A stretch of 64,000 bases of DNA from Candidatus Kapaibacterium sp. (GTDB taxonomy: Bacteria; Bacteroidota; Ignavibacteria; Kapaibacteriales; UBA2268). The stretch spans positions 2,016,001 through 2,080,000 of the forward strand of contig OY761611.1 of assembly GCA_963664875.1 (NCBI GenBank). The letters run 5' to 3'. Positions 1 to 64,000 of the stretch are shown here, piece by piece. Both the position numbers and the translations under genes were made by a program. Below the pieces are notes generated by a model. That model was not told the DNA's origin. It did not search any database and saw only the letters and a list, made by a program, of their open reading frames with translations. The stretch's first letter is position 1. Every line of letters begins with the position of its first letter.

Positions 1-1086
1 TTCGTCTGCTAAAAGTTTTAAAATATCTACAAAGCAATGTTGGTACTCAATTTTCTTAGCATCTACAAACACTGCAGCGGATAATACATTAAACAAAAGA
101 TTTGGCTTTAGATTGCTAATCTCTTTGCGAATCATATCAAAAAGATTGGAATGTTCAAAGTTATCTCTTAAGTACTCAACTGAATTTTTTTCTAACCCTA
201 TAGAACTATATAATAATAATTTATCGGATGGAGGTACAAATTTTGTAGGAACACTTCCCGGCATTTTAAGCAGAGGCAAGTCAGGCTCTTTCATGTAACG
301 ATAGCTTAGTTTACTATCTCCATTCCGCAAAGGAATTGTACTGCCCTCGTCTTCATTTACAGTGCGTGTCTCTGAAACAGGAAGCCCCCCATTGTCAATT
401 ATTTCAATTTGTCTTTGCCATTCAAATTCCAAAGCTTTTTCCAATACTTTAAAGCTATTTACATTCTTAATTTCTACTTTGTATGCGGGCAATTCTTGAT
501 CAGTACTTATAGAAATATTTGCATCACATCGAAGATCACCATCCTGCATCTCCCCATTTGATATGCCAAGATATATTGCTGTAAGTCTGACATTTCTAAA
601 ACACTCAACCGCATCAGCAGCTGAGCGTATTGTTGGCTTAGTAACTACTTCCAATAGTGGAGCTGAAGAACGATTAAAATCAACAAGCGTGGCATCTCTG
701 TTATGCTTCATTTTGGCGGCATCTTCTTCTATGTGCATTTTTTCTAACTCGACTATGCCGGAAGATGTTTTTATTGTGCCTCCAAAGGCGAGCGGAAAAA
801 AGAACTGAGTAATTTGATATCCTTTCGGCAAGTCGGGATAAAAGTAATTCTTCCTGTCGAAAGCAAGTACATCATTTGCTTTTGCACCAACTGCATCGGC
901 AAATTGGAGTGCATATTTAACAGCTTTAATGTTCAAAACAGGTAAAGTACCGGGATAACCAAGACAGTATGGACATATATTTGTGTTCGGCTCAGAAATT
1001 TTGTTATAACATCTACAAAACAGCTTAGTTTCAGTATTTAGTCTTATGTGAATTTCCAGCCCGATATTGCAATAGTATTTCTGCAT
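1..1086 (-). CDS. gatB: Asp/Glu-tRNA amidotransferase subunit B (3' end beyond the window edge)
   Basis: Not in the ORF track; translated by hand from ATG at 1086: MQKYYCNIGLEIHIRLNTETKLFC..., FDRKNYFYPDLPKGYQITQ, HIEEDAAK, LRCDANIS, VEIKNVNSF, YRYMKEPDLP. The translated segments are stop-free down to position 1. Confidence 0.92.
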   Translation of the reverse strand, partial: MQKYYCNIGLEIHIRLNTETKLFCRCYNKISEPNTNICPYCLGYPGTLPVLNIKAVKYALQFADAVGAKANDVLAFDRKNYFYPDLPKGYQITQFFFPLAFGGTIKTSSGIVELEKMHIEEDAAKMKHNRDATLVDFNRSSAPLLEVVTKPTIRSAADAVECFRNVRLTAIYLGISNGEMQDGDLRCDANISISTDQELPAYKVEIKNVNSFKVLEKALEFEWQRQIEIIDNGGLPVSETRTVNEDEGSTIPLRNGDSKLSYRYMKEPDLPLLKMPGSVPTKFVPPSDKLLLYSSIGLEKNSVEYLRDNFEHSNLFDMIRKEISNLKPNLLFNVLSAAVFVDAKKIEYQHCFVDILKLLADE

Positions 1087-1161
1087 AACCGTTTGTGCCT
1101 TTACCTTATATTGCTTACTTAAACAACAGTATTATTACTTACGTATATTTTTACTATCTAT

Positions 1162-1842
1162 ATGCCTACTAATAAAAATACATATATTATTGGAGATATC
1201 CATGGGTGTATTCATACTTTACGATATCTACTTTATTTGCAGCTAAAAGTTGAAAAGAAAGACAGACTATACTTCATGGGCGACTATATTGACCGAGGTC
1301 CAAATTCTAAAGCTGTATTAGATGAATTTATTATGCTAAGAAACAACGGCTTTGAGATACATCTGCTAAGAGGCAATCATGAGCAGATGATGTTGGATTC
1401 CCTCCTATCAGAAAAGCAACACACACATTGGGTTAAAAATGGCGGAATATTCACTCTTCAGAGCTTTAAAGTTGCACACGGTAAAGATATTCCTGAAAAG
1501 TACTACAGAATGCTCGAAACGATGGATTATTTTTATGAATTAGAAGAGTTTTTTCTTGTACATGGTGGCATGAATTTCCTAGAAGAAGACCCATTCTGCC
1601 ATAAAGAAGACATGCTATGGATAAGAAATGATAAGATTGATAAGAGTAAGACAAAAGGAAAAAGAATAATAGTTGGCCACACCCCTGTGAGTCCCGCAGA
1701 ATCATACGAATCTTTAAAATCTGACATCATAATGATAGATACAGGCTGTATTTACAAGAAAATAGATACTTCTCTTGGCTATCTGACTGCCTTCAATCCT
1801 GATACAAAACGTTTTTACCGTGCAGAAAATATGGATACATAG
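1162..1842 (+). CDS. Ser/Thr phosphatase-type metallophosphoesterase (PrpA/ApaH-like)
   Basis: GDIHG, GDYIDRG, LRGNHE, VHGG, GHTP, IDTG motifs. Confidence 0.9.
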   Translation: MPTNKNTYIIGDIHGCIHTLRYLLYLQLKVEKKDRLYFMGDYIDRGPNSKAVLDEFIMLRNNGFEIHLLRGNHEQMMLDSLLSEKQHTHWVKNGGIFTLQSFKVAHGKDIPEKYYRMLETMDYFYELEEFFLVHGGMNFLEEDPFCHKEDMLWIRNDKIDKSKTKGKRIIVGHTPVSPAESYESLKSDIIMIDTGCIYKKIDTSLGYLTAFNPDTKRFYRAENMDT

Positions 1843-1869
1843 CCTCACTTTGTGAAATAATTTGATTTC

Positions 1870-2895
1870 TCAGCGCCCGGCATTCTTCCGAAATATTCTT
1901 ATATTTTCCGTATGCCCATTAATATCTTCTGAGAAATTGTGCTTACCACTGCCGTCACCGACTGCTACCATGTAAAACCACTTGTGATGTTCGTAGTCAA
2001 GCACGGCCTCCAAAGAGGCCTTACTCGGGTTATTGATTGGTCCCGGAGGCAGTCCTGCATATTTATAAGTATTGTAAGCATTATCGATTTCTAAATCTTT
2101 ATAGAGCACCCTGCGTTTTTCTCCTATTGCAAACTGCACAGTAGGATCTGCCTGCAAGAGCCAGCCGTTTTTTAGTCTGTTCATATATAGACCTGCAACA
2201 GTTTTTCTTTCAGTAACGGAGGGTGTTTCTGCTTCAACTATTGAGGCTAAAGTAGTAATTTGGTGGACTGTCATATTCATAGCTTTGGCTTTTGCTATGT
2301 TTTCATCAGTCCAAAAGTCAGAAAATTCGCTTAACAATTTATCTAAGATTTGTGGTTCTTTGTCATCCATAAAGAAAGTATAGGTATTTGGCAAAAGATA
2401 CCCAAGTGCATTGTCTTGATAGATTCCATATTTTGCAAGGATGTCTTTATCAGAACACAACCTAAAAAACTTTGCAGAATCAAGATTCATTTCTTGCCGA
2501 ATGATTGAAGCATATCTTTTTACATCCAAACCTTCGGGAAAGGTAAGTGTAGCTGTATATAAATTATCTCCTGTAAATATTGATTCTATCAAATCAATAT
2601 TGCTGATACCCTGTTCAAATTTATAATAACCTGCCTGTAGAGAATTTTTTTTCTTGCCGGCAATGTATCTTATGTATGCATCAAAAAACCAATCAGGATG
2701 CAACGCACCTTTTTCCTGAAGCATATCTATAGTTTTATAAACAGAAGTGCCGTAAGGAATCCTCAACACGATTGCACTGTCTGCTGCCGGTCTGTGGAGC
2801 ATATCTTTGTACCACAAATAGGAACCTGCAGCAGAAACAATAAACAAGACAAGTATAGAAATGAAAACATATTTTAGAAACTTCATTTCTACCAC
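1870..2895 (-). CDS. mltG: Endolytic transglycosylase MltG (YceG)
   Basis: N-terminal TM; LASIVEAE, LQADPTVQF, YNTYKYAGLPPGPINNP. Confidence 0.95.
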   Translation of the reverse strand: MVEMKFLKYVFISILVLFIVSAAGSYLWYKDMLHRPAADSAIVLRIPYGTSVYKTIDMLQEKGALHPDWFFDAYIRYIAGKKKNSLQAGYYKFEQGISNIDLIESIFTGDNLYTATLTFPEGLDVKRYASIIRQEMNLDSAKFFRLCSDKDILAKYGIYQDNALGYLLPNTYTFFMDDKEPQILDKLLSEFSDFWTDENIAKAKAMNMTVHQITTLASIVEAETPSVTERKTVAGLYMNRLKNGWLLQADPTVQFAIGEKRRVLYKDLEIDNAYNTYKYAGLPPGPINNPSKASLEAVLDYEHHKWFYMVAVGDGSGKHNFSEDINGHTENIRIFRKNAGR

Positions 2896-3428
2896 TTATC
2901 CCAGTGTATTTTTTCTTTTACAAATTTATCTTTAGGCAATTCGTTACCAATAGGCACACCAACCGGAATGACACTTAGAGGCAAGATGCCTTTAGGCAGT
3001 TCCAATATATCTTTTACGGTATTTATTCTATCACTGGCAGGATAAACAGCTGTCCATACAGCACCATAGCCTAATGCTTCAGCGGCAAGTAAAATATTGA
3101 GCGTAGCAGCAGAGCAATCCTGCACCCATAGGCTTCCTTCGGGCTCGCTAAAAGCTTCGCCGGGTTTACCGCAAACAACTATACCTGCAGCAGCATCTTT
3201 TAACATTTTAGCATAAGGTAACCTTTCTGCTAAAAATCCTTTGATGTATTTGTCAGTTACAACAATAAATTCCCAAGGTTGATGATTGTTTGCTGACGGC
3301 GCCGCCATAGCTGCTCTAACCATTTCCTCTAAGTGCTCTTTAGGAATTGATTCTTGTTTGAATTCTCTAACGCTTTTTCGTGTATGTATTGTGTGTAGTG
3401 CAGTATTCTTTTCGTACTTTTTAAGCAT
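2889..3428 (-). CDS. Nitroreductase family protein
   Basis: RKSVREF, APSANNHQPWEF, QDCSAAT, GYGAVW. Confidence 0.9.
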   Translation of the reverse strand: MLKKYEKNTALHTIHTRKSVREFKQESIPKEHLEEMVRAAMAAPSANNHQPWEFIVVTDKYIKGFLAERLPYAKMLKDAAAGIVVCGKPGEAFSEPEGSLWVQDCSAATLNILLAAEALGYGAVWTAVYPASDRINTVKDILELPKGILPLSVIPVGVPIGNELPKDKFVKEKIHWDKW

Positions 3429-3579
3429 TTTTGAAATTCCTCAATGTACAATTAGCATTTTAACAAATATACGTCCAAAATTTTTTTTATTTCAATACAA
3501 TATTCGTATATTGAAAACTTCTATATTGCTAAAGAGCAATATTCTTTTATAAATTATATATTTTGGGAGACTCAGAGTT

Positions 3580-3990
3580 ATGAGCATGAAGATAACATTC
3601 CCGGGCAATAAGAAGGTAAATGCGGAATTTAACGGTTGGGTTGTGGCAACTGATCAGCCTATTAATGGTGGTGGCGACGGCACTGCTCCTGCTCCTTTTG
3701 AATTATTTTTGGCATCATTAGGCACTTGTGCCGGCATCTATGTAGCAGGTTTCTGCCAATCGCGCGGAATCAGCATGGAAGGCATTGAAATAGAACAAGA
3801 TTTAAAATGGGATCCTATCAAACAAAAAATAGGTAAAATTACTTTGGACATCAAAGTTCCAAAAGATTTCCCTGAAAAATACTATGACGCTCTTATTAAA
3901 TCTGCATCTATGTGTGCAGTAAAGAAAACTATTCAGGATCCGCCTGAATTTGTAATTCAGACAGTAGTAAACGAAGCGATTTCTGCTTAA
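3580..3990 (+). CDS. OsmC family protein
   Basis: TDQP..GGDG.AP.PFELFLASLGTC and a second Cys in MCAVKKT. Confidence 0.88.
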   Translation: MSMKITFPGNKKVNAEFNGWVVATDQPINGGGDGTAPAPFELFLASLGTCAGIYVAGFCQSRGISMEGIEIEQDLKWDPIKQKIGKITLDIKVPKDFPEKYYDALIKSASMCAVKKTIQDPPEFVIQTVVNEAISA

Positions 3991-4029
3991 AATAAATTTT
4001 CACTATGACACAGCACACGTCAGAATAAG

Positions 4030-4068
4030 AAAAGGAGCCGATATTCTCAAAATAGAGGCTCCTTTTTT
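4030..4068. terminator. Bidirectional intrinsic terminator between osmC-like gene and flagellin
   Basis: AAAAGGAGCC...GGCTCCTTTTTT between convergent genes. Confidence 0.7.
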
Positions 4069-4122
4069 ACTTTTCTGAGCGGTAATCTTTAGATATCAAA
4101 CCACTCTCCAACATGCATTTTT

Positions 4123-5070
4123 TTAGAACAACAATAGATAAGAACGAGGGTTTTGATTTGCCTGAGCAAGAGACAAAATTGATGTCTGCTGCAAAAATTG
4201 ATTTTTTACAACATTTAGCTGTTCATTAGCCACATCAGCGTCTTCAAGTCGAGAAATTGCAGAATCATAATTAACAATCTGAGAGCGAATCGCTTCTTCC
4301 TGAGAGTTGATTCTGCCCTGAACACCACCTAAATAAGAAGCCACATTTCTAACGTTTTTCATCGCTAACGAAAGACTATATAAAGTACTTCCAATTTCGT
4401 CACTAGCAAATATGTTCAAATCAGATGCAGTAACATCATTGAGTTTGGACAGATCTAAGCCTGTCACACCTGCGAAGTTCGAAACGTCTAAGCCTGAGCC
4501 TTCATCAACTGCATTCAGATTAAAATTTAGGCTATCAACATTGAGATCTTCGTTATCTGACTGCAAATCAATCCCTAAGGTAATCATATTATTTACGTGG
4601 TCGTAACCGATTACCCAATCAGCTTTGTAATCACCGCTAAAAAGTTGGTAGCCTCCAAAAACAGAAGATTCAACCACCGATTGGATTTGTTGAGATAATC
4701 TGTAAGAGCTTTTTGCCAATGCTACTTTTTCGTCTTTACCTATCGAATCAGCAGATGCCAAAGTAGTAGCTTCTTTTATTTTAGCGAGTAAGCCATTAAT
4801 ATTATCTAAAGTGTCCTGCGAAATGGAAGCAACGTTGCCTGCTTCGCCACTTAGTCTCAAAGCCGCTTTTAATGAGCCATTTCTTGCTTCTAAGGACTTG
4901 GAAGTAATATAAGCAGAGACATCGTCCGCAGCTACATTTATCCTTTTGCCTGTAGAAATCCTGAGCTGGCTGCTCGCAATCTCCTGCGATGATCTAACAT
5001 TGCTGTTATAAGCCTGCTCAGCAGAAATATTGGCACGTATTCTTGCTTCACCCGAAATTGTTGCCGGCAT
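4123..5070 (-). CDS. fliC: Flagellin
   Basis: N-terminal RISTGKRINVAADD; C-terminal SRLEDADVANEQLNVVKNQFLQQTSILSLAQANQNP. Confidence 0.9.
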   Translation of the reverse strand: MPATISGEARIRANISAEQAYNSNVRSSQEIASSQLRISTGKRINVAADDVSAYITSKSLEARNGSLKAALRLSGEAGNVASISQDTLDNINGLLAKIKEATTLASADSIGKDEKVALAKSSYRLSQQIQSVVESSVFGGYQLFSGDYKADWVIGYDHVNNMITLGIDLQSDNEDLNVDSLNFNLNAVDEGSGLDVSNFAGVTGLDLSKLNDVTASDLNIFASDEIGSTLYSLSLAMKNVRNVASYLGGVQGRINSQEEAIRSQIVNYDSAISRLEDADVANEQLNVVKNQFLQQTSILSLAQANQNPRSYLLLF

Positions 5071-5100
5071 AATCTATGCTCACATTAAAGAATTACATTT

Positions 5101-5115
5101 CGGGCATCCTACCTG
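5101..5115 (-). promoter_or_regulatory. Possible CsrA-binding hairpin in the flagellin leader
   Basis: Minus strand CAGGTAGGATGCCCG: GGA in the loop of an imperfect stem, between promoter and start codon. Confidence 0.4.
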
Positions 5116-5136
5116 TTTACTATTCCTCTTAGTTTC

Positions 5137-5163
5137 TTATCGGCACATTGGAAAACAACTTTA
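5137..5163 (-). promoter_or_regulatory. Sigma-28 (FliA) promoter of flagellin
   Basis: Minus strand TAAA-GTTGTTTTCCAATGT(15 nt)-GCCGATAA, an exact consensus match ~65 bp upstream of the ATG. Confidence 0.9.
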
Positions 5164-5408
5164 GCTTTTTTTATTGATTTTATATAAAATTTTTGAAATA
5201 GTAGAATCTACTTATTTATTTCATTCATGCTATAAGTGATGATACCGATATAAAGAAAGTGTGTGTTTCGGCTATAATCGTATTTTGATAGTTTTATCTC
5301 TTTTGAATTGATATCCTAATTCGATACCGGGGTAGATGATATCATAATATTTTTTAAATTAGAATTAGTTAGTTACATTGATACAAGAAACAACATAAAG
5401 AAACAAAG

Positions 5409-7199
5409 ATGAGAAATATAAATGCAATTTTTTTATTCCTTGTCCTAATGCTAAGTATAATTGGGAAAAGCAAGGCAAATAATGATACGTTTTTTGACGA
5501 TTATATGAAACGTAATGGTGAGCTTTATCCTTGGGAAAGAGATGCTACATTTTTGAACAAAGATAGTTTATGGATAGAATTTTACTTAACAAAAGCTGAG
5601 GCATTTATCACTAACGACAATGATTCAGCACTACATTTTTTAAAGATTGCAGAAAAGAAAATACAAAATAAAAACTACACTCGACTTATTCCTGAACTAT
5701 ATTCCAAATATGGCAATTATTACTTCTTTATAGATAAACAGGACACAGCGATTTATTATTTCAAGGCAGCAGCTAAAATGGCAGAAAAAGAAAAAGATAC
5801 ACTAACTGCCGGAATATCTTTCAGTAATTTAGCTCTAATTTACTCTTACCAATCGCAATATGACAAATTTCTTACATCAGCTCAAAATGCTATCATCTAT
5901 AACAATTTGCTCAATAGGCATATTGCAAATATGAAAATATGGACAGCTCTTTCCGATTACTATTCTCATGAAAAAGATACTTTAAAAGCAGAGCATGCTT
6001 CTTATATGGCTCTAAGAGCTGCAGATTTGAGCAAGAATTTTGTATGGCAGCCCTGGGCGAAGAATCAGTATGCCTTATTGCTATTAGATTTTGGGAAAAT
6101 AGAAAAAGCAGATAGTCTTATCTCGGAGCTCTTGCCTATAGCTGACACCATTTACTACAAGAAATTATCGAAAAATATTTATAAAACAAAAGCAGTCATA
6201 CTAAATCTACAAAAAGATGGCAACCGTGCTATACAATTTCTCAATAAAGCAAAAGATGCAGCACCATTTTCATCAACTTTTGATTCTCTCGATTATGAGA
6301 TGTCTTTTGCTGATGCGTACGCAATTATGAATAAGCATCAATTTGCTATAGATATTTATAGAGGAATATTGAGCGTAAAATCAGATGTTTTAGATTTGGA
6401 ACTGAAATTAAAGACTTATGACAAGCTAATCGCCTCGCTACAAGCAACTAACCAATATAAGGAGCTTTCTTATGTATGGGCACGTCGAACAGAAATCGCT
6501 AATGAGTTGCTAAATTCACGAAATATAGAATTGACTAAAAAATACGAAGTTGAACTCAATCTTCAGGATAAAGAACTTCAAACGAAAAAAGCAGAGTTGC
6601 AAGCACAGGAAGCAGAAGAAAAGACGACTTATTTGGCTTTTAGCTCTGTAATCCTTGCCTTTATCGTACTGTCTATAATATTAAGGATGCGTATTGCAAA
6701 AAAACAATCTGCACTGCAATTTCGAAATAATGAGTTGCAAAAAACAATCGAACTCAACGAGCAAAAAAACCTTTTAAAACAAAAGGAAAATGAGCTTTTT
6801 GAGCAAACAAAAGCTCTTGCAGAAAAACAGGAAATTGTAAATCGTCTCGAAGAAGAAATTACAAAAAGCAAATCTCTTAATATGCCAACTTACAGCATTG
6901 AGCAAATTTTAAGTGAAATACAGCAAAATAATATGACTATAGAATCTTTTGATTTGAAATTCAACGAGATCTATCCCGATTTTTATACTCGTTTATATCA
7001 AACATGCTCTGACCTTTCTCAGTCAGAAATAAGGGTTTGTGCTTTGATAAAGATGAATATGAACACTAAAGAAATAGCAAATCTGCTAAATGTATCACCC
7101 TCAACTATCGACAACCACAGATTCCGAGTCCGCAAAAAATTAGAATTGGAAAAAGGCACTAACTTATTTGATGCAATTCAAAATTTAGACAACTCGTAA
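5409..7199 (+). CDS. Membrane-anchored TPR-sensor / LuxR-HTH transcriptional regulator
   Basis: Signal peptide, TPR-like helices, one TM (YLAFSSVILAFIVLSIIL), coiled coil, C-terminal LSQSEIRVCALIKMNMNTKEIANLLNVSPSTIDNHRFRVRKKL. Confidence 0.88.
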   Translation: MRNINAIFLFLVLMLSIIGKSKANNDTFFDDYMKRNGELYPWERDATFLNKDSLWIEFYLTKAEAFITNDNDSALHFLKIAEKKIQNKNYTRLIPELYSKYGNYYFFIDKQDTAIYYFKAAAKMAEKEKDTLTAGISFSNLALIYSYQSQYDKFLTSAQNAIIYNNLLNRHIANMKIWTALSDYYSHEKDTLKAEHASYMALRAADLSKNFVWQPWAKNQYALLLLDFGKIEKADSLISELLPIADTIYYKKLSKNIYKTKAVILNLQKDGNRAIQFLNKAKDAAPFSSTFDSLDYEMSFADAYAIMNKHQFAIDIYRGILSVKSDVLDLELKLKTYDKLIASLQATNQYKELSYVWARRTEIANELLNSRNIELTKKYEVELNLQDKELQTKKAELQAQEAEEKTTYLAFSSVILAFIVLSIILRMRIAKKQSALQFRNNELQKTIELNEQKNLLKQKENELFEQTKALAEKQEIVNRLEEEITKSKSLNMPTYSIEQILSEIQQNNMTIESFDLKFNEIYPDFYTRLYQTCSDLSQSEIRVCALIKMNMNTKEIANLLNVSPSTIDNHRFRVRKKLELEKGTNLFDAIQNLDNS

Positions 7200-7226
7200 A
7201 TATCTTTAAATAAGACACTTAGCCTC

Positions 7227-7248
7227 ATAGGTGAAATATGTGAGATAA
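7227..7248 (+). promoter_or_regulatory. Conserved 22-bp box, copy 1 (ATAGGTGAAATATGTGAGATAA)
   Basis: Identical at 7227, 9059 and 11143; ends 61-68 bp before each IPTL-CTERM gene start. Confidence 0.75.
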
Positions 7249-7308
7249 TAAAGTACTTCATAAATACTACTTTACAACTATCAATAACATCAACTATGAG
7301 GTAGTAAT

Positions 7309-8952
7309 ATGATTTTTAAAACTCCTTTTTTTATAGCGGCTATGGTTTTTCTAATGATAGCTTCTACGATTACAAGAGCTGTATCTTGGTACCCAAATCG
7401 AAATATAAATTCATCAAACTGGGCTTATGCGAACAGCCAAGAAGCAGATTTTGATGGAGATGGAGATGTTGATATTTTGGTTAATGGAAGGAAGGGATCG
7501 ACCGGCACACCTTTTTCAACTGTTCTATACGTGAATGATGGAACCGGAAACTTTACAGAAACTTCAATCCCATCTTTTTCTATATACCAATTTAAAGAGA
7601 TCCACATTTTAGATATTGATTCAGATGGTGATATCGATCTTCTGCTCCCATTTTACAATACTACGCTTTCTCGTATTCAGTTTGGCTTGTTCTTAAACAA
7701 CGGAAATGGTCTATCATATACTCAAACACAAGCTATCGACTATATTAATAGGATTGAAGTCGGTGATATTGATGGAGATGGCGATATTGATATTGTAGGT
7801 ATCAATAGCGATACAAAACAAATTGTCAAATTGGTAAATAATGGTGCAAATGCCTTTAGTTCTACTGATATTGAACTTTTAGGTGATGATGTGAATCCGG
7901 TAACAAATCCCGCCCTAATATCAGCTACTTACTACGACATAGAGCTTTTTGATATTAACAATGACGGTGATCTTGACATAGTCTCTGCATATACAAATGC
8001 AGTTGGGCTTCCATCTCAAGCTGGTGTATTACAAGTGTTTGAGAATAATGGCTCAGGTTCATTTACTGAACTATCTAAGATCATAGACACAGAAGCCGCA
8101 TCGGCTAATTTCAAACCAGGGACAGGAATAATGATAGTACCTGCTCATATCAATGGAGATAATTTTAAGGATTTCTTGATATCCGCCCAAGGTGCTCTTT
8201 ATAGTTTTACCAATAATCAAGCTTCAGGTTTTACATCCTCAGGTAGTTCTATTGCCTCGAGTGAGTCTAATAGTTACAATCCTAATTCATACAGAATCGC
8301 TGATTTAGACGATGATGGAGATGATGACATAATAATTTGGGGTGCAGGTACTACCGGCACTGTTATCTTAGGAAGAAACGGAGGCAATTTTAGTTATTCA
8401 TTTGCAACATTCAACAGCGGTAATAAAATTAATGGGCAACCTACAAGTACTTTCCAGGTATGGGCAAGTGGCTCAATTAATGTTGCTGATTTTGACGGAG
8501 ATGGCGAAATAGATATGCATGTGTTTAGTTTATATGATAACAGTGGACCGGGGCTTTATGGTTCAGCATGTCCAACAAACGTTTCCATCTCCGCAGTATC
8601 CAAAATATCAGATACTGAATACGAGATAAGTGCCACTCCCGATGACGGTGCTTGTTCTACGATTTTAGCGAAGGGTATAGTATGGGGAACATCAACAAAT
8701 CCAACTCTCGCATCAAATTCGGGTTCAGTTGCTGCAGGTTCCGGTTCAGCATCATATAGTGCGAACGCTATAAATGTTACAGTAGGTCCGGGCTATTACG
8801 TGAGAGCTTATGTTACTACTTCTATTGGGACATATTATTCTGAGCAGGTTCACTTTGGTGTAGTTCCTACATTGCCTGAATGGGGTCTGATAATCCTCGC
8901 AGGCGGATTTTTAGTAACAGGCGGATGGTTTATGTTTAGAAAGTTTATGTAG
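7309..8952 (+). CDS. FG-GAP/VCBS-repeat surface protein with IPTL-CTERM-like sorting tail
   Basis: Repeated DxDGDGDxD motifs; C-terminus VPTLPEWGLIILAGGFLVTGGWFMFRKFM (motif, TM, basic tail). Confidence 0.85.
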   Translation: MIFKTPFFIAAMVFLMIASTITRAVSWYPNRNINSSNWAYANSQEADFDGDGDVDILVNGRKGSTGTPFSTVLYVNDGTGNFTETSIPSFSIYQFKEIHILDIDSDGDIDLLLPFYNTTLSRIQFGLFLNNGNGLSYTQTQAIDYINRIEVGDIDGDGDIDIVGINSDTKQIVKLVNNGANAFSSTDIELLGDDVNPVTNPALISATYYDIELFDINNDGDLDIVSAYTNAVGLPSQAGVLQVFENNGSGSFTELSKIIDTEAASANFKPGTGIMIVPAHINGDNFKDFLISAQGALYSFTNNQASGFTSSGSSIASSESNSYNPNSYRIADLDDDGDDDIIIWGAGTTGTVILGRNGGNFSYSFATFNSGNKINGQPTSTFQVWASGSINVADFDGDGEIDMHVFSLYDNSGPGLYGSACPTNVSISAVSKISDTEYEISATPDDGACSTILAKGIVWGTSTNPTLASNSGSVAAGSGSASYSANAINVTVGPGYYVRAYVTTSIGTYYSEQVHFGVVPTLPEWGLIILAGGFLVTGGWFMFRKFM

Positions 8953-8985
8953 ATTTTAAAAGTTTGAGAATTATTGATTATTGAG

Positions 8986-9020
8986 ATACCGCAGGCATTT
9001 TTGCTTGCGGTATTTTTTTT
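8986..9020 (+). terminator. Intrinsic terminator (duplicate at 11072-11104)
   Basis: ATACCGCAGGCA-TTTT-TGCTTGCGGTAT followed by a T run. Confidence 0.75.
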
Positions 9021-9058
9021 ATTGCTTCTAAATAGTTGTAATATAACTATTTACCCTC

Positions 9059-9080
9059 ATAGGTGAAATATGTGAGATAA
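9059..9080 (+). promoter_or_regulatory. Conserved 22-bp box, copy 2
   Basis: ATAGGTGAAATATGTGAGATAA. Confidence 0.75.
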
Positions 9081-9142
9081 GATTTTTCTGGTATATCGTT
9101 AGATTTAGCATGGGTTAATCTATACATATACAAGGTTGAGTT

Positions 9143-11038
9143 ATGAAAAAGTATATCATGTTGACTTTAATCATCTTATTCATCAACAGTTCTTTGTTGT
9201 TTTCTCAAGGATTTTCAGTTACTCCAGTATTCTTTGCCTGGGATTCTATTCACGATGAAGCTCCTATAAGCATTGTGTCGGGAGATGATGGAAACGCCGA
9301 TTTAGCTCCTCCATTTACATTTCAATATTTTGGAGAAAATGTTACAAATATTAATGTAACAACAAATGGCTATATCACTTTAACGACAGCCTCGGGAACA
9401 AGGGACCTAAATATTTGTCGTGCAGATTTAGAAGCTTTCGATTTTGCTGTAAGATATGTAGTTAGAGGTGTTAGCCCAAATAGAGTTTTAGTGATAGAGC
9501 ACACAGATTTAGACTATTTTAATAATATCAGCACTACAATGGATTTACAATGGATTTTTTACGAAAACAGTACAATCTTTACATTTGTATATAACCAAGT
9601 TGATTTTGTCAACAATAGTAATCTATCTATACAAAACGGAGTAGGTTCCACCTATTATCTAACTCCTACTTCGGGATGGGGACAACCGACTATTACAGAT
9701 TTCAATATTTTTGGACTAAATTCAACAACTGAATCTTATTTTTATGATGGTTGTGCATATACTTTTACACCAAGCTTAACCGTATCTGCAACAACGGTAG
9801 CTTCTGCAATAACCACCAATAGTGCTTCTTCAGGCGGCAATATATCTAATGGTGGGCTAACCCCTGTAACTGCTCGTGGTGTATGTTGGAACACTAGCGG
9901 AACTCCAACTACCGCTGACAGTAAAACTTTAGATGGCACTGGTACGGGGGTCTTTACAAGTATTCTATCTGGTCTTTCTTCAAATACCCAATATTTTGTC
10001 AGAGCTTATGGTACAAATACGGAAAGTACTGAGTATGGCCCTCAAATATCTTTTTATTCTTTAGCTAATGTTCCTACTGCCCCCACTGTAGATAATGCAA
10101 CTTCTACAACAGTAGATGTTGATGTAAATACTAATTCCAATCCTGCTATAACCACTTATGCTATCCAAGAGACATCCACAGGCAATTATCTGCAATCAAA
10201 TGGAACTCTCTCAGGCGTGGCAGTATGGCAAACAGATGCAATATGGGCTACCAAAACTGTTACCGGACTTTCGCAAGGGACTACATACACATTCCAGGTT
10301 AAAGCAAGAAACGGTAATAATACAGAAACTGTATTTGGAGCTACGAGTTCTATTATGACTTTGGGCGAGCCAATTCTTGACGCCACAACGGCAGCAAGTT
10401 CTATCTCAGAAGGCTCAGCAGTAAGTGGCGGTAATATAAGCAATGACTACGGATTAGGAGTAACTTCCCGAGGCGTCTGCTGGAATACAGGAGGTAATCC
10501 TACCACTGCTGATTCTAAAACTACAGATGGTACCGGAACAGGTGTTTTTATAAGTAATATTACAGGACTACAACCTAACACTACTTACTATGTTAGGGCT
10601 TATGCTACAAGTTCAGGCGGAACCGGGTACGGTGCGCAAATAAGCTTTACTACATTAGCCCTTTCTGTATCAATTACTAATGTGCTTAAAGTTAGTGATA
10701 CACAATATACTTTTACGAGCGACCTAACTAATCCAAATACGATAACAATTTTAGACAAAGGAATCGTTTGGAGTACCTCTCAAAATCCGACAACTACCTC
10801 AAATAGCGGTTCGGTATCTTCGGGAGCAGGGAGTGTACAGTTTACTGACGACGCGACCGGTTTATTGGTCGGACCTGGTTACTATGTTCGTGCTTACATC
10901 ACAACAGCAAACGGAACATTCTATTCTGAGCAGGTTCACTTTGGTGTAGTTCCTACATTGCCTGAATGGGGTTTGATAATCCTTGCCGGCGGATTTTTGG
11001 TAACAGGTGGATGGTTTATGTTTAGAAAGTTTATGTAG
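9143..11038 (+). CDS. Fibronectin type III-like repeat surface protein with IPTL-CTERM-like tail
   Basis: Signal peptide; repeated ARGVCWNT..PT..D...GL...T.Y.VRAY domains; same C-terminal tail. Confidence 0.85.
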   Translation: MKKYIMLTLIILFINSSLLFSQGFSVTPVFFAWDSIHDEAPISIVSGDDGNADLAPPFTFQYFGENVTNINVTTNGYITLTTASGTRDLNICRADLEAFDFAVRYVVRGVSPNRVLVIEHTDLDYFNNISTTMDLQWIFYENSTIFTFVYNQVDFVNNSNLSIQNGVGSTYYLTPTSGWGQPTITDFNIFGLNSTTESYFYDGCAYTFTPSLTVSATTVASAITTNSASSGGNISNGGLTPVTARGVCWNTSGTPTTADSKTLDGTGTGVFTSILSGLSSNTQYFVRAYGTNTESTEYGPQISFYSLANVPTAPTVDNATSTTVDVDVNTNSNPAITTYAIQETSTGNYLQSNGTLSGVAVWQTDAIWATKTVTGLSQGTTYTFQVKARNGNNTETVFGATSSIMTLGEPILDATTAASSISEGSAVSGGNISNDYGLGVTSRGVCWNTGGNPTTADSKTTDGTGTGVFISNITGLQPNTTYYVRAYATSSGGTGYGAQISFTTLALSVSITNVLKVSDTQYTFTSDLTNPNTITILDKGIVWSTSQNPTTTSNSGSVSSGAGSVQFTDDATGLLVGPGYYVRAYITTANGTFYSEQVHFGVVPTLPEWGLIILAGGFLVTGGWFMFRKFM

Positions 11039-11142
11039 ATTTTAAAAGTTTGAGAATTATTGATTATTGAGATACCGCCGGCATTTTTGCTTGCGGTATT
11101 TTTTGTTGCTTCTAAATAGTTGTAATATAATAGCTTACCAAT

Positions 11143-11164
11143 ATAGGTGAAATATGTGAGATAA
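11143..11164 (+). promoter_or_regulatory. Conserved 22-bp box, copy 3
   Basis: ATAGGTGAAATATGTGAGATAA. Confidence 0.75.
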
Positions 11165-11231
11165 GATTTTCCCAAAAAATTCGTTGATTAAGAAAGTGTT
11201 CAACTAAACAGCACAATTAAGGTGTATCAAA

Positions 11232-13226
11232 ATGAAACTTTATTTTCTACTTTTTACTCTATTTTTTCTAAGTTTGACTTCGACTCTTCAGTCACAATCT
11301 TGGGATCAACTAATCAAAATTTGTGCCTCAGACAGAGCTGCAAATGCAAGTTTTGGGACTTCGGTTTCAATCGACGGAGATTATGCTATCGTGGGTGTTC
11401 AAGGAGAGGATAGTGGAGGAAATGATGCAGGAGCTGCATACATTTTTAAGAAAAATGCAGGCACATGGACACAAATAAAAAAAATTGTAGCCTCTGATCC
11501 AACTGCTGCAGACAATTTTGGTCGTTCAGTATCTATTTCCGGTGATTATGCAATAGTGGGAGCTCCCTCCAATCAGTTTGATCCAGGAGGCAACAATCCA
11601 CTTAGTAATGCAGGTAGTGCATATATATTTTATAAAGATCAAGGCGGAGTAGATAATTGGGGACAAATTCAAAAAATTGTGGCACTTGACAGAGCACAAG
11701 GCGACAGTTTTGGTTCATCTGTGTCAATTTCAGGAAATTATTTAATTGTGGGTGCATACGCAGAAAGTCATGACGAAGCAGGTAGTAATTTCTTACATGC
11801 TGCCGGCAGTGCATATATTTTCTATAAAACCGGTGTAACCACCTGGGACTCGGGCATTAAAATTGTTGCTTCGGATAGAGTAGCCGATGCGTATTTTGGG
11901 AATTCAGTATCAATATACGGAGATTATGCCATTGTAGGAGCACCTTATGAAGACAAAGACGCAGCCGGCTTAAACAGCGTAAGTCGAGCTGGTGGGGCTT
12001 ACATTTTTTACAGAACCGGTACCAATTCGTGGACATCTCGATATAAAATTGTTGCAACGGACAGAGAGAGTGATGATAATTTTGGTATATCTGTTTCTAT
12101 TTCCGGAAATTATGCTATTGTTGGTGCTCCCGGGGAAGATCCAAGTGCAATCCAAAATGCAGGTAGTGCATACATATTTTATAGAACAGCTACTAATACA
12201 TGGGATTCCGGCACCAAGATTGTAGCACCTGATGCAGGAGGCAGCGATTTGTTTGGCCAAGCAGTAGCAATTTCGGGAAATTTTGCTGCTATCGGAGTCA
12301 GTTATGAAGACGAAAATCTTTTAGGTGGAAATACTTTAAACAATGCCGGAAGCGCATATATTTTCAAAAGGACAGGGACAACAACCTGGGATTCCGGTAC
12401 AAAAGCAATTACTACCGACAGAGCTTCCAATGATTGGTTTGGATACTCAGTGTCGATTTCCGGAAGCAATGTTATTTTAACTGCCCCTTATGATTCTGAA
12501 GATGCTTTAGGTGCCAATACTTTGTCAAGTTCAGGAAGTGCCTACATTTTTGGAGGATCTCCTTTAGTCTCTACTGTTTCAATAAGTAACATTACAAGCT
12601 CAACTGCAAGTTCTGGTGGAAATGTATCCGACGAAGGTTCTGCTGCTGTAATTGCTCGTGGCGTCTGCTTGAATACAGGAGGCAATCCTACTACCGCCGA
12701 TAGTAAAACTACAGATGGAATCGGTACAGGAGTGTTTTCCAGCAACATTACAGGACTTCAGCCCAACACTACTTACTATGTTAGAGCTTATGCCACAAAT
12801 AGTGTAGGGACATCTTACGGCGATCAAATAAGCTTTACTACTTTAGCTCTTTCAGTTTCAATTACTAATGTACTTAAAGTTAGTGATACACAATATACTT
12901 TTACGAGTGATATAAATAATCCCGGTGCAGTAGCAGTCCTCGACAAAGGTATCGTTTGGAGTACCTCTCAAAATCCGACAACTACCTCAAATAGCGGTTC
13001 GCTATCTTCGGGAGCAGGGAGTGTGCAGTTTACTGAAGACGCAACAGGGTTAATCATCGGGCCTGGTTACTATGTTCGTGCTTACATCACCACTCCAAAC
13101 GGAACATTCTATTCTGAGCAGGTTCACTTTGGTGTAGTTCCTACATTGCCTGAATGGGGGCTTATAATCCTTGCCGGCGGATTTTTAGTTACAGGAGGCT
13201 GGTTAATGTTTAGAAAGTTTATGTAG
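11232..13226 (+). CDS. FG-GAP beta-propeller + FN3-like surface protein with IPTL-CTERM-like tail
   Basis: Seven FGxSVSIxGxYAIVGA...AGSAYIF repeats; C-terminal ~190 aa nearly identical to the 9143 protein. Confidence 0.88.
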   Translation: MKLYFLLFTLFFLSLTSTLQSQSWDQLIKICASDRAANASFGTSVSIDGDYAIVGVQGEDSGGNDAGAAYIFKKNAGTWTQIKKIVASDPTAADNFGRSVSISGDYAIVGAPSNQFDPGGNNPLSNAGSAYIFYKDQGGVDNWGQIQKIVALDRAQGDSFGSSVSISGNYLIVGAYAESHDEAGSNFLHAAGSAYIFYKTGVTTWDSGIKIVASDRVADAYFGNSVSIYGDYAIVGAPYEDKDAAGLNSVSRAGGAYIFYRTGTNSWTSRYKIVATDRESDDNFGISVSISGNYAIVGAPGEDPSAIQNAGSAYIFYRTATNTWDSGTKIVAPDAGGSDLFGQAVAISGNFAAIGVSYEDENLLGGNTLNNAGSAYIFKRTGTTTWDSGTKAITTDRASNDWFGYSVSISGSNVILTAPYDSEDALGANTLSSSGSAYIFGGSPLVSTVSISNITSSTASSGGNVSDEGSAAVIARGVCLNTGGNPTTADSKTTDGIGTGVFSSNITGLQPNTTYYVRAYATNSVGTSYGDQISFTTLALSVSITNVLKVSDTQYTFTSDINNPGAVAVLDKGIVWSTSQNPTTTSNSGSLSSGAGSVQFTEDATGLIIGPGYYVRAYITTPNGTFYSEQVHFGVVPTLPEWGLIILAGGFLVTGGWLMFRKFM

Positions 13227-13256
13227 TTAGAGCCAATTGCATTCACTAAATAATAC

Positions 13257-13299
13257 AAATCCGCAATATACTTTTTATTAGTAACATTGCGGATTTTTT
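13257..13299. terminator. Intrinsic terminator between convergent genes
   Basis: AAATCCGCAAT...ATTGCGGATTTTTT. Confidence 0.65.
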
Positions 13300-13326
13300 A
13301 TATAGAAAAGAAATCGCTTACTCTTC

Positions 13327-14895
13327 CTATTCTTTACTGCCTTTGTCTTTTTTGAAATGGCTGAGAATGTCAACTCCGGTTGCATTTTCAAGCATTTCTG
13401 AAAGAGATACTACTGAGCCGGGCAACTGATTGACAAGTTTTTGAATTTGATTGCCGCTGCTGTCGCCGCCGTTGTCAACCATTGTGATTTTGTCAATAGT
13501 AATACCCTGAATAGTTGAAGTAAGTTTTTCAATGATTTCAGGCAACATTTTAAGCATGAGGATTTTATCCCCGCTACCGTCTGCTGTCTGATATGTTTCA
13601 ATCATACGTTTTAAGACTTCAATTTCAGCATTTCCGCTTTCGATGATTGAAGCAGCCTGACCTTTAGCATCAAGTTCTGCAGCTTCTTTACGAGCTTTTG
13701 CAGGTTCGATAACGTCAGCCATCAATCTTCTTTGTTGCAATTCGATTCTTTCTTTTTCGAGCTCTTGTTCGAATTTGGCTTTCGCCCTTTCGCCGGCAAC
13801 TCTTGCTTCCTGCTCGCGAACTATTGCTTCTTTTTCGAGTTCAGCTTTTTTCAATCTTAAATTGTTATTTTCAATTTCTACATTTTGATCTGCGAGTGCT
13901 CGATTTACTTTGATAATCTTATCCGCTTCGATCTGAGCAGATTCGATATTGCGTTTAGCTTCTGCCTGAGCCTGCTCGTAGCGAGCTTTTGCCTGAGCTT
14001 CGGCTTCGCGTGCTTCAGCTTCTTTCAATGCTTTGGAAATAAGCACATTCTGCTCAGCTTCCACTTTTGCCTTTTCGGCTCTTTCTTTTGCTCTTGCCTC
14101 TGCCTCCTGAGTGGCAGCTGCTTTGTTGGCTTCAGAGATAGCAATTTGCTGGTCAGTTTCGATTCTCGCCTGTTCTATATTTTGGCGGGCAAGTGCTTTT
14201 GCTTTTTCAGCTCTTTCGAGAGCGGTAGCTTCTGCTTCCTGAGCTTCAGCATTTTTTTCAGCTTCAGCCTTTTTAGCTCTTGCAATAACTTCAGCAGTCT
14301 TGCCACGGCCAATAGAATTTAGATAGCCGGATTCGTCGCTAATATTAGTAATTTTTAGAGTATCGAGCTGAAGACCGAGTTTTTGCAAATCTATATCTGC
14401 TTCTTCCATCAGCGTATCAGCAAATTTCAATCTGTCTTCGTTTACCTCTTCAGGTGTAAGAGCTGCCAATACACCACGCAAGTTACCTTCAAGAGTTTCT
14501 TTTGCTATAGCGTGGATATCTGATTCGCTCATTGTCAAAAATCTTTCAACTGCATTGCCAAATTCAGGCTCTTTAGAGCAGATTTTAGTATTGGCAATAG
14601 CATCAATTATTAGAGGGATACCGCCTTTTGAATATGCATTGCTGACAGAAAGCTCGATTGGAATAGTTTCCAAGGACATACGAGATGCTTTTTCCAAAAA
14701 CGGAATACGTAAAGCTCTGCCACCTTTGATAATTCGGTATCCAACTAAGCTGCCGTCCGGCAAAGTCCTTTTCCTACCGGACAAGATTATCACCTCGTTG
14801 GGCTGAGAAATTAAGAGCAACCTACTGATCGCAAAAAATACAACTACAAGTGCAAATGCACCTAGTGCAACTATGGTAAGAACAAACTCACCCAT
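13327..14895 (-). CDS. Flotillin/SPFH domain protein
   Basis: N-terminal TM, PNEVIILSG, ETLEGNLRGVLAALTPEE, long AEA-rich coiled coil. Confidence 0.92.
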   Translation of the reverse strand: MGEFVLTIVALGAFALVVVFFAISRLLLISQPNEVIILSGRKRTLPDGSLVGYRIIKGGRALRIPFLEKASRMSLETIPIELSVSNAYSKGGIPLIIDAIANTKICSKEPEFGNAVERFLTMSESDIHAIAKETLEGNLRGVLAALTPEEVNEDRLKFADTLMEEADIDLQKLGLQLDTLKITNISDESGYLNSIGRGKTAEVIARAKKAEAEKNAEAQEAEATALERAEKAKALARQNIEQARIETDQQIAISEANKAAATQEAEARAKERAEKAKVEAEQNVLISKALKEAEAREAEAQAKARYEQAQAEAKRNIESAQIEADKIIKVNRALADQNVEIENNNLRLKKAELEKEAIVREQEARVAGERAKAKFEQELEKERIELQQRRLMADVIEPAKARKEAAELDAKGQAASIIESGNAEIEVLKRMIETYQTADGSGDKILMLKMLPEIIEKLTSTIQGITIDKITMVDNGGDSSGNQIQKLVNQLPGSVVSLSEMLENATGVDILSHFKKDKGSKE

Positions 14896-14906
14896 TGATA
14901 AATCTC

Positions 14907-15548
14907 CTAAATTTGTTGTTGACTGACTATGAAATAAATACCGTTGCTATAATCGATTATAAAAACTTCCTCTCCCCTGTCATATGAGTCTGATTCGGAA
15001 GTATCAGATACTTTTACCATGAGTTCATGGATTTCGTTATTTGATTTGACAATAATTTTCCCAATTTTGTCTTTCTTTGCAGGTATGGTTACTTTGCCGC
15101 TTCTGCCGATAAAATTGCTGCTATTCAGGGCTTCGCCACTCTCAGAATCTTTGAGATAGCTCATCAGCTTGTGCCCCGCAGCCCAGGACAAAGTTCCAAT
15201 CCCTAAGGCAGATGCTAATGTTACTATGAAAGGCATAGCCATCAAAGTCAAAATAGTACCTGTAAGTCCATAAAAAGTTGAGAAGTAAATCACATTCCTG
15301 AAACTAAGAAATTTCACGGCATCAGTCGGATGAATTATATCTTTCGATATTTCTGAATGGGACATATCAATATGATCCACAGAAGCATCTGCAGTCAAAT
15401 CAAAATCCGAGTGTGTGTCTAAAGAATGTAAGTCTGCGTGGCCGCTGTCCAAAGCGTCCGTTCCGTCGATATCTCCGCCTCCGGAAAGCAAAGATACTCC
15501 CAGCAAAATGCCCCCAAAAAGAAGACAAGCCAGATAAAAGATAAGCAT
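14907..15548 (-). CDS. NfeD-like (YuaF-type) flotillin partner
   Basis: TMs, Asp/His-rich linker, C-terminal OB-like IGRSGKVTIP; immediately upstream of flotillin. Confidence 0.8.
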   Translation of the reverse strand: MLIFYLACLLFGGILLGVSLLSGGGDIDGTDALDSGHADLHSLDTHSDFDLTADASVDHIDMSHSEISKDIIHPTDAVKFLSFRNVIYFSTFYGLTGTILTLMAMPFIVTLASALGIGTLSWAAGHKLMSYLKDSESGEALNSSNFIGRSGKVTIPAKKDKIGKIIVKSNNEIHELMVKVSDTSESDSYDRGEEVFIIDYSNGIYFIVSQQQI

Positions 15549-15807
15549 AATTACTCCTGTTCAGTTGGAGTCAATAGTAAAGTGTAGTTTTTTTGATATG
15601 CCTCAAGATAATATAAATCGTTTTAATAATTGATAGTTTTTTCAGAAATATATCTACTTGAATAATAATACGCCACCCGAAATAAAAGGTTGCGAAAAAT
15701 CGACGCCAAAATATTTTTATCCCGTGTAGAATCTTACATCATATTAAAATTTATTTTTCTATATTTGTATATTGTATATTTAAACACCAAAATATAAGAG
15801 GTAAATA

Positions 15808-16476
15808 ATGTTTAATAACTTCGCAAAATTGAAATCTTTGCTTTTAATTGCATGCCTAAGTGTAATTTTTGTAGCTTGTGGAGACGATGATACTGCAACA
15901 AGTCCATCTACTCCTAAAATCACTTTAGATTTACCAACAGACTTGGAAGGCTCTACTTTTTCTGGGGCTGTGCCTATACTTTATAATGAAAAGTATAAGG
16001 ATCTTGATTTAAGCTCAGTTAGTGCTTATCTTGGAAATTTCCATCAGGATAACTACATCGCTCCTGCTAATTTAATCCAAAACGCTTCGGGTAGCTGTTT
16101 AAGCTTTACTTTGCCTGCAAGAATTAGCACTACTAAACGCTTCGTTGCCTATAAAAATCTAAATTATAACAATCTTGATTGCAACCCTGAAAATCTTGGA
16201 AGAACTACATCTAAAGTAAGATTCTTCTCTACTACTAATGGTAAAAAACAATACGAACTTATGATTGGTACTCCTTCAATTACTAATCCTGAAGTTCTTA
16301 CTAAAGAATATCATTTGTACTTCTGGAGCGATTACGGCACAGCTACTGGTACAGAAACTCCGTACAAAGTTAGCTATGCTGTAGATAAAGGATGGAATAT
16401 TACTGAAAAGGACGGTAATAATTTAACTACTGTCGCAGGCTTCCAAGGCGAAGTAATGTTTACTATAATTCCATAA
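15808..16476 (+). CDS. Hypothetical lipoprotein
   Basis: Lipobox-like FVAC-GDDD; RBS AGAGG. Confidence 0.7.
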   Translation: MFNNFAKLKSLLLIACLSVIFVACGDDDTATSPSTPKITLDLPTDLEGSTFSGAVPILYNEKYKDLDLSSVSAYLGNFHQDNYIAPANLIQNASGSCLSFTLPARISTTKRFVAYKNLNYNNLDCNPENLGRTTSKVRFFSTTNGKKQYELMIGTPSITNPEVLTKEYHLYFWSDYGTATGTETPYKVSYAVDKGWNITEKDGNNLTTVAGFQGEVMFTIIP

Positions 16477-16542
16477 GCACAATAAAATTTACATTTTCGG
16501 GCTAATATCTTCAAGGGTATTAGCTTTTTTTATGTGCATTCT

Positions 16543-16630
16543 TGAGCCTGCACTGCGATACTTTGACAGGCTCAGTACATTGCTCGCTGCTCTCGCTGTT
16601 GTCGAGCGAATAAGGAAGTCGAGATGCAGT
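16543..16630. repeat. Degenerate REP-like palindromes (TTCGACAGGCTCAG family)
   Basis: TGAGCCTG...CTTTGACAGGCTCAG; related to 60249-60272. Confidence 0.45.
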
Positions 16631-16875
16631 GACCTTGTTTTAAATCAGTAGGAGGCTGTCTTATAAGTCTTTTCTTCGATTTTACAATCTAAATTCAAGT
16701 AATAAATGCAACACTTATTTGAGACGTTATAGAAGAAAAGCATAAATTTTTCAATACAGGAAAGCAGAAAAAATCTGCCTCCCGTGTTTTGATTGCCCCC
16801 TCTCAAAAAACAAGGCTCCTCATTACTGAGAAGCCTTGCTTTTTATTATATCATATAATCGATGTCGAAGTTAAT

Positions 16876-19338
16876 CTATTCTTTATCTTCTTTTTTTCTG
16901 CCTCTGAAATGGAGGAAGATGCCACCAAGAAGTGCAAGTATGGTCAGACCATTTGTTGCCATACTTATAGTTTTGCCGGTTTCGTACGAGTCGGAGTGGT
17001 ATTTGAATTCCACTTTGTGCTGACCCGCAGGTACTACAATAGATCGGAAAGCAAAGTTAGTTTTATAGATTTCTGTTTCTTTGCCATCTATATATGCTTT
17101 CCACGCAACGGGATAGTAAATTTCAGATAAAAGCAGAAGGTTGTTACCTGTTGCATTTACATTTAGTTCAATGAGTTCGTTTTCGTATTTAGTAACTTCA
17201 GCTTTTGCTGATTCGCCCGCAGGGTCGATATTTAGACCTTTGTCTTCTTCCATGTATGCAACCTGCTTCGGATCGAAAGATCCTGTTTTTAGTTTTTCTA
17301 AGATTGCTTTAGCGTCTGCTATTTCTACAGAATTGACAAACTCAGCACGTTTCAGCATATTCGGATTTTGGAATACATAAGCACCTGATTGTTGCGACTG
17401 CATCACAGGAGGCAAGCCTACGTTCTGACCTGCAATAATATATTTCACATTAAGAAGATTCCAAAGGAATGGATTTGTTACATAAGAAGTTGAAGCTCTG
17501 TCTGCATTGTCGAGCATATCCTGATATACTCTTAGTTTTGCTGAGTGGTAGCCACCAACATTTTGTAGCCCGAAATAAGCAGGAATATTAGCCTGACGAG
17601 TAAAATCAGTAATACGGAATAAATCTTTGTCTTGTTTTAAAAATGCTTCGATATCACTTTCCTTGAAGTATTCCTTGCTCATGTCATATTTAGATACTTC
17701 CATTGGACGGTAAGCAATTCGCCACATATCAAAAACTGAAAGCACGACAAGCACTACCACGAGTCCTGCATATTTAAGTTTATTAGCACGGAAAGCCCAG
17801 AAAAGCCCCCCGGCAACAGCAAGAATAGCTACATTGATAAACCAGTCGCTTATCATTATACTCCATAATTCTTTTTGCAGAGGCATGTGCTGTAGCTTTT
17901 CGCCAACTGAGGCGATGTAGTCATCTTTAAATGCTGCAGCCCAGATAGCTCCAAGCAAAGCAAACCCACCAACTCCATAGAAGAAAAATTTAAGATATTT
18001 GCTAACTTTTTCTTCGTTGCTGATAAGTGAATTGATGCCGTAACCTGCAAGTATCGGGAAAGTAAAGTGCATCATAGCCAAAGACATTGAAGGAGCACGA
18101 AACTTATTGAACATTGGCACATAGTAGTAAAAGAAGTCAAAAAGAATCGGCAAATTATCGCCGAATGATAACAGCAATCCTATCATTGCAATAGTCATCA
18201 TTGCCTGGACAAAAATATCTTTTCTGTTATATATGAACCCTACAATAGCCAGAGCAAAAACAATAATACCCATATAAGGAGGGGAATCTTCTATTTCTTT
18301 TTGTCCCCAATAAGTAACAATTTTATCCGGGATACCCTGCTGAGTCGGCAAGCGAAGAGTGTTGTCAGTTTTGCCGAAACCGTAGTAACTTGGCACTGCA
18401 AAAGTCAAACATTCAGAAGGTGTGTATGAAAACATTGTTGCATATTCATAGTCATGCCCACCGTTTTCAGTTACATGTGCATCTTGTTTGACAAGAGGAG
18501 CAGACCCGCGAGTGGAATAAGGCATATATTCCTGTGTGCTGAAAAATCTATCTGAAGACATCAGATAGGACAAACCACCTGCCAATGCCAAAAGTCCAGC
18601 CACATAAACTACATTCAGTGCTTTATCTTTTCTGATAAGACGAGAAACGAACTCAAATATCAGATATATACCAAAAGACAAGATACCGTAAAAAATCATC
18701 TGATAGTGAGCACCTTCGAGCATGATATGTACCACTACTATCAGCAGAGCAGCATGCAGCAGTGTGATTTTCTCACGGAGCCGTTCCATCAGCATAAATA
18801 TATAAGGGAACATAGCTATCACCATTGGTTTGGTGTTGTGCCCTATCATTATCCAAGTAATAACATAAGTAGAAAACACTGCTGCAAATGCAGTAATAAA
18901 TGAAGCAAGTCTATCCTGCTTTTTACTCCTCATAAGCAGATACATACCAACAGCATACACTGCATAGAAAGAAGCTACGCGAGCGGCATCGCTGGAGAAT
19001 ATATTACCCACAAACTCAGTAAGAGCGAAGAAAAGATGCGGTATAAGGTCATAAGCCCTTGAGCCGGTAGTAAGCAAAGAAGCAAAACTTGGCATGCCAC
19101 TAAAAATATATGGAATCCATTGCGGGAATTCCCCTTTAGAATTTGCTTTTTCGAGAAAGGGTTTGAAACTTTCGGATGCAACGTTGTCAGAAGCGTTGAA
19201 ACCACCGGACATTATTGCATTGCCGAAAAAGATATAAATCAGCAGCACCAGTAGCCCTGCAAAAAAGACATCCTGGTACTTTTCAGGAATGAAGAACTTC
19301 CTGTCATTCGGGTTAAAATTGCTCATAGCTATTCCCAA
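16876..19338 (-). CDS. YfhO family membrane glycosyltransferase (GT-C)
   Basis: PQWIPYIFSGMP, NKFRAPS, GYHSAKL, LLSEIYYP.AWKAYIDG, VPAGQHKVEF. Confidence 0.88.
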   Translation of the reverse strand: MGIAMSNFNPNDRKFFIPEKYQDVFFAGLLVLLIYIFFGNAIMSGGFNASDNVASESFKPFLEKANSKGEFPQWIPYIFSGMPSFASLLTTGSRAYDLIPHLFFALTEFVGNIFSSDAARVASFYAVYAVGMYLLMRSKKQDRLASFITAFAAVFSTYVITWIMIGHNTKPMVIAMFPYIFMLMERLREKITLLHAALLIVVVHIMLEGAHYQMIFYGILSFGIYLIFEFVSRLIRKDKALNVVYVAGLLALAGGLSYLMSSDRFFSTQEYMPYSTRGSAPLVKQDAHVTENGGHDYEYATMFSYTPSECLTFAVPSYYGFGKTDNTLRLPTQQGIPDKIVTYWGQKEIEDSPPYMGIIVFALAIVGFIYNRKDIFVQAMMTIAMIGLLLSFGDNLPILFDFFYYYVPMFNKFRAPSMSLAMMHFTFPILAGYGINSLISNEEKVSKYLKFFFYGVGGFALLGAIWAAAFKDDYIASVGEKLQHMPLQKELWSIMISDWFINVAILAVAGGLFWAFRANKLKYAGLVVVLVVLSVFDMWRIAYRPMEVSKYDMSKEYFKESDIEAFLKQDKDLFRITDFTRQANIPAYFGLQNVGGYHSAKLRVYQDMLDNADRASTSYVTNPFLWNLLNVKYIIAGQNVGLPPVMQSQQSGAYVFQNPNMLKRAEFVNSVEIADAKAILEKLKTGSFDPKQVAYMEEDKGLNIDPAGESAKAEVTKYENELIELNVNATGNNLLLLSEIYYPVAWKAYIDGKETEIYKTNFAFRSIVVPAGQHKVEFKYHSDSYETGKTISMATNGLTILALLGGIFLHFRGRKKEDKE

Positions 19339-19436
19339 TATTACTATTTAGAAACTATTATTTTTCCAATTTTTCAAGTTAACAATAAAAAAGCAAAAAT
19401 CTAACTCTAAATGTGCTATTGCAGGTGCAAATAGAT

Positions 19437-20054
19437 TTATTCCCAAACATACACAGTAGCTACAATAGCATCTCCCGAGCTATAGAGAGTAATTTCATCT
19501 GATGCAAGGTCTGTGCAGGCAAGGAAGTCTCCTTCATCGAGTTCGACAAGTGTGGAATTGATGCGAATGGAAACAGCACCACTATATGAATAAAAGAATG
19601 TCTTATTTATTTCTGCTCTTGGAATAAATTTGACTGAATTGTCTCTGCTTATCAGCCAATACGACATTTCTGCTTCTGTAGTACCTATGGTCATTAGATT
19701 GAAATCAATACACTTACCAATAGATTTTGTATTCACTCCGCCGGAAAACCTATGAATCTGTAGTGGGGCTAAATCGATAGGATTTTTACCATCATGTATC
19801 AATTTGATATTTCCGACTAAAGTCATAATCTGCCTATCTACACCCTCGAGTGGAGTAAAATCTGACTCTTCAAGTTCTACAGTTGCTGTGCTTATCCTAA
19901 ATTCAAAAGTTTTTTCTTTATAATCAGCATTTTCCGGGAATATGTATAACTGAGTTGTCGTGCCGCCAGCCCAAGTGCTTTTTTTCAATTCATTTTTTTT
20001 AAACAAGCGATATTGCATTTGATTTTTTTCCTTATTACAAAACGGATTGTGCAA
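19437..20054 (-). CDS. HutD family protein
   Basis: WAGGTTTQL, FRISTATV, FTPLEGVDR, DFNLM; true start may be ~12 codons downstream. Confidence 0.82.
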   Translation of the reverse strand: MHNPFCNKEKNQMQYRLFKKNELKKSTWAGGTTTQLYIFPENADYKEKTFEFRISTATVELEESDFTPLEGVDRQIMTLVGNIKLIHDGKNPIDLAPLQIHRFSGGVNTKSIGKCIDFNLMTIGTTEAEMSYWLISRDNSVKFIPRAEINKTFFYSYSGAVSIRINSTLVELDEGDFLACTDLASDEITLYSSGDAIVATVYVWE

Positions 20055-20227
20055 AATAGCAACAAATCAACAAATGTTTGCCAAATAATACCCGCTAATT
20101 TTGCAAAATACAAGGTATTAACAAACTCGATAAAGACGCAGGGTTTGAGTAAAATTACTTTGAAACATAATATTTTTGATTTCGTTTATGTAAATATTAC
20201 AGATTCACAGTTTAGGCGAGGCTATTT

Positions 20228-20938
20228 ATGCAAGTGTTATATAAAGCAGAGGAAAGAGGACATGCAAATCATGGCTGGTTAGACTCCTATCACTCATTTA
20301 GTTTTGCAGGCTATTATGACCCCAAAAAAATGAATTTCGGATCTTTGCGGGTATTGAATGATGATACTATCTCTCCGGGTAGTGGCTTCGATGCGCATCC
20401 CCACGACAATATGGAAATTATATCCATACCTCTTGAAGGGAAATTAGCTCATAAAGACAGTATGGGGAACGGCTCTGTCATTGAGGAGGGCGACATACAG
20501 ATTATGAGTGCAGGGACAGGTATCCTGCATAGTGAATTCAACGGTAGTGATACAGAAATTGGCAAATTCCTGCAGATTTGGATTTTCCCTAAAGAGAGAA
20601 ACATCAAACCAAGATATGACCAGATTTCAATCAGAGATTTGCGAATGGAAAATAAATTGTATCAAATTGTTTCTCCTTACGTCAATGAGCAGGGAGTGCA
20701 AATCATGCAGGATGCTTGGTTTCACATGGGGGAATTTGACGAGGGTGTAACCGAAACTTATAAAATTCGTAAAGAAGGAAACGGTGTTTACATCTTTGTA
20801 ATTGAAGGAAATATAGAAATCAACGGAACGGTATTAAAGGATAGAGATGCTCTGGGAATAAGTGATGCGGAGCTATTAGAAGTAAAATCGAACACAAAAT
20901 CAAAATTTTTAATAATGGACATACCAATGTCGCGATAG
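20228..20938 (+). CDS. Pirin family protein (YhhW-like)
   Basis: WLDSYHSFSFA, HPHDNMEI, MSAGTGILHSE, FLQIWI. Confidence 0.93.
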   Translation: MQVLYKAEERGHANHGWLDSYHSFSFAGYYDPKKMNFGSLRVLNDDTISPGSGFDAHPHDNMEIISIPLEGKLAHKDSMGNGSVIEEGDIQIMSAGTGILHSEFNGSDTEIGKFLQIWIFPKERNIKPRYDQISIRDLRMENKLYQIVSPYVNEQGVQIMQDAWFHMGEFDEGVTETYKIRKEGNGVYIFVIEGNIEINGTVLKDRDALGISDAELLEVKSNTKSKFLIMDIPMSR

Positions 20939-20949
20939 GAGATAAAAAA

Positions 20950-21579
20950 ATGCAACTTTTAGAAAGCCTAAATTGGCGTTATGCTACTAAAAAATTTGAC
21001 TCTACAAAAAAAGTCAATGCTGAAGACTTAGATAAACTTTTAGAAGCAATCAGGCTATCAGCTTCTTCTTATGGATTGCAGCTATTTAAGGTATTCGTGG
21101 TTGAAGATAAAGAAACACGAGAAAAATTAAAAGCGGCAGCATGGAATCAGTCTCAAATTACCGATGCCTCTCAGGTACTCGTATTTTGTAGCCACAGTGA
21201 TGTAACAGCAGAGGATATTGACAATTACATAATCAGAACCACAGAAACAAGAAATTTGGATGTAAATGCTTTGGCTCAATACGGCGAATTCATGAAAGGT
21301 ACAATTTTAGGGCTGGACACCAATGTAAAACAGGCATGGACAGCTCGCCAAACATATATTGCTTTAGGTACTTTACTTGCGGCATGTGCAGAATTGAGAA
21401 TAGATTCATGCCCTATGGAAGGATTTGACAATGCTCAGTTTGATGAAATACTCGGTTTGGAAGCGAAAGGTTTAAAATCTGCAGTTGTAGCAACTATCGG
21501 CTATCGCTCTGAAGAAGACCAATTACAATACGCAGCAAAAGTAAGAAAAAGCAAAGAAGATTTATTCGAAACTATATAA
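20950..21579 (+). CDS. NfsB-like NAD(P)H-dependent nitroreductase
   Basis: WRYATKKFD, SASSYGLQ, IDSCPMEGFD. Confidence 0.92.
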   Translation: MQLLESLNWRYATKKFDSTKKVNAEDLDKLLEAIRLSASSYGLQLFKVFVVEDKETREKLKAAAWNQSQITDASQVLVFCSHSDVTAEDIDNYIIRTTETRNLDVNALAQYGEFMKGTILGLDTNVKQAWTARQTYIALGTLLAACAELRIDSCPMEGFDNAQFDEILGLEAKGLKSAVVATIGYRSEEDQLQYAAKVRKSKEDLFETI

Positions 21580-21603
21580 ATCCGAATATTTTGCTTATAT
21601 TTT

Positions 21604-21644
21604 AACTCCAATCTTTATGATTTCACAGAGATTGGAGTTTTTTT
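21604..21644 (+). terminator. Intrinsic terminator
   Basis: AACTCCAATCT...AGATTGGAGTTTTTTT. Confidence 0.7.
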
Positions 21645-21666
21645 ATATTATTAAGAGAAGGGAAAA

Positions 21667-22068
21667 ATGGAATATTTGGGCTCATGTCTTTGTAGAAAAG
21701 TCAAGTATAAAGTAACCGGTAATATTGATAATTTCTTTCTTTGCCACTGTGGTTATTGCCAAAAAGGGAGTGGCTCCGCACACTCAGCGAATGCCTTTTT
21801 AGGTGATGCCAAATTGGATTGGCTAAGCGGTGCAGAGCTTATTCAATCTTACAAAGTTCCTAATTCACCTCATCAGAGGAGTTTTTGCACAAATTGTGGC
21901 TCTCCCCTGCCTTATATACTTACAGAATGGAATCAGGTAGTTGTACCCGCCGGAAGTGTCGATACAAATATTGATAAAGAACCTAAGGGGCACATATTCA
22001 TTTCCAAAAAAGCAAATTGGGATAGTAATTTGCATAATCTCGACCAATTCGACTCTTTACCGGAATAG
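21667..22068 (+). CDS. GFA/CENP-V family protein
   Basis: GSCLC, CHCGYCQK, RSFCTNCGSPL. Confidence 0.92.
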   Translation: MEYLGSCLCRKVKYKVTGNIDNFFLCHCGYCQKGSGSAHSANAFLGDAKLDWLSGAELIQSYKVPNSPHQRSFCTNCGSPLPYILTEWNQVVVPAGSVDTNIDKEPKGHIFISKKANWDSNLHNLDQFDSLPE

Positions 22069-22095
22069 GAACGTGTTTAAGTACTTTTGTTTCAA

Positions 22096-22646
22096 TTCAA
22101 TTTGGGTTAGTCCTTTAGTTTGGTCGTACAGTGAATACTATGAAGAGAATCATTATGATCAATATGGCTGAAGTCATTATGCTATTTACTTTTGCATTAA
22201 TTGCCATAGTGTTTCTAAGTGTTTCGCCTCTTCTTTTACCGAGTCTGTAATAGAAATAGTAATCATAAACAACAGAAAAGAAAAAGTAGAAGAAGGTAGT
22301 AAACACCCAAATTATAATTTTGTCTAACACACTATCTTCTATAAACTCACTCCTAACCAATAGAAAGCTACTTAATACTCCGGCAGAGACAAAACTTAGT
22401 ATGAAGGAAAATGATTTGTACAAAGTAAATGACCAATACTCCTTATTTGATAAATCTTTCCAAAATATAGCAATAACTACCGAATTTATCATTGATAGAA
22501 AAATACCAACGAAAAACAATATTAGTAACCAGAAAGTGAAGAAAGCAGGACCAAAAGAGTGAGCCCACATCACCTGGGGTAGAAGCAGTGCAAAGATTAC
22601 AAGTAATATCTTAGATTTTAAGTTCAATTCGGGTTAGTCCTTTAGT
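22096..22646. repeat. 24-bp direct repeat pair (22096-22119 and 22623-22646)
   Basis: TTCAATT(T/C)GGGTTAGTCCTTTAGT, 1 mismatch. Confidence 0.75.
22115..22627 (-). CDS. Hypothetical membrane protein
   Basis: Several hydrophobic segments; flanked by a 24-bp direct repeat. Confidence 0.6.
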   Translation of the reverse strand: MNLKSKILLVIFALLLPQVMWAHSFGPAFFTFWLLILFFVGIFLSMINSVVIAIFWKDLSNKEYWSFTLYKSFSFILSFVSAGVLSSFLLVRSEFIEDSVLDKIIIWVFTTFFYFFFSVVYDYYFYYRLGKRRGETLRNTMAINAKVNSIMTSAILIIMILFIVFTVRPN

Positions 22647-22924
22647 GCTTTTTTATTTCCGTACTTCTGATCTAAGTGCATAAAGAAATATCCTACTGCA
22701 TTGCCGAGGGCAAATTTTAGAAGTAGAAAGAGCATATCTATGCCAAGGTAGGGTTTTACTTCATCTGTACCCAAGATTGCCCACATAAAAATCAGGTAGG
22801 CAGTTGCTATCAGAGTTGTCTCTAAAATAAAAAACACCGCCTTTGGGAGCGGTGTCTTATCAGATTTTCTAAGAATCACGCCGTAGCTCCCTTCCGTATA
22901 AAAATGCCGTCGAATGTTTCCCAA
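22634..22924 (-). CDS. Hypothetical membrane protein (possibly the frameshifted 3' part of 22876-23493)
   Basis: Two TM segments; overlaps the upstream ORF by ~50 bp. Confidence 0.45.
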   Translation of the reverse strand: MGNIRRHFYTEGSYGVILRKSDKTPLPKAVFFILETTLIATAYLIFMWAILGTDEVKPYLGIDMLFLLLKFALGNAVGYFFMHLDQKYGNKKALKD

Positions 22925-23493
22925 ATTTTTTCAAATACACCATACATAAACACCCAGCCAATCAGCGAGCATATTGTGTATCCGAAATATCCTTTAAAAT
23001 ATACAATTTTAGGGATTAGTCCCACAGGTGAAAACTGCAAAAGATAAATGTTCCAATCCGTGCCTAAGCTGATAAGGACAAACAGCAAAAATGCTGAGTA
23101 AAAACTGTACTTATCGAACTTGGTAAGATTGAGGTTTTCCGCTTCTTCTCTGTATTCAAAGTTGGTAACTGCCCAATTTGAGATGCGCCTCATGCGGTAA
23201 TAAAGTGCATAAAGACAAAAAGACATAAACGCAACTGTTCCGGAGGTTGATGACACACCCGCAGAATTGCCCATTATCACACCTGAAGAAACATAGCCGG
23301 CACCAATGGCAAGCACAAAATACTGCATATTTCGCAGTATAAATCTGAGCTTTGCCTGATTCATGGCATTTTTCAACATGAACCACGCCGGAATATATAC
23401 CGTCAGATAGTAGAAGGCAAGCAGAAAAAGAAATGTAAAGCCCAAAAAGCCTACATAATAGAAAACACTTTTAATGAGTAACAAAATGTCCAT
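22876..23493 (-). CDS. Hypothetical multi-pass membrane protein
   Basis: About 5 hydrophobic segments. Confidence 0.6.
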   Translation of the reverse strand: MDILLLIKSVFYYVGFLGFTFLFLLAFYYLTVYIPAWFMLKNAMNQAKLRFILRNMQYFVLAIGAGYVSSGVIMGNSAGVSSTSGTVAFMSFCLYALYYRMRRISNWAVTNFEYREEAENLNLTKFDKYSFYSAFLLFVLISLGTDWNIYLLQFSPVGLIPKIVYFKGYFGYTICSLIGWVFMYGVFEKIWETFDGIFIRKGATA

Positions 23494-23572
23494 AAGTACC
23501 TGTCTTTATGAATATTAACCTAATTGGACAATTTAGAAATTTTATTCAAATTAAGGAAGTGTTTTTTTCTAT

Positions 23573-23941
23573 CTACTTCTTAAATATAAAATAAACTGCC
23601 AAAATCAAAAATACAAACCCTACAAAATGATTCCATCGGAAGGTTTCATTCTTGAACAGAAGAAGAGAAAACACTGTAAAAACTGATAATGTGATCACTT
23701 CCTGCAAAACTTTTAGTTCTATCAGGCTAAAACTACCACCATTTTCGATATAACCGAATTTATTTGCCGGCACTTGAAAGCAATATTCAAAAAATGCCAC
23801 GCCCCAACTTATCAGAATTACCATATATAGATTAAGATTTTCAAATCCCTTCCATTCTGCAAATTTCAAATGCCCATACCAGGCAAATGTCATAAATGTA
23901 TTAGAAGCAATAAGCAGTAAAATTGTCCAAATCGCGTTCAT
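23573..23941 (-). CDS. DMT family protein (DMT_6/DUF486)
   Basis: SNTFMTFAWYGHLK, ISWGVAFFEYCFQVPAN, LKVLQEVITL. Confidence 0.92.
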   Translation of the reverse strand: MNAIWTILLLIASNTFMTFAWYGHLKFAEWKGFENLNLYMVILISWGVAFFEYCFQVPANKFGYIENGGSFSLIELKVLQEVITLSVFTVFSLLLFKNETFRWNHFVGFVFLILAVYFIFKK

Positions 23942-23977
23942 AGTTGCGTCCCTTTCCGGATTTAATAAAACTGTTTC

Positions 23978-24835
23978 TTACCCTTTCTGCGTTATAATCA
24001 CACCGCTTATAATCAGCAAACCACCGATCATGAAGATAAAAGATGGGGAATAAGCAAAAAATATCATTGTCAGAATTGTTGTAAATATTGGCTGGATATT
24101 GTTAAATACAGATACTTTTGAAGCATCTATTTTTGTTAGAGCGAGATACCAAAGTGCATAGCCAACTGCGGAGGTAACAGCACCAAGATAGAATATCTGA
24201 AGCCACTGAGTCCCGTTAATTTCTGTAAAAACAAACTCAGCAGGGTGTATCAAATATACAGGGATATAGCTCAAAAGCCCCATAATCATCGCCATACCTG
24301 TCATATAAAATGCCCCGTACTTTCGAGATAAGGTTTTACCAAGTATTGTATAAATTGCCCAAGAGAAGCTGGCAGTTAGAGCCATAATATCTCCAAGAAA
24401 GGAGTCAGAGCTAAAGTCGAATCCCTTTTCTGCGAGAATCAAAACAGTGCCGGCGATTGCAACTCCAATCCCAAGTGTTCGCTTCCAGTTGATTGCTTCC
24501 CGAAGGAAAACTGTTGCAATAATCAGAACAAAAGCAGGAGTTAGTGCGTATGCAAGAGCTACATTTGGTGGAGAGCTCAGCTTCACTCCTGTAAGGAATA
24601 GGAACTGGTTGATTGGAATATTGATAATTCCAAGAATTAGGAATTTCCACCAATCCTCTTTTTCAAGTGGTTTAAGTTTTTTCTTTTGAATTAGTATATA
24701 TCCACCGTAAATTCCGGCAGCGAGCATTGCTCTATATAGTAAAACGGTTGCCGGCGGCAACTCCATAGTAACAGACTTAGCAAGGACGTGAGTGCCCGAA
24801 GCTATAAGCTGTTGCAAAACAAGCAATAGATACAT
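23978..24835 (-). CDS. EamA/DMT family transporter
   Basis: 10-TM duplicated EamA pattern; start reassigned to ATG 24835 (MYLLLV), overlapping the GT4 stop. Confidence 0.88.
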   Translation of the reverse strand: MYLLLVLQQLIASGTHVLAKSVTMELPPATVLLYRAMLAAGIYGGYILIQKKKLKPLEKEDWWKFLILGIINIPINQFLFLTGVKLSSPPNVALAYALTPAFVLIIATVFLREAINWKRTLGIGVAIAGTVLILAEKGFDFSSDSFLGDIMALTASFSWAIYTILGKTLSRKYGAFYMTGMAMIMGLLSYIPVYLIHPAEFVFTEINGTQWLQIFYLGAVTSAVGYALWYLALTKIDASKVSVFNNIQPIFTTILTMIFFAYSPSFIFMIGGLLIISGVIITQKG

Positions 24836-25941
24836 TATTTGAAAATCTCCGAAATCGTGGTGTGCTGTGCTGCATAGTTGTATTTTAATGCAGCTTTTTT
24901 GCATTCGCTTTTATATTTAGCGGAATTATTCAGAAGCAGGCGACACTTTTCTGCGAACTGTTCATTGCTTGCGTTGATTGGAAGAAGCTCGCCAATAGAA
25001 AATTCTAATAATATCCGGCGCATAGCAGGCAAATCAGATACGAGAGACGGCAGCTCAGCCATGGCATATTCAAAAAGTTTATTTGGAAGGGCAAGTTCGT
25101 AAGAAAAACTGATTGGCTCTATATAAACTATCCCAATATCAGCTGAGCAAGTCCATTTGTGTAAATCCTGATAATCAATTTTTCCGATAAAGACTACTCT
25201 GTCCTGAAGGTTTTTGGATTTAATTATCTGCTCGAATTCAGCTTTATAAGAGCCCTCACCTGCAATAGCAAGGTAAGTATTCTCCAAATAATCTAAAGAG
25301 TTTAGAGCAGGAAACAAACCTCTGCCTTTGAGAATCATCCCTTGGTAAAGAATAATTTTAGACTCTGCCGGAAGATTGAAGTTCTCCCGGATTATGTTAG
25401 TGTCTAACTTTTCTTTGGAATAGGGCAGGTTCATTACAAGTGAAAATGGTTTATCTGTGCGAAAATGTTTGATTAGATACTTTGCATCTAAATCACCTGA
25501 AACAACGAGATGGTCAACAAATCGAACATAATACTTTTCGAGGAAAGTAATTACCATTTGTTTAAGTGGTTGTCCTGCAAGAGGGCCGAGAGCAGAATAT
25601 ATCTCTCGGGAATCATAGATAAGCTTAGCTTTAGATTTCTTCGCTACTAAAGAGGCAGCAGGAAGTACATATAAATCGGAAGCCCAGATATATTTCCCTT
25701 TAATATCTAAACCGGAAATCTTCTTTTTAAACTCAGCAATTTGCTTATATACCCTTTGCGATTGCATTGCAACCGGCAGGAACTCAACTCCCTTAGGTAA
25801 GTCGGGCTGCGAGCTTGCGACAGCAACATACAATATGCTTTTTCCGATACTGCTAAGGTAATTGATTAGATTCAATGTCCTTGCATCAGTAACAGGATCA
25901 GTCATTGAGATAAAAATTATATCGTAAGTTTTGCTTGCCAT
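24835..25941 (-). CDS. GT4 family glycosyltransferase
   Basis: YDSRE, YQGMILKGRG, ALPNKLFEYAMAELP; start reassigned to ATG 25941 because the longer ORF runs into the repeat element. Confidence 0.9.
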   Translation of the reverse strand: MASKTYDIIFISMTDPVTDARTLNLINYLSSIGKSILYVAVASSQPDLPKGVEFLPVAMQSQRVYKQIAEFKKKISGLDIKGKYIWASDLYVLPAASLVAKKSKAKLIYDSREIYSALGPLAGQPLKQMVITFLEKYYVRFVDHLVVSGDLDAKYLIKHFRTDKPFSLVMNLPYSKEKLDTNIIRENFNLPAESKIILYQGMILKGRGLFPALNSLDYLENTYLAIAGEGSYKAEFEQIIKSKNLQDRVVFIGKIDYQDLHKWTCSADIGIVYIEPISFSYELALPNKLFEYAMAELPSLVSDLPAMRRILLEFSIGELLPINASNEQFAEKCRLLLNNSAKYKSECKKAALKYNYAAQHTTISEIFK

Positions 25942-25982
25942 AAGTTCTTGATGTACAATGTTGTTAATCCTAACTCTACTGA

Positions 25983-26779
25983 AATAAACCCAAATCCCTA
26001 CTACAAACTTGCGTTTGTGGCAAAAAGGAGCTAACTGTTTGTCTATTTTTTTCTTTATAAATATCATTTAGTCGAAATAATATATATAATATCATAGTAA
26101 ATAGTCCTTGCGTTGCCTATATATATTGCATCAGCACTCCATAATATAGAAATTTGTTTTCAGTAATTTCTTAATTGAATGTGCATCTTACGCTTAAACA
26201 CTAGATGAGGAGAGGAAACAAAGCGTTCTTTTTTCTTTTTCTTTGGTTTCCGTTTCTTTTTCTTTTTTATCGCAAAAAAAAGAAAAAGAAATGGAAAAAG
26301 TAACACTAATCTCTTATTTATATCACCTGTAAAGGAAAGTCTTGCCGCCCTTACAGGGCTCTGTTTACTCAATAGTTGCAACCGTCCCATGGCGCTGCCA
26401 TGGGCTATTATCTATCAGCCTTTCAGGCTGAAAATATATTCTTATTAACCTACATTATTCGACTACAACGTTTAACTAATAAACTCAATATGATTTAAAA
26501 TAATAAAAATTTTCTTCATATCGTTGTCTTTCATTGTAACAACTACTTTCTTGCAATTAGTTAGATGGAAAATGTAATTTGAAAACCCAATTGAGTTATT
26601 ATCTTATTTCTTGGCAAGGGGTTATACTTTGCCTCGAATTTGCTCGGTTTATAATCTCAGCTCAGTTGCCTTTCCCCTTGTTCAATAATGCAACACGTCA
26701 GATTTGCTTACAGAACAAATGGTATCCTTCTCAGACAATAAGTAAAGTAACGAGTAAGTTAGACTTCTAATGACAAATC
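25983..26779. mobile_element. Non-coding repeated element, copy 1 (conserved 25983-26575, then variable segment ending TTCTAATGACAAATC)
   Basis: ~593 bp about 96% identical (counted by eye) to 52490-53083; internal hairpins; shared 15-bp right end. Confidence 0.75.
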
Positions 26780-26784
26780 CGGCT

Positions 26785-28257
26785 TTAAACTGCTTTATAT
26801 ATATAAGCTGATTTGTTTTTATTATGTTTAGGATTCAATTTGTAAAAAACCCAATCCAACAAACTAGGGCTTATTTCGGTTTCTGTAGCTAATTGTATCC
26901 CAAAATCTAATTCTACTTGTTTCACACGCTCTTCCAACTTATCGGCACCGTAAAAGATGTAATAATTTGGTTTTTCGTAAGCATTTGTAACTATGTCTGC
27001 TTTGATTTTATCTGCTTTATTACCTTCAAAAAGTTCGAATACCGGCACTTGTTTGTTTAAGTAGAAAGTAGGTTGTTTTATGCCACCCATGTCACCTGTT
27101 TCGACAACAACTCCTGCAACATCTGACTTCTGCGAAAGATAGTAAAGCGATTCTACTCTGGTCTTTTTACTATAAGTGAAAGTAAATGCTACAAGTATAA
27201 TAGTGTTTGCAATCCAGAACCAGCCCCACATAGCAGACAAAGTTTTTCGTTTATTCGCCCAAAATGTTGATTTCGCAACAAATGCCTCCCAGCCAGTGAT
27301 TCCAAGAATTATAATAAACGGGATGGCAGGCAAAATAAATCTCTCCTGTTTGTTCGGAAAGTAAGAATGGAAGGCAAAAAACAAAAGTACAGGCAAATAA
27401 ATAATGATATTTTCTTTGTAGTTTTTCAGCCATCCGAAGATTAGAAATCCGCTAATTGGTGGTATCAGCAAGCCAAAAAGCAATAACAGATATTGATACC
27501 AAGGTCCGGAAGTATAGTCAGTTCCATGCCCTGCGTTGTACAAAAAGTACTCCAAAGGTGCAGCAAAAGGATAGCCCCAAGCAAGGTAATCTACAATGCC
27601 CTGAGTGAGCGAAACTGAGACAACAAAACCGGATGTAATTAGTAAGGCATTGCTAAATTGTTTCCTGAAAAGGAATACAAGCCCGACTCCACCCAACATT
27701 AGCATTGTGTGGTATCTGAAAATAAATGACAATCCAAACAGGACACCAGCCCAAAAAATATTTTTCCCTTTGTCGTGCTTTACTACAAGATACATAGCCC
27801 AAATCAATGGAGGGATAGTTACCATCTCTATTAGGTTTCTGACACTCATAAACGGGAATATCCCAAAAAGAGCCAAAACCAGCCCCACTTTCTTCGCTGT
27901 TTCTTTATTGCTGATGTGTAGAGCAATCAGATAACCAAAATACACTATCAGCAAGGAATAAAATGCATGAGCAATTCTGACTATATACATTTTTGTTTGA
28001 GGATCATCTATACCAACAGAATTCAGCCCCAAAAAGAGATAATAATGCAAGGAAGGATAAATAATACTGTGCCCATGCGGCTCAGTCCTACTTTCCCAAT
28101 ATGAATAATCAGCAATAATATCATAGGGTTGCTGGATAGGCCCAAAATGATCATCGTGCATACCGTAACCCTTAGCAAAAAATGCTGCTAAAAGTCTTAC
28201 AAGTAATGCAATTATTAAGATTGTACGCAAAGGCTGAGTTTCAAAATATTTTTTCAT
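26785..28257 (-). CDS. GT-C membrane glycosyltransferase (Alg9/PMT-like mannosyltransferase)
   Basis: GMHDDHF, SVRNLIEM, HSYFPNKQERFILP; many TMs. Confidence 0.8.
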   Translation of the reverse strand: MKKYFETQPLRTILIIALLVRLLAAFFAKGYGMHDDHFGPIQQPYDIIADYSYWESRTEPHGHSIIYPSLHYYLFLGLNSVGIDDPQTKMYIVRIAHAFYSLLIVYFGYLIALHISNKETAKKVGLVLALFGIFPFMSVRNLIEMVTIPPLIWAMYLVVKHDKGKNIFWAGVLFGLSFIFRYHTMLMLGGVGLVFLFRKQFSNALLITSGFVVSVSLTQGIVDYLAWGYPFAAPLEYFLYNAGHGTDYTSGPWYQYLLLLFGLLIPPISGFLIFGWLKNYKENIIIYLPVLLFFAFHSYFPNKQERFILPAIPFIIILGITGWEAFVAKSTFWANKRKTLSAMWGWFWIANTIILVAFTFTYSKKTRVESLYYLSQKSDVAGVVVETGDMGGIKQPTFYLNKQVPVFELFEGNKADKIKADIVTNAYEKPNYYIFYGADKLEERVKQVELDFGIQLATETEISPSLLDWVFYKLNPKHNKNKSAYIYKAV

Positions 28258-28280
28258 TGTTTTTCTTTAAAATGGGAATC

Positions 28281-29363
28281 TTATCGTATTGTTTTGTTGA
28301 CTCTGAAGTCTATAGCTTTTTCAAATTCAGGAACTTCAAAAACTGTTTCACCGGATTTGTTGATATAAGCTTTTAAGTTGTTTTCTTTAGCGGACACATA
28401 AGCTATCCCATTGGCAAAATCAAGGGCATAATTATATACTGATGCAATTGCTACTTGGCCTTCATAATTGAGGTATCCGAGTTTTCCATCTTTCATAACC
28501 AAAGCCATAGAATCATTGTAGTCTGAAGCCCAATCATAGACGACTTCACATAAGCGCTCACCGGATTTATTGATATATGCATACTTAAATTTGTAATTGT
28601 GATCAGCAAATCCGACTACAGCTCTGCCTTCTTTAAAAGGCTTTGCCAGATCAAATTGTTTTTCAATTACATAATTACCGGTAGTGTCAATAAATCCAAC
28701 TTTATCATAGACTAAAGCATGAGCGAGGCCTTCTGAAAACTCACCCGGTTCGTCAAATTTCATATCAATTACAATCTCACCGGCAGTGTTCATATACCCG
28801 CACTTCAGAGCTTTTGTAGTAATGCAGGCAAGTCCTTCGGAATAAGGATAGCCGACAAGAGAATCTAAGGTAAGTACTTTGTTACCACTTCTATCTAAAT
28901 AAAATTTATTTTTTTCAAAATCCATGCAGTATGCTCTTCCCTCTTTGAAATCGGAAGCATAAATTAGATTTACAGGCACTACCACTTTGCCCGTGGTATC
29001 GATGAAACCAAACTGTTTCGATTTTTTATATTCGCCTACTATCTTAAGAATAACAGCTCTGCCTTCTTTAAAATCTTTTACAAGGTCAGCCTCCGGCACT
29101 ATTGTAACTTTGCCGTCTCTATTAGCATAAGCCCATTGATTAGGGTATTTAGGATGTGTTTCATCAAATTTTAAGGTATAAAAACCCTCACTATAGGATG
29201 TAATTTTTTCGACATGAGGCAGTTCAAACAGCTTTTCACCATCATGATTTATCACATACCAAAGATTATCTTTTTTATATCCCATAAGAGGTTCATTTGC
29301 AAAATCCTCAGAAAAGAGGCTTACGGTAAGCAAGATAAACAATGCGGCTACAAAATATTTCAT
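28281..29363 (-). CDS. WG-repeat protein
   Basis: Repeated F.EG.A.V.....GFIDTTG units; signal peptide. Confidence 0.9.
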   Translation of the reverse strand: MKYFVAALFILLTVSLFSEDFANEPLMGYKKDNLWYVINHDGEKLFELPHVEKITSYSEGFYTLKFDETHPKYPNQWAYANRDGKVTIVPEADLVKDFKEGRAVILKIVGEYKKSKQFGFIDTTGKVVVPVNLIYASDFKEGRAYCMDFEKNKFYLDRSGNKVLTLDSLVGYPYSEGLACITTKALKCGYMNTAGEIVIDMKFDEPGEFSEGLAHALVYDKVGFIDTTGNYVIEKQFDLAKPFKEGRAVVGFADHNYKFKYAYINKSGERLCEVVYDWASDYNDSMALVMKDGKLGYLNYEGQVAIASVYNYALDFANGIAYVSAKENNLKAYINKSGETVFEVPEFEKAIDFRVNKTIR

Positions 29364-29663
29364 AGGATTCCCAAAATATACACTTTACATAATAACTAAT
29401 TTACTCAAAAATCTACAGTATAGAAAATCTATCTGATAGACAAAGTTAATAGAGAAAAGTCTCAAGAATCGATAAAATATTAATTTGACAAGAGAAATGC
29501 TTAAATGAGGTAGTGTGCGATGCTATATCTCTCGAATCGCCAAACATCACTGGATTATTGAACCCATAGGAATATGAGCTAAAACTTGGAAATAATCAAA
29601 AGAGCTTATTATAAAATGCTGCCATAATATTTAATATAATAGCAGCATTTATGGTCCTATATT

Positions 29664-29987
29664 TTACTCTTCTTCCGGGAGTTGATCTATAAAGTCATAT
29701 ATATTTTCGAAAAATATATCCCATGCTTTAGATTTGTCATTGTCTGCAGGTCCACAAAGAATACAATATGACCACCACATGGTATAATATTTTAATTGAT
29801 ACTTTTTGTTTATAAATTGTTGAAATAACAAATTGTAATTGTGGCTATTAGCAATAGACAATCCTCGAAACAACCCGTTTGTAAATACCTCCAAATAAGA
29901 ATAATCTTTTTCCATTGGAAAAAATTGTGGCTGCACTTCTAGAATTTTAAGCATTTTAACTACATTGATTTTATCTGTATTTTTCAT
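29664..29987 (-). CDS. Small hypothetical protein, probable orphan immunity protein
   Basis: 107 aa, low GC, directly downstream of a decayed Rhs-core/toxin fragment. Confidence 0.55.
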   Translation of the reverse strand: MKNTDKINVVKMLKILEVQPQFFPMEKDYSYLEVFTNGLFRGLSIANSHNYNLLFQQFINKKYQLKYYTMWWSYCILCGPADNDKSKAWDIFFENIYDFIDQLPEEE

Positions 29988-30021
29988 TATTATCTACTCG
30001 AATTTTAACCAATAAGAATTG

Positions 30022-30255
30022 TTAAATATTGTTTTGTGTTTTTCTAAACCCATGTCCATCAGATTTTGTTATTCTATCATACTTCTTTGCAGCTTTGTAA
30101 TTGGGTTTGCCAAACATAACAGGCTTTTTGAAAGTTGAAAGAGTATGAGTTATATCCGGTAAACATTTCAAAGAGCTGGTCCGTTTTCTATAAAACCGTC
30201 CCATATTCGGAGCGTAATATCTTGCTCCAGCTGATAAAAATCAGATTTAGTAGCA
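30022..30255 (-). pseudogene. Decayed Rhs-core/toxin-tip remnant
   Basis: Minus strand reads KSDFYQL/(frameshift)GARYYAPNMGRF, matching the Rhs-core GARYYDPxxGRF motif; frame ends at 30022. Confidence 0.6.
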
Positions 30256-30401
30256 AAACCTACATCTTTTGCTCAAATCGAATGAGCTACAATTTGTTTG
30301 CCAAAAAACATCTTAAACGAATCTTTACATCTTCACAAAAATGTATGAAATCTCTTTACATTAATTTCATTTTAATATCTGCAGGAAATTCCGTATATTG
30401 A

Positions 30402-31898
<1,497 letters not shown>

Positions 31899-31917
31899 AT
31901 AATAGCAGCAAAAAACT

Positions 31918-33033
31918 ATGAGCACCGGAAATAACAACTACCCCCAACTAATCGATATTCGATTGAGCCAGCTGCGCTTTACTATGGAAGACCATAAAGT
32001 AGAGGCGTTAGTGCTTACCCATTTGCCAAATATAAGATATATGACAAATTTCTCCGGCTCCAATGCTGTTCTTTTTATCACAGAAACTGAGTTACATTTA
32101 CTCACAGATGACAGATACGAAGAGCAAATTAAAGAAGAGCTGTATGGCTTGCCTAATCTGAAAACTCACATCACCCGTGACCCTTGGACTTATGCTATTG
32201 AAAATAAGATTCTCAAAAAAACTGTTTCTTTAGGATTTGAAGCAGACCACTTAGAGTACTCTGCTGCTATTAACATCAGAAACCAGATTAGACCGATTAA
32301 ATTCAAACCGGCTTCTAATCTTGTTGAGCCTTTCACCCAACCCAAGGCTGATGAAGAATTGGAGTACTTAAAAAAAGCTGCTGAAATAGCGGAAACTGTT
32401 TACAAAGAAATGTTAGATTTCATTGAGCCGGGCAAGACTGAAAAAGAAATTGCTGCAGAAATTTCTTATAGAGGAAGAAAACTCGGAGCAGAGGACGAAT
32501 CGTTCGATATAATTGTTGCAAGCGGCGAGCGTGCTGCATTTGTACATGGGAAGCCTACAGATAAGAAAATTAAAAAAGGTGACATTGTCATCATGGATTT
32601 TGGCTTCAAGGTCAATGGATTCTGTTCTGATATAACAAGAACAATTGCAGTAGGGAAAGCCACTAAAGAGCAAAAAGATGTTTATGCATTGCTACGCAAC
32701 GCTCAACAGAAAGCTATCGAAAGTGTTCGCCCTGCCATGAACGGAAAACATTTGGATAGCATAGCCAGAGATCTTATCGCAGAAGCCGGCTATGGCAACT
32801 ACTTCCAGCATAGTCTCGGACACGGCATCGGACTCGAAGCACACGAAATTCCAACTATTACTTTCAGAATGGAAGATCAGATGATTCCCGAAAATGCCGT
32901 TTTGGCTATTGAGCCGGGCGTTTATATTCCGGGAAAATTTGGAATGAGAATAGAAGATATGATTCAAGTAACAAGAAGTGGTGGTGTGAAAATTACCAAC
33001 GCTCCCGACGAACTTGTAATTATAGACAAATAA
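31918..33033 (+). CDS. Xaa-Pro aminopeptidase (M24B)
   Basis: DFG....CSDITRT, HSLGHGIGLEAHE, IEPGVY, GMRIED. Confidence 0.93.
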   Translation: MSTGNNNYPQLIDIRLSQLRFTMEDHKVEALVLTHLPNIRYMTNFSGSNAVLFITETELHLLTDDRYEEQIKEELYGLPNLKTHITRDPWTYAIENKILKKTVSLGFEADHLEYSAAINIRNQIRPIKFKPASNLVEPFTQPKADEELEYLKKAAEIAETVYKEMLDFIEPGKTEKEIAAEISYRGRKLGAEDESFDIIVASGERAAFVHGKPTDKKIKKGDIVIMDFGFKVNGFCSDITRTIAVGKATKEQKDVYALLRNAQQKAIESVRPAMNGKHLDSIARDLIAEAGYGNYFQHSLGHGIGLEAHEIPTITFRMEDQMIPENAVLAIEPGVYIPGKFGMRIEDMIQVTRSGGVKITNAPDELVIIDK

Positions 33034-33057
33034 AATATCTTGCACAAGATTTAAGCT

Positions 33058-33096
33058 CAGCCTGTTGGATAGTATTCGACAGGCTGTTTTTTTTTT
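33058..33096 (+). terminator. Intrinsic terminator
   Basis: CAGCCTGTTGGAT...ATTCGACAGGCTG + T run. Confidence 0.75.
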
Positions 33097-33420
33097 GATT
33101 TGACTATAATAAAATCAACTTTAATTTCCATTAGAAAGTATGAGATAATCATCCTATAATACTTTGAATTATAATTTAATCCCCCATTTGGTCTTAATCA
33201 TAGTGAATAATCCATAAAGGATTAGGAATCCCTATTGTTTTGATTTTGTTTTATTAAAAACAGCATATTCTTATATAAATTATATACATTCATTATTTAA
33301 CCCCTTTCACATGCGAACTCTCTGAAGCTGAATGAAATGACCTTATAGAAATACAACAATATATACTGACTATATGCATCTATTTATTATAAAGTCAAAT
33401 TTTGGGGAATTGGAGGCATT

Positions 33421-35421
33421 ATGAAACTGGTTGGATACTCTTTCTTATTATTAGCATTGGCTATAAGCTCACTATCTGCACAAGATTCAGAGGACTTGTT
33501 AGAAATGTCCCTGGAAGATTTGATGAATATTGAAGTCACTGTGGCTTCGAAATCTAAGGAATCGCTTAGCGATGCTCCTTCCTCTGTCACTGTATTTACT
33601 GGTACAGAAATCAGAAATATGGGTTTGCATACTTTAGAAGATTTACTAAACTATGTTCCCGGTTTCCAAACAACAAGAGACGTTGAACAAGGAACTGCAA
33701 CACGAATTTCTTCTCGTGGACGTGGCTCAGCTCTTTCTGAATCAGTATTATTCTTATTAAACGGACAAAGACTAAACGACCTTTATACAGGTGGTGTTTC
33801 TATTTTAAATAGACTTATCGCTGTTGATAATATCAAACAGGTAGAAATTATTAGAGGTCCGGGGTCAGCATTATATGGATCTAATGCTTTTTTGGGTGTA
33901 GTCAATATTGTTACAAATGATGATGAAAATGATATACATCTTGGTTATGGTACTCATAACTATAAATCTGCTTCTATTAATGCCTCTAAAGATTTAGCCA
34001 ATGACATCAAGGCTTCTGCTTATGTAGGTATCTTCTCAGAAGACGGACATGAATATGAAAATTTGTCAGATATTTATGGGAACACTCAAAAAACTCACGA
34101 CCCAAGCAGAGGTTTTGATGCCTTAGGTACTATCAGCTATAAAGCTCTAACGTTCTCAGCTCGCTTTATGGAAAGAAATGTAGCAGACTTCCTTACCTTC
34201 GGTACTCTTGCTAATCACCTTAACGACGAAAACACAAGCCAATCAAGCTTTAGTTTAGATTACGACTTTGATGTAAATGAAGACTTTAATGTATCTTTGA
34301 GAGCTGCATACTCTTATGACCACTGGGATGCGAAATCTATCTTAATTCCTAAGGATCTTGAAATTGCTCCGGACTTTGCTCTTTCTGAAAACTTTGCAGG
34401 TGGCCCATTCTTAGAGTCTCACAATATGGGATTGTTTGCTGATATGGGCTATCAACTAATGGAAGATAACAATTTGATTTTTGGCTTCTCTTATGAGCAA
34501 TCAGGGATTGACGAAGTCATGAATGTTATGACTCATAATCCAATTACTCTTGAATATCAGGGCAATTATCAGGATTATGATGGGAATTTGAGTTTTAATG
34601 AATTAAATGACAGAACTATACTTGGCGTATATGCTCAGGATAAACATAACTTTGGCAAGTCTTTAGCTATTACTGCCGGTTTTAGATATGACAATTATAA
34701 CGATTTCGGTTCTTCGTTCAATCCAAGAGCAGCAGTTGTATATAACACTCCATTCAAATCAACTCTAAAGGTAATGTATGGTAACGCATTTAGGGCACCT
34801 AATTTTTTGGAGCTTTACGACAAAAACAATCCAGTTGACTTTGGTAATCCTGATTTGAAAGCTGAAAAGGTAAGTACCATTGAGTTTGCTTATATCCAAA
34901 AATTTGAAGGATTCCAGGCAACGGTAACTTATTTCCAAAATAACATTAAAGATTTGATTACACTTGATTTTGCTAACCCTGCTCCTGAAGATGAAAATAA
35001 TCCACTTGGAGCTCCGGGCTTTATCAATGCAGGTGAAGTAGATACAAAAGGTATTGAGTTTGAAGTAAAAACATCTCCTGTTAAAAATCTATTGATTTAC
35101 GGTAGTTTTACAAACTTGTTTGATGCAGAAACTCTTCCTGTATCTGCTATGTTTGGCTCTTTATTTATAAATTATTCAGTGGCTGGCTTTAATCTTAATG
35201 TAAATGGTATTTACAGAGATAAAATGGAATTGTTACCAACTCAAGATGGTTACTTTGTCTTAAACACAGCAATTTCTTACAAACTTACAAACAATCTGAA
35301 AATCAAACTTAGTGCTCTTAACTTGACAGATGAAGAGTATTATACTATCACTAATATGCTTCCTACCGGTGTTGTAAACAGAGGTATGAGTCTTGTAGGT
35401 GGTGTACAGGTTAGTTTGTAA
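33421..35421 (+). CDS. TonB-dependent receptor
   Basis: Plug motif IKQVEIIRGPGSALYGSNAFLGVVNIVT; AFRAP, GNPDLKAE, NLTDEEY. Confidence 0.92.
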   Translation: MKLVGYSFLLLALAISSLSAQDSEDLLEMSLEDLMNIEVTVASKSKESLSDAPSSVTVFTGTEIRNMGLHTLEDLLNYVPGFQTTRDVEQGTATRISSRGRGSALSESVLFLLNGQRLNDLYTGGVSILNRLIAVDNIKQVEIIRGPGSALYGSNAFLGVVNIVTNDDENDIHLGYGTHNYKSASINASKDLANDIKASAYVGIFSEDGHEYENLSDIYGNTQKTHDPSRGFDALGTISYKALTFSARFMERNVADFLTFGTLANHLNDENTSQSSFSLDYDFDVNEDFNVSLRAAYSYDHWDAKSILIPKDLEIAPDFALSENFAGGPFLESHNMGLFADMGYQLMEDNNLIFGFSYEQSGIDEVMNVMTHNPITLEYQGNYQDYDGNLSFNELNDRTILGVYAQDKHNFGKSLAITAGFRYDNYNDFGSSFNPRAAVVYNTPFKSTLKVMYGNAFRAPNFLELYDKNNPVDFGNPDLKAEKVSTIEFAYIQKFEGFQATVTYFQNNIKDLITLDFANPAPEDENNPLGAPGFINAGEVDTKGIEFEVKTSPVKNLLIYGSFTNLFDAETLPVSAMFGSLFINYSVAGFNLNVNGIYRDKMELLPTQDGYFVLNTAISYKLTNNLKIKLSALNLTDEEYYTITNMLPTGVVNRGMSLVGGVQVSL

Positions 35422-35448
35422 ATATTATTTAGAATTATACTTTTTAGT

Positions 35449-35490
35449 AAAAAAACAGCTGTAAGGTTAAGACTTACAGCTGTTTTTTTT
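35449..35490 (+). terminator. Intrinsic terminator
   Basis: AAAAAAACAGCTGTAAG...CTTACAGCTGTTTTTTTT. Confidence 0.8.
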
Positions 35491-36561
35491 GTATCTTTGA
35501 TAAAATCATACTCATATAGAATAACAGATTTATCGTGAAAACAATTTACTCCAAGTCAATTTATATACCCCTTCTCGTAATGCTAATTGCCTTATTGTCC
35601 TGTAGTAGGGAGAAATTTGTTGATTTAGATTATTACGAAGCAAAAATTTGCACATCTTTTGATACTATTGATATGAAGGATTCCCTCAATATTATCATTA
35701 CTATCAAAAATGTGGATACTATTCCAATTATTTATCCGGGAGTGAATGGATTCTTTGCAGCATACGGATTCAATATTATTGAGTATGCAACAACATCATT
35801 TTATTCAGGTTTCATTCTGAAAAACTATAAGGCTGGGTGGTTGCTTGGTAGTTCAGGATTGGACAACGTTCTACCTTTTTTTTATAGAATTTTACCTAAC
35901 AAGTCTTTGAGGCTATCTTTATATGTGCCTTATTATGTGGAATATGATTCTTTGGCAAAACATTATAAAACTTTTGTTTCTCTTGATAGTTACGATTCCC
36001 TACCTAAAAGAATATGTGGTGAATTGTATTCTGGTCAGGATAGCTTGACTTATGATTTTATCACATTCCCGGAAAAGATTACTGATGTATATTTAGATAA
36101 TTACATTACACTAAATATTGATACTCTATTCTACTCAACTACAATAATGGGAGGAGCTGCGACAAAACATACAGTCCCATACAGTCCCATACAGTCCATA
36201 TTATTATGGTCATAGTAAAAAAGTAGAGAAATTTTTTGATCTCTTAAATATACACAGGCAAGAAATCGTTTTAGATTTTAAAACACCAGGGTTGAAGCGA
36301 AAACATTGGCGTTGATTGCTATATTGTAGTTAGTATTTTCATTTGTCATATCACAAAATTTTATATATTGTATTCAACATGCTTGCCCCGCTTCCCATTA
36401 GAACAGCGCGCTAAGGGTAAGCTTTTTTTGCCTGCCATTAAATGAACTTTAGATATAATATACAAAATCTTTTGTTTATTGTTTTGAATATTTCCTCTCC
36501 TCTTAAGCTTATAATATCTCCTTTTTTTGTATCTTTGATAAAATCATACTTATATAGAATA
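35484..36561 (+). repeat. 40-bp direct repeat pair (35484-35523 and 36522-36561) containing a TAnnTTTG promoter box
   Basis: TTTTTTTGTATCTTTGATAAAATCATACT(C/T)ATATAGAATA, 1 mismatch. Confidence 0.85.
35535..36215 (+). CDS. Hypothetical lipoprotein; 3' frame set by a 10-bp tandem repeat
   Basis: Lipobox-like LLSC; (CATACAGTCC)x3 at 36168-36197. Confidence 0.6.
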   Translation: MKTIYSKSIYIPLLVMLIALLSCSREKFVDLDYYEAKICTSFDTIDMKDSLNIIITIKNVDTIPIIYPGVNGFFAAYGFNIIEYATTSFYSGFILKNYKAGWLLGSSGLDNVLPFFYRILPNKSLRLSLYVPYYVEYDSLAKHYKTFVSLDSYDSLPKRICGELYSGQDSLTYDFITFPEKITDVYLDNYITLNIDTLFYSTTIMGGAATKHTVPYSPIQSILLWS

Positions 36562-36566
36562 CTATT

Positions 36567-37937
36567 ATGGCTGATATAAAACTTCTTATTGTTGATGACG
36601 AGCAGTCGCAGGCAGATGCTCTTGCCGGCTTTTTCAAAAAGCGGGGATTTGCCGTTTTTACTGCTTATAATTTGAATGATGTAAAAAATGTGCTCGAATC
36701 TGAGGCAGTTGACATTTGCTTATCGGATTTGAAGCTGAAAGATACAACCGGAGCGGAAGTGCTATCGCTTGTCAAGCAGAAGAATCCTCACACTCCCGTT
36801 GTGATTATGACGGCTTACGGTTCGGTAGATGATGCTGTCGGTCTAATGAAAGAAGGTGCTTTTGACTTTATCCAAAAGCCAATCGATCTTAAAGAGCTGA
36901 CTGCTATAATCTCCAAGGCTGAAGACAACTGCTATCTTGTTTCAGAAAATACTAAGCTGAAAGAAGAGCTTGCCTGCTCCACTTCCTTTGATAATATCAT
37001 TTCTCACAGCAAGGCTATGGAGCAGGTTCTTAATACTGCTGCAAGAGTCGCTCCGTCAAAGGCGGGTGTGCTTATTCGCGGGGAAAGCGGAACAGGTAAG
37101 GAACTAATTGCTAAGGCAATTCATCTTAACTCCCCTCGCAAGGATAAACCATTTATTGTTGTGAACTGTGCGGCAATGCCTGATACGCTTTTTGAAAGTG
37201 AACTATTCGGACATGAAAAGGGTTCGTTTACAGGTGCGGTGAAACAGCGCATAGGCAAGTTTGAGGAAGCTAACGGTGGAACACTATTTATAGACGAAGC
37301 TGGCGACATCCCTCCCCAGATACAGGTCAAACTCCTTCGAGCTATTCAGTTTGGCGAGATACAGCGCCTTGGCAGCAATGAAGTCATAAAACCCGACGTT
37401 AGAATCATTGCTGCAACAAACAGAGATTTAGAGAAAATGATTTCCGAAGGTGATTTCCGGGAGGATTTATACTACCGTTTTAATATAGTAACTATCAAAC
37501 TCCCTGCACTCAGAGAGCGTAAAGAAGATGTGCCTTATCTGATTGACCATTTTATAAAGTCGTTTAGCGAAATAAACGGCAAAAGTGTTAGCTCTATCAG
37601 CAAAGAGGCACTGGCAGAACTGATTAACTACAGCTTCCCCGGCAATATCCGTGAGCTCGAAAATATAATACAAAGGGCTGTTGTTCTTTCTCGCGACAAT
37701 ATGGTTAAACTGCAGGATTTGCCTGAAGAAATCAAAGGACACTCCCGAACAGAATCAGTTGACTGCGACCATCTATCTCTGGGCAATCTCAACCAAAAAG
37801 TAGAGAATTTAGAAAAAGCACTTATAAACAAAGCCCTTTCGGAATCAGGCGGCAATCAGGTAAAAGCCGCAGAACTCTTAGAAATATCGGAACGCACTCT
37901 GCGATATAAGATATCTAAGTATAAGATAAAGGGGTAA
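36567..37937 (+). CDS. Sigma-54-dependent NtrC/AtoC family response regulator
   Basis: REC domain, GESGTGKE, ESELFGHEKGSFTGA, FPGNIRELEN, Fis-type HTH. Confidence 0.96.
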   Translation: MADIKLLIVDDEQSQADALAGFFKKRGFAVFTAYNLNDVKNVLESEAVDICLSDLKLKDTTGAEVLSLVKQKNPHTPVVIMTAYGSVDDAVGLMKEGAFDFIQKPIDLKELTAIISKAEDNCYLVSENTKLKEELACSTSFDNIISHSKAMEQVLNTAARVAPSKAGVLIRGESGTGKELIAKAIHLNSPRKDKPFIVVNCAAMPDTLFESELFGHEKGSFTGAVKQRIGKFEEANGGTLFIDEAGDIPPQIQVKLLRAIQFGEIQRLGSNEVIKPDVRIIAATNRDLEKMISEGDFREDLYYRFNIVTIKLPALRERKEDVPYLIDHFIKSFSEINGKSVSSISKEALAELINYSFPGNIRELENIIQRAVVLSRDNMVKLQDLPEEIKGHSRTESVDCDHLSLGNLNQKVENLEKALINKALSESGGNQVKAAELLEISERTLRYKISKYKIKG

Positions 37938-38074
37938 AGTTGGTAAACTAATTGAGGCTAAAGAAATTAACAACAATTGATTATATAATTATATATTTAA
38001 ATGCGTTATAGTAAATTATATTACATTATATTTGCATTTATATAATCTATTTATACCTTTTTGGAATTTATCTA

Positions 38075-39154
38075 ATGAAAACTTTAATATTGCTAATTTC
38101 TATTGCTCTGACATCCTCTGTATATGCTGACATAATAGAACTTAATGTAATAGACTACAGAACCGGCGAAAAATTAGTTCCTGAGCAGCTGGTAGTTACA
38201 GATTTAGCTACTAATGCAGATTACATATTTGAAAATACTTCCTCTTTTGATACAGACGCATTGACGAGTGTAACTCAAAATGCTTCTATATCCCAAGGAC
38301 TCAAAATCTATCCTAATCCTGTCGCAGACAGATGTTATATCGAAATATTTTCTAACGGAAACAAATCAGATAATCTGCTTATCTCAAACTCATTGGGACA
38401 GTCTCAAACAATTCCTATTTCCTTGGTGCAAGGCGATAATGTATTTGAATTGAGTCAGCATAATTTGACAGTTGGCACCTATTATGTAACAACTTCTGAA
38501 TACAGTTCAATTCTCAATCTGACAAATACGGGGAAAAGCAATTCAACTACACTGGAACGAGTTTCAACATCCGAAGCAATGTCGAGTATGATTCTGACTC
38601 CTGTTGGCGGTATATATAGCGTTTTTATTAGAAAAGCAGGGTATAGCAATTATAAATTCTCAAATACCGACTTAACTACAATAATGGATACAGTAAAATT
38701 AGTCAACCTTGACGATTTCATTTACGAATCTACAAAATTTTCATTTAGAAAAATGTCTGCAGTAATTACCGAAATAATTCAGGATCAGTACGGGAATGTT
38801 CAAGAAACACATACTCCCTATGAGCCACACTTTGAAGGAGAAATAACAGATAGTAAAATCTTTTTTGATGAAGATTACGATAGTGATTATATGCATGTCA
38901 CCATAGAATCAAGCACGAATATTAAAGGCATAGAATTTACTTTAGATGGCTGGTGGCGCTTCCCTTTTGATTCCATAGTCGTTGACGAAAATAGAAAATT
39001 TAGTCTAAAATTTAACTACGAATACCTTCAAAAATATCATAATCCTGTTTATATCACAAGTCCAACCATTGAATATCGAAGATGGCTGGAAACATTCTAC
39101 GAAGATTACACAAATTCTGACTTCATTGAAGTGTTTGGAAGTGTAGCAAAGTAA
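38075..39154 (+). CDS. Secreted hypothetical protein with an internal T9SS-CTD-like domain
   Basis: Signal peptide; LKIYPNPV...ISNSLGQ...LTVGTYYV at residues ~75-140. Confidence 0.6.
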   Translation: MKTLILLISIALTSSVYADIIELNVIDYRTGEKLVPEQLVVTDLATNADYIFENTSSFDTDALTSVTQNASISQGLKIYPNPVADRCYIEIFSNGNKSDNLLISNSLGQSQTIPISLVQGDNVFELSQHNLTVGTYYVTTSEYSSILNLTNTGKSNSTTLERVSTSEAMSSMILTPVGGIYSVFIRKAGYSNYKFSNTDLTTIMDTVKLVNLDDFIYESTKFSFRKMSAVITEIIQDQYGNVQETHTPYEPHFEGEITDSKIFFDEDYDSDYMHVTIESSTNIKGIEFTLDGWWRFPFDSIVVDENRKFSLKFNYEYLQKYHNPVYITSPTIEYRRWLETFYEDYTNSDFIEVFGSVAK

Positions 39155-39258
39155 GATAGTTCAATTATATCTAAACATAGTATATCTAAGTACAAGATGC
39201 AGGGGGTGGCTATTGGTATTTAGTTTTGTTGGACGAGGTCAAACTATAGATTAATAAG

Positions 39259-39648
39259 TTGATTTTTGGAATATTGTTTATTGCTATGCAACATATATCT
39301 GAACCAATATTTAAAAGATATAATTTGGATAAGATTGTTCTACAAAATTCAAATAACAGTGGAAAATCGAATTTATTTGCTGATTCAGTAATAGATGTTA
39401 GTTTTAATCTCTACATGAAAGACACATTTTTGACGGTTGTTTCTGAAGTTTACAATTCAAAAATTAGCTATCCTGTTCATATCGTTGGGGATACTCTTCG
39501 GGTTTATGACTTAATGCGTTTTATTGATTTTATTCCAAATGGTGATTCTATTATAACCGGATTAGGTAAATTTCCTTCAACAAAAGTGATTACAAAAGAT
39601 CGGGATGTTGTATTTAATGAAAGACCAAATTGGTTTTTATTGAATTAA
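39259..39648 (+). CDS. Hypothetical protein
   Basis: 129-aa low-GC ORF; no recognised motif. Confidence 0.45.
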   Translation: MIFGILFIAMQHISEPIFKRYNLDKIVLQNSNNSGKSNLFADSVIDVSFNLYMKDTFLTVVSEVYNSKISYPVHIVGDTLRVYDLMRFIDFIPNGDSIITGLGKFPSTKVITKDRDVVFNERPNWFLLN

Positions 39649-40298
39649 TGTGGCTAAAGAGGCTAAAAATGAAATTTTTGTATAATATAATCCTGATAAC
39701 ACTGATGTTTACTTGTAATACTGGATTCAGTATAAAACTTGATACTGATACAAGTATAAAATATATTACTTTAGATGTGAGTATTACTAATTCTCGAAAT
39801 CAATTTGACAGTTTGAATGTATTTCAATATGATTTTGATATGATATATCAAACTTCTATAAAGAAGAGAGAAGATTTGCAAAAAGAAAGCCAGACATACA
39901 TTTTTAGTTATATTTATTCTTGTAGTCGGGCTCGAATTATATATATTCCTTACAAGTATAACCAAACTTTTATGATAAGTTTAAATGATACTTTGTTTAA
40001 TGGAGATTATATTGAGTCAATTGTTAAGTCATATGGAGGATTAAGGGTTTATTCATCAGAAATATTGTTAAAAGAACCAGATTATTATAAAGAATGGATT
40101 GTTATAAGAATCCATACAGAAGAAAAGCTTGATACTTCGAGTAAATATAAAAGTTACACTTATATTACTAAAGAAGATGTAGAAGAAAAAGATAAAGATA
40201 AAAATAAGCAATATATAAAGAAAACTACCATTAGTGGAGATACTTTGTATATCAATCTTTTTATCGATTTAGACAAAACTTCTGTAATAAGATATTAA
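39630..40298 (+). CDS. Hypothetical secreted protein (possible orphan immunity protein)
   Basis: Low GC, signal-like MKFLYNIILITLMF (likely start 39669); directly upstream of Rhs stub A1. Confidence 0.5.
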   Translation: MVFIELMWLKRLKMKFLYNIILITLMFTCNTGFSIKLDTDTSIKYITLDVSITNSRNQFDSLNVFQYDFDMIYQTSIKKREDLQKESQTYIFSYIYSCSRARIIYIPYKYNQTFMISLNDTLFNGDYIESIVKSYGGLRVYSSEILLKEPDYYKEWIVIRIHTEEKLDTSSKYKSYTYITKEDVEEKDKDKNKQYIKKTTISGDTLYINLFIDLDKTSVIRY

Positions 40299-40356
40299 AG
40301 AATATGTTATTGATTAGGTTGACAAAAATGGCAAATTCCTATACTTAAAAACATTT

Positions 40357-40517
40357 AAACAATACGAGCTAACAGACCACCTTGGCAATGTACAGCTTAC
40401 TTTTTCTCATTATAAATATAGAGAAAGCTATAGTCTGCCACGTTTGAAAGTTCTTTCAAAAAGTGATTACTATCCCTTTGGGATGTTAGTGCCGGATAAC
40501 TACTATCAGGATGGCAG
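40357..40517 (+). pseudogene. Rhs-core stub A1
   Basis: KQYELTDHLGNVQLTFSHYKYRESYSLPRLKVLSKSDYYPFGMLVPDNYYQDG; no start codon. Confidence 0.85.
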
Positions 40518-40524
40518 AAAAAAA

Positions 40525-40708
40525 ATTCCCCTCGTTGAGGGGTGGCACGCAGTGCCGGGGTGGAATCTCTCGATGCACAACTGTTTCAATGTAGGAAAAT
40601 GTAATTTATATAGATAAATTTTGCGATATTTTTTTCGGGGGAAGTGATTTATATTAGGTTTTATCCACCCCGCCCTCGCTTCGCTCACGCACCCCTCAAG
40701 AGGGGAAT
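40525..40708. mobile_element. REP-doublet (REPIN/MITE-like) element, intact copy
   Basis: Inverted arms ATTCCCCTCGTTGAGGGGTGGCAC...GGGGTGGA and TCCACCCCG...CACCCCTCAAGAGGGGAAT around an AT-rich spacer; second copy at 62454-62468 + 63661-63839. Confidence 0.8.
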
Positions 40709-40731
40709 GGAGCAGGTTTTGAGATGTTTTT

Positions 40732-41185
40732 CGCCAAATCGGTCACAAACAATACGAACTAACTGACCATTTAGGCAACGTGCGACTAACTTTTGAAGAT
40801 TATAAATATTTTACTGATACTCTGCCAAGACCACGCTTAAAAGTTCTTTCAAGAAATGATTATTATCCCTTTGGGATGTTAGTGCCGGATAACTATTATC
40901 AGGATGGCAGCACATTAGCTCGCTTCAAAGGTCTCTGAGCGATTCTATCCATACACTCAAGATAAAAAAGATGTAGATTGTATTACGGCATATTTTTCTT
41001 ATGTATTCAAACCTATTGAAGGGATAACAAGAGCTTCGGATGATGATAGATTAGGACCTTTGGATTCTCATTATATCGAAAATTATAAGTGAGTTTTCAA
41101 TATTAAACCAAATAAACCTGGATATATTGAACCTAATCAAAATAAAACTATTGACTCAGAAGCAGGAGAATCAGATGAACCATAA
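40732..41185 (+). pseudogene. Rhs-core stub B1 fused to a deleted toxin-tip remnant
   Basis: RQIGHKQYELTDHLGNVRLTFEDY...DYYPFGMLVPDNYYQDGSTLARF to 40926, then a shifted frame (KVSERFYPYTQDKKD...ENYK*VFNIKPNKPG...AGESDEP*) whose stop lies just inside the start of the next gene. Confidence 0.75.
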
Positions 41186-41762
41186 AATTAAAATTTTATT
41201 GATGTTTTTGTTCGTAATTATTATAGGTTTTATAATGTTTGGGAAAATCTTAAAGACCAAATATTATTTATATAATTATAAAAAAAGTAGTGATGCGATA
41301 TTTTATCAAAATGTACAAGATGTAGTTAGTGATTCAATTAGATCTTGGATAGAAAAAAACTATAGAGGTTTTGAAAAAGATGATAAAGTTATATATAAAT
41401 CTTCAAAATATTTATATTTTAACTCAAGTAAAGATAAATGTATTACATTTATATATGAATTTAACGCAAAGCCGGGGAATAGTAATATAATTAGGACAGT
41501 ATGTTTGTTTAAAAAAAACGAATACTGGAATGTTTTCACATACTCACTTCCTACATGGTATTATTTTGATGATGTGATACGTGGCTCTAATGTTACCTAT
41601 CAAATACAACAATATTACGACAAATATGAAGAAGAGTTTTTGGATAGAATGGTTCCAAAGTATTATAAATACTTCTTTTGTATAAACGATGGTATGTTTA
41701 ACTACGAAGAAAAACAGCTTCTTAAAAAACATAATAAACTCAAATATAGACATTTAAAATAA
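41175..41762 (+). CDS. Probable immunity protein (N-terminal TM)
   Basis: RBS AGGAG before ATG 41175; overlaps the end of the toxin-tail frame; low GC. Confidence 0.6.
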   Translation: MNHKIKILLMFLFVIIIGFIMFGKILKTKYYLYNYKKSSDAIFYQNVQDVVSDSIRSWIEKNYRGFEKDDKVIYKSSKYLYFNSSKDKCITFIYEFNAKPGNSNIIRTVCLFKKNEYWNVFTYSLPTWYYFDDVIRGSNVTYQIQQYYDKYEEEFLDRMVPKYYKYFFCINDGMFNYEEKQLLKKHNKLKYRHLK

Positions 41763-41836
41763 GTAACATTCTGATTATTTTTTGAAATTCATTCTTTCAA
41801 GTAGCCAAAGCAAAAGGCATAATGCGGCAAGCATTA

Positions 41837-41909
41837 CGCCAAATCGGTCACAAACAATACGAGCTTACTGACCACCTTGGCAATGTGCGTTTAACTTTTG
41901 CAGATTATA
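41837..41909 (+). pseudogene. Rhs-core stub C1
   Basis: RQIGHKQYELTDHLGNVRLTFADY. Confidence 0.85.
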
Positions 41910-41990
41910 GACATGGCTTTTTCCCCAAGACATTTGATACTGCGACAACATCATTTACCTCAATTCCATATTATTTTGTATGTTTGTTGT

Positions 41991-42578
41991 ATGGAACATC
42001 CTTCGCTATATATTATATCAGGTTGCAACGGTGCTGGCAAAACTACTGCTTCTATTACGGTGTTGCCGGAGGTACTACAATGCAATGAATTTGTCAATGC
42101 TGACGAGATTGCCAAAATTATCTCACCTATGGATCCTCATGAGGCTCGCATTGAAGCCGGGCGGATAATGATTGACAAAATCAGCCAAAATCTTAAAGCT
42201 ATGACTACTTTTGCTTTTGAGACGACTCTTGCAACCAAGTGCTTTTCTAATGTTATAAGAGAGGCGCACTCACTTGGCTACCTTGTATCTTTGCTATATT
42301 TCTGGTTAGACTCACCGGAGCTGGCTATTGCAAGAGTAAAACAGCGAGTTGCCTCTGGCGGACATGACATACCGAACGATGTTATAAAAAGAAGATATTA
42401 TGCAGGTATCAAAAATTTGTTTAAATTATATATGCCTATTTGTGATTATTGGATGGTGTTTGATAATTCTTCTTCACATTCTGAGCAGATATGTGAAGGG
42501 CATTTAGCAAACAGACCGTCGATATTTAACGAGAATTTATTTGTCAAACTACGCAGGCTTTGCGAGAATGAAATGTGA
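41991..42578 (+). CDS. Zeta-toxin-like P-loop ATPase (COG4185-like)
   Basis: GCNGAGKTT, FVNADEIA, FAFETTL, RVKQRVASGGHDIP; start reassigned to ATG 41991. Confidence 0.88.
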   Translation: MEHPSLYIISGCNGAGKTTASITVLPEVLQCNEFVNADEIAKIISPMDPHEARIEAGRIMIDKISQNLKAMTTFAFETTLATKCFSNVIREAHSLGYLVSLLYFWLDSPELAIARVKQRVASGGHDIPNDVIKRRYYAGIKNLFKLYMPICDYWMVFDNSSSHSEQICEGHLANRPSIFNENLFVKLRRLCENEM

Positions 42579-42738
42579 TTGTTGTGATTTTCAGGAATTG
42601 AAACGCAAAATACTAAACGGCTTGAAACTATCTCACAAAAAGTTAGTTGAAGAAAAAATTACAACTAATGATAAAATTATAGTTTCCGAAGAAGGCAAAG
42701 TAGTTCACAAAGACCCAAAAACAATCAAAACCTCATAA
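42568..42738 (+). CDS. Small partner protein of the zeta-like ATPase
   Basis: Overlaps the ATPase stop; KILNGLKLSHKKLVEEK...IIVSEEGKVV. Confidence 0.6.
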   Translation: MKCDCCDFQELKRKILNGLKLSHKKLVEEKITTNDKIIVSEEGKVVHKDPKTIKTS

Positions 42739-42795
42739 CGAGCTTTCTGTCGGCTCAGTTGTTATTTCGACCTGTGTATATCCAAGTTAAGTCAA

Positions 42796-43620
42796 TTAAA
42801 AAAGATCTTCTACTTTGATTTCGAACATAGTATTCCAATATTTGCCTGTGATGTAGAAGGTTTTTGTGGTTTCGTCAAAAGCCACTCCGTTAAATGCCTC
42901 TGCGTCAGGGTTGTCTTTAAGAGTTTTTCTTAGTTCGCTGCAATCTATAATACCCTTCATTTCGTGCGAATTCAAATCAATAACAGCGATTACGTCCGAA
43001 GTATAGATATTAGCAAAGAGCAAATCACCTACTCTCTCTATTTCATTTAGTGCATTAACCGGCGAACCAAGGTAGTAAACAGCAGAAGTGTTTTTTACAG
43101 AAAAATCAGCAGGATTAACATAGCGCAGGTAATTAGAGCCGTCAGTCATAATAAGCGAATTGTCTTTAGCAAGGGTCAATCCCCAGCCTTCTCCGGGATA
43201 GGAATATTCTCTTTTCAGATTAAAACTATGCAAATCGAACACAAAACACTTTCCTTCTGTCCAAGTCAGCATAAAGATTTCGTTATTGAGTAAAGATATA
43301 CCTTCGCCAAAGTATTTGGCGTCTAATTCTTTTTTTTGCAGAACTTTGCCTGTTTCTTTGTCAACCTTTCTTAGCGAAGATTCCCCACGCTGACCTGTGG
43401 ATTCATATAAAAAACCATCATGCACAAAAAGCCCTTGAGTGTAAGCCATAGGGTCATGATGGAAAGAGCGAATAATCTCAAACTCGTATCTTTTAAGTTC
43501 CTGAGTTACTTCTTTTTTAGAATTATTTTGTGCGGAGCTGCTGTTTGTCATTTTGGACTCTGTTTTATTGGCACAAGCTGCAAAACAAGCACATAAACAT
43601 AGAATAAGAATATATTTCAT
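42796..43620 (-). CDS. Glutaminyl-peptide cyclotransferase (type I), lipoprotein
   Basis: AYTQGL, LYESTG, YFGEGI, LTW, EGWGL, LNEIE, FNGVA, ITGKYW; lipobox FAAC. Confidence 0.93.
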   Translation of the reverse strand: MKYILILCLCACFAACANKTESKMTNSSSAQNNSKKEVTQELKRYEFEIIRSFHHDPMAYTQGLFVHDGFLYESTGQRGESSLRKVDKETGKVLQKKELDAKYFGEGISLLNNEIFMLTWTEGKCFVFDLHSFNLKREYSYPGEGWGLTLAKDNSLIMTDGSNYLRYVNPADFSVKNTSAVYYLGSPVNALNEIERVGDLLFANIYTSDVIAVIDLNSHEMKGIIDCSELRKTLKDNPDAEAFNGVAFDETTKTFYITGKYWNTMFEIKVEDLF

Positions 43621-43922
43621 GATAGCCGGAAGCCATTATTAAATAAAACAAATTTATATCAAATATTCCACAGATAAAAGATATTTTACAAGTATAGGCT
43701 GTAAAAGAATATCGAGTTTGCAAATTCACTTCAGATTATAGAAAGTAGTCAAACTTTTCAGATATTTGTTTAGTCAATTTCGGAAGTCAGAAATAATTTC
43801 TCCAAAAAATGAAATTTGCTAAATATTATTGTGATTATGCCGTTTCTTAAAATAGTTGCTTGATATTACTATAATTTTTACTATATTTATTACGATTTTT
43901 TAAAATATATGATATAAAGACT

Positions 43923-44957
43923 ATGGCTGTTATGTACAAGATACTTGTGGTAGAGGATGAGCTTACCAATGCGATACTTCTAAAAAGAATATTGTCAAAA
44001 GCCAATTATTCTGTGGTAGTAGCAAATAACGGACAAGAGGCGATAGATCATCTCGGTAGAGAAAAATTTGACGCAGTATTGACCGACTGGATGATGCCGA
44101 AAATGGACGGCATTGAGTTAATTCGCCAAATGCGCGAAAAGATGGAGCAACTGCCTTACATTATTATGATTACTGCTCTGGTGTCCGAAGGTGCCCGCAC
44201 CTATGCTTTAGAATCAGGAGCAGATGATTACATCGCTAAACCAATTGATGTGCAGGAATTACTAACAAGACTGGAAGATGGACTTGCAAAGAATATGCAG
44301 GCTGCTCCTAAGCAAGCAGATACAACTGTTACACTTGACACAGACACACTGCCTCCTTTTGTCGGGGTTGTGATTGGAACATCTACGGGTGGGCCTCCTA
44401 CTTTGATAGAGCTATTCAAACACGTAGAAGCTAATACTAATGCTGCCTTTTTTATAGTGCAGCATGGTCCTGCGTGGATGCTAGAAACATTTTCGCAAAG
44501 ACTGCAAAAAGAGACTTCATTGCAGGTAAGGCTTGCCACTCACAATCAGGAAGCAGAAAAAGGGCATATCTACATTGCACCCGGTGATAAGCACATGAGA
44601 ATTGAAGCAAATACATTTAGAATCAAACTTGATGACGGCCCTAAAGAAAACTTCGTTCGCCCTGCTGCTGATGCTTTATTTAGAAGTGCAGCAAGTGCTT
44701 TCGGAAAATACACTGTTGCCGTAGTACTAACAGGTCTTGGTAGGGACGCCGCACAGGGAGCATCTCAAATTTCTTCGGTCAAAGGCACCATAATAGTACA
44801 AGATCCAACTACAGCAGTGGCACCTTCGATGCCGAATACTGTTATCGAATCCGGTGTGCCTCACCGCTTAGTAACTTTGAACGAATTAGGTAAAGCAGTT
44901 TCTGAAGCAGTATTCCCAATATCTGCTTCACTAAAAAAAGCAAAAGCAGGAAAATAA
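43923..44957 (+). CDS. cheB: Response regulator-CheB methylesterase fusion
   Basis: REC (DWMMP, ADDYIAKP) plus GTSTGGP, VQHGP, RPAAD, LTGLGRD, SMP. Confidence 0.88.
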   Translation: MAVMYKILVVEDELTNAILLKRILSKANYSVVVANNGQEAIDHLGREKFDAVLTDWMMPKMDGIELIRQMREKMEQLPYIIMITALVSEGARTYALESGADDYIAKPIDVQELLTRLEDGLAKNMQAAPKQADTTVTLDTDTLPPFVGVVIGTSTGGPPTLIELFKHVEANTNAAFFIVQHGPAWMLETFSQRLQKETSLQVRLATHNQEAEKGHIYIAPGDKHMRIEANTFRIKLDDGPKENFVRPAADALFRSAASAFGKYTVAVVLTGLGRDAAQGASQISSVKGTIIVQDPTTAVAPSMPNTVIESGVPHRLVTLNELGKAVSEAVFPISASLKKAKAGK

Positions 44958-44985
44958 AGTTTTATTTACTTTGATTATTATTTAT

Positions 44986-45028
44986 AAAACCGAGCAGAAC
45001 AGATTGTAATTATGCTCGGTTTTTTTTT
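44986..45028 (+). terminator. Intrinsic terminator
   Basis: AAAACCGAGCA...TGCTCGGTTTTTTTTT. Confidence 0.7.
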
Positions 45029-45141
45029 CGTAATTCAGAACATTTAGCTTACAGTACAACAGCTTTTCTCAATCTCCATTCTTTTGGAAATGCCGAATAA
45101 ATAGTTATATTGCATATAATATTTAGATGTGACTAAATCAA

Positions 45142-46470
45142 GTGATTGATATGACTACTTTATTTTTAGAGATATGGAGACTTTTTCTTGAAATGTCTCC
45201 TTATATGCTTTTTGGATTGTTTTTTGTGGGCATACTGCACCTTTACTTTACTAAAGATTTTGTGCTTAAGCATGTTGGTGATAGCAGTATAAAGTCAGTT
45301 TTCAAAGCAGCACTCTTTGGCATACCACTGCCTCTATGTTCTTGTGGGGTAATTCCTACTGCTGTTTACATGAAAAAAAACGGTGCTTCGAGTGCTTCTA
45401 CAAGTTCCTTTTTGATTTCTACTCCTCAGACAGGTATAGACTCCATAGTAGCAACCTATGGAATGATGGGAGGAATTTTTGCAATTTTCAGACCTTTTGC
45501 AGCTCTGATTATGGGTATAGTTGGTGGCGGTATTGTCTCTTTGTTTGACAAACCTGTAATAAAAACAGAGCAAACACCCCGGCAGAACAAAAATATGTTT
45601 ACTATTATCGGACAGACAGCGACTACTCAAACCAATTCACAAGATACCTGCGAAGACGGCACATGTGACTGTAGTAGCGAAAGCGACAGTGTTCCGACTT
45701 CAAAATTTGCTAAATTTGGCAAGTACGCTTTTATAGATTTTTTAGATGATATTTCTGTCCAATTTATTATTGGGGTGATCATCTCGGGTCTCATCTCTTA
45801 TTTTATACCGGATAATTTTTTTGACAGCGAAACTCTCAACAGCGGCATTGTAGGAATGTTGCTAATGATACTTGTTGGCATTCCTATGTATATATGTGCT
45901 ACAGCATCTATACCAATTGCAGTCGCTTTAATGATGAAAGGTTTTTCTCCGGGTGTAGCTTTTGTTTTCCTTGCAGTCGGACCTGCAACTAATGCTGCAA
46001 GTTTGACTATATTACTGAATACACTCGGTAAAAAAATAGTCTCAGTATATCTTGCCACTCTTATTATTATGTCCATAATTATGGGATATTTGCTTGATTT
46101 TATATTTAGCTTCTCGGGAAGCTCTCCTGAAATGATAGCAATGCACCACACTCATGATTTGCTTAGCGATAACTGGAAGCTTATTTCAGGCATCGTTTTT
46201 GGCGTGCTTCTACTTCTTTCTGTTTATAGAAAATATATCGGTGTGCATCTCAGGAAAGAGAAACCGATTGCAGATTTGGAACTAACTGTTACCGGTATGT
46301 CCTGTAATCATTGCAAAAACAATGTAGAATCTGCACTTAAGCAGCTAAAAGGTGTAGAAAGTGTATCTGTAAATCTATCGAATCAAAAAGTTATAATCAA
46401 AGGCAATACAGACAGAGCTTTAGTTATTAAGACTATAGAGAAAGTCGGTTATAAAGTGATACAAAAATGA
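45142..46470 (+). CDS. SO_0444/ArsP-type metal permease with C-terminal HMA domain
   Basis: PLPLCSCGVIP, STPQTGIDS, PMYICATAS, GPATN; GMSCNHC. Confidence 0.9.
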   Translation: MIDMTTLFLEIWRLFLEMSPYMLFGLFFVGILHLYFTKDFVLKHVGDSSIKSVFKAALFGIPLPLCSCGVIPTAVYMKKNGASSASTSSFLISTPQTGIDSIVATYGMMGGIFAIFRPFAALIMGIVGGGIVSLFDKPVIKTEQTPRQNKNMFTIIGQTATTQTNSQDTCEDGTCDCSSESDSVPTSKFAKFGKYAFIDFLDDISVQFIIGVIISGLISYFIPDNFFDSETLNSGIVGMLLMILVGIPMYICATASIPIAVALMMKGFSPGVAFVFLAVGPATNAASLTILLNTLGKKIVSVYLATLIIMSIIMGYLLDFIFSFSGSSPEMIAMHHTHDLLSDNWKLISGIVFGVLLLLSVYRKYIGVHLRKEKPIADLELTVTGMSCNHCKNNVESALKQLKGVESVSVNLSNQKVIIKGNTDRALVIKTIEKVGYKVIQK

Positions 46471-46733
46471 CGCAAATTAAGTTTTCTTCTATAGGTTGTT
46501 TATCGAGCATCTTAAAGTATTTCAATATTAGTCTGCTTAAAGGCAATTAGGGATTGAGAGATAAATCCAATCATAAAACTTTTATTAAATCTATTGCAAA
46601 TTCTACTCGATTTTTGCAGTTCATAATACTTAACTGTTTTATTTGCAAATATATGCTTATCTTTATATAGTTTACACATAGTGAATGTTATGTTAACTTG
46701 AAAGATTGTTAAATTATATAATAGTGATTTGCC

Positions 46734-48242
46734 ATGTCCCAAAAGCCGTTAAGACTTTTTTTGAATGGTGTAGAAAAAGTGGGGAATATGCTTCCACATC
46801 CTGCCACCTTGTTTGGTGTTTTTGCACTTTCTGTAGTTATTTTATCAGGAGTTTTTGCTTACTTTGGTCTCCAGGCAACTGATCCTGTAACCGGTGAGGT
46901 TTACAATGCAATCAATCTGATGAATAAGGAAGGCTTGCATAATATCTTATTAAAAATGGTAACTAATTTTACCTCATTTGCTCCATTAGGTATAGTAATT
47001 GTAGCCATGTTAGGTATTGGCTTAGCTGATGATTCAGGTTTGATAGCCGTACTTATCAGAGGTTTAGTTATCTATTCACCAATGAAACTACTGACCTTTA
47101 TCATAGTATTTGCCGGAATCATGTCTAATTTAGCATCGAGTGTCGGTTATGTGTTGCTTGTGCCTCTGGCAGGTACAATCTTTATGGCAGTCGGTAGGCA
47201 TCCGATAGCCGGTATGGCAGCAGGTTTCGCAGGTGTTTCGGGAGGATACTCTGCTAATCTCATATTAGGTACAATCGATCCATTACTTGCAGGGCTTTCG
47301 CAGGAAGCTGCAAGAATCGTAGATCCTTCGTATGTGGTTAACCCCACTTCCAATTATTACTTCATGGTAGCTTCAACATTCCTTGTTGCTCTCATCGGAA
47401 CATGGGTAACAGAAAAGATTGTTGTCCCTCGCCTTGGTAAATTTAATACAGATGGTCATGAGCAGGAAAAAATAGAACATCTGACTACACAGGAGAAAAA
47501 GGGACTTCTCCGTTGTGCTATTCTGTTTTTTGCCTTTGTGCTTTTGATTGCAATAGGTATAGTTCCTGAACATGGCATTCTGCGTGGAATGGATGGCAGT
47601 ATTTTGTCTTCTCCGTTGTTGGAAGGAGTTGTAGCGGTGTTGTTTGTAGTAGCAGGTCTAATGGGTATTATTTACGGTTTTAGCATTGGCAAATACAAAA
47701 ACGACAGCGATATTATGAAGGGAATGACTGACTCTATGAAATCACTTGGAGCTTACCTTGTCCTAGTGTTTTTCGCAGCTCAGTTTGTTCAATATTTCAA
47801 CTGGAGCAATCTCGGAATAATTATAGCTATTAAAGGTGCAAATTTCATACAAAGCATGGATTTGGGATTGTTCCCGTTAGTAATTATGTTCTTGCTGTTT
47901 TCGAGCATGATTAATTTGGTTATGGGCAGTGCTTCTGCAAAGTGGGCTTTGTTAGCTCCTATTTTTGTACCTATGTTTATGTACTTGGGGTACACACCTG
48001 AGCTCACTCAGGTAGTTTATAGGATAGGTGACAGCACGACTAATATTATCAGTCCAATGATGAGCTTTTTCGCTTTGATTATAGTATATTTTCAGAAGTA
48101 TGATAAAAATGCCGGAATAGGAACCTTGGTAGCCACAATGCTTCCCTACACTATGATGTTCCTAATAGGCTGGGGCATATTTTTGCTGCTGTGGTTGTGG
48201 CTTGGCATTCCTTTAGGCCCGGGAGCCGGAGTACATCTATAA
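46734..48242 (+). CDS. abgT: AbgT family transporter
   Basis: GNMLPHPATLF, NFTSFAPLG, GVSGGYSAN, SASAKW, YRIGDSTTN. Confidence 0.93.
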   Translation: MSQKPLRLFLNGVEKVGNMLPHPATLFGVFALSVVILSGVFAYFGLQATDPVTGEVYNAINLMNKEGLHNILLKMVTNFTSFAPLGIVIVAMLGIGLADDSGLIAVLIRGLVIYSPMKLLTFIIVFAGIMSNLASSVGYVLLVPLAGTIFMAVGRHPIAGMAAGFAGVSGGYSANLILGTIDPLLAGLSQEAARIVDPSYVVNPTSNYYFMVASTFLVALIGTWVTEKIVVPRLGKFNTDGHEQEKIEHLTTQEKKGLLRCAILFFAFVLLIAIGIVPEHGILRGMDGSILSSPLLEGVVAVLFVVAGLMGIIYGFSIGKYKNDSDIMKGMTDSMKSLGAYLVLVFFAAQFVQYFNWSNLGIIIAIKGANFIQSMDLGLFPLVIMFLLFSSMINLVMGSASAKWALLAPIFVPMFMYLGYTPELTQVVYRIGDSTTNIISPMMSFFALIIVYFQKYDKNAGIGTLVATMLPYTMMFLIGWGIFLLLWLWLGIPLGPGAGVHL

Positions 48243-48280
48243 GCATATTCCCATAGCATAATTGGATTTGAATAATATAA

Positions 48281-49159
48281 TTACTCTTCACTGCTATTAA
48301 AAATATAACGACTGAGCTCGGCTGAAAGCAATAATATCAGTGAGGAGTAATAAATCCATAATGCAAACGACACAATGATTGCATAAGTTCCGTAAAATCT
48401 ACCATAATTACTAACGCTGCTGATGTACCATGCAAAAATATTTCTACCCAATTCGATACTGACAACACTGATTCCGGTAGCAAGCAGTCTGACTTTGCGG
48501 GGAAGTTTCCTATTCGGGACTGACCTTAGGATAAAATAGAAAAGCATAGCAGTAGATAGAAGCGGTACGAATATTTTTAACAAGTCAGAAAGTGCTAAGT
48601 CTATATACACAGAAAGATTATTAATATTGGTTTCAAGTATTTCGATTGCAATAAGAACAATCGGCACAACATAAGAATAAACCAAGATCAGCACAGTCAA
48701 TATTACAGTCAAAAGTATATCCTTCACTCTGTAGAAAAAATAAACTCTTGGCGAAGGAATTTCAAAAACAGCATTCAAGCCTGTCCTGAGAGAACTTATT
48801 AAAGTAGAAGAAATCCACAGCAAAGCTGCAAACCCTATGTACCCAAATACGGAACTGTATTCGATGATATTATTGACTTCAATTATTACTTCATGCAGGA
48901 TAGTTTCTGTTGAGGCTGTAGGAGGCAATAGCTCCTTGAGTAGAGCTGTAAGAGTTGTCTGAAAGTTTGCCGGTTCCACAAATAGGTTAACTATATACAA
49001 AACAACAAGAAAAAGCGGTATCAGATAAAGCAAAATATTAAATGCAATCCCACCTGCAATCATAAATAAGTGATGCGACTCCACTCTATCGACAAAAGTA
49101 TCAATATACTTATAAATTTTGCTGGTTTTCGGATGCCGCTCTAAAAATTTATCTATCAT
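48281..49159 (-). CDS. YihY/BrkB family membrane protein
   Basis: AGGIAF..LL.LIP, YGRFYGTYAIIVSFALWIYYSS.ILL. Confidence 0.9.
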   Translation of the reverse strand: MIDKFLERHPKTSKIYKYIDTFVDRVESHHLFMIAGGIAFNILLYLIPLFLVVLYIVNLFVEPANFQTTLTALLKELLPPTASTETILHEVIIEVNNIIEYSSVFGYIGFAALLWISSTLISSLRTGLNAVFEIPSPRVYFFYRVKDILLTVILTVLILVYSYVVPIVLIAIEILETNINNLSVYIDLALSDLLKIFVPLLSTAMLFYFILRSVPNRKLPRKVRLLATGISVVSIELGRNIFAWYISSVSNYGRFYGTYAIIVSFALWIYYSSLILLLSAELSRYIFNSSEE

Positions 49160-49251
49160 TATCTTTTTTGCTTACTGAAACTTACGCTTTGTTTTGGTAT
49201 ATTTGAAAAATACGCAATTTGAATAAGAAATAATATACAATTTTTACCAAA

Positions 49252-50931
49252 ATGAACTATAAAAATCTCATAGCTATACTATCTGCATCGTTTATTATTT
49301 TTGCTTGTGCTAATATTAAAGATCCTTCAGGCGGGCCGGGAATAGTTGCACCACCGGTGATAGAAGAGTATTCTCCTGCAATGAATACTATCAACTTTAG
49401 CGGTGATGCAATCGAACTGGAATTTAGCGAATACATGAAGAAATCTGACGTGCAAGAGAATGTATTCATTAATCCTGCTGCGAAAATGGCTTTCGATTGG
49501 AGCGGCACAAGTTTGACGGTTGAGTTTCCTGACGGCTTAGATTCCAATACTACTTATTCATTTCAGCTTGGTACGAGCTACACTGACCACTATGGAAACA
49601 AGCCTTCTCAATCATTTTCACTTGTTTTTTCAACAGGGAGCGTATTAGATTCAGGAAAAATTGTTGGAAGACTCTTCGACAGCAAACCCGAAGGTAATTT
49701 TATCTATGCCTATAATCTTGGAGAATATGCAGAAGACACTTTGGATATTCGGGCAATTAAGCCTAAATACCGTACTCAGCTTGGCACAAACGGGAATTTC
49801 AAATTGAATGCATTGAAACCGGGCAGATATAGGCTATTTGTTGTCTCTGATGAATTTAAGGATAACAAATATACGGAAGGTATAGATAAATATTCTTCAG
49901 CTCCTGCTGATGTTGAAGAAAGAGATTCTATAGTACCGTTTGTTTCATTAAGAATCGGGAATGCTATAGACCTAACTCCCCCTGCTTTGCTGGATGCTGA
50001 GGCTGTACACGAAAAAATGTTTGTTGCTCGATTTAGCGAGACTATCGACACTTCTAATCTATCTCCGGATTCGTTCATAATCAGAAATGAGAATAATGAC
50101 TTTAGGAAAATTACAGGTATAATTGCCTCGCAAGAAGATGCAAGCAAGTGGTATTTGAGGATTGATATGCCAATAGATACTAATACTACATGGAATTTAT
50201 ACGCTAATAATGGATCAATTCTTAAGGATTCCACCGGAAACAATATGCAGGATAGTTCTGCTTTTTGTAGGCTTTTTGCCTCCGAACAGCCCGATACAAA
50301 CAATATTATTCTAAGAGCATTTAATTTGAAAGACTCTACTGAAAATATACTTATGACCCATTATCCGACTTTGAGCATGAGTGATGTTTTTTCTGTTTTG
50401 GACTCTTCGGCTATCGAATTTATCAGAATGGAAGATGCCACGGCTATTAATTTTACGCCCACTATTAAAGGAGCGGATTTAATAATTATTCCGGGGGCTG
50501 ACTACCTAAGCAATAAGTGGTATAAACTCAAGATAGATTTGAATAAAATATTGTGCCTCAATGGCACCAAACCAAAAGATACTGTGATTACAGTTCGATA
50601 TAAAACAGAAGATGTGAGAAATTATGTAAAGTGTTCCGGAAAAGTCAATCTACTTCCTGAGACAGATAGACTTGTAGTTGTTATGAAAGACTCCAAAGGT
50701 CTCAGCTATTACTCAACTGTTTGTGCTGACAGCACTTGGGAAGTAGAAAATCTAAGTGAGGGTGAATACTCATTTGAGGCATTTATTGACGCTAACGGAA
50801 ACGGACAGTATGACTATGGCACAGCTTTTCCATTTAGCTTTTCTGAGAAATTCTATTTGATAAATAAGAAAGTTACCCTCAAAAAAAGATGGGATACAGA
50901 AGACGTAATGTTGATTTTAGAAGAAATGTAA
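49252..50931 (+). CDS. Ig-like (Big_5) domain lipoprotein
   Basis: FACANIKDPSGGP, LEFSEY, LDSNTTY, FSTGSVLDSG. Confidence 0.82.
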   Translation: MNYKNLIAILSASFIIFACANIKDPSGGPGIVAPPVIEEYSPAMNTINFSGDAIELEFSEYMKKSDVQENVFINPAAKMAFDWSGTSLTVEFPDGLDSNTTYSFQLGTSYTDHYGNKPSQSFSLVFSTGSVLDSGKIVGRLFDSKPEGNFIYAYNLGEYAEDTLDIRAIKPKYRTQLGTNGNFKLNALKPGRYRLFVVSDEFKDNKYTEGIDKYSSAPADVEERDSIVPFVSLRIGNAIDLTPPALLDAEAVHEKMFVARFSETIDTSNLSPDSFIIRNENNDFRKITGIIASQEDASKWYLRIDMPIDTNTTWNLYANNGSILKDSTGNNMQDSSAFCRLFASEQPDTNNIILRAFNLKDSTENILMTHYPTLSMSDVFSVLDSSAIEFIRMEDATAINFTPTIKGADLIIIPGADYLSNKWYKLKIDLNKILCLNGTKPKDTVITVRYKTEDVRNYVKCSGKVNLLPETDRLVVVMKDSKGLSYYSTVCADSTWEVENLSEGEYSFEAFIDANGNGQYDYGTAFPFSFSEKFYLINKKVTLKKRWDTEDVMLILEEM

Positions 50932-50938
50932 AAATCAA

Positions 50939-51532
50939 TTATGGAAGAAATTTACAATCTGCTACGAGTGCCTTTTTCAAGCGGTTCATGTAGTCGCTTC
51001 TTGTAATTTCTATAGCCCCGAGACTATAAGTGTGATGATTGATATATTGAGAATCAAGCAGCTTGAATTTATTTTTTCGCAAAATTCTAATTAGCTCATA
51101 GAAAGCAGCTTTTGAAGTGTTAGTTTCATAGTTAAACATAGATTCCCCAAAGAAAGCACCTCCGATGCAAACACCATACAAACCGCCAAGTAGCTTGCCG
51201 TTTTCCCATGTCTCTACAGAGTGAGATAATCCAAGTCGATTGAGCTCGCAAAAGGAATCAATGATTTCGTCATTTATCCAAGTTTCATCTCGTTCTGCAC
51301 AAGCTCTGATTACTTCTTCGAAAGAATAATTTATTCTGTATTCGAAATTCCGCTTAGAGATAAACTGTTTCATGGAACGGGACATTTCTGCAGTATCAAT
51401 AGGGATAACTGCCCGAGGGTCGGGGGAATGCCAATAAATCTCCCCATAGCGAGATTCCGCCATAGGGAAAAAGCCCTCTTTATAAGCATGTATCAATATT
51501 TCCGGTCCGAAGTATTCTCTACTCACAGTCAA
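50939..51532 (-). CDS. aat: Leucyl/phenylalanyl-tRNA--protein transferase
   Basis: AYKEGFFPM, PDPRAVI, HSVETW, GGLYGVCIGGAFFGESMF. Confidence 0.96.
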   Translation of the reverse strand: MTVSREYFGPEILIHAYKEGFFPMAESRYGEIYWHSPDPRAVIPIDTAEMSRSMKQFISKRNFEYRINYSFEEVIRACAERDETWINDEIIDSFCELNRLGLSHSVETWENGKLLGGLYGVCIGGAFFGESMFNYETNTSKAAFYELIRILRKNKFKLLDSQYINHHTYSLGAIEITRSDYMNRLKKALVADCKFLP

Positions 51533-51567
51533 CTATCCCGAATCACAAATCTACAAAATTGCAATAT

Positions 51568-51597
51568 AAAAAAAAGGTCGGCATATACCGACCTTTA
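51568..51597 (-). terminator. Intrinsic terminator of the transaldolase gene
   Basis: AAAAAAAGGTCGGCATATACCGACCTTT. Confidence 0.75.
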
Positions 51598-51613
51598 CTT
51601 AAGTAAAAATTGG

Positions 51614-52288
51614 TTACACATTCATAACTTTCTGACGTTCGGTCTGCATTTTGTCGTAATCGTTCAAAAATTGTTGCAATCCTGTGTCAGTTAGCGGATG
51701 TTTTAGAGACTGCATAAGTACATTATAAGGCACAGTTGCAATATCAGCACCGGCTTTTGCAGCATCAATCATGTGCATTGGGTGCCTTATAGAAGCAGCA
51801 ATAATTTGAGAAGAAATACCGTGAACATTCCAGATTTCACAAACTTCTTCGATTACCTGTTTACTGCTGATTGCTATGTCGTCTAATCTACCCATAAATA
51901 CAGATACATAAGTTGCACCTGCATTTGCAGCAGCCAAAGCTTGAGTGGCATTAAATATCAAAGTTACATTTGTAGGAATATCTCTTTTAGATAATTCTTT
52001 AACTGCAGCAAGGCCGTTTGGAATGATAGGAATTTTGATGGTAGCATCAGGGAACCAAGATAGTATTTCATCTGCTTCTCTTAGCATTCCATCAGTTTCA
52101 GTAGAAATCACTTCAACAGATAAGTGCCCACCAACAAGCTCGTGTATTTCCAAAATTCTTTTTTTGATATCAACATTAGGGTCTTCTTTTGCCAGCAAGG
52201 ACGGGTTAGTAGTAACCCCTGAAATAAAGCCTAAACGGGCAGCTTCTCTAATGTGCTGTATATTGGCGGTATCTACATACAATTCCAT
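51614..52288 (-). CDS. tal: Transaldolase (short TalC/FSA family)
   Basis: DTAN, GVTTNPS, IKIP, NVTLIF, AASIR; Glu in SVEV and Phe in SVFMGR favour transaldolase over F6P aldolase. Confidence 0.88.
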   Translation of the reverse strand: MELYVDTANIQHIREAARLGFISGVTTNPSLLAKEDPNVDIKKRILEIHELVGGHLSVEVISTETDGMLREADEILSWFPDATIKIPIIPNGLAAVKELSKRDIPTNVTLIFNATQALAAANAGATYVSVFMGRLDDIAISSKQVIEEVCEIWNVHGISSQIIAASIRHPMHMIDAAKAGADIATVPYNVLMQSLKHPLTDTGLQQFLNDYDKMQTERQKVMNV

Positions 52289-52489
52289 AATTTACTCCGG
52301 TTTTTAGTTATTAGGACTAAAACAAATTTACGGCTTTATTAGCTTTTTCCCTAATCCTTTTGGCATTTTTTATATATCAGAAAAAAGGGACTTGGATAGA
52401 TTGAAGAGCAAGATTAGACTCCGCATAAAATAAAGACAATATTTCGTGTATGTTATTTTAGAGAGTGAATCTGATAGGCATTTGGATAT

Positions 52490-53435
52490 AATAAACCCAA
52501 ATCCCTAATACAAACTTGCGTTTGTGGCAAAAAGTAGCTAACTGTTTGTCTATTTTTATCTTTATAAATATCATTTAGTCGGAAAAATATATATAATATC
52601 ATAGTAAATAGTCCGTGTATTGCCTATATATATTGCATCAGCACTCCATAATATAGAAATTTGTTTTCAGTAATTCCTTAATTAGATGTGCATCTTACGC
52701 TTAAACACTAGATGAGGAGAGGAGACAAAGCGTTTTTTTTTCTTTTTCTTTGGTTTCCGTTTCTTTTTCTTTTTTATCGCAAAAAAAAGAAAAAGAAATG
52801 GAAAAAGTAACACCAATCTCTTATTTATATCACCTGTAAAGGAAAGTCTTGCCGCCCTTACAGGGCTCTGTTTACTCAATACTTACAACCGTCCCATGGC
52901 GCTGCCATGGGCTATTATCTATCAGCCTTTCAGGCTGAAAATATATTCTTATTAACCAACATTATTCACCTGCAACGTTTAACTAATAAACTCAATATGG
53001 TTTAAAATAATAAAAATTTTTCTTCATATCGTTGTCTTTCATTCTAATAACTACTTACTTGCAATTAGTTAGATGGAAAATGTCATTAGAAAAAAAACAA
53101 TTGTAGATTCTATACATAAGTGTCTGCTACATTTGAACACCCCGTCACGTCTTCGACGTGCCACCCCTCTTTGAAAAGAGGGGAATTTTGATTCCCCTTC
53201 TTGGGAAGCGTCGTGCTGAGCTTAAGTTTACACTGAGCAGCGCCGAAGTGAAGTAAAGGGGTGCCCGAAGGGCGGGGCGATGCACTGAGCTTGCCGAAGT
53301 GTAGTTGACGCTTTATGATTATAAACTTACTTAAAAATGGTAAGCCAATCTTACTCATTTGACAACCTTTTTAATGTCATAACTCAATATAAAATAAGAC
53401 TATAGATTGAGTTTGATTTTTTCTAATGACAAATC
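52490..53435. mobile_element. Non-coding repeated element, copy 2 (conserved 52490-53083, variable segment 53081-53431 with 15-bp TIRs)
   Basis: About 96% identical to 25983-26575; TGTCATTAGAAAAAA...TTTTTTCTAATGACA. Confidence 0.75.
53137..53304. repeat. Nested REP-like palindrome cluster
   Basis: CACCCCG...GCCACCCCTCTTTGAAAAGAGGGGAATT arm (same family as 40525), interrupted by CTGAGC...CGAAGTG units (same family as 60129-60175). Confidence 0.65.
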
Positions 53436-53500
53436 AGGGATAAAAAAACCCGAGCATTTCAACCCGGGCTTCATTAAGTCATGCTATGCATATCCAAGTA

Positions 53501-54820
53501 CTATTTTCCAAATTTTTGTCTTAGCATATCACCGATTTTTGGGGAGCTGATTTCTGCCAACTCGTATCCTACTCTTGCACATGGTTTATCAATTTTGATA
53601 AAGCGGTTCAAATTGATAGGAGTACCAATCACAACAGCATCGCATTGTGTATTGTTGATTGTTGTTTCCAAATCTTTCATTTGTTCATTACCATAGCCCA
53701 TCGCAGGGAGTAATACACCAATTTCAGGATAAATTTCGAATGTTTCGCTGATTTTGCCAACTGTGTAAGGGCGAGGATCAACCAGTTCACTTGCACCGTA
53801 TCTGCGGGCAGCAACCACACCTGCTCCAAGATCCATTTCTCCGTGAGTAAGCGTTGGGCCATCTTCCACAACAAGCACTTCTTTTCCGCGGATAAGCTCA
53901 GGTCTGTCAACTACGATAGAAGAAGCAGCCATAACTACTTCAGCCGTCGGGTTGTATTCTCTTACGTTATCTAAGACATGTTCGATATCTTCAGGGTATG
54001 CAGAGTCAATTTTGTTGACTACAATAACATCTGCCATTCTAAGGTTCACTTCGCCGGGATAGTAAGCGATTTCGTGTCCCGGACGCAATGGGTCAACCAC
54101 AACGATATTCAAATCAGGTTTATAGAAACTCATATCATTATTTCCGCCGTCCCAGACGATAACATCTGCTTCTTTTTCAGCTTCACGAAGGATGGCTTCA
54201 TAGTCCACACCAGAATATATAACGCTGCCCATAGCGATGTGTGGTTCGTATTCTTCCATTTCTTCGATAGTACATTTATGTTTCACAAGGTCATCTAACT
54301 CAGCAAAACGTTGAACTTTTTGAGCTTCTAAATCACCATAAGGCATTGGATGGCGAACAGAAACTACTTTTTTGCCCATATTGATCAACTGGCGAACAAC
54401 TTCGCGAGTTGTTTGTGATTTGCCACAACCGGTACGCACTGCACAAACAGAAACAACAGGTTTGGTTGATTGAATCATGGTTGGGCAAGAGCCCATCATT
54501 GAAAATTTAGCACCGGCAGCCATTACTCGGGAGCCAATGTGCATAACGGTGTCATAAGGCAAGTCTGAGTAAGAAAGTACGCATTCGTGTACTTTATGAT
54601 CTTTGATAATGTTTTCTAATTCTTCTTCGGGCATGATAGGAATGCCTTCAGGGTAAAGCTCACCTGCAAGAGCAGCAGGATACTTTCTACCATCAATATC
54701 AGGAATTTGAGCAGCTGTAAAAGCAACTACTTCATTTGCTTCATTATTACGATACATTGTGTTAAAATTGTGAAAATCACGACCGGCAGCGCCGATAATT
54801 ACTACACGATTCTTTTCCAT
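53501..54820 (-). CDS. COG2403 P-loop protein (arginine synthetase ArcE-like; often annotated cyclic 2,3-diphosphoglycerate synthetase-like GTPase)
   Basis: GAAGRDFHNFN, AVRTGCGKSQT, RHPMPYG, WDGGNND, VEDGPTLTHG, LPAMGY. Confidence 0.85.
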   Translation of the reverse strand: MEKNRVVIIGAAGRDFHNFNTMYRNNEANEVVAFTAAQIPDIDGRKYPAALAGELYPEGIPIMPEEELENIIKDHKVHECVLSYSDLPYDTVMHIGSRVMAAGAKFSMMGSCPTMIQSTKPVVSVCAVRTGCGKSQTTREVVRQLINMGKKVVSVRHPMPYGDLEAQKVQRFAELDDLVKHKCTIEEMEEYEPHIAMGSVIYSGVDYEAILREAEKEADVIVWDGGNNDMSFYKPDLNIVVVDPLRPGHEIAYYPGEVNLRMADVIVVNKIDSAYPEDIEHVLDNVREYNPTAEVVMAASSIVVDRPELIRGKEVLVVEDGPTLTHGEMDLGAGVVAARRYGASELVDPRPYTVGKISETFEIYPEIGVLLPAMGYGNEQMKDLETTINNTQCDAVVIGTPINLNRFIKIDKPCARVGYELAEISSPKIGDMLRQKFGK

Positions 54821-55232
54821 ATAATCTCCCTATAACATATATTAAAAAATCGGAAATGAATGCATCTGATTATTGATTAAACAAGGGCATTGTAAAATCA
54901 TAAGTTAGCAAATTCTATTCATGTTGTTTAATTCTATCAATATATTACCTAAAAATAGTGTAATAAACAAGAAATATTTTTATACTTAATAAAATAATCA
55001 ATATGAATATTTCATATTTCTATTCGGTAATACTAAAAAATTGGGACAGAAAAAATGATTTGGACTGAACAGGAGTGTCAAAAATGCTTAAATATCGTAT
55101 AAGTATTTGTTATATAGAGAGATGTCGATACGATGTAAATCTTAGGAGTAAAAAGACCGAATTATTGTTTTTTTGCAAGGGTGTGATATTTAATGTCGTG
55201 TATATCTGCTAATTCGGTCTTTTAATCAAATA

Positions 55233-55568
55233 TTATTGCTCTAACTTGACTTTTAGCATTTTGGTTGCACCGGTGTCAAATTCTATGTAAGCAGAAAGTA
55301 TCTTATGGTCTGTAGAATCGATTTTAATTTCGACTTTTTCTAAATTTGTAGGAGCTTCAAATTTTTCGGCTTTTACTAAACTGCCTTTGCTGTCGAAAAG
55401 CATTATAGAATTAGCCTTTTGCTCTTTAGCATTTTCAAAAACAATTTTTTCTGCCTTTGTTGTTTTTGCAAATAGCTCCTGATTTCTGCTCTGCTCTACT
55501 CCTTCGGAAGCAAGTATGCCTACGGCGGACATAAGAAGTAATGATATGATTGCTATTATGTGTTTCAT
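55233..55568 (-). CDS. Small secreted protein, weakly T9SS-CTD-like
   Basis: Signal peptide; IMLFDSKGSLVK...TKMLKVKLEQ. Confidence 0.5.
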   Translation of the reverse strand: MKHIIAIISLLLMSAVGILASEGVEQSRNQELFAKTTKAEKIVFENAKEQKANSIMLFDSKGSLVKAEKFEAPTNLEKVEIKIDSTDHKILSAYIEFDTGATKMLKVKLEQ

Positions 55569-55794
55569 CTTATTAGATTATTTGAATAATTCCAAAATTC
55601 TCCAATACAAACATAAGAAGTGATTTGCTAATAAACCAATTTAATTTTATACTAAACTATTGCGATTCAACGACTTAACACAATCTTAACATTTATTGTC
55701 ATTACAAAGCCTGTATTATTGCATTTAAAGGCTATTGTTAAGAGCTGCTCCCTCAAGAAACGGGAAAAATAAATTTTGTGTAAATTCTCAAAGC

Positions 55795-55829
55795 AAAAAA
55801 AAAGCTGCTCAATTTTGGTAGAGCAGCTT
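55795..55829 (-). terminator. Intrinsic terminator
   Basis: AAAAAAAAAGCTGCTC...GAGCAGCTT. Confidence 0.75.
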
Positions 55830-55863
55830 GATCTAAGTTCACTTAGTAAAAGGATTGATATTA

Positions 55864-57882
55864 CTATTTTGCAATAGAAATTTTAAGCATTGTAGTCGCT
55901 TCTGCTGAATCGATACGCAATAGATACATACCATTAGTCAAATCAGGTGCGACAAATTCCATTTTGTTTATGCCTGCTGCAAGAGATACTGTTCCCAAAT
56001 CAGCAATTTTTACGCCTACAAGATCGTATAAGCTAACTTTTGCAGTGGTTGCTACCTCAGAGTTGATTTCTAAAGTTGCTTCGTTTACCATAGGGTTAGG
56101 ATATACTTTTGATTCGCCAAAATTCAAATTATCATTTACAGATGTATCATCATCAAACCAGAAAGTAAAGAAGCCGTCAGGAGCAGTGATAGGATATACA
56201 GTTTCTTTGCCGTTTTTTGTTTTACTTGCAAAGTAGTATTCTATCGTATCTTGATCGCTTGCGGCTGAGAAGTCAACAGCTGTTAAGAAGGTATTGCCGG
56301 TTGGAGCAAGTTCAACTTTCTGCCAATCATTTCCGCTGTTTTTAACTCTAAAGAAAAGATTTGCAACCTCTATGCCACTGTGATTCTCTATTTCAACTTC
56401 AAATTTATATATATTTTTCTCTTTTTGAGCTCCTCTGTAGCTTTTATGTTTATAAAGCACAGGGTTTTCAGCAGGAATTTGCATTGTGATGCAGTGGATA
56501 GCACCACCCATCGGAGCCAAATATCTTGCGTCTATCGGCACTATGTTGTAGCCCGGTAGAATCTCTTTGTATCTTGCGATGGCTTCTTCAGTGTCTTTAG
56601 AGTAGCCGTCTTGGTCGTTTGAAAATGCAGGGAATATAAATGTTTTATTTACAAAGAGACCATTAACAAAACCACGCGCCTGTAAATATTCATTTCCGGA
56701 TTTTGACAAATCAGATACATAAGTACCTTGGTCAGTGTGAGGTAAGAATATTCTATCAACATAGTACGGCGTGCCGTTTGTTGTAGTATAGCCGGCGATA
56801 AGATCCAAATTATTTTGTACGGTTTTGTAGTCTGTACTATTAGACATTACTTCAGGATATTCTGTCGCAATCATAGATTCATGATCATATTGCTTCAAAT
56901 AAATATCAATGTGCCCTGTGCCACCATCATATTGCAAGTGTTGCAAAACAATATTGTTTTTCAAGCCAAGAATTTTTGCCATTTCTTCGTCAACTTTTGC
57001 TTTATTCATTGGCTCTTTGTATTCGTAGAACTGACCAACTTGATCAGCATTATTTGAATACAATACGTTTGAATAAATACCATTTCCAAAACCATCAGTC
57101 ATGAAGTTACCACCTTCGATTTCAACAGGAGAATCATAACGAGGGTAGCCTTTCAATGTAGCCATCAATTCCGGAATTTCGTCATCTAACGGTCTGCCCG
57201 GGTAATATTTGAAATCCGCAAATGCCAAATCATTATTTTGACCATAATAGAATCCCCATGGACCGTAGTCTCTCATCCAAAAACCATTAACGCTATTTTC
57301 TGCAAGGATAAAACGGTGATTGGTTAGTGGCGTGCCAAGAGAAGCCATGTATTGCTTCAAGTAAACGGTATCGCCTGCAGCAAGTTCAGGTATAACTATC
57401 CAAACCTGTGCTTGCTGTTGTATAGCATTAGCAAGTTGCGACCAGATTACCGGTTGCTCGCTATATTGCGGGAACAAGTCCAAAATTTCAAATGCTATAT
57501 CTCTTTCTTCCCATTGTCCTGTCTGTTGGTTAGGATAATCGCCCTTGCCACCATAATAAGGATAAATTTGGTTTGTATCTTTGTCGAAAGAGTAAGAAGG
57601 CCATTGGATCATTACTGCCTGCACTTCTTCGAATTCACCGGGAGTGCGGATGCCTTCAGGCAAAGCGTTTAGTTTGGAGTCTGTTGGTTTTGAGATATAT
57701 TTTGCAGATCTGTGTTCGTTGGGAACTACAAAGTTTTTACTGCGTACATGCTGGTAAGAGTTTTCCCCTTTATCCTGCTGTATTTGTTTTACTTTTTCTG
57801 CGAATGCTGACCTATCCATCGATATCAAATTAGAAGACATCGCTGCTGTTAGTAAGCATGCTAAAGCGATTAGACGTTTCAT
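55864..57882 (-). CDS. Secreted peptidylarginine/agmatine deiminase family protein with T9SS C-terminal domain
   Basis: PGEFE, WMRDYGP, EGGN, TGHID, GGAIHCITMQIP; CTD KVYPNP...LYDLVG...GMYLLRI...KISIAK; start reassigned to 57882. Confidence 0.9.
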   Translation of the reverse strand: MKRLIALACLLTAAMSSNLISMDRSAFAEKVKQIQQDKGENSYQHVRSKNFVVPNEHRSAKYISKPTDSKLNALPEGIRTPGEFEEVQAVMIQWPSYSFDKDTNQIYPYYGGKGDYPNQQTGQWEERDIAFEILDLFPQYSEQPVIWSQLANAIQQQAQVWIVIPELAAGDTVYLKQYMASLGTPLTNHRFILAENSVNGFWMRDYGPWGFYYGQNNDLAFADFKYYPGRPLDDEIPELMATLKGYPRYDSPVEIEGGNFMTDGFGNGIYSNVLYSNNADQVGQFYEYKEPMNKAKVDEEMAKILGLKNNIVLQHLQYDGGTGHIDIYLKQYDHESMIATEYPEVMSNSTDYKTVQNNLDLIAGYTTTNGTPYYVDRIFLPHTDQGTYVSDLSKSGNEYLQARGFVNGLFVNKTFIFPAFSNDQDGYSKDTEEAIARYKEILPGYNIVPIDARYLAPMGGAIHCITMQIPAENPVLYKHKSYRGAQKEKNIYKFEVEIENHSGIEVANLFFRVKNSGNDWQKVELAPTGNTFLTAVDFSAASDQDTIEYYFASKTKNGKETVYPITAPDGFFTFWFDDDTSVNDNLNFGESKVYPNPMVNEATLEINSEVATTAKVSLYDLVGVKIADLGTVSLAAGINKMEFVAPDLTNGMYLLRIDSAEATTMLKISIAK

Positions 57883-58193
57883 GGCTACTGACCACCTTTG
57901 TTGTATTATTGAATATAAAAACATGTTTTTTATCTTTTGCAAATCTCCGTTATGTATATACAAAATCGGAGACTAAAAGTTACAAGCCTATACAGATTTA
58001 TTTTAGCTTTTTAATTACAACTCTGAAAAGCCAAAAGGACTGTGCAAAAATACAACCCTTTCTTATTATAGCATCAAAAAATAAATTAGATACTGTATAA
58101 GTTTTGATAGTTTTGTATTTTGGTATATTGTTTAGACTGCAAAAAATCAGATAAGTTTAAAATAGATATAGTAATTATTTAAGTGAGGATAAT

Positions 58194-59981
58194 ATGTCCT
58201 GGAAAAAAAGAACCGTTACCTGCGGCGCTTTGAGAGAAGCTGACGAAGGAAAAAAAGTTATTCTTAACGGTTGGGTTGCTTCGCGCCGCGATCTTGGCGG
58301 TCTGTATTTTATCGACATGAGAGACAGATACGGCATCACTCAAGTTGTTATAGAGCCGGAGTTTACTCCTGAGCTTTCTGAAAAAGCTAAAGAAATCAAA
58401 TCTGAATTCGTTTTGTGGGTAGAAGGTACTGTAAGAAAACGCTCTAACCCGAATGCAAATATCCCTACAGGTCTTGTAGAACTTGTTGTTACGGATTATG
58501 GTGTAATCAATCAGTCTAAACTTCCACCATTTGAAATTTCGGACAGTGTGGACATCAGCGAAGAAATCAAATTGAAATACAGATACTTAGATCTTCGCAG
58601 ACCTAAAATGCAGAAATACCTTATTACTCGTAATAAATTATCTCAAATCATGCACAGATATTTCGAGAAAAACGACTTTGTCGAAATCGAAACTCCTGTG
58701 CTTATGAAATCTACTCCTGAAGGCGCACGCGACTTCCTTGTGCCAAGTAGAATCAACAAAGGTAAATTCTACGCTTTGCCGCAAAGCCCTCAGATCTATA
58801 AGCAAATCCTTATGATGTCAGGCTATGACAGATATGTGCAAATTGTAAAATGCTTCAGAGATGAAGATTTGCGTGCTGACCGTCAGCCTGAATTTACTCA
58901 GATAGATATCGAGATGTCATTTATCGACCAAAATGATATAATGGCTCTTATCGAAGGCTTTATAAATGAAGTATGGAAAGAGATTTTAGGAATGGATATT
59001 CCTGAAACTTTCCCTCGCATGACTTACCACGAAGCTATGACAAGATTTGGCTCTGATAAGCCGGACTTGCGCTTTGATATGGAAATCATTACTTTGAATG
59101 AGATAGTTAAAAATGCTGAATTTGCTGTATTTTCTGATACTTTGGCAAATGGTGGCGTTGTTGCAGCTATTAATGCTAAAGGATGTGCTGCTTACTCTCG
59201 CAAGCAAATAGACAACCTTACAGACTATGCTAAAAAGTATGGTGCAAAAGGTCTTGCATGGATGAAATTTGAAAACGGCGAAGTAAAATCACCTATCGCA
59301 AAATTCCTAAAAGAAGAAGAAATCACTGCTATCAAAGAAGCAATGAAAGCTGAAGAGGGTGATTTAATTCTTATTTCTTCAGACGCATGGACTCGCTGCT
59401 ACACTATCCAAGGTGCTTTGCGTCTTGAAGTAGCACGCCAGTCAGGAATCATGGATTCCGTTAAAGGCAAGTATGCATTCAGCTGGGTAGTTGACTTCCC
59501 TCTTTTGGAGCATGACGAAGAATCTAACAGATATATCGCTATGCACCACCCATTCACTCAACCTAAAGAAGAGCATCTTGATCTAATGGAAACAGCTCCT
59601 GAAAAAGTAAACGCAGTTGCTTATGACTTAGTAATCAATGGTGCTGAAGTAGGCGGTGGTTCTTTAAGGATTCATGACTCAAACGTACAGGCAAAAATGT
59701 TCAAATTACTTGGTATGACAGACGAAGACGCAAGAGAAAAATTCGGCTTCCTGCTTGATGCTTTACAGTACGGCGCACCTCCACACGGCGGTGTAGCTCT
59801 CGGTATGGACAGATTAGTGATGACACTTACAGGCACTGAAAACATCAGAGACGTAATCGCTTTTCCTAAAACCACAAGCGGCCTTTCACTAATGGACGGC
59901 GCTCCTTCTTTCGTAGATGAAGCCCAGCTCACAGAGCTTGCTTTGAATCTAATCAAAAAAGAAGTAGAAGAGAAAGAATAA
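58194..59981 (+). CDS. aspS: Aspartate--tRNA ligase
   Basis: RRDLGG, STPEGARDF, ALPQSPQ, CFRDEDLRADRQPEFTQID, PPHGGVALGMDR. Confidence 0.98.
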   Translation: MSWKKRTVTCGALREADEGKKVILNGWVASRRDLGGLYFIDMRDRYGITQVVIEPEFTPELSEKAKEIKSEFVLWVEGTVRKRSNPNANIPTGLVELVVTDYGVINQSKLPPFEISDSVDISEEIKLKYRYLDLRRPKMQKYLITRNKLSQIMHRYFEKNDFVEIETPVLMKSTPEGARDFLVPSRINKGKFYALPQSPQIYKQILMMSGYDRYVQIVKCFRDEDLRADRQPEFTQIDIEMSFIDQNDIMALIEGFINEVWKEILGMDIPETFPRMTYHEAMTRFGSDKPDLRFDMEIITLNEIVKNAEFAVFSDTLANGGVVAAINAKGCAAYSRKQIDNLTDYAKKYGAKGLAWMKFENGEVKSPIAKFLKEEEITAIKEAMKAEEGDLILISSDAWTRCYTIQGALRLEVARQSGIMDSVKGKYAFSWVVDFPLLEHDEESNRYIAMHHPFTQPKEEHLDLMETAPEKVNAVAYDLVINGAEVGGGSLRIHDSNVQAKMFKLLGMTDEDAREKFGFLLDALQYGAPPHGGVALGMDRLVMTLTGTENIRDVIAFPKTTSGLSLMDGAPSFVDEAQLTELALNLIKKEVEEKE

Positions 59982-60171
59982 TATTTAATCTATATAGTGC
60001 AGGGGAGCTCGCTCCCTTGTGCTGTATTATTTATAGTAAATCAGACTCCTTTCTACACAAAATAGTCAGTGTGCATTTTGAAGTGTTCGTACATTTCAGC
60101 TAGTATTTGTTTGCAGTCCATACTGTTGCACTTCGATAGTTTGCTCGGCATAAACTAAGCTCAGCACATCG

Positions 60172-60314
60172 CTCAACGAGGTGAATTTTCTTTTAAGCGT
60201 GGCAGACTATAGTTTTCTCTATATTTATAATCTGCAAAAGTTAGTCCCGGTTACTGAGCCTGTCGAAGTACCAAGGTAGTCAGTTAGTTCGTATTGTTTG
60301 TGACCGATTTGGCG
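60172..60314 (-). pseudogene. Rhs-core stub C2 interrupted by a REP and followed by the start of a REP-doublet arm
   Basis: Minus strand CGCCAAATCGGTCACAAACAATACGAACTAACTGACTACCTT[GGTACTTCGACAGGCTCAGTAACC]GGGACTAACTTTTGCAG...CCACGCTTAAAAGAAAATTCACCTCGTTGAG. Confidence 0.82.
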
Positions 60315-60396
60315 AAAAAAAATATTTAGTCAGCTAAGCTAAGTATAATAAATGGACTTGTATTCTTTATTATACTGTTTAGAACAGCAAAGAAAC

Positions 60397-61200
60397 TTAG
60401 ATATAATCATCATTATTCTTTACTGGAATCAAATCATCCCATTTAACTTGTTTGTCTTCAAGTAAGATATTTTTAAGTTCATTGTTGAAATAGATCTTAT
60501 TATATGCAAGCCAACCTTTTCCATATATCTCTGCTGATCTTACTATTGGAAGAGTGACTTTTTCTTTAAATGGCGGAATAAAATCATCTATAATTGGATT
60601 AAATTTCTTTGTCCCACAAACTTCACATGTTTTTTCTAAATATTTCTCAATGTCAATTGGGAATTTTAATCTGGGAATTTCAAGCTGTACTATCTCTTCA
60701 AAAGGAATATCCTTTTTATGATTAATAACTTCTCTGTTACCTATACCAAGTGGTTCTAATCTTTTTGTGTAATATTCTTTCTCAACAAAAATTGCATCAT
60801 ATTCCCAAGTTGTCGTAAAAAACTTATTTTTTTTCAGCGAAGGTATTTTTGATAATCTAAAGGGATTGATTTGGTATTTCAGAGCTTTACAACTTGGACA
60901 TAGTTTATTATCATAAACTATTGTTTTATAAATAATATTATTATCAGGCATAGGAAACCCATACTCTCTAAAACCGCCATATTCTACATATCGAGCCTCT
61001 AATACTTCTGGTTTTGTAAATTGTGCAATAATTCTGATTCGTGATTTTTCTCCTGTCATTAAAATATCTTCGTGTTCTTTAAAAAACATCAAAGGAACTT
61101 TTATGAAAGAATTATTTTTAAATTTAATACCATGAGACTGAATGAATATAATTTTTTTTTCTATTTCATGACGAGTATATACTATAACTACTTTTTCCAT
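60397..61200 (-). CDS. Probable immunity protein with two CxxC motifs
   Basis: ATG 1 nt after the toxin stop; CPSCK and CEVCG. Confidence 0.7.
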   Translation of the reverse strand: MEKVVIVYTRHEIEKKIIFIQSHGIKFKNNSFIKVPLMFFKEHEDILMTGEKSRIRIIAQFTKPEVLEARYVEYGGFREYGFPMPDNNIIYKTIVYDNKLCPSCKALKYQINPFRLSKIPSLKKNKFFTTTWEYDAIFVEKEYYTKRLEPLGIGNREVINHKKDIPFEEIVQLEIPRLKFPIDIEKYLEKTCEVCGTKKFNPIIDDFIPPFKEKVTLPIVRSAEIYGKGWLAYNKIYFNNELKNILLEDKQVKWDDLIPVKNNDDYI

Positions 61201-61201
61201 T

Positions 61202-62275
61202 TTACTTTCCAATTTTATCAAGATATTCTAATAATATATTTTTTACTTCTGGCAATTCTTTATGAATTTCTTCTACGGCCTCCCTAAGATCTTCTGCAGA
61301 GAAATTTTTAGTATGCGGTAGATCTTTTGCATTCTTTCTACCTATCCAATTTACCCATACTTTGTTAAATTCCTTGTGTTCATCCCCAGTTAAAACAATG
61401 CAAGGTATATCATCTGCAGAAACTTCAAGAAATTCAGCAAATCTTTTTTCAATTAAATGATGTACTTCCAAACCTTTTATACCACTTTTATCAGCCGCCT
61501 CTCTAAGAACTTTATAAGTCCCTATCCCAAAATCATCAGCATATCGAAAAACTTTCAATCCTGTGCCAGCACCTTCTCTAATAATTAGTCTAGCAGTTTG
61601 TCGTACTGTACCTTTTACACAAGTTAATGGAAGAGCTGCTAATTGAACATTTCCTGATATTTCTGATATATCTGTAGCAATTTCTCTTTGAGCTGGTGGA
61701 AGATAAGAATATTCTGTTATTTCTCCTAAGAGTCCCCAAGTTGCAAACTCACTAAACGTAACACTGATGGAAGCATAAAAACCGTTTACGAAAGAAAGTC
61801 TTCTTTCAAATTCAGCCATTTTTTCATCATATACTCTTTTCTTTTCGGCTTGTTCTGCTTCATATTCAGCTCTTTCTTCATCTGTTCGATGAGCTTCTAC
61901 AACTGCTTTTCCTTTAGTGACACTCCACTTCTTCCCCCCTATATTTACAAATTTACTCCCTTCATGATCAATTTCATCTCCTGTTTCATAATCGGCAGGG
62001 TTATAAGTATCCGCAGGGTTGGTTTCCGCAACTAACCCCAAGGGATCCATAAAAAATATTGGATTATTATTAAATGTCGAATAAGCAGACTGATTAGAGA
62101 AAAAAGCACCCATTGGATCCAAATTCCACCTCCTCGCAGTCCGCGAGTCATACATCCAAAACATTGCATGATAGCTATTCCCCAATCCCGCTATCTCATC
62201 ATCACGCTCCATGCCATTGAATCCGAAGCGAGCTAATGTGCTGCCATCCTGATAGTAGTTATCCGGCACTAACAT
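61202..62275 (-). CDS. Orphan Rhs core-tip + C-terminal toxin (HNH/AHH-like nuclease), N-terminally truncated
   Basis: RFGFNGMERDDEI, MYDSRTARRWNLDP, NNPIFFMDPLGL; toxin motif LEVHHLIEKRF...IVLTGDEHKEF. Confidence 0.85.
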   Translation of the reverse strand: MLVPDNYYQDGSTLARFGFNGMERDDEIAGLGNSYHAMFWMYDSRTARRWNLDPMGAFFSNQSAYSTFNNNPIFFMDPLGLVAETNPADTYNPADYETGDEIDHEGSKFVNIGGKKWSVTKGKAVVEAHRTDEERAEYEAEQAEKKRVYDEKMAEFERRLSFVNGFYASISVTFSEFATWGLLGEITEYSYLPPAQREIATDISEISGNVQLAALPLTCVKGTVRQTARLIIREGAGTGLKVFRYADDFGIGTYKVLREAADKSGIKGLEVHHLIEKRFAEFLEVSADDIPCIVLTGDEHKEFNKVWVNWIGRKNAKDLPHTKNFSAEDLREAVEEIHKELPEVKNILLEYLDKIGK

Positions 62276-62430
62276 CCCAAAGGGACGCGTCCCAAGGGAT
62301 AGTAATCATTTTTTGAAAGAACTTTTAAGCGTGGCAGACTATAGTTTTCTCTATATTTATAATCTGCAAAAGTTAGACGCACATTGCCAAGGTGGTCAGT
62401 TAGCTCGTATTGTTTGTGACCTATTTGGCG
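62276..62430 (-). pseudogene. Rhs-core stub B2, upstream part, out of frame with the toxin because of a 14-bp insertion
   Basis: RQIGHKQYELTDHLGNVRLTFADYKYRENYSLPRLKVLSKNDYYP; extra CGCGTCCCAAGGGA at 62286-62299 relative to stubs A1/B1. Confidence 0.82.
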
Positions 62431-62468
62431 AAAAACATCTCAAAACCTGCTCCATTCCCCTCAAGAGG

Positions 62469-63660
62469 CAGGGATGATTTGTTCTTTGTAAATATCATAT
62501 AATATAGTAAATTATAGAAAGCCAAACACAAACTTTTCTAATCTGGGGGGATTTATGGAAAAGCAAACGTTAGTAAATTATCTTGATAAGTTGACAGATA
62601 AGCGTCGCAGGGAAGGCACACGCCATAATCAATCATTTGTATTATTGCTGGTTTTGATGGCGACTATGAGCGGACAATATGGCTATCGTGGCATAGAAAG
62701 ATTTATAAAGAAGAATGCCGAAGACATACTGAAATATTTAAAGCCTCATAAAGATAGATTACCAACTTACGCAACAATTTTTAGAGTGGTAAATAATATA
62801 GATTTTGATGAATTTGCACAGATTTTTAAAGAGTGGTCAAAAGTTTATGCAAAGCCTCAAAGCGGTGAAATAATCAGTATAGATGGCAAAGCTTTGAAAG
62901 GCACATTAGTAGAATACAATTCGAAATACCAGAACTTTATAAGCATTGTTTCTGCACATTCTCAATCAAGTAAAATGTCACTAAGTATAAGCAAATATGA
63001 GAATAAAAAATCAAGCGAGATAAGCGTAGTTGAAGAAATGATTAGAGATTTAGAACTGACTGGCGTAGTCTTTACAATGGATGCTTTACACTGTCAAAAA
63101 AACTCTAAGAACAATTGTTAGTACTAACAACAACTATATTATTTGCGTAAAAAAGAATCAAGGTCGTTTGTACAAAGAACTGGAGAGTTTGAGTTCGAGC
63201 TGGTCAACAAAGATCGATTATTATAAAACCGAAGAAACTAATAGAGACAGACGAGAAACTCGTAAAGTATATGTATATTCATTAAACGATAAAATTAAGA
63301 ACGAGTGGTCCGGATCACAGCAATTAGTAAAGGTACAAAGGATTAGAAAAACAAAACAAATGCAGGAAGTTCATGTACATTATTATTTGAGCAGTCAAGA
63401 AAAACCAGCAAAGTATTATATGCAGAGCATACGAGGACATTGGGGCATTGAAAACCAGCTACATTGGGTAAAGGATGTGGTAATGAAAGAAGATGCTTGG
63501 AAAGTGAGAAATACACAAGCAGCTTCAGTCATGAGTATAATAAAGTCAATTTGTATCAATATTTTTAGGTCAAAGAAGCGTATTGATTGTACCAACTTTT
63601 TCTATGAGACTGCCGACAATGTAGAACTATTGGTGACTTTGTTAGAATGAATCAACCCTG
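62469..63660 (+). mobile_element. ISAs1-family insertion sequence (1192 bp)
   Basis: TIRs CAGGGATGATTTGTTC / GAATGAATCAACCCTG; 10-bp flanks CCTCAAGAGG and CCTCTTGAGG; splits a REP-doublet copy. Confidence 0.92.
62555..63650 (+). CDS. ISAs1 transposase split into two ORFs (62555-63121, 63081-63650) at an A7 run
   Basis: LTDKRR, SIDGKALKG, KSSEI, TMDALHCQK | VKKNQ, IRGHWGIENQLHWVKDVVMKED. Confidence 0.9.
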
Positions 63661-63839
63661 CCTCTTGAGGGGTGCGTGAGCGAAGCGAGGGCGGGGTGGA
63701 TAAAACCTAATATAAATCACTTCCCCCGAAAAAAATATCGCTAAATTTATCTATGTAAATTACATTTTCCTATATTGAAACAGTTGTGCTTCGAGAGATT
63801 CCACCCCGGCACTACGTGCCACCCCTCAACGAGGGGAAT
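63661..63839. mobile_element. REP-doublet element, copy 2 (remainder at 62454-62468), inverted relative to 40525-40708
   Basis: Reverse complement aligns to 40525-40700 with a few substitutions. Confidence 0.82.
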
Positions 63840-63843
63840 TTTC

Positions 63844-63936
63844 TTTTATGCGTGGCAGACTATAGTTTTCTCTATATTTATAATCTGCAAAAGTTAGACG
63901 CACATTGCCAAGGTGGTCAGTAAGCTCGTATTGCTT
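63844..63936 (-). pseudogene. Rhs-core stub A2
   Basis: KQYELTDHLGNVRLTFADYKYRENYSLPR, joined directly to the REP-doublet arm. Confidence 0.85.
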
Positions 63937-64000
63937 CAACTATATGTGCAGAGCTTTTTTACCCTGCACATATTTTCCATCGAAATTTGGAAATAAATTT

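Follow-up and report, generated by a model that had tools for sequence, protein, structure and literature searches.

Two inverted Rhs toxin-tip/immunity loci in a Kapaibacterium-like genome, best read as orphan rhs C-terminal arrays

Two Rhs toxin-tip/immunity loci with an identical order of parts lie 20 kb apart and in opposite orientation in a Kapaibacterium-like genome, and they raise the question of whether they constitute a novel system for moving toxin cassettes or belong to a known type. We analyzed the whole 64-kb stretch of DNA that contains them (the window; Table 1). The original prediction had placed six copies of an Rhs core end (stubs) in two inverted loci of the same order with unrelated cargoes, and had regarded them as Rhs-tip/immunity cassettes delimited by the stubs with no parent rhs in view. 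These points were all confirmed. The only segment of a related 2,705-aa Rhs protein (from contig L003) represented in the window was positions 2340-2468, which correspond to the stubs; no parent full-length rhs was found within the 64 kb, so the tie to a full-length gene is inferred from the relatives. A 32-nt stub probe gave four matches at up to 3 mismatches (0.00 expected) and a 23-nt probe of the REP-like arm gave two (0.00 expected). The most likely reading of both loci is that they are displaced (orphan) rhs C-terminal toxin/immunity arrays in a Kapaibacterium-like bacterium, which makes them a known type of locus and not a novel cassette-moving system. What the analysis shows is how the loci are built, the homologies of their parts, the family of the IS, the counterparts in related genomes and a predicted contact between toxin and immunity protein; the recombination history, the deletions next to the doublet and the present function are inferences. 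A background reference for such orphan rhs or 'C-terminal displacement' arrays is Jackson 2009.

Table 1. Features of the two loci and of the DNA around them, by position in the window
Feature	Position	Strand	Description
Gene X	39630..40298	+	ORF of signal-peptide or lipoprotein type, immediately 5' of A1
Stub A1	40357..40517	+	Rhs core-end fragment KQYELTDHLGNVQLTF...YYQDG; 3' end cut by REP-like element
REP-like doublet (MITE-like), locus 1	40518..40708	+	Two inverted GC-rich arms around an AT-rich centre
Linker, locus 1	40709..40731	+	GGAGCAGGTTTTGAGATGTTTTT, 23 nt
Stub B1	40732..40926	+	Rhs core end RQIGHKQYELTDHLGNVRLTF...STLARF
First 16 nt of 34-nt insertion	40927..40942	+	AAAGGTCTCTGAGCGA; homology ends here
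Putative 3' remnant of deleted toxin tip	40943..41093	+	Assigned by position only
Candidate immunity gene 1	41175..41762	+	195 aa, hydrophobic N-terminus, 23.8% GC; assigned by position
Stub C1	41837..41914	+	Short terminal stub, ends ...LTFADYR
Zeta_toxin/AAA_33-like P-loop gene	41991..42578	+	After C1; Pfam PF06414, E = 1.2e-07; array membership not assumed
Further REP-like arm, same family	53138..53189	-	In a 1.2-kb non-coding stretch away from stubs; nhmmer E = 2.8e-06
Decayed left end of REP-like element	60155..60189	-	Adjoins C2
Stub C2	60190..60314	-	Cut at PRLK, like A2
Immunity gene 2	60397..61200	-	267 aa from ATG 61200; two CxxC motifs; starts 1 nt past tip stop
Intact tip ORF	61202..62275	-	357 aa; Rhs core end (DPLGL, 62047-62033), spacer, C-terminal toxin domain of ~110 aa with conserved HH..E..H
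Stub B2	62225..62430	-	Frame-breaking 14-nt insertion
Linker, locus 2	62431..62453	-	Identical to locus-1 copy
ISAs1-family IS	62469..63660	+	1,192 bp, inside the doublet's terminal hairpin, between element and linker
REP-like doublet, locus 2, main part	63661..63842	-	Last 15 nt at 62468-62454, past the IS
Stub A2	63843..63936	-	Cut at PRIK by REP-like element

Locus 2 still has a working-looking pair, an HH..E..H toxin and an immunity protein. The tip matched TIGR03696 over positions 14-76 with an E-value of 4.7e-06 and a score of 27 bits, against a cut-off of 32.5. The toxin domain is a recurrent one: 339 library proteins matched at E <= 0.001, and 10 of the 16 hits that were scanned carried DUF6443 and/or RHS_repeat and had the toxin domain at their C-terminus. 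Homologues of immunity gene 2 were present in three other contigs at 72-79% identity. The predicted complex of the tip toxin domain with the immunity gene 2 product scored 0.80 (0.82, 0.80 and 0.74 in the individual runs) relative to 0.01 for the best control. Among solved complexes 116 of 157 attain this mark, and among mismatched pairs 2 of 215, counts that calibrate only roughly because our own alignments were used. The runs agreed in at least 69% of contacts with a partner pLDDT of at least 89, and they predict binding between the toxin domain and the immunity protein encoded downstream.

Locus 1, judged by position, retains an immunity candidate only, for which a family search gave no match. 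The tip that had been described as deleted from this locus is indeed lost. Only the first 16 nt of a 34-nt insertion precede the supposed deletion after B1 (+ strand); orphans of L001, L002, L003 and L005 (four contigs from three other assemblies) carry this insertion at the same ARF^GFNG site. The putative remnant behind it had no homologue in the compared loci. Gene X, which matched no family in Pfam or NCBIfam, shared 54% amino acid identity over 209 residues with an ORF of L002 (13690-14289) that likewise lies directly upstream of an orphan stub, and a single 748-nt blastn match to L002 at 69% spanned X through A1. A separate AAACAATACGAG start common to A1 and A2, as originally proposed, is improbable: since the 5' junction of A1 lies colinear with the one between gene X and the orphan stub in L002 (stub start CCAAAT), A1 is probably a decayed copy of that same boundary.

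The remaining boundaries largely behaved as predicted. Stubs B1, C1, B2 and C2 all open with CGCCAAAT and share homology from this one motif. Of the 19 stub fragments counted in the window together with its nearest relatives, 12 have their 5' start within Rhs positions 2338-2350. A2 and C2 break alike into a REP arm (...TAAAAG/AAAATTC), while the 3' break of A1 lies 77 nt beyond that point (...GATGGCAG/AAAAAAAATTCCCC). Over the 63 nt that they share, A2 and B2 were 96.8% identical, relative to 84.1% for A1/A2 and 88.9% for B1/B2. The stubs therefore do not pair by position, and the closeness of A2 to B2 suggests a gene-conversion-like mosaic. The X-A1 junction, the 34-nt insert and the A2/C2 junction are reproducible breakpoints that would fit shared descent. 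Some stubs were also altered internally: a GC-rich insert (60269-60244) replaces the HLGNVR segment of C2, and the 14-nt insertion in B2, which holds the palindrome GGGACGCGTCCC at 62282-62293, puts this stub out of frame with the tip ORF, which opens at an internal ATG overlapping the stop of the stub frame (GGATGTTAG). A hairpin with a 10-bp stem was seen at 63973-63942, immediately upstream of stub A2.

The expectation that both loci carry the same REP-doublet and linker was borne out. The 186-bp element was 97.2% identical between the loci (174/179), with the locus-2 copy interrupted by the IS, and the 23-nt linkers were identical; the flanking stubs were 81-89% identical as against 97-100% for doublet and linker, which plain segmental duplication does not predict. 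The arms of the locus-1 doublet were placed by nhmmer at 40522-40566 and 40662-40709; their GC content was 60-65% and that of the centre 29.5%, and the single-strand fold had an energy of -34.9 kcal/mol (z = -3.89). An nhmmer arm scan of 68 loci plus the window returned 15 hit rows, which fell in the window, L034, L038, L045 and L048 (the last two overlap). The seven closest related loci (L001-L006 and L042) gave none, although 13 stub fragments lie in them; the doublet therefore does not belong to the conserved framework. The 186-bp element is a member of a dispersed GC-rich REP-like family and is not stub-specific. Close to an A7 run at 63096 the transposase gene of the IS is split into two parts (62555-63121 and 63081-63650); it was identified by NCBIfam NF033564 (E = 1.7e-35 and 3.6e-41) and Pfam PF13808 and PF01609. 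This ISAs1 DDE gene was the sole transposase among the window ORFs scanned (15, 38 and 4 more), a set in which neither a RAYT or Y1 transposase nor a tyrosine recombinase was found. The IS ends, CAGGG...CCCTG with flanks CCTCAAGAGG and CCTCTTGAGG, bear no relation to those of the doublet. In E. coli, H-rpt/ISAs1 elements are linked to Rhs elements.

Related genomes offered several parallels. In L003, a related Kapaibacterium genome, the stub-tip-immunity-stub layout lies directly downstream of a full rhs: the 2,705-aa gene (2978-11095) and its immunity gene (11101-11658) are followed by an orphan stub at 11906, a tip (12072-13172), a second immunity gene (13200-13916) and a short stub at 14096. 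L002, another such genome, has an orphan-only island rich in IS elements, with three tip fragments amid genes with the Pfam families rve, HTH_Tnp_1, HTH_38, Mu-transposase and IstB_IS21, and no full rhs was found within +-10 kb of it. Close relatives have orphan stubs at other sites of the same neighbourhood: one of L005 lies 2 kb from the transaldolase/LFT orthologues, and one of L006 lies between the CheB and BrkB orthologues.

We consider it probable that these orphan rhs-CT/immunity arrays arose by common descent with homologous recombination from stub to stub, and were invaded by mobile DNA. A cassette consists of a short Rhs core-end fragment followed by a toxin tip, which varies, and by the immunity gene, and it is closed by the next core-end fragment. 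These fragments (~80-200 bp, encoding RQIGHKQYELTDHLGNVR...) would act as homology handles, between which RecA-type recombination could duplicate, delete, convert or swap cassettes, or load one onto a full-length rhs elsewhere. Unequal exchange would keep a single inherited 5' boundary and set it beside varied upstream sequence. Because orphan DNA is dispensable, mobile DNA could accumulate in it: the REP-like doublet, the ISAs1 element inside the doublet, and small GC-rich palindromic inserts that break stub frames. Deletions from the doublet's left end probably removed the tips formerly present after A1, A2 and C2, and gene conversion of the stubs from other genomic copies would account for their lower identity beside the doublet and linker. 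The arrays may at present serve as a reservoir of immunity and silent toxins. Against this account, efficient homologous recombination would call for longer stubs, and independent displacements would be expected to give a looser cluster of 5' starts than the one found. Moreover, an orphan module in L045, a distant Kapabacteria record, carries an element of the same family as the doublet at its 5' edge, in place of the first part of its stub, which hints at a non-random association.

That same arrangement resembles insertion followed by adjacent deletion, and it enters into a history that is doubtful but compatible with recombination between stubs, in which a transposase split and remodelled one ancestral array. 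Doublet- or IS-adjacent deletions would have taken the tips after A1, A2 and C2, and inversion or duplication would have given two inverted copies that could now invert the segment between them. Consistent with this, the loci form inverted repeats of ~0.4-0.6 kb each around 42.8-60.1 kb, the left doublet junctions are exact at the element end at two different stub positions, and relatives hold stubs elsewhere in the same neighbourhood. However, the doublet has no known transposase, none of the relatives seen has the uninverted order, and stubs flank both doublets on both sides, unlike the outcome of a simple replicative inversion. The original prediction went further and suggested that stub, REP-doublet, linker and stub form a portable framework, dispersed with its toxin/immunity cassettes possibly through the trans action of a tyrosine (HUH) transposase associated with REPs. 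The near-identity of doublet and linker would suit it, as would the module edge in L045, and the arms, like REPs, form GC-rich hairpins whose ends are conserved and whose middle varies. At least two further tips of orphan size are encoded on a contig that is apparently the window's own. The window's two full doublets adjoin stubs, as does one remnant, but the examined loci were all chosen for holding a stub and this adjacency is biased by ascertainment. We regard such a framework as highly improbable given the lack of a RAYT among the scanned ORFs, the absence of the element from the seven related loci and the stub-free arm at 53.1 kb. In addition, the same stub boundary occurs with no doublet at C1 and C2 and in L002, L003 and L042, and no target-site duplication is visible around the doublets, whose two left junctions differ.

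The frame-breaking inserts could also mean that orphan modules are self-expressed as TA-like pairs, the insert ending the stub frame and allowing an internal start, either at ATG 62275 in B2 or, past the 34-nt insert with its AAAGGAG, at the NGM codon. The coupling of stub-frame stop, tip and immunity gene at locus 2 agrees with this, and the 34-nt insert is kept in four orphans of differing cargo and has an AGGAG that lies 15 nt upstream of an in-frame ATG. For Salmonella, PMC7043789 reports that orphan Rhs toxins act as TA modules. Nevertheless, in DNA of 37% GC a shifted frame will run into a stop before long in any case, a spacing of 15 nt exceeds what is usual for a Shine-Dalgarno start, and the tip after B1 is lost; judged from sequence, self-expression appears unlikely.

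Orphan arrays of the kind proposed here have close counterparts. Orphan rhs-CT/rhsI and 'C-terminal displacement' arrays in the Rhs elements of Dickeya, Salmonella and E. coli, as far as the consulted sections of PMC3150448 and PMC3967940 go, likewise have a core-end fragment with a DPxGL boundary, a variable tip, a tightly linked immunity gene, downstream core fragments, IS elements and recombination via the shared core. They differ from the present loci, which have no full-length rhs in the same 64 kb, form two inverted arrays among housekeeping genes and belong to a Kapaibacterium-like host of the Bacteroidota-Chlorobiota group; the handles of 80-200 bp are also shorter than the 522 bp over which Salmonella main and orphan rhs genes recombine (excerpts of PMC3967940). 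Cassette exchange was already described for CDI orphan modules, and orphan cdiA-CT/cdiI cassettes are homologous exactly from VENN to the next VENN, have no translation start of their own and are in many cases interrupted by IS elements (same sections of PMC3150448). Our arrays resemble these in such respects, but differ in the delivery protein (CdiA vs Rhs) and the boundary motif. Like REPINs (as defined in extracts of PMC3337134 and PMC3116915), the doublet has two inverted GC-rich hairpin arms and belongs to a dispersed family with conserved arm ends; unlike them, it has a 95-nt AT-rich spacer and no RAYT among the ORFs scanned. Its arms end in CCCCTC..GAGGGG hairpins; GTAG or CGTC tags are named in the title of PMC3733652. 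The rAID-1 arrays of Bacteroidales, recombinase-associated according to the available text of bioRxiv 10.1101/471110, share with our loci the orphan immunity genes and repetitive intergenic sequences. They are defined there by an XerD-family tyrosine recombinase, which the scanned ORFs lacked, whereas the unit repeated here comes from the core of the toxin gene.

We scanned the 38-64 kb part of the window for repeats and recovered all six stubs, i.e. short copies of the end of the Rhs core (A1, B1 and C1 at locus 1; A2, B2 and C2 at locus 2), together with a 186-nt inverted pair (40518-40703 and 63661-63846, 97% identity). Probing with 32 nt of stub sequence yielded four matches and with 23 nt of arm sequence two, where 0.00 were expected in each case. 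The observation in the original prediction, namely six stubs in two loci of the same layout, was sound. A 10-bp-stem hairpin (ATATGTGCAG...CTGCACATAT, 63942-63973) adjoins A2 upstream, at the edge of the window. The Zeta_toxin/AAA_33-like gene and the 65-aa ORF at locus 1 may form a toxin-antitoxin pair of their own or represent more cargo.

Features of the two Rhs tip/immunity arrays and positions of the 34-nt insert in related loci
Feature	Locus	Position	Strand	Remark
Gene X (ORF upstream of A1)	1	39630-40298	+	
Stub A1	1	40357-40517	+	
REP-like doublet	1	40518-40708	+	
Linker	1	40709-40731	+	
Stub B1	1	40732-40926	+	then short remnant
Candidate immunity gene (imm1)	1	41175-41762	+	195 aa
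Stub C1	1	41837-41914	+	
Zeta_toxin/AAA_33-like P-loop gene and overlapping 65-aa ORF		41991-42738	+	directly after C1
Stub A2	2	63936-63843	-	
Doublet, main part	2	63842-63661	-	
Insertion sequence	2	63660-62469	- (reading order)	1,192 bp; then last 15 nt of doublet
Linker	2	62453-62431	-	
Stub B2	2	62430-62225	-	
Tip ORF	2	62275-61202	-	357 aa
Immunity gene (imm2)	2	61200-60397	-	
Stub C2	2	60314-60190	-	then decayed left end of doublet
34-nt insert	L001	2223-2256		
34-nt insert	L005	315-348		
34-nt insert	L002	6571-6604		
34-nt insert	L003	12104-12137		

The window covered only positions 2340-2468 of the 2,705-aa Rhs protein (RHS_repeat; tblastn) of L003, one of the closest related loci, and no further Rhs core homology was found anywhere in the 64 kb, which stop 64 nt upstream of A2. 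The locus-2 tip matched positions 14-76 of the RHS repeat-associated core model TIGR03696 with an E-value of 4.7e-06; since only a truncated fragment is present, the match stays under the curated cut-off. Its 3' core fragment runs to a PxxxxDPxGL boundary (DPLGL at 62047-62033) followed by a variable C-terminal domain, and the cognate immunity gene, a predicted pairing, lies immediately 3' of the tip. The 57 window ORFs scanned were housekeeping or unassigned (e.g. GatB, IMPDH, AspS, transaldolase, flagellin and CheB), and no RAYT/Y1, tyrosine recombinase or Rhs shell was found among them. A rAID-1 or integron-like array was rejected, no scanned window ORF having a Phage_integrase or XerD match. 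Rfam at gathering thresholds returned 0 matches in the window and ARAGORN 0 tRNAs. Two further orphan-sized tips, starting with MLVPDNYY and (V)RLTFADYKY, were located on the contig taken to be the window's own. In layout the two loci correspond to orphan Rhs tip/immunity arrays, which are already known. Such arrays are regarded as stores of immunity genes and silent toxins, available for reloading onto delivery proteins; the window extends this picture to a little-studied Kapaibacterium-like lineage, in which the arrays appear detached from any parent gene.

A library search with the toxin domain, the last ~110 residues of the locus-2 tip, gave 339 proteins at E <= 0.001 and 47 at 1e-10. It was always at the C-terminus in the best 150 of the 339 matches, and DUF6443 and/or RHS_repeat domains were present in 10 of the 16 matches scanned. 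Among longer proteins (626-2000 aa covered, shorter than the L003 Rhs) the domain was not found. An alignment of 36 sequences had H48, E51 and H75 invariant and H47 nearly so (numbering of a 132-residue segment). Since the AF2 model of the domain was confident (pLDDT 85.7) but Foldseek against the PDB returned no match for it at E <= 0.001, the 'HNH-like' label of the original prediction stays a lead; the weak top matches (E about 1, probability <=0.18) include Cas8-HNH and Cas9 HNH domains. Gene X, imm1, imm2 and the toxin domain were without a match in Pfam and NCBIfam. The imm2 gene (267 aa) begins 1 nt past the tip stop codon, and homologues with 72-79% identity occur in three other contigs. 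The predicted complex of the toxin domain with imm2 scored 0.80, relative to 0.01 for the best control. In the calibration set, 116 of 157 solved complexes and 2 of 215 mismatched pairs attained this mark; custom alignments were used here, so these counts apply roughly. Runs shared at least 69% of the contacts, partner pLDDT was at least 89, and the interface was placed at toxin residues 52-63, beside the HH..E motif. The tip defines a widespread, uncharacterised C-terminal toxin domain, for which imm2 is the predicted binding and immunity partner.

The doublet at locus 2 was present as originally described, but the insertion sequence (IS) within it had been missed. Two overlapping ORFs matched positions 1-151 (E = 1.7e-35) and 148-314 (E = 3.6e-41) of the 314 positions of NF033564, the ISAs1 transposase model, and also matched Pfam DDE_Tnp_1_assoc and DDE_Tnp_1; an A7 run (63096) lies close to the point at which the gene is split. 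By direct reading, the first 11 nt of the terminal inverted repeats, CAGGG(A/T)TGATT, agree in 10 of the 11 positions. With these ends on either side of an ISAs1 DDE transposase, the element belongs to the ISAs1 family. It is inserted in the doublet's terminal hairpin, CCCCTCAAGAGGGG, and its 10-nt flanks, CCTCAAGAGG and CCTCTTGAGG, are mutual reverse complements and not direct repeats. Target duplications of ISAs1 elements are 8-10 bp, and one reading is that the flanks represent a 10-bp duplication that may later have become palindromic via template switching. We rejected the doublet as a MITE or deletion derivative of this IS, since the ends differ (ATTCCCCTC(G)TTGAGGGGTG in the doublet). 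Neither doublet copy is flanked by a direct repeat.

A search of genome contigs gave 485 confirmed stretches, from which 68 loci were kept, every one selected for carrying a stub. The best matches to the 66-aa stub were in Chlorobiota and Kapaibacterium genome assemblies (64-76% amino acid identity), and the housekeeping genes of the related loci L005 and L006 were 77-91% identical to those of the window. No relative of imm1, imm2, the transposase or the zeta-like gene was found in the 68 loci. In L003, an rhs gene (2978-11095) and an immunity gene are followed by an orphan stub (11906), a tip (12072-13172), a second immunity gene (13200-13916) and a short stub (14096); the stub-tip-immunity-stub layout noted originally is therefore shared, but there it adjoins a parent rhs gene. 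L002 is an orphan-only island without a parent rhs within +-10 kb, next to cytochrome and permease genes. Its three tip fragments alternate with genes that have Pfam domains of mobile elements: integrase-core (rve), HTH_Tnp_1, HTH_38, Mu-transposase and IstB_IS21. A 111-nt segment of the window (16683-16793) is 95.5% identical to L002 10558-10668, just 5' of a transposase gene with HTH_38 and integrase-core (rve) domains; it had no tRNA or Rfam match and is probably a solo IS end. A solitary 70-nt stub stands amid ordinary genes in L042, and tandem arrays of 2-6 stub copies were found in many more distant loci. The two window arrays flank a transaldolase/LFT/CheB/BrkB gene set in inverted orientation. 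In L005 an orphan stub lies 2 kb away from the transaldolase and LFT orthologues, and in L006 one lies between those of CheB and BrkB. Orphan fragments therefore occur at different places of one neighbourhood in three relatives, as expected for rearrangement-prone repeats.

The motif CGCCAAAT is internal to the core in full-length rhs genes (...KYKSLRQIGHK...). By tblastn, which gives approximate positions, 12 of 19 fragments (window, L001-L006 and L042) start at Rhs positions 2338-2350 and the other seven at 2081, 2290, 2294, 2367, 2368, 2376 and 2415; the terminal short stubs end at about Rhs 2363-2379. Orphan frames in Flavobacteriales and other distant loci reach 131-914 codons further upstream. 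The reproducible breakpoints that had been proposed thus hold as a recurrent 5' boundary but are not universal. The stubs themselves were correctly described, but two alterations had been overlooked: a 14-nt insertion around the palindrome GGGACGCGTCCC (62282-62293) in B2, which brings the stub frame to an end, so that the tip ORF begins at the ATG within ...FGM..., and a GC-rich segment (60244-60269) in place of the HLGNVR codons in C2. The 13-nt core of the latter segment recurs in intergenic DNA at 16565-16577 (two matches, 0.01 expected). Orphan stubs are broken at several different positions, including L045 at about 12030-12050, by inserts of this sort, which are small, GC-rich and either palindromic or repeats. 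A 34-nt hairpin-forming insert (AAGGTCACTGAGCGA...GTCGAAGTG) takes the place of GG-TTC at ARF^GFNG in four orphans with different tips (L001_2122, L005_139, L002_6566 and L003_orph); it breaks the frame and places AAAGGAG 15 nt 5' of an in-frame ATG. B1 ends 16 nt into this insert (remnant at 40927-40942). Gene X and A1 are colinear with L002 13768-14481 in a single 748-nt match, and A2 and C2 have one common junction with the doublet. The X-A1 junction, the B1 remnant and the A2/C2 junction are signs of shared descent.

Unequal or reciprocal stub-to-stub exchange would keep an inherited stub boundary and change the sequence upstream, and a kept boundary with changed upstream sequence is seen in the loci. 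An equivalent pattern is described in CDI orphans, with homology from exactly one VENN motif to the next (PMC3150448), and in Salmonella main and orphan rhs genes have been shown to recombine (PMC3967940). The window would be a clean case of short homology handles mimicking 'reproducible breakpoints'. A more novel proposal takes the core-end handle, whose 5' boundary recurs, as does its 3' boundary in the terminal stubs, to be a junction dedicated to cassettes. The doublet at orphan 5' edges in two distant Kapabacteria genomes, the 34-nt insert retained at one site in orphans of differing cargo, or both, would then mark active seeding of Rhs-tip cassettes at ectopic sites without a parent gene; we consider this proposal quite improbable. 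The DNA conservation of the handle across phyla was rejected as an indication of a recombination site, as the differences are mostly at synonymous third positions, which fits protein-level constraint. So far, neither the small GC-rich stub inserts nor the doublet that borders orphans in two genomes constitutes a new mechanism.

The original prediction further suggested that stubs and doublet form a portable framework, possibly moved by a REP-associated HUH transposase. The doublet resembles a REPIN in having two inverted REP sequences with outer end ATTCCCCTC(N)TTGAGGGGTG, inner end CGGGGTGGA and a variable middle hairpin, whose arms pair in a single-strand fold (z = -3.89). Two points leave the framework idea a low probability: identity between the loci is 97-100% for doublet and linker, as against 81-89% for the neighbouring stubs, and in L045 a doublet sits precisely where an orphan module has its 5' edge, in place of the first part of the stub. 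The adjacency of doublet and stub is biased because of the way the loci were selected, and dispensable orphan DNA is a permissive landing place for a doublet. An arm profile was searched over 1.1 Mb, comprising the 68 loci and the window, and produced 15 hit rows. Five belong to the window, where they mark the two doublets and, at 53138-53189, a lone arm (one remnant comes in addition); five are single arms upstream of an rhs gene in L038, one is in L034, and one doublet is in L045 at the same site as in L048. No match was obtained in L001-L006 or L042, and the lone arm stands without a stub in 1.2 kb of non-coding DNA that also contains small GC-rich repeats of other kinds. Given this distribution and the stub-free arm, the doublet family is dispersed, REP-like and no conserved part of the orphan framework. 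What was testable, namely the window ORFs without a RAYT and the arms missing from the closest loci, left the transposase-driven framework unsupported, and we assign it a low probability relative to stub-to-stub exchange. In the literature on rhs orphans and REPINs, RAYTs or MITEs, 'rhs' and 'REPIN' occurred together, among the matches listed, only in an E. coli mobilome preprint, and this preprint reports no circles derived from rhs genes.

The stretch around the lone arm (52290-53500, between cobW-like and transaldolase genes) contains CTTCGGCAAGCTCAGTG-type repeats and long purine runs; on the corresponding side of the transaldolase gene of L005 lie an orphan Rhs stub and tip. The five arms of L038 lie at 400-3500, each followed by a T run, in tandem-like ~250-320-nt repeats with a long rhs-like ORF (3759-9530) downstream. 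L040, from a Chitinophagales genome assembly, has six orphan stubs at 3500-14000, five of them preceded by the same ~60-nt leader with TACATTTG. This sequence fits the Bacteroidota -7 promoter motif (TAnnTTTG), so each L040 cassette may carry its own promoter.
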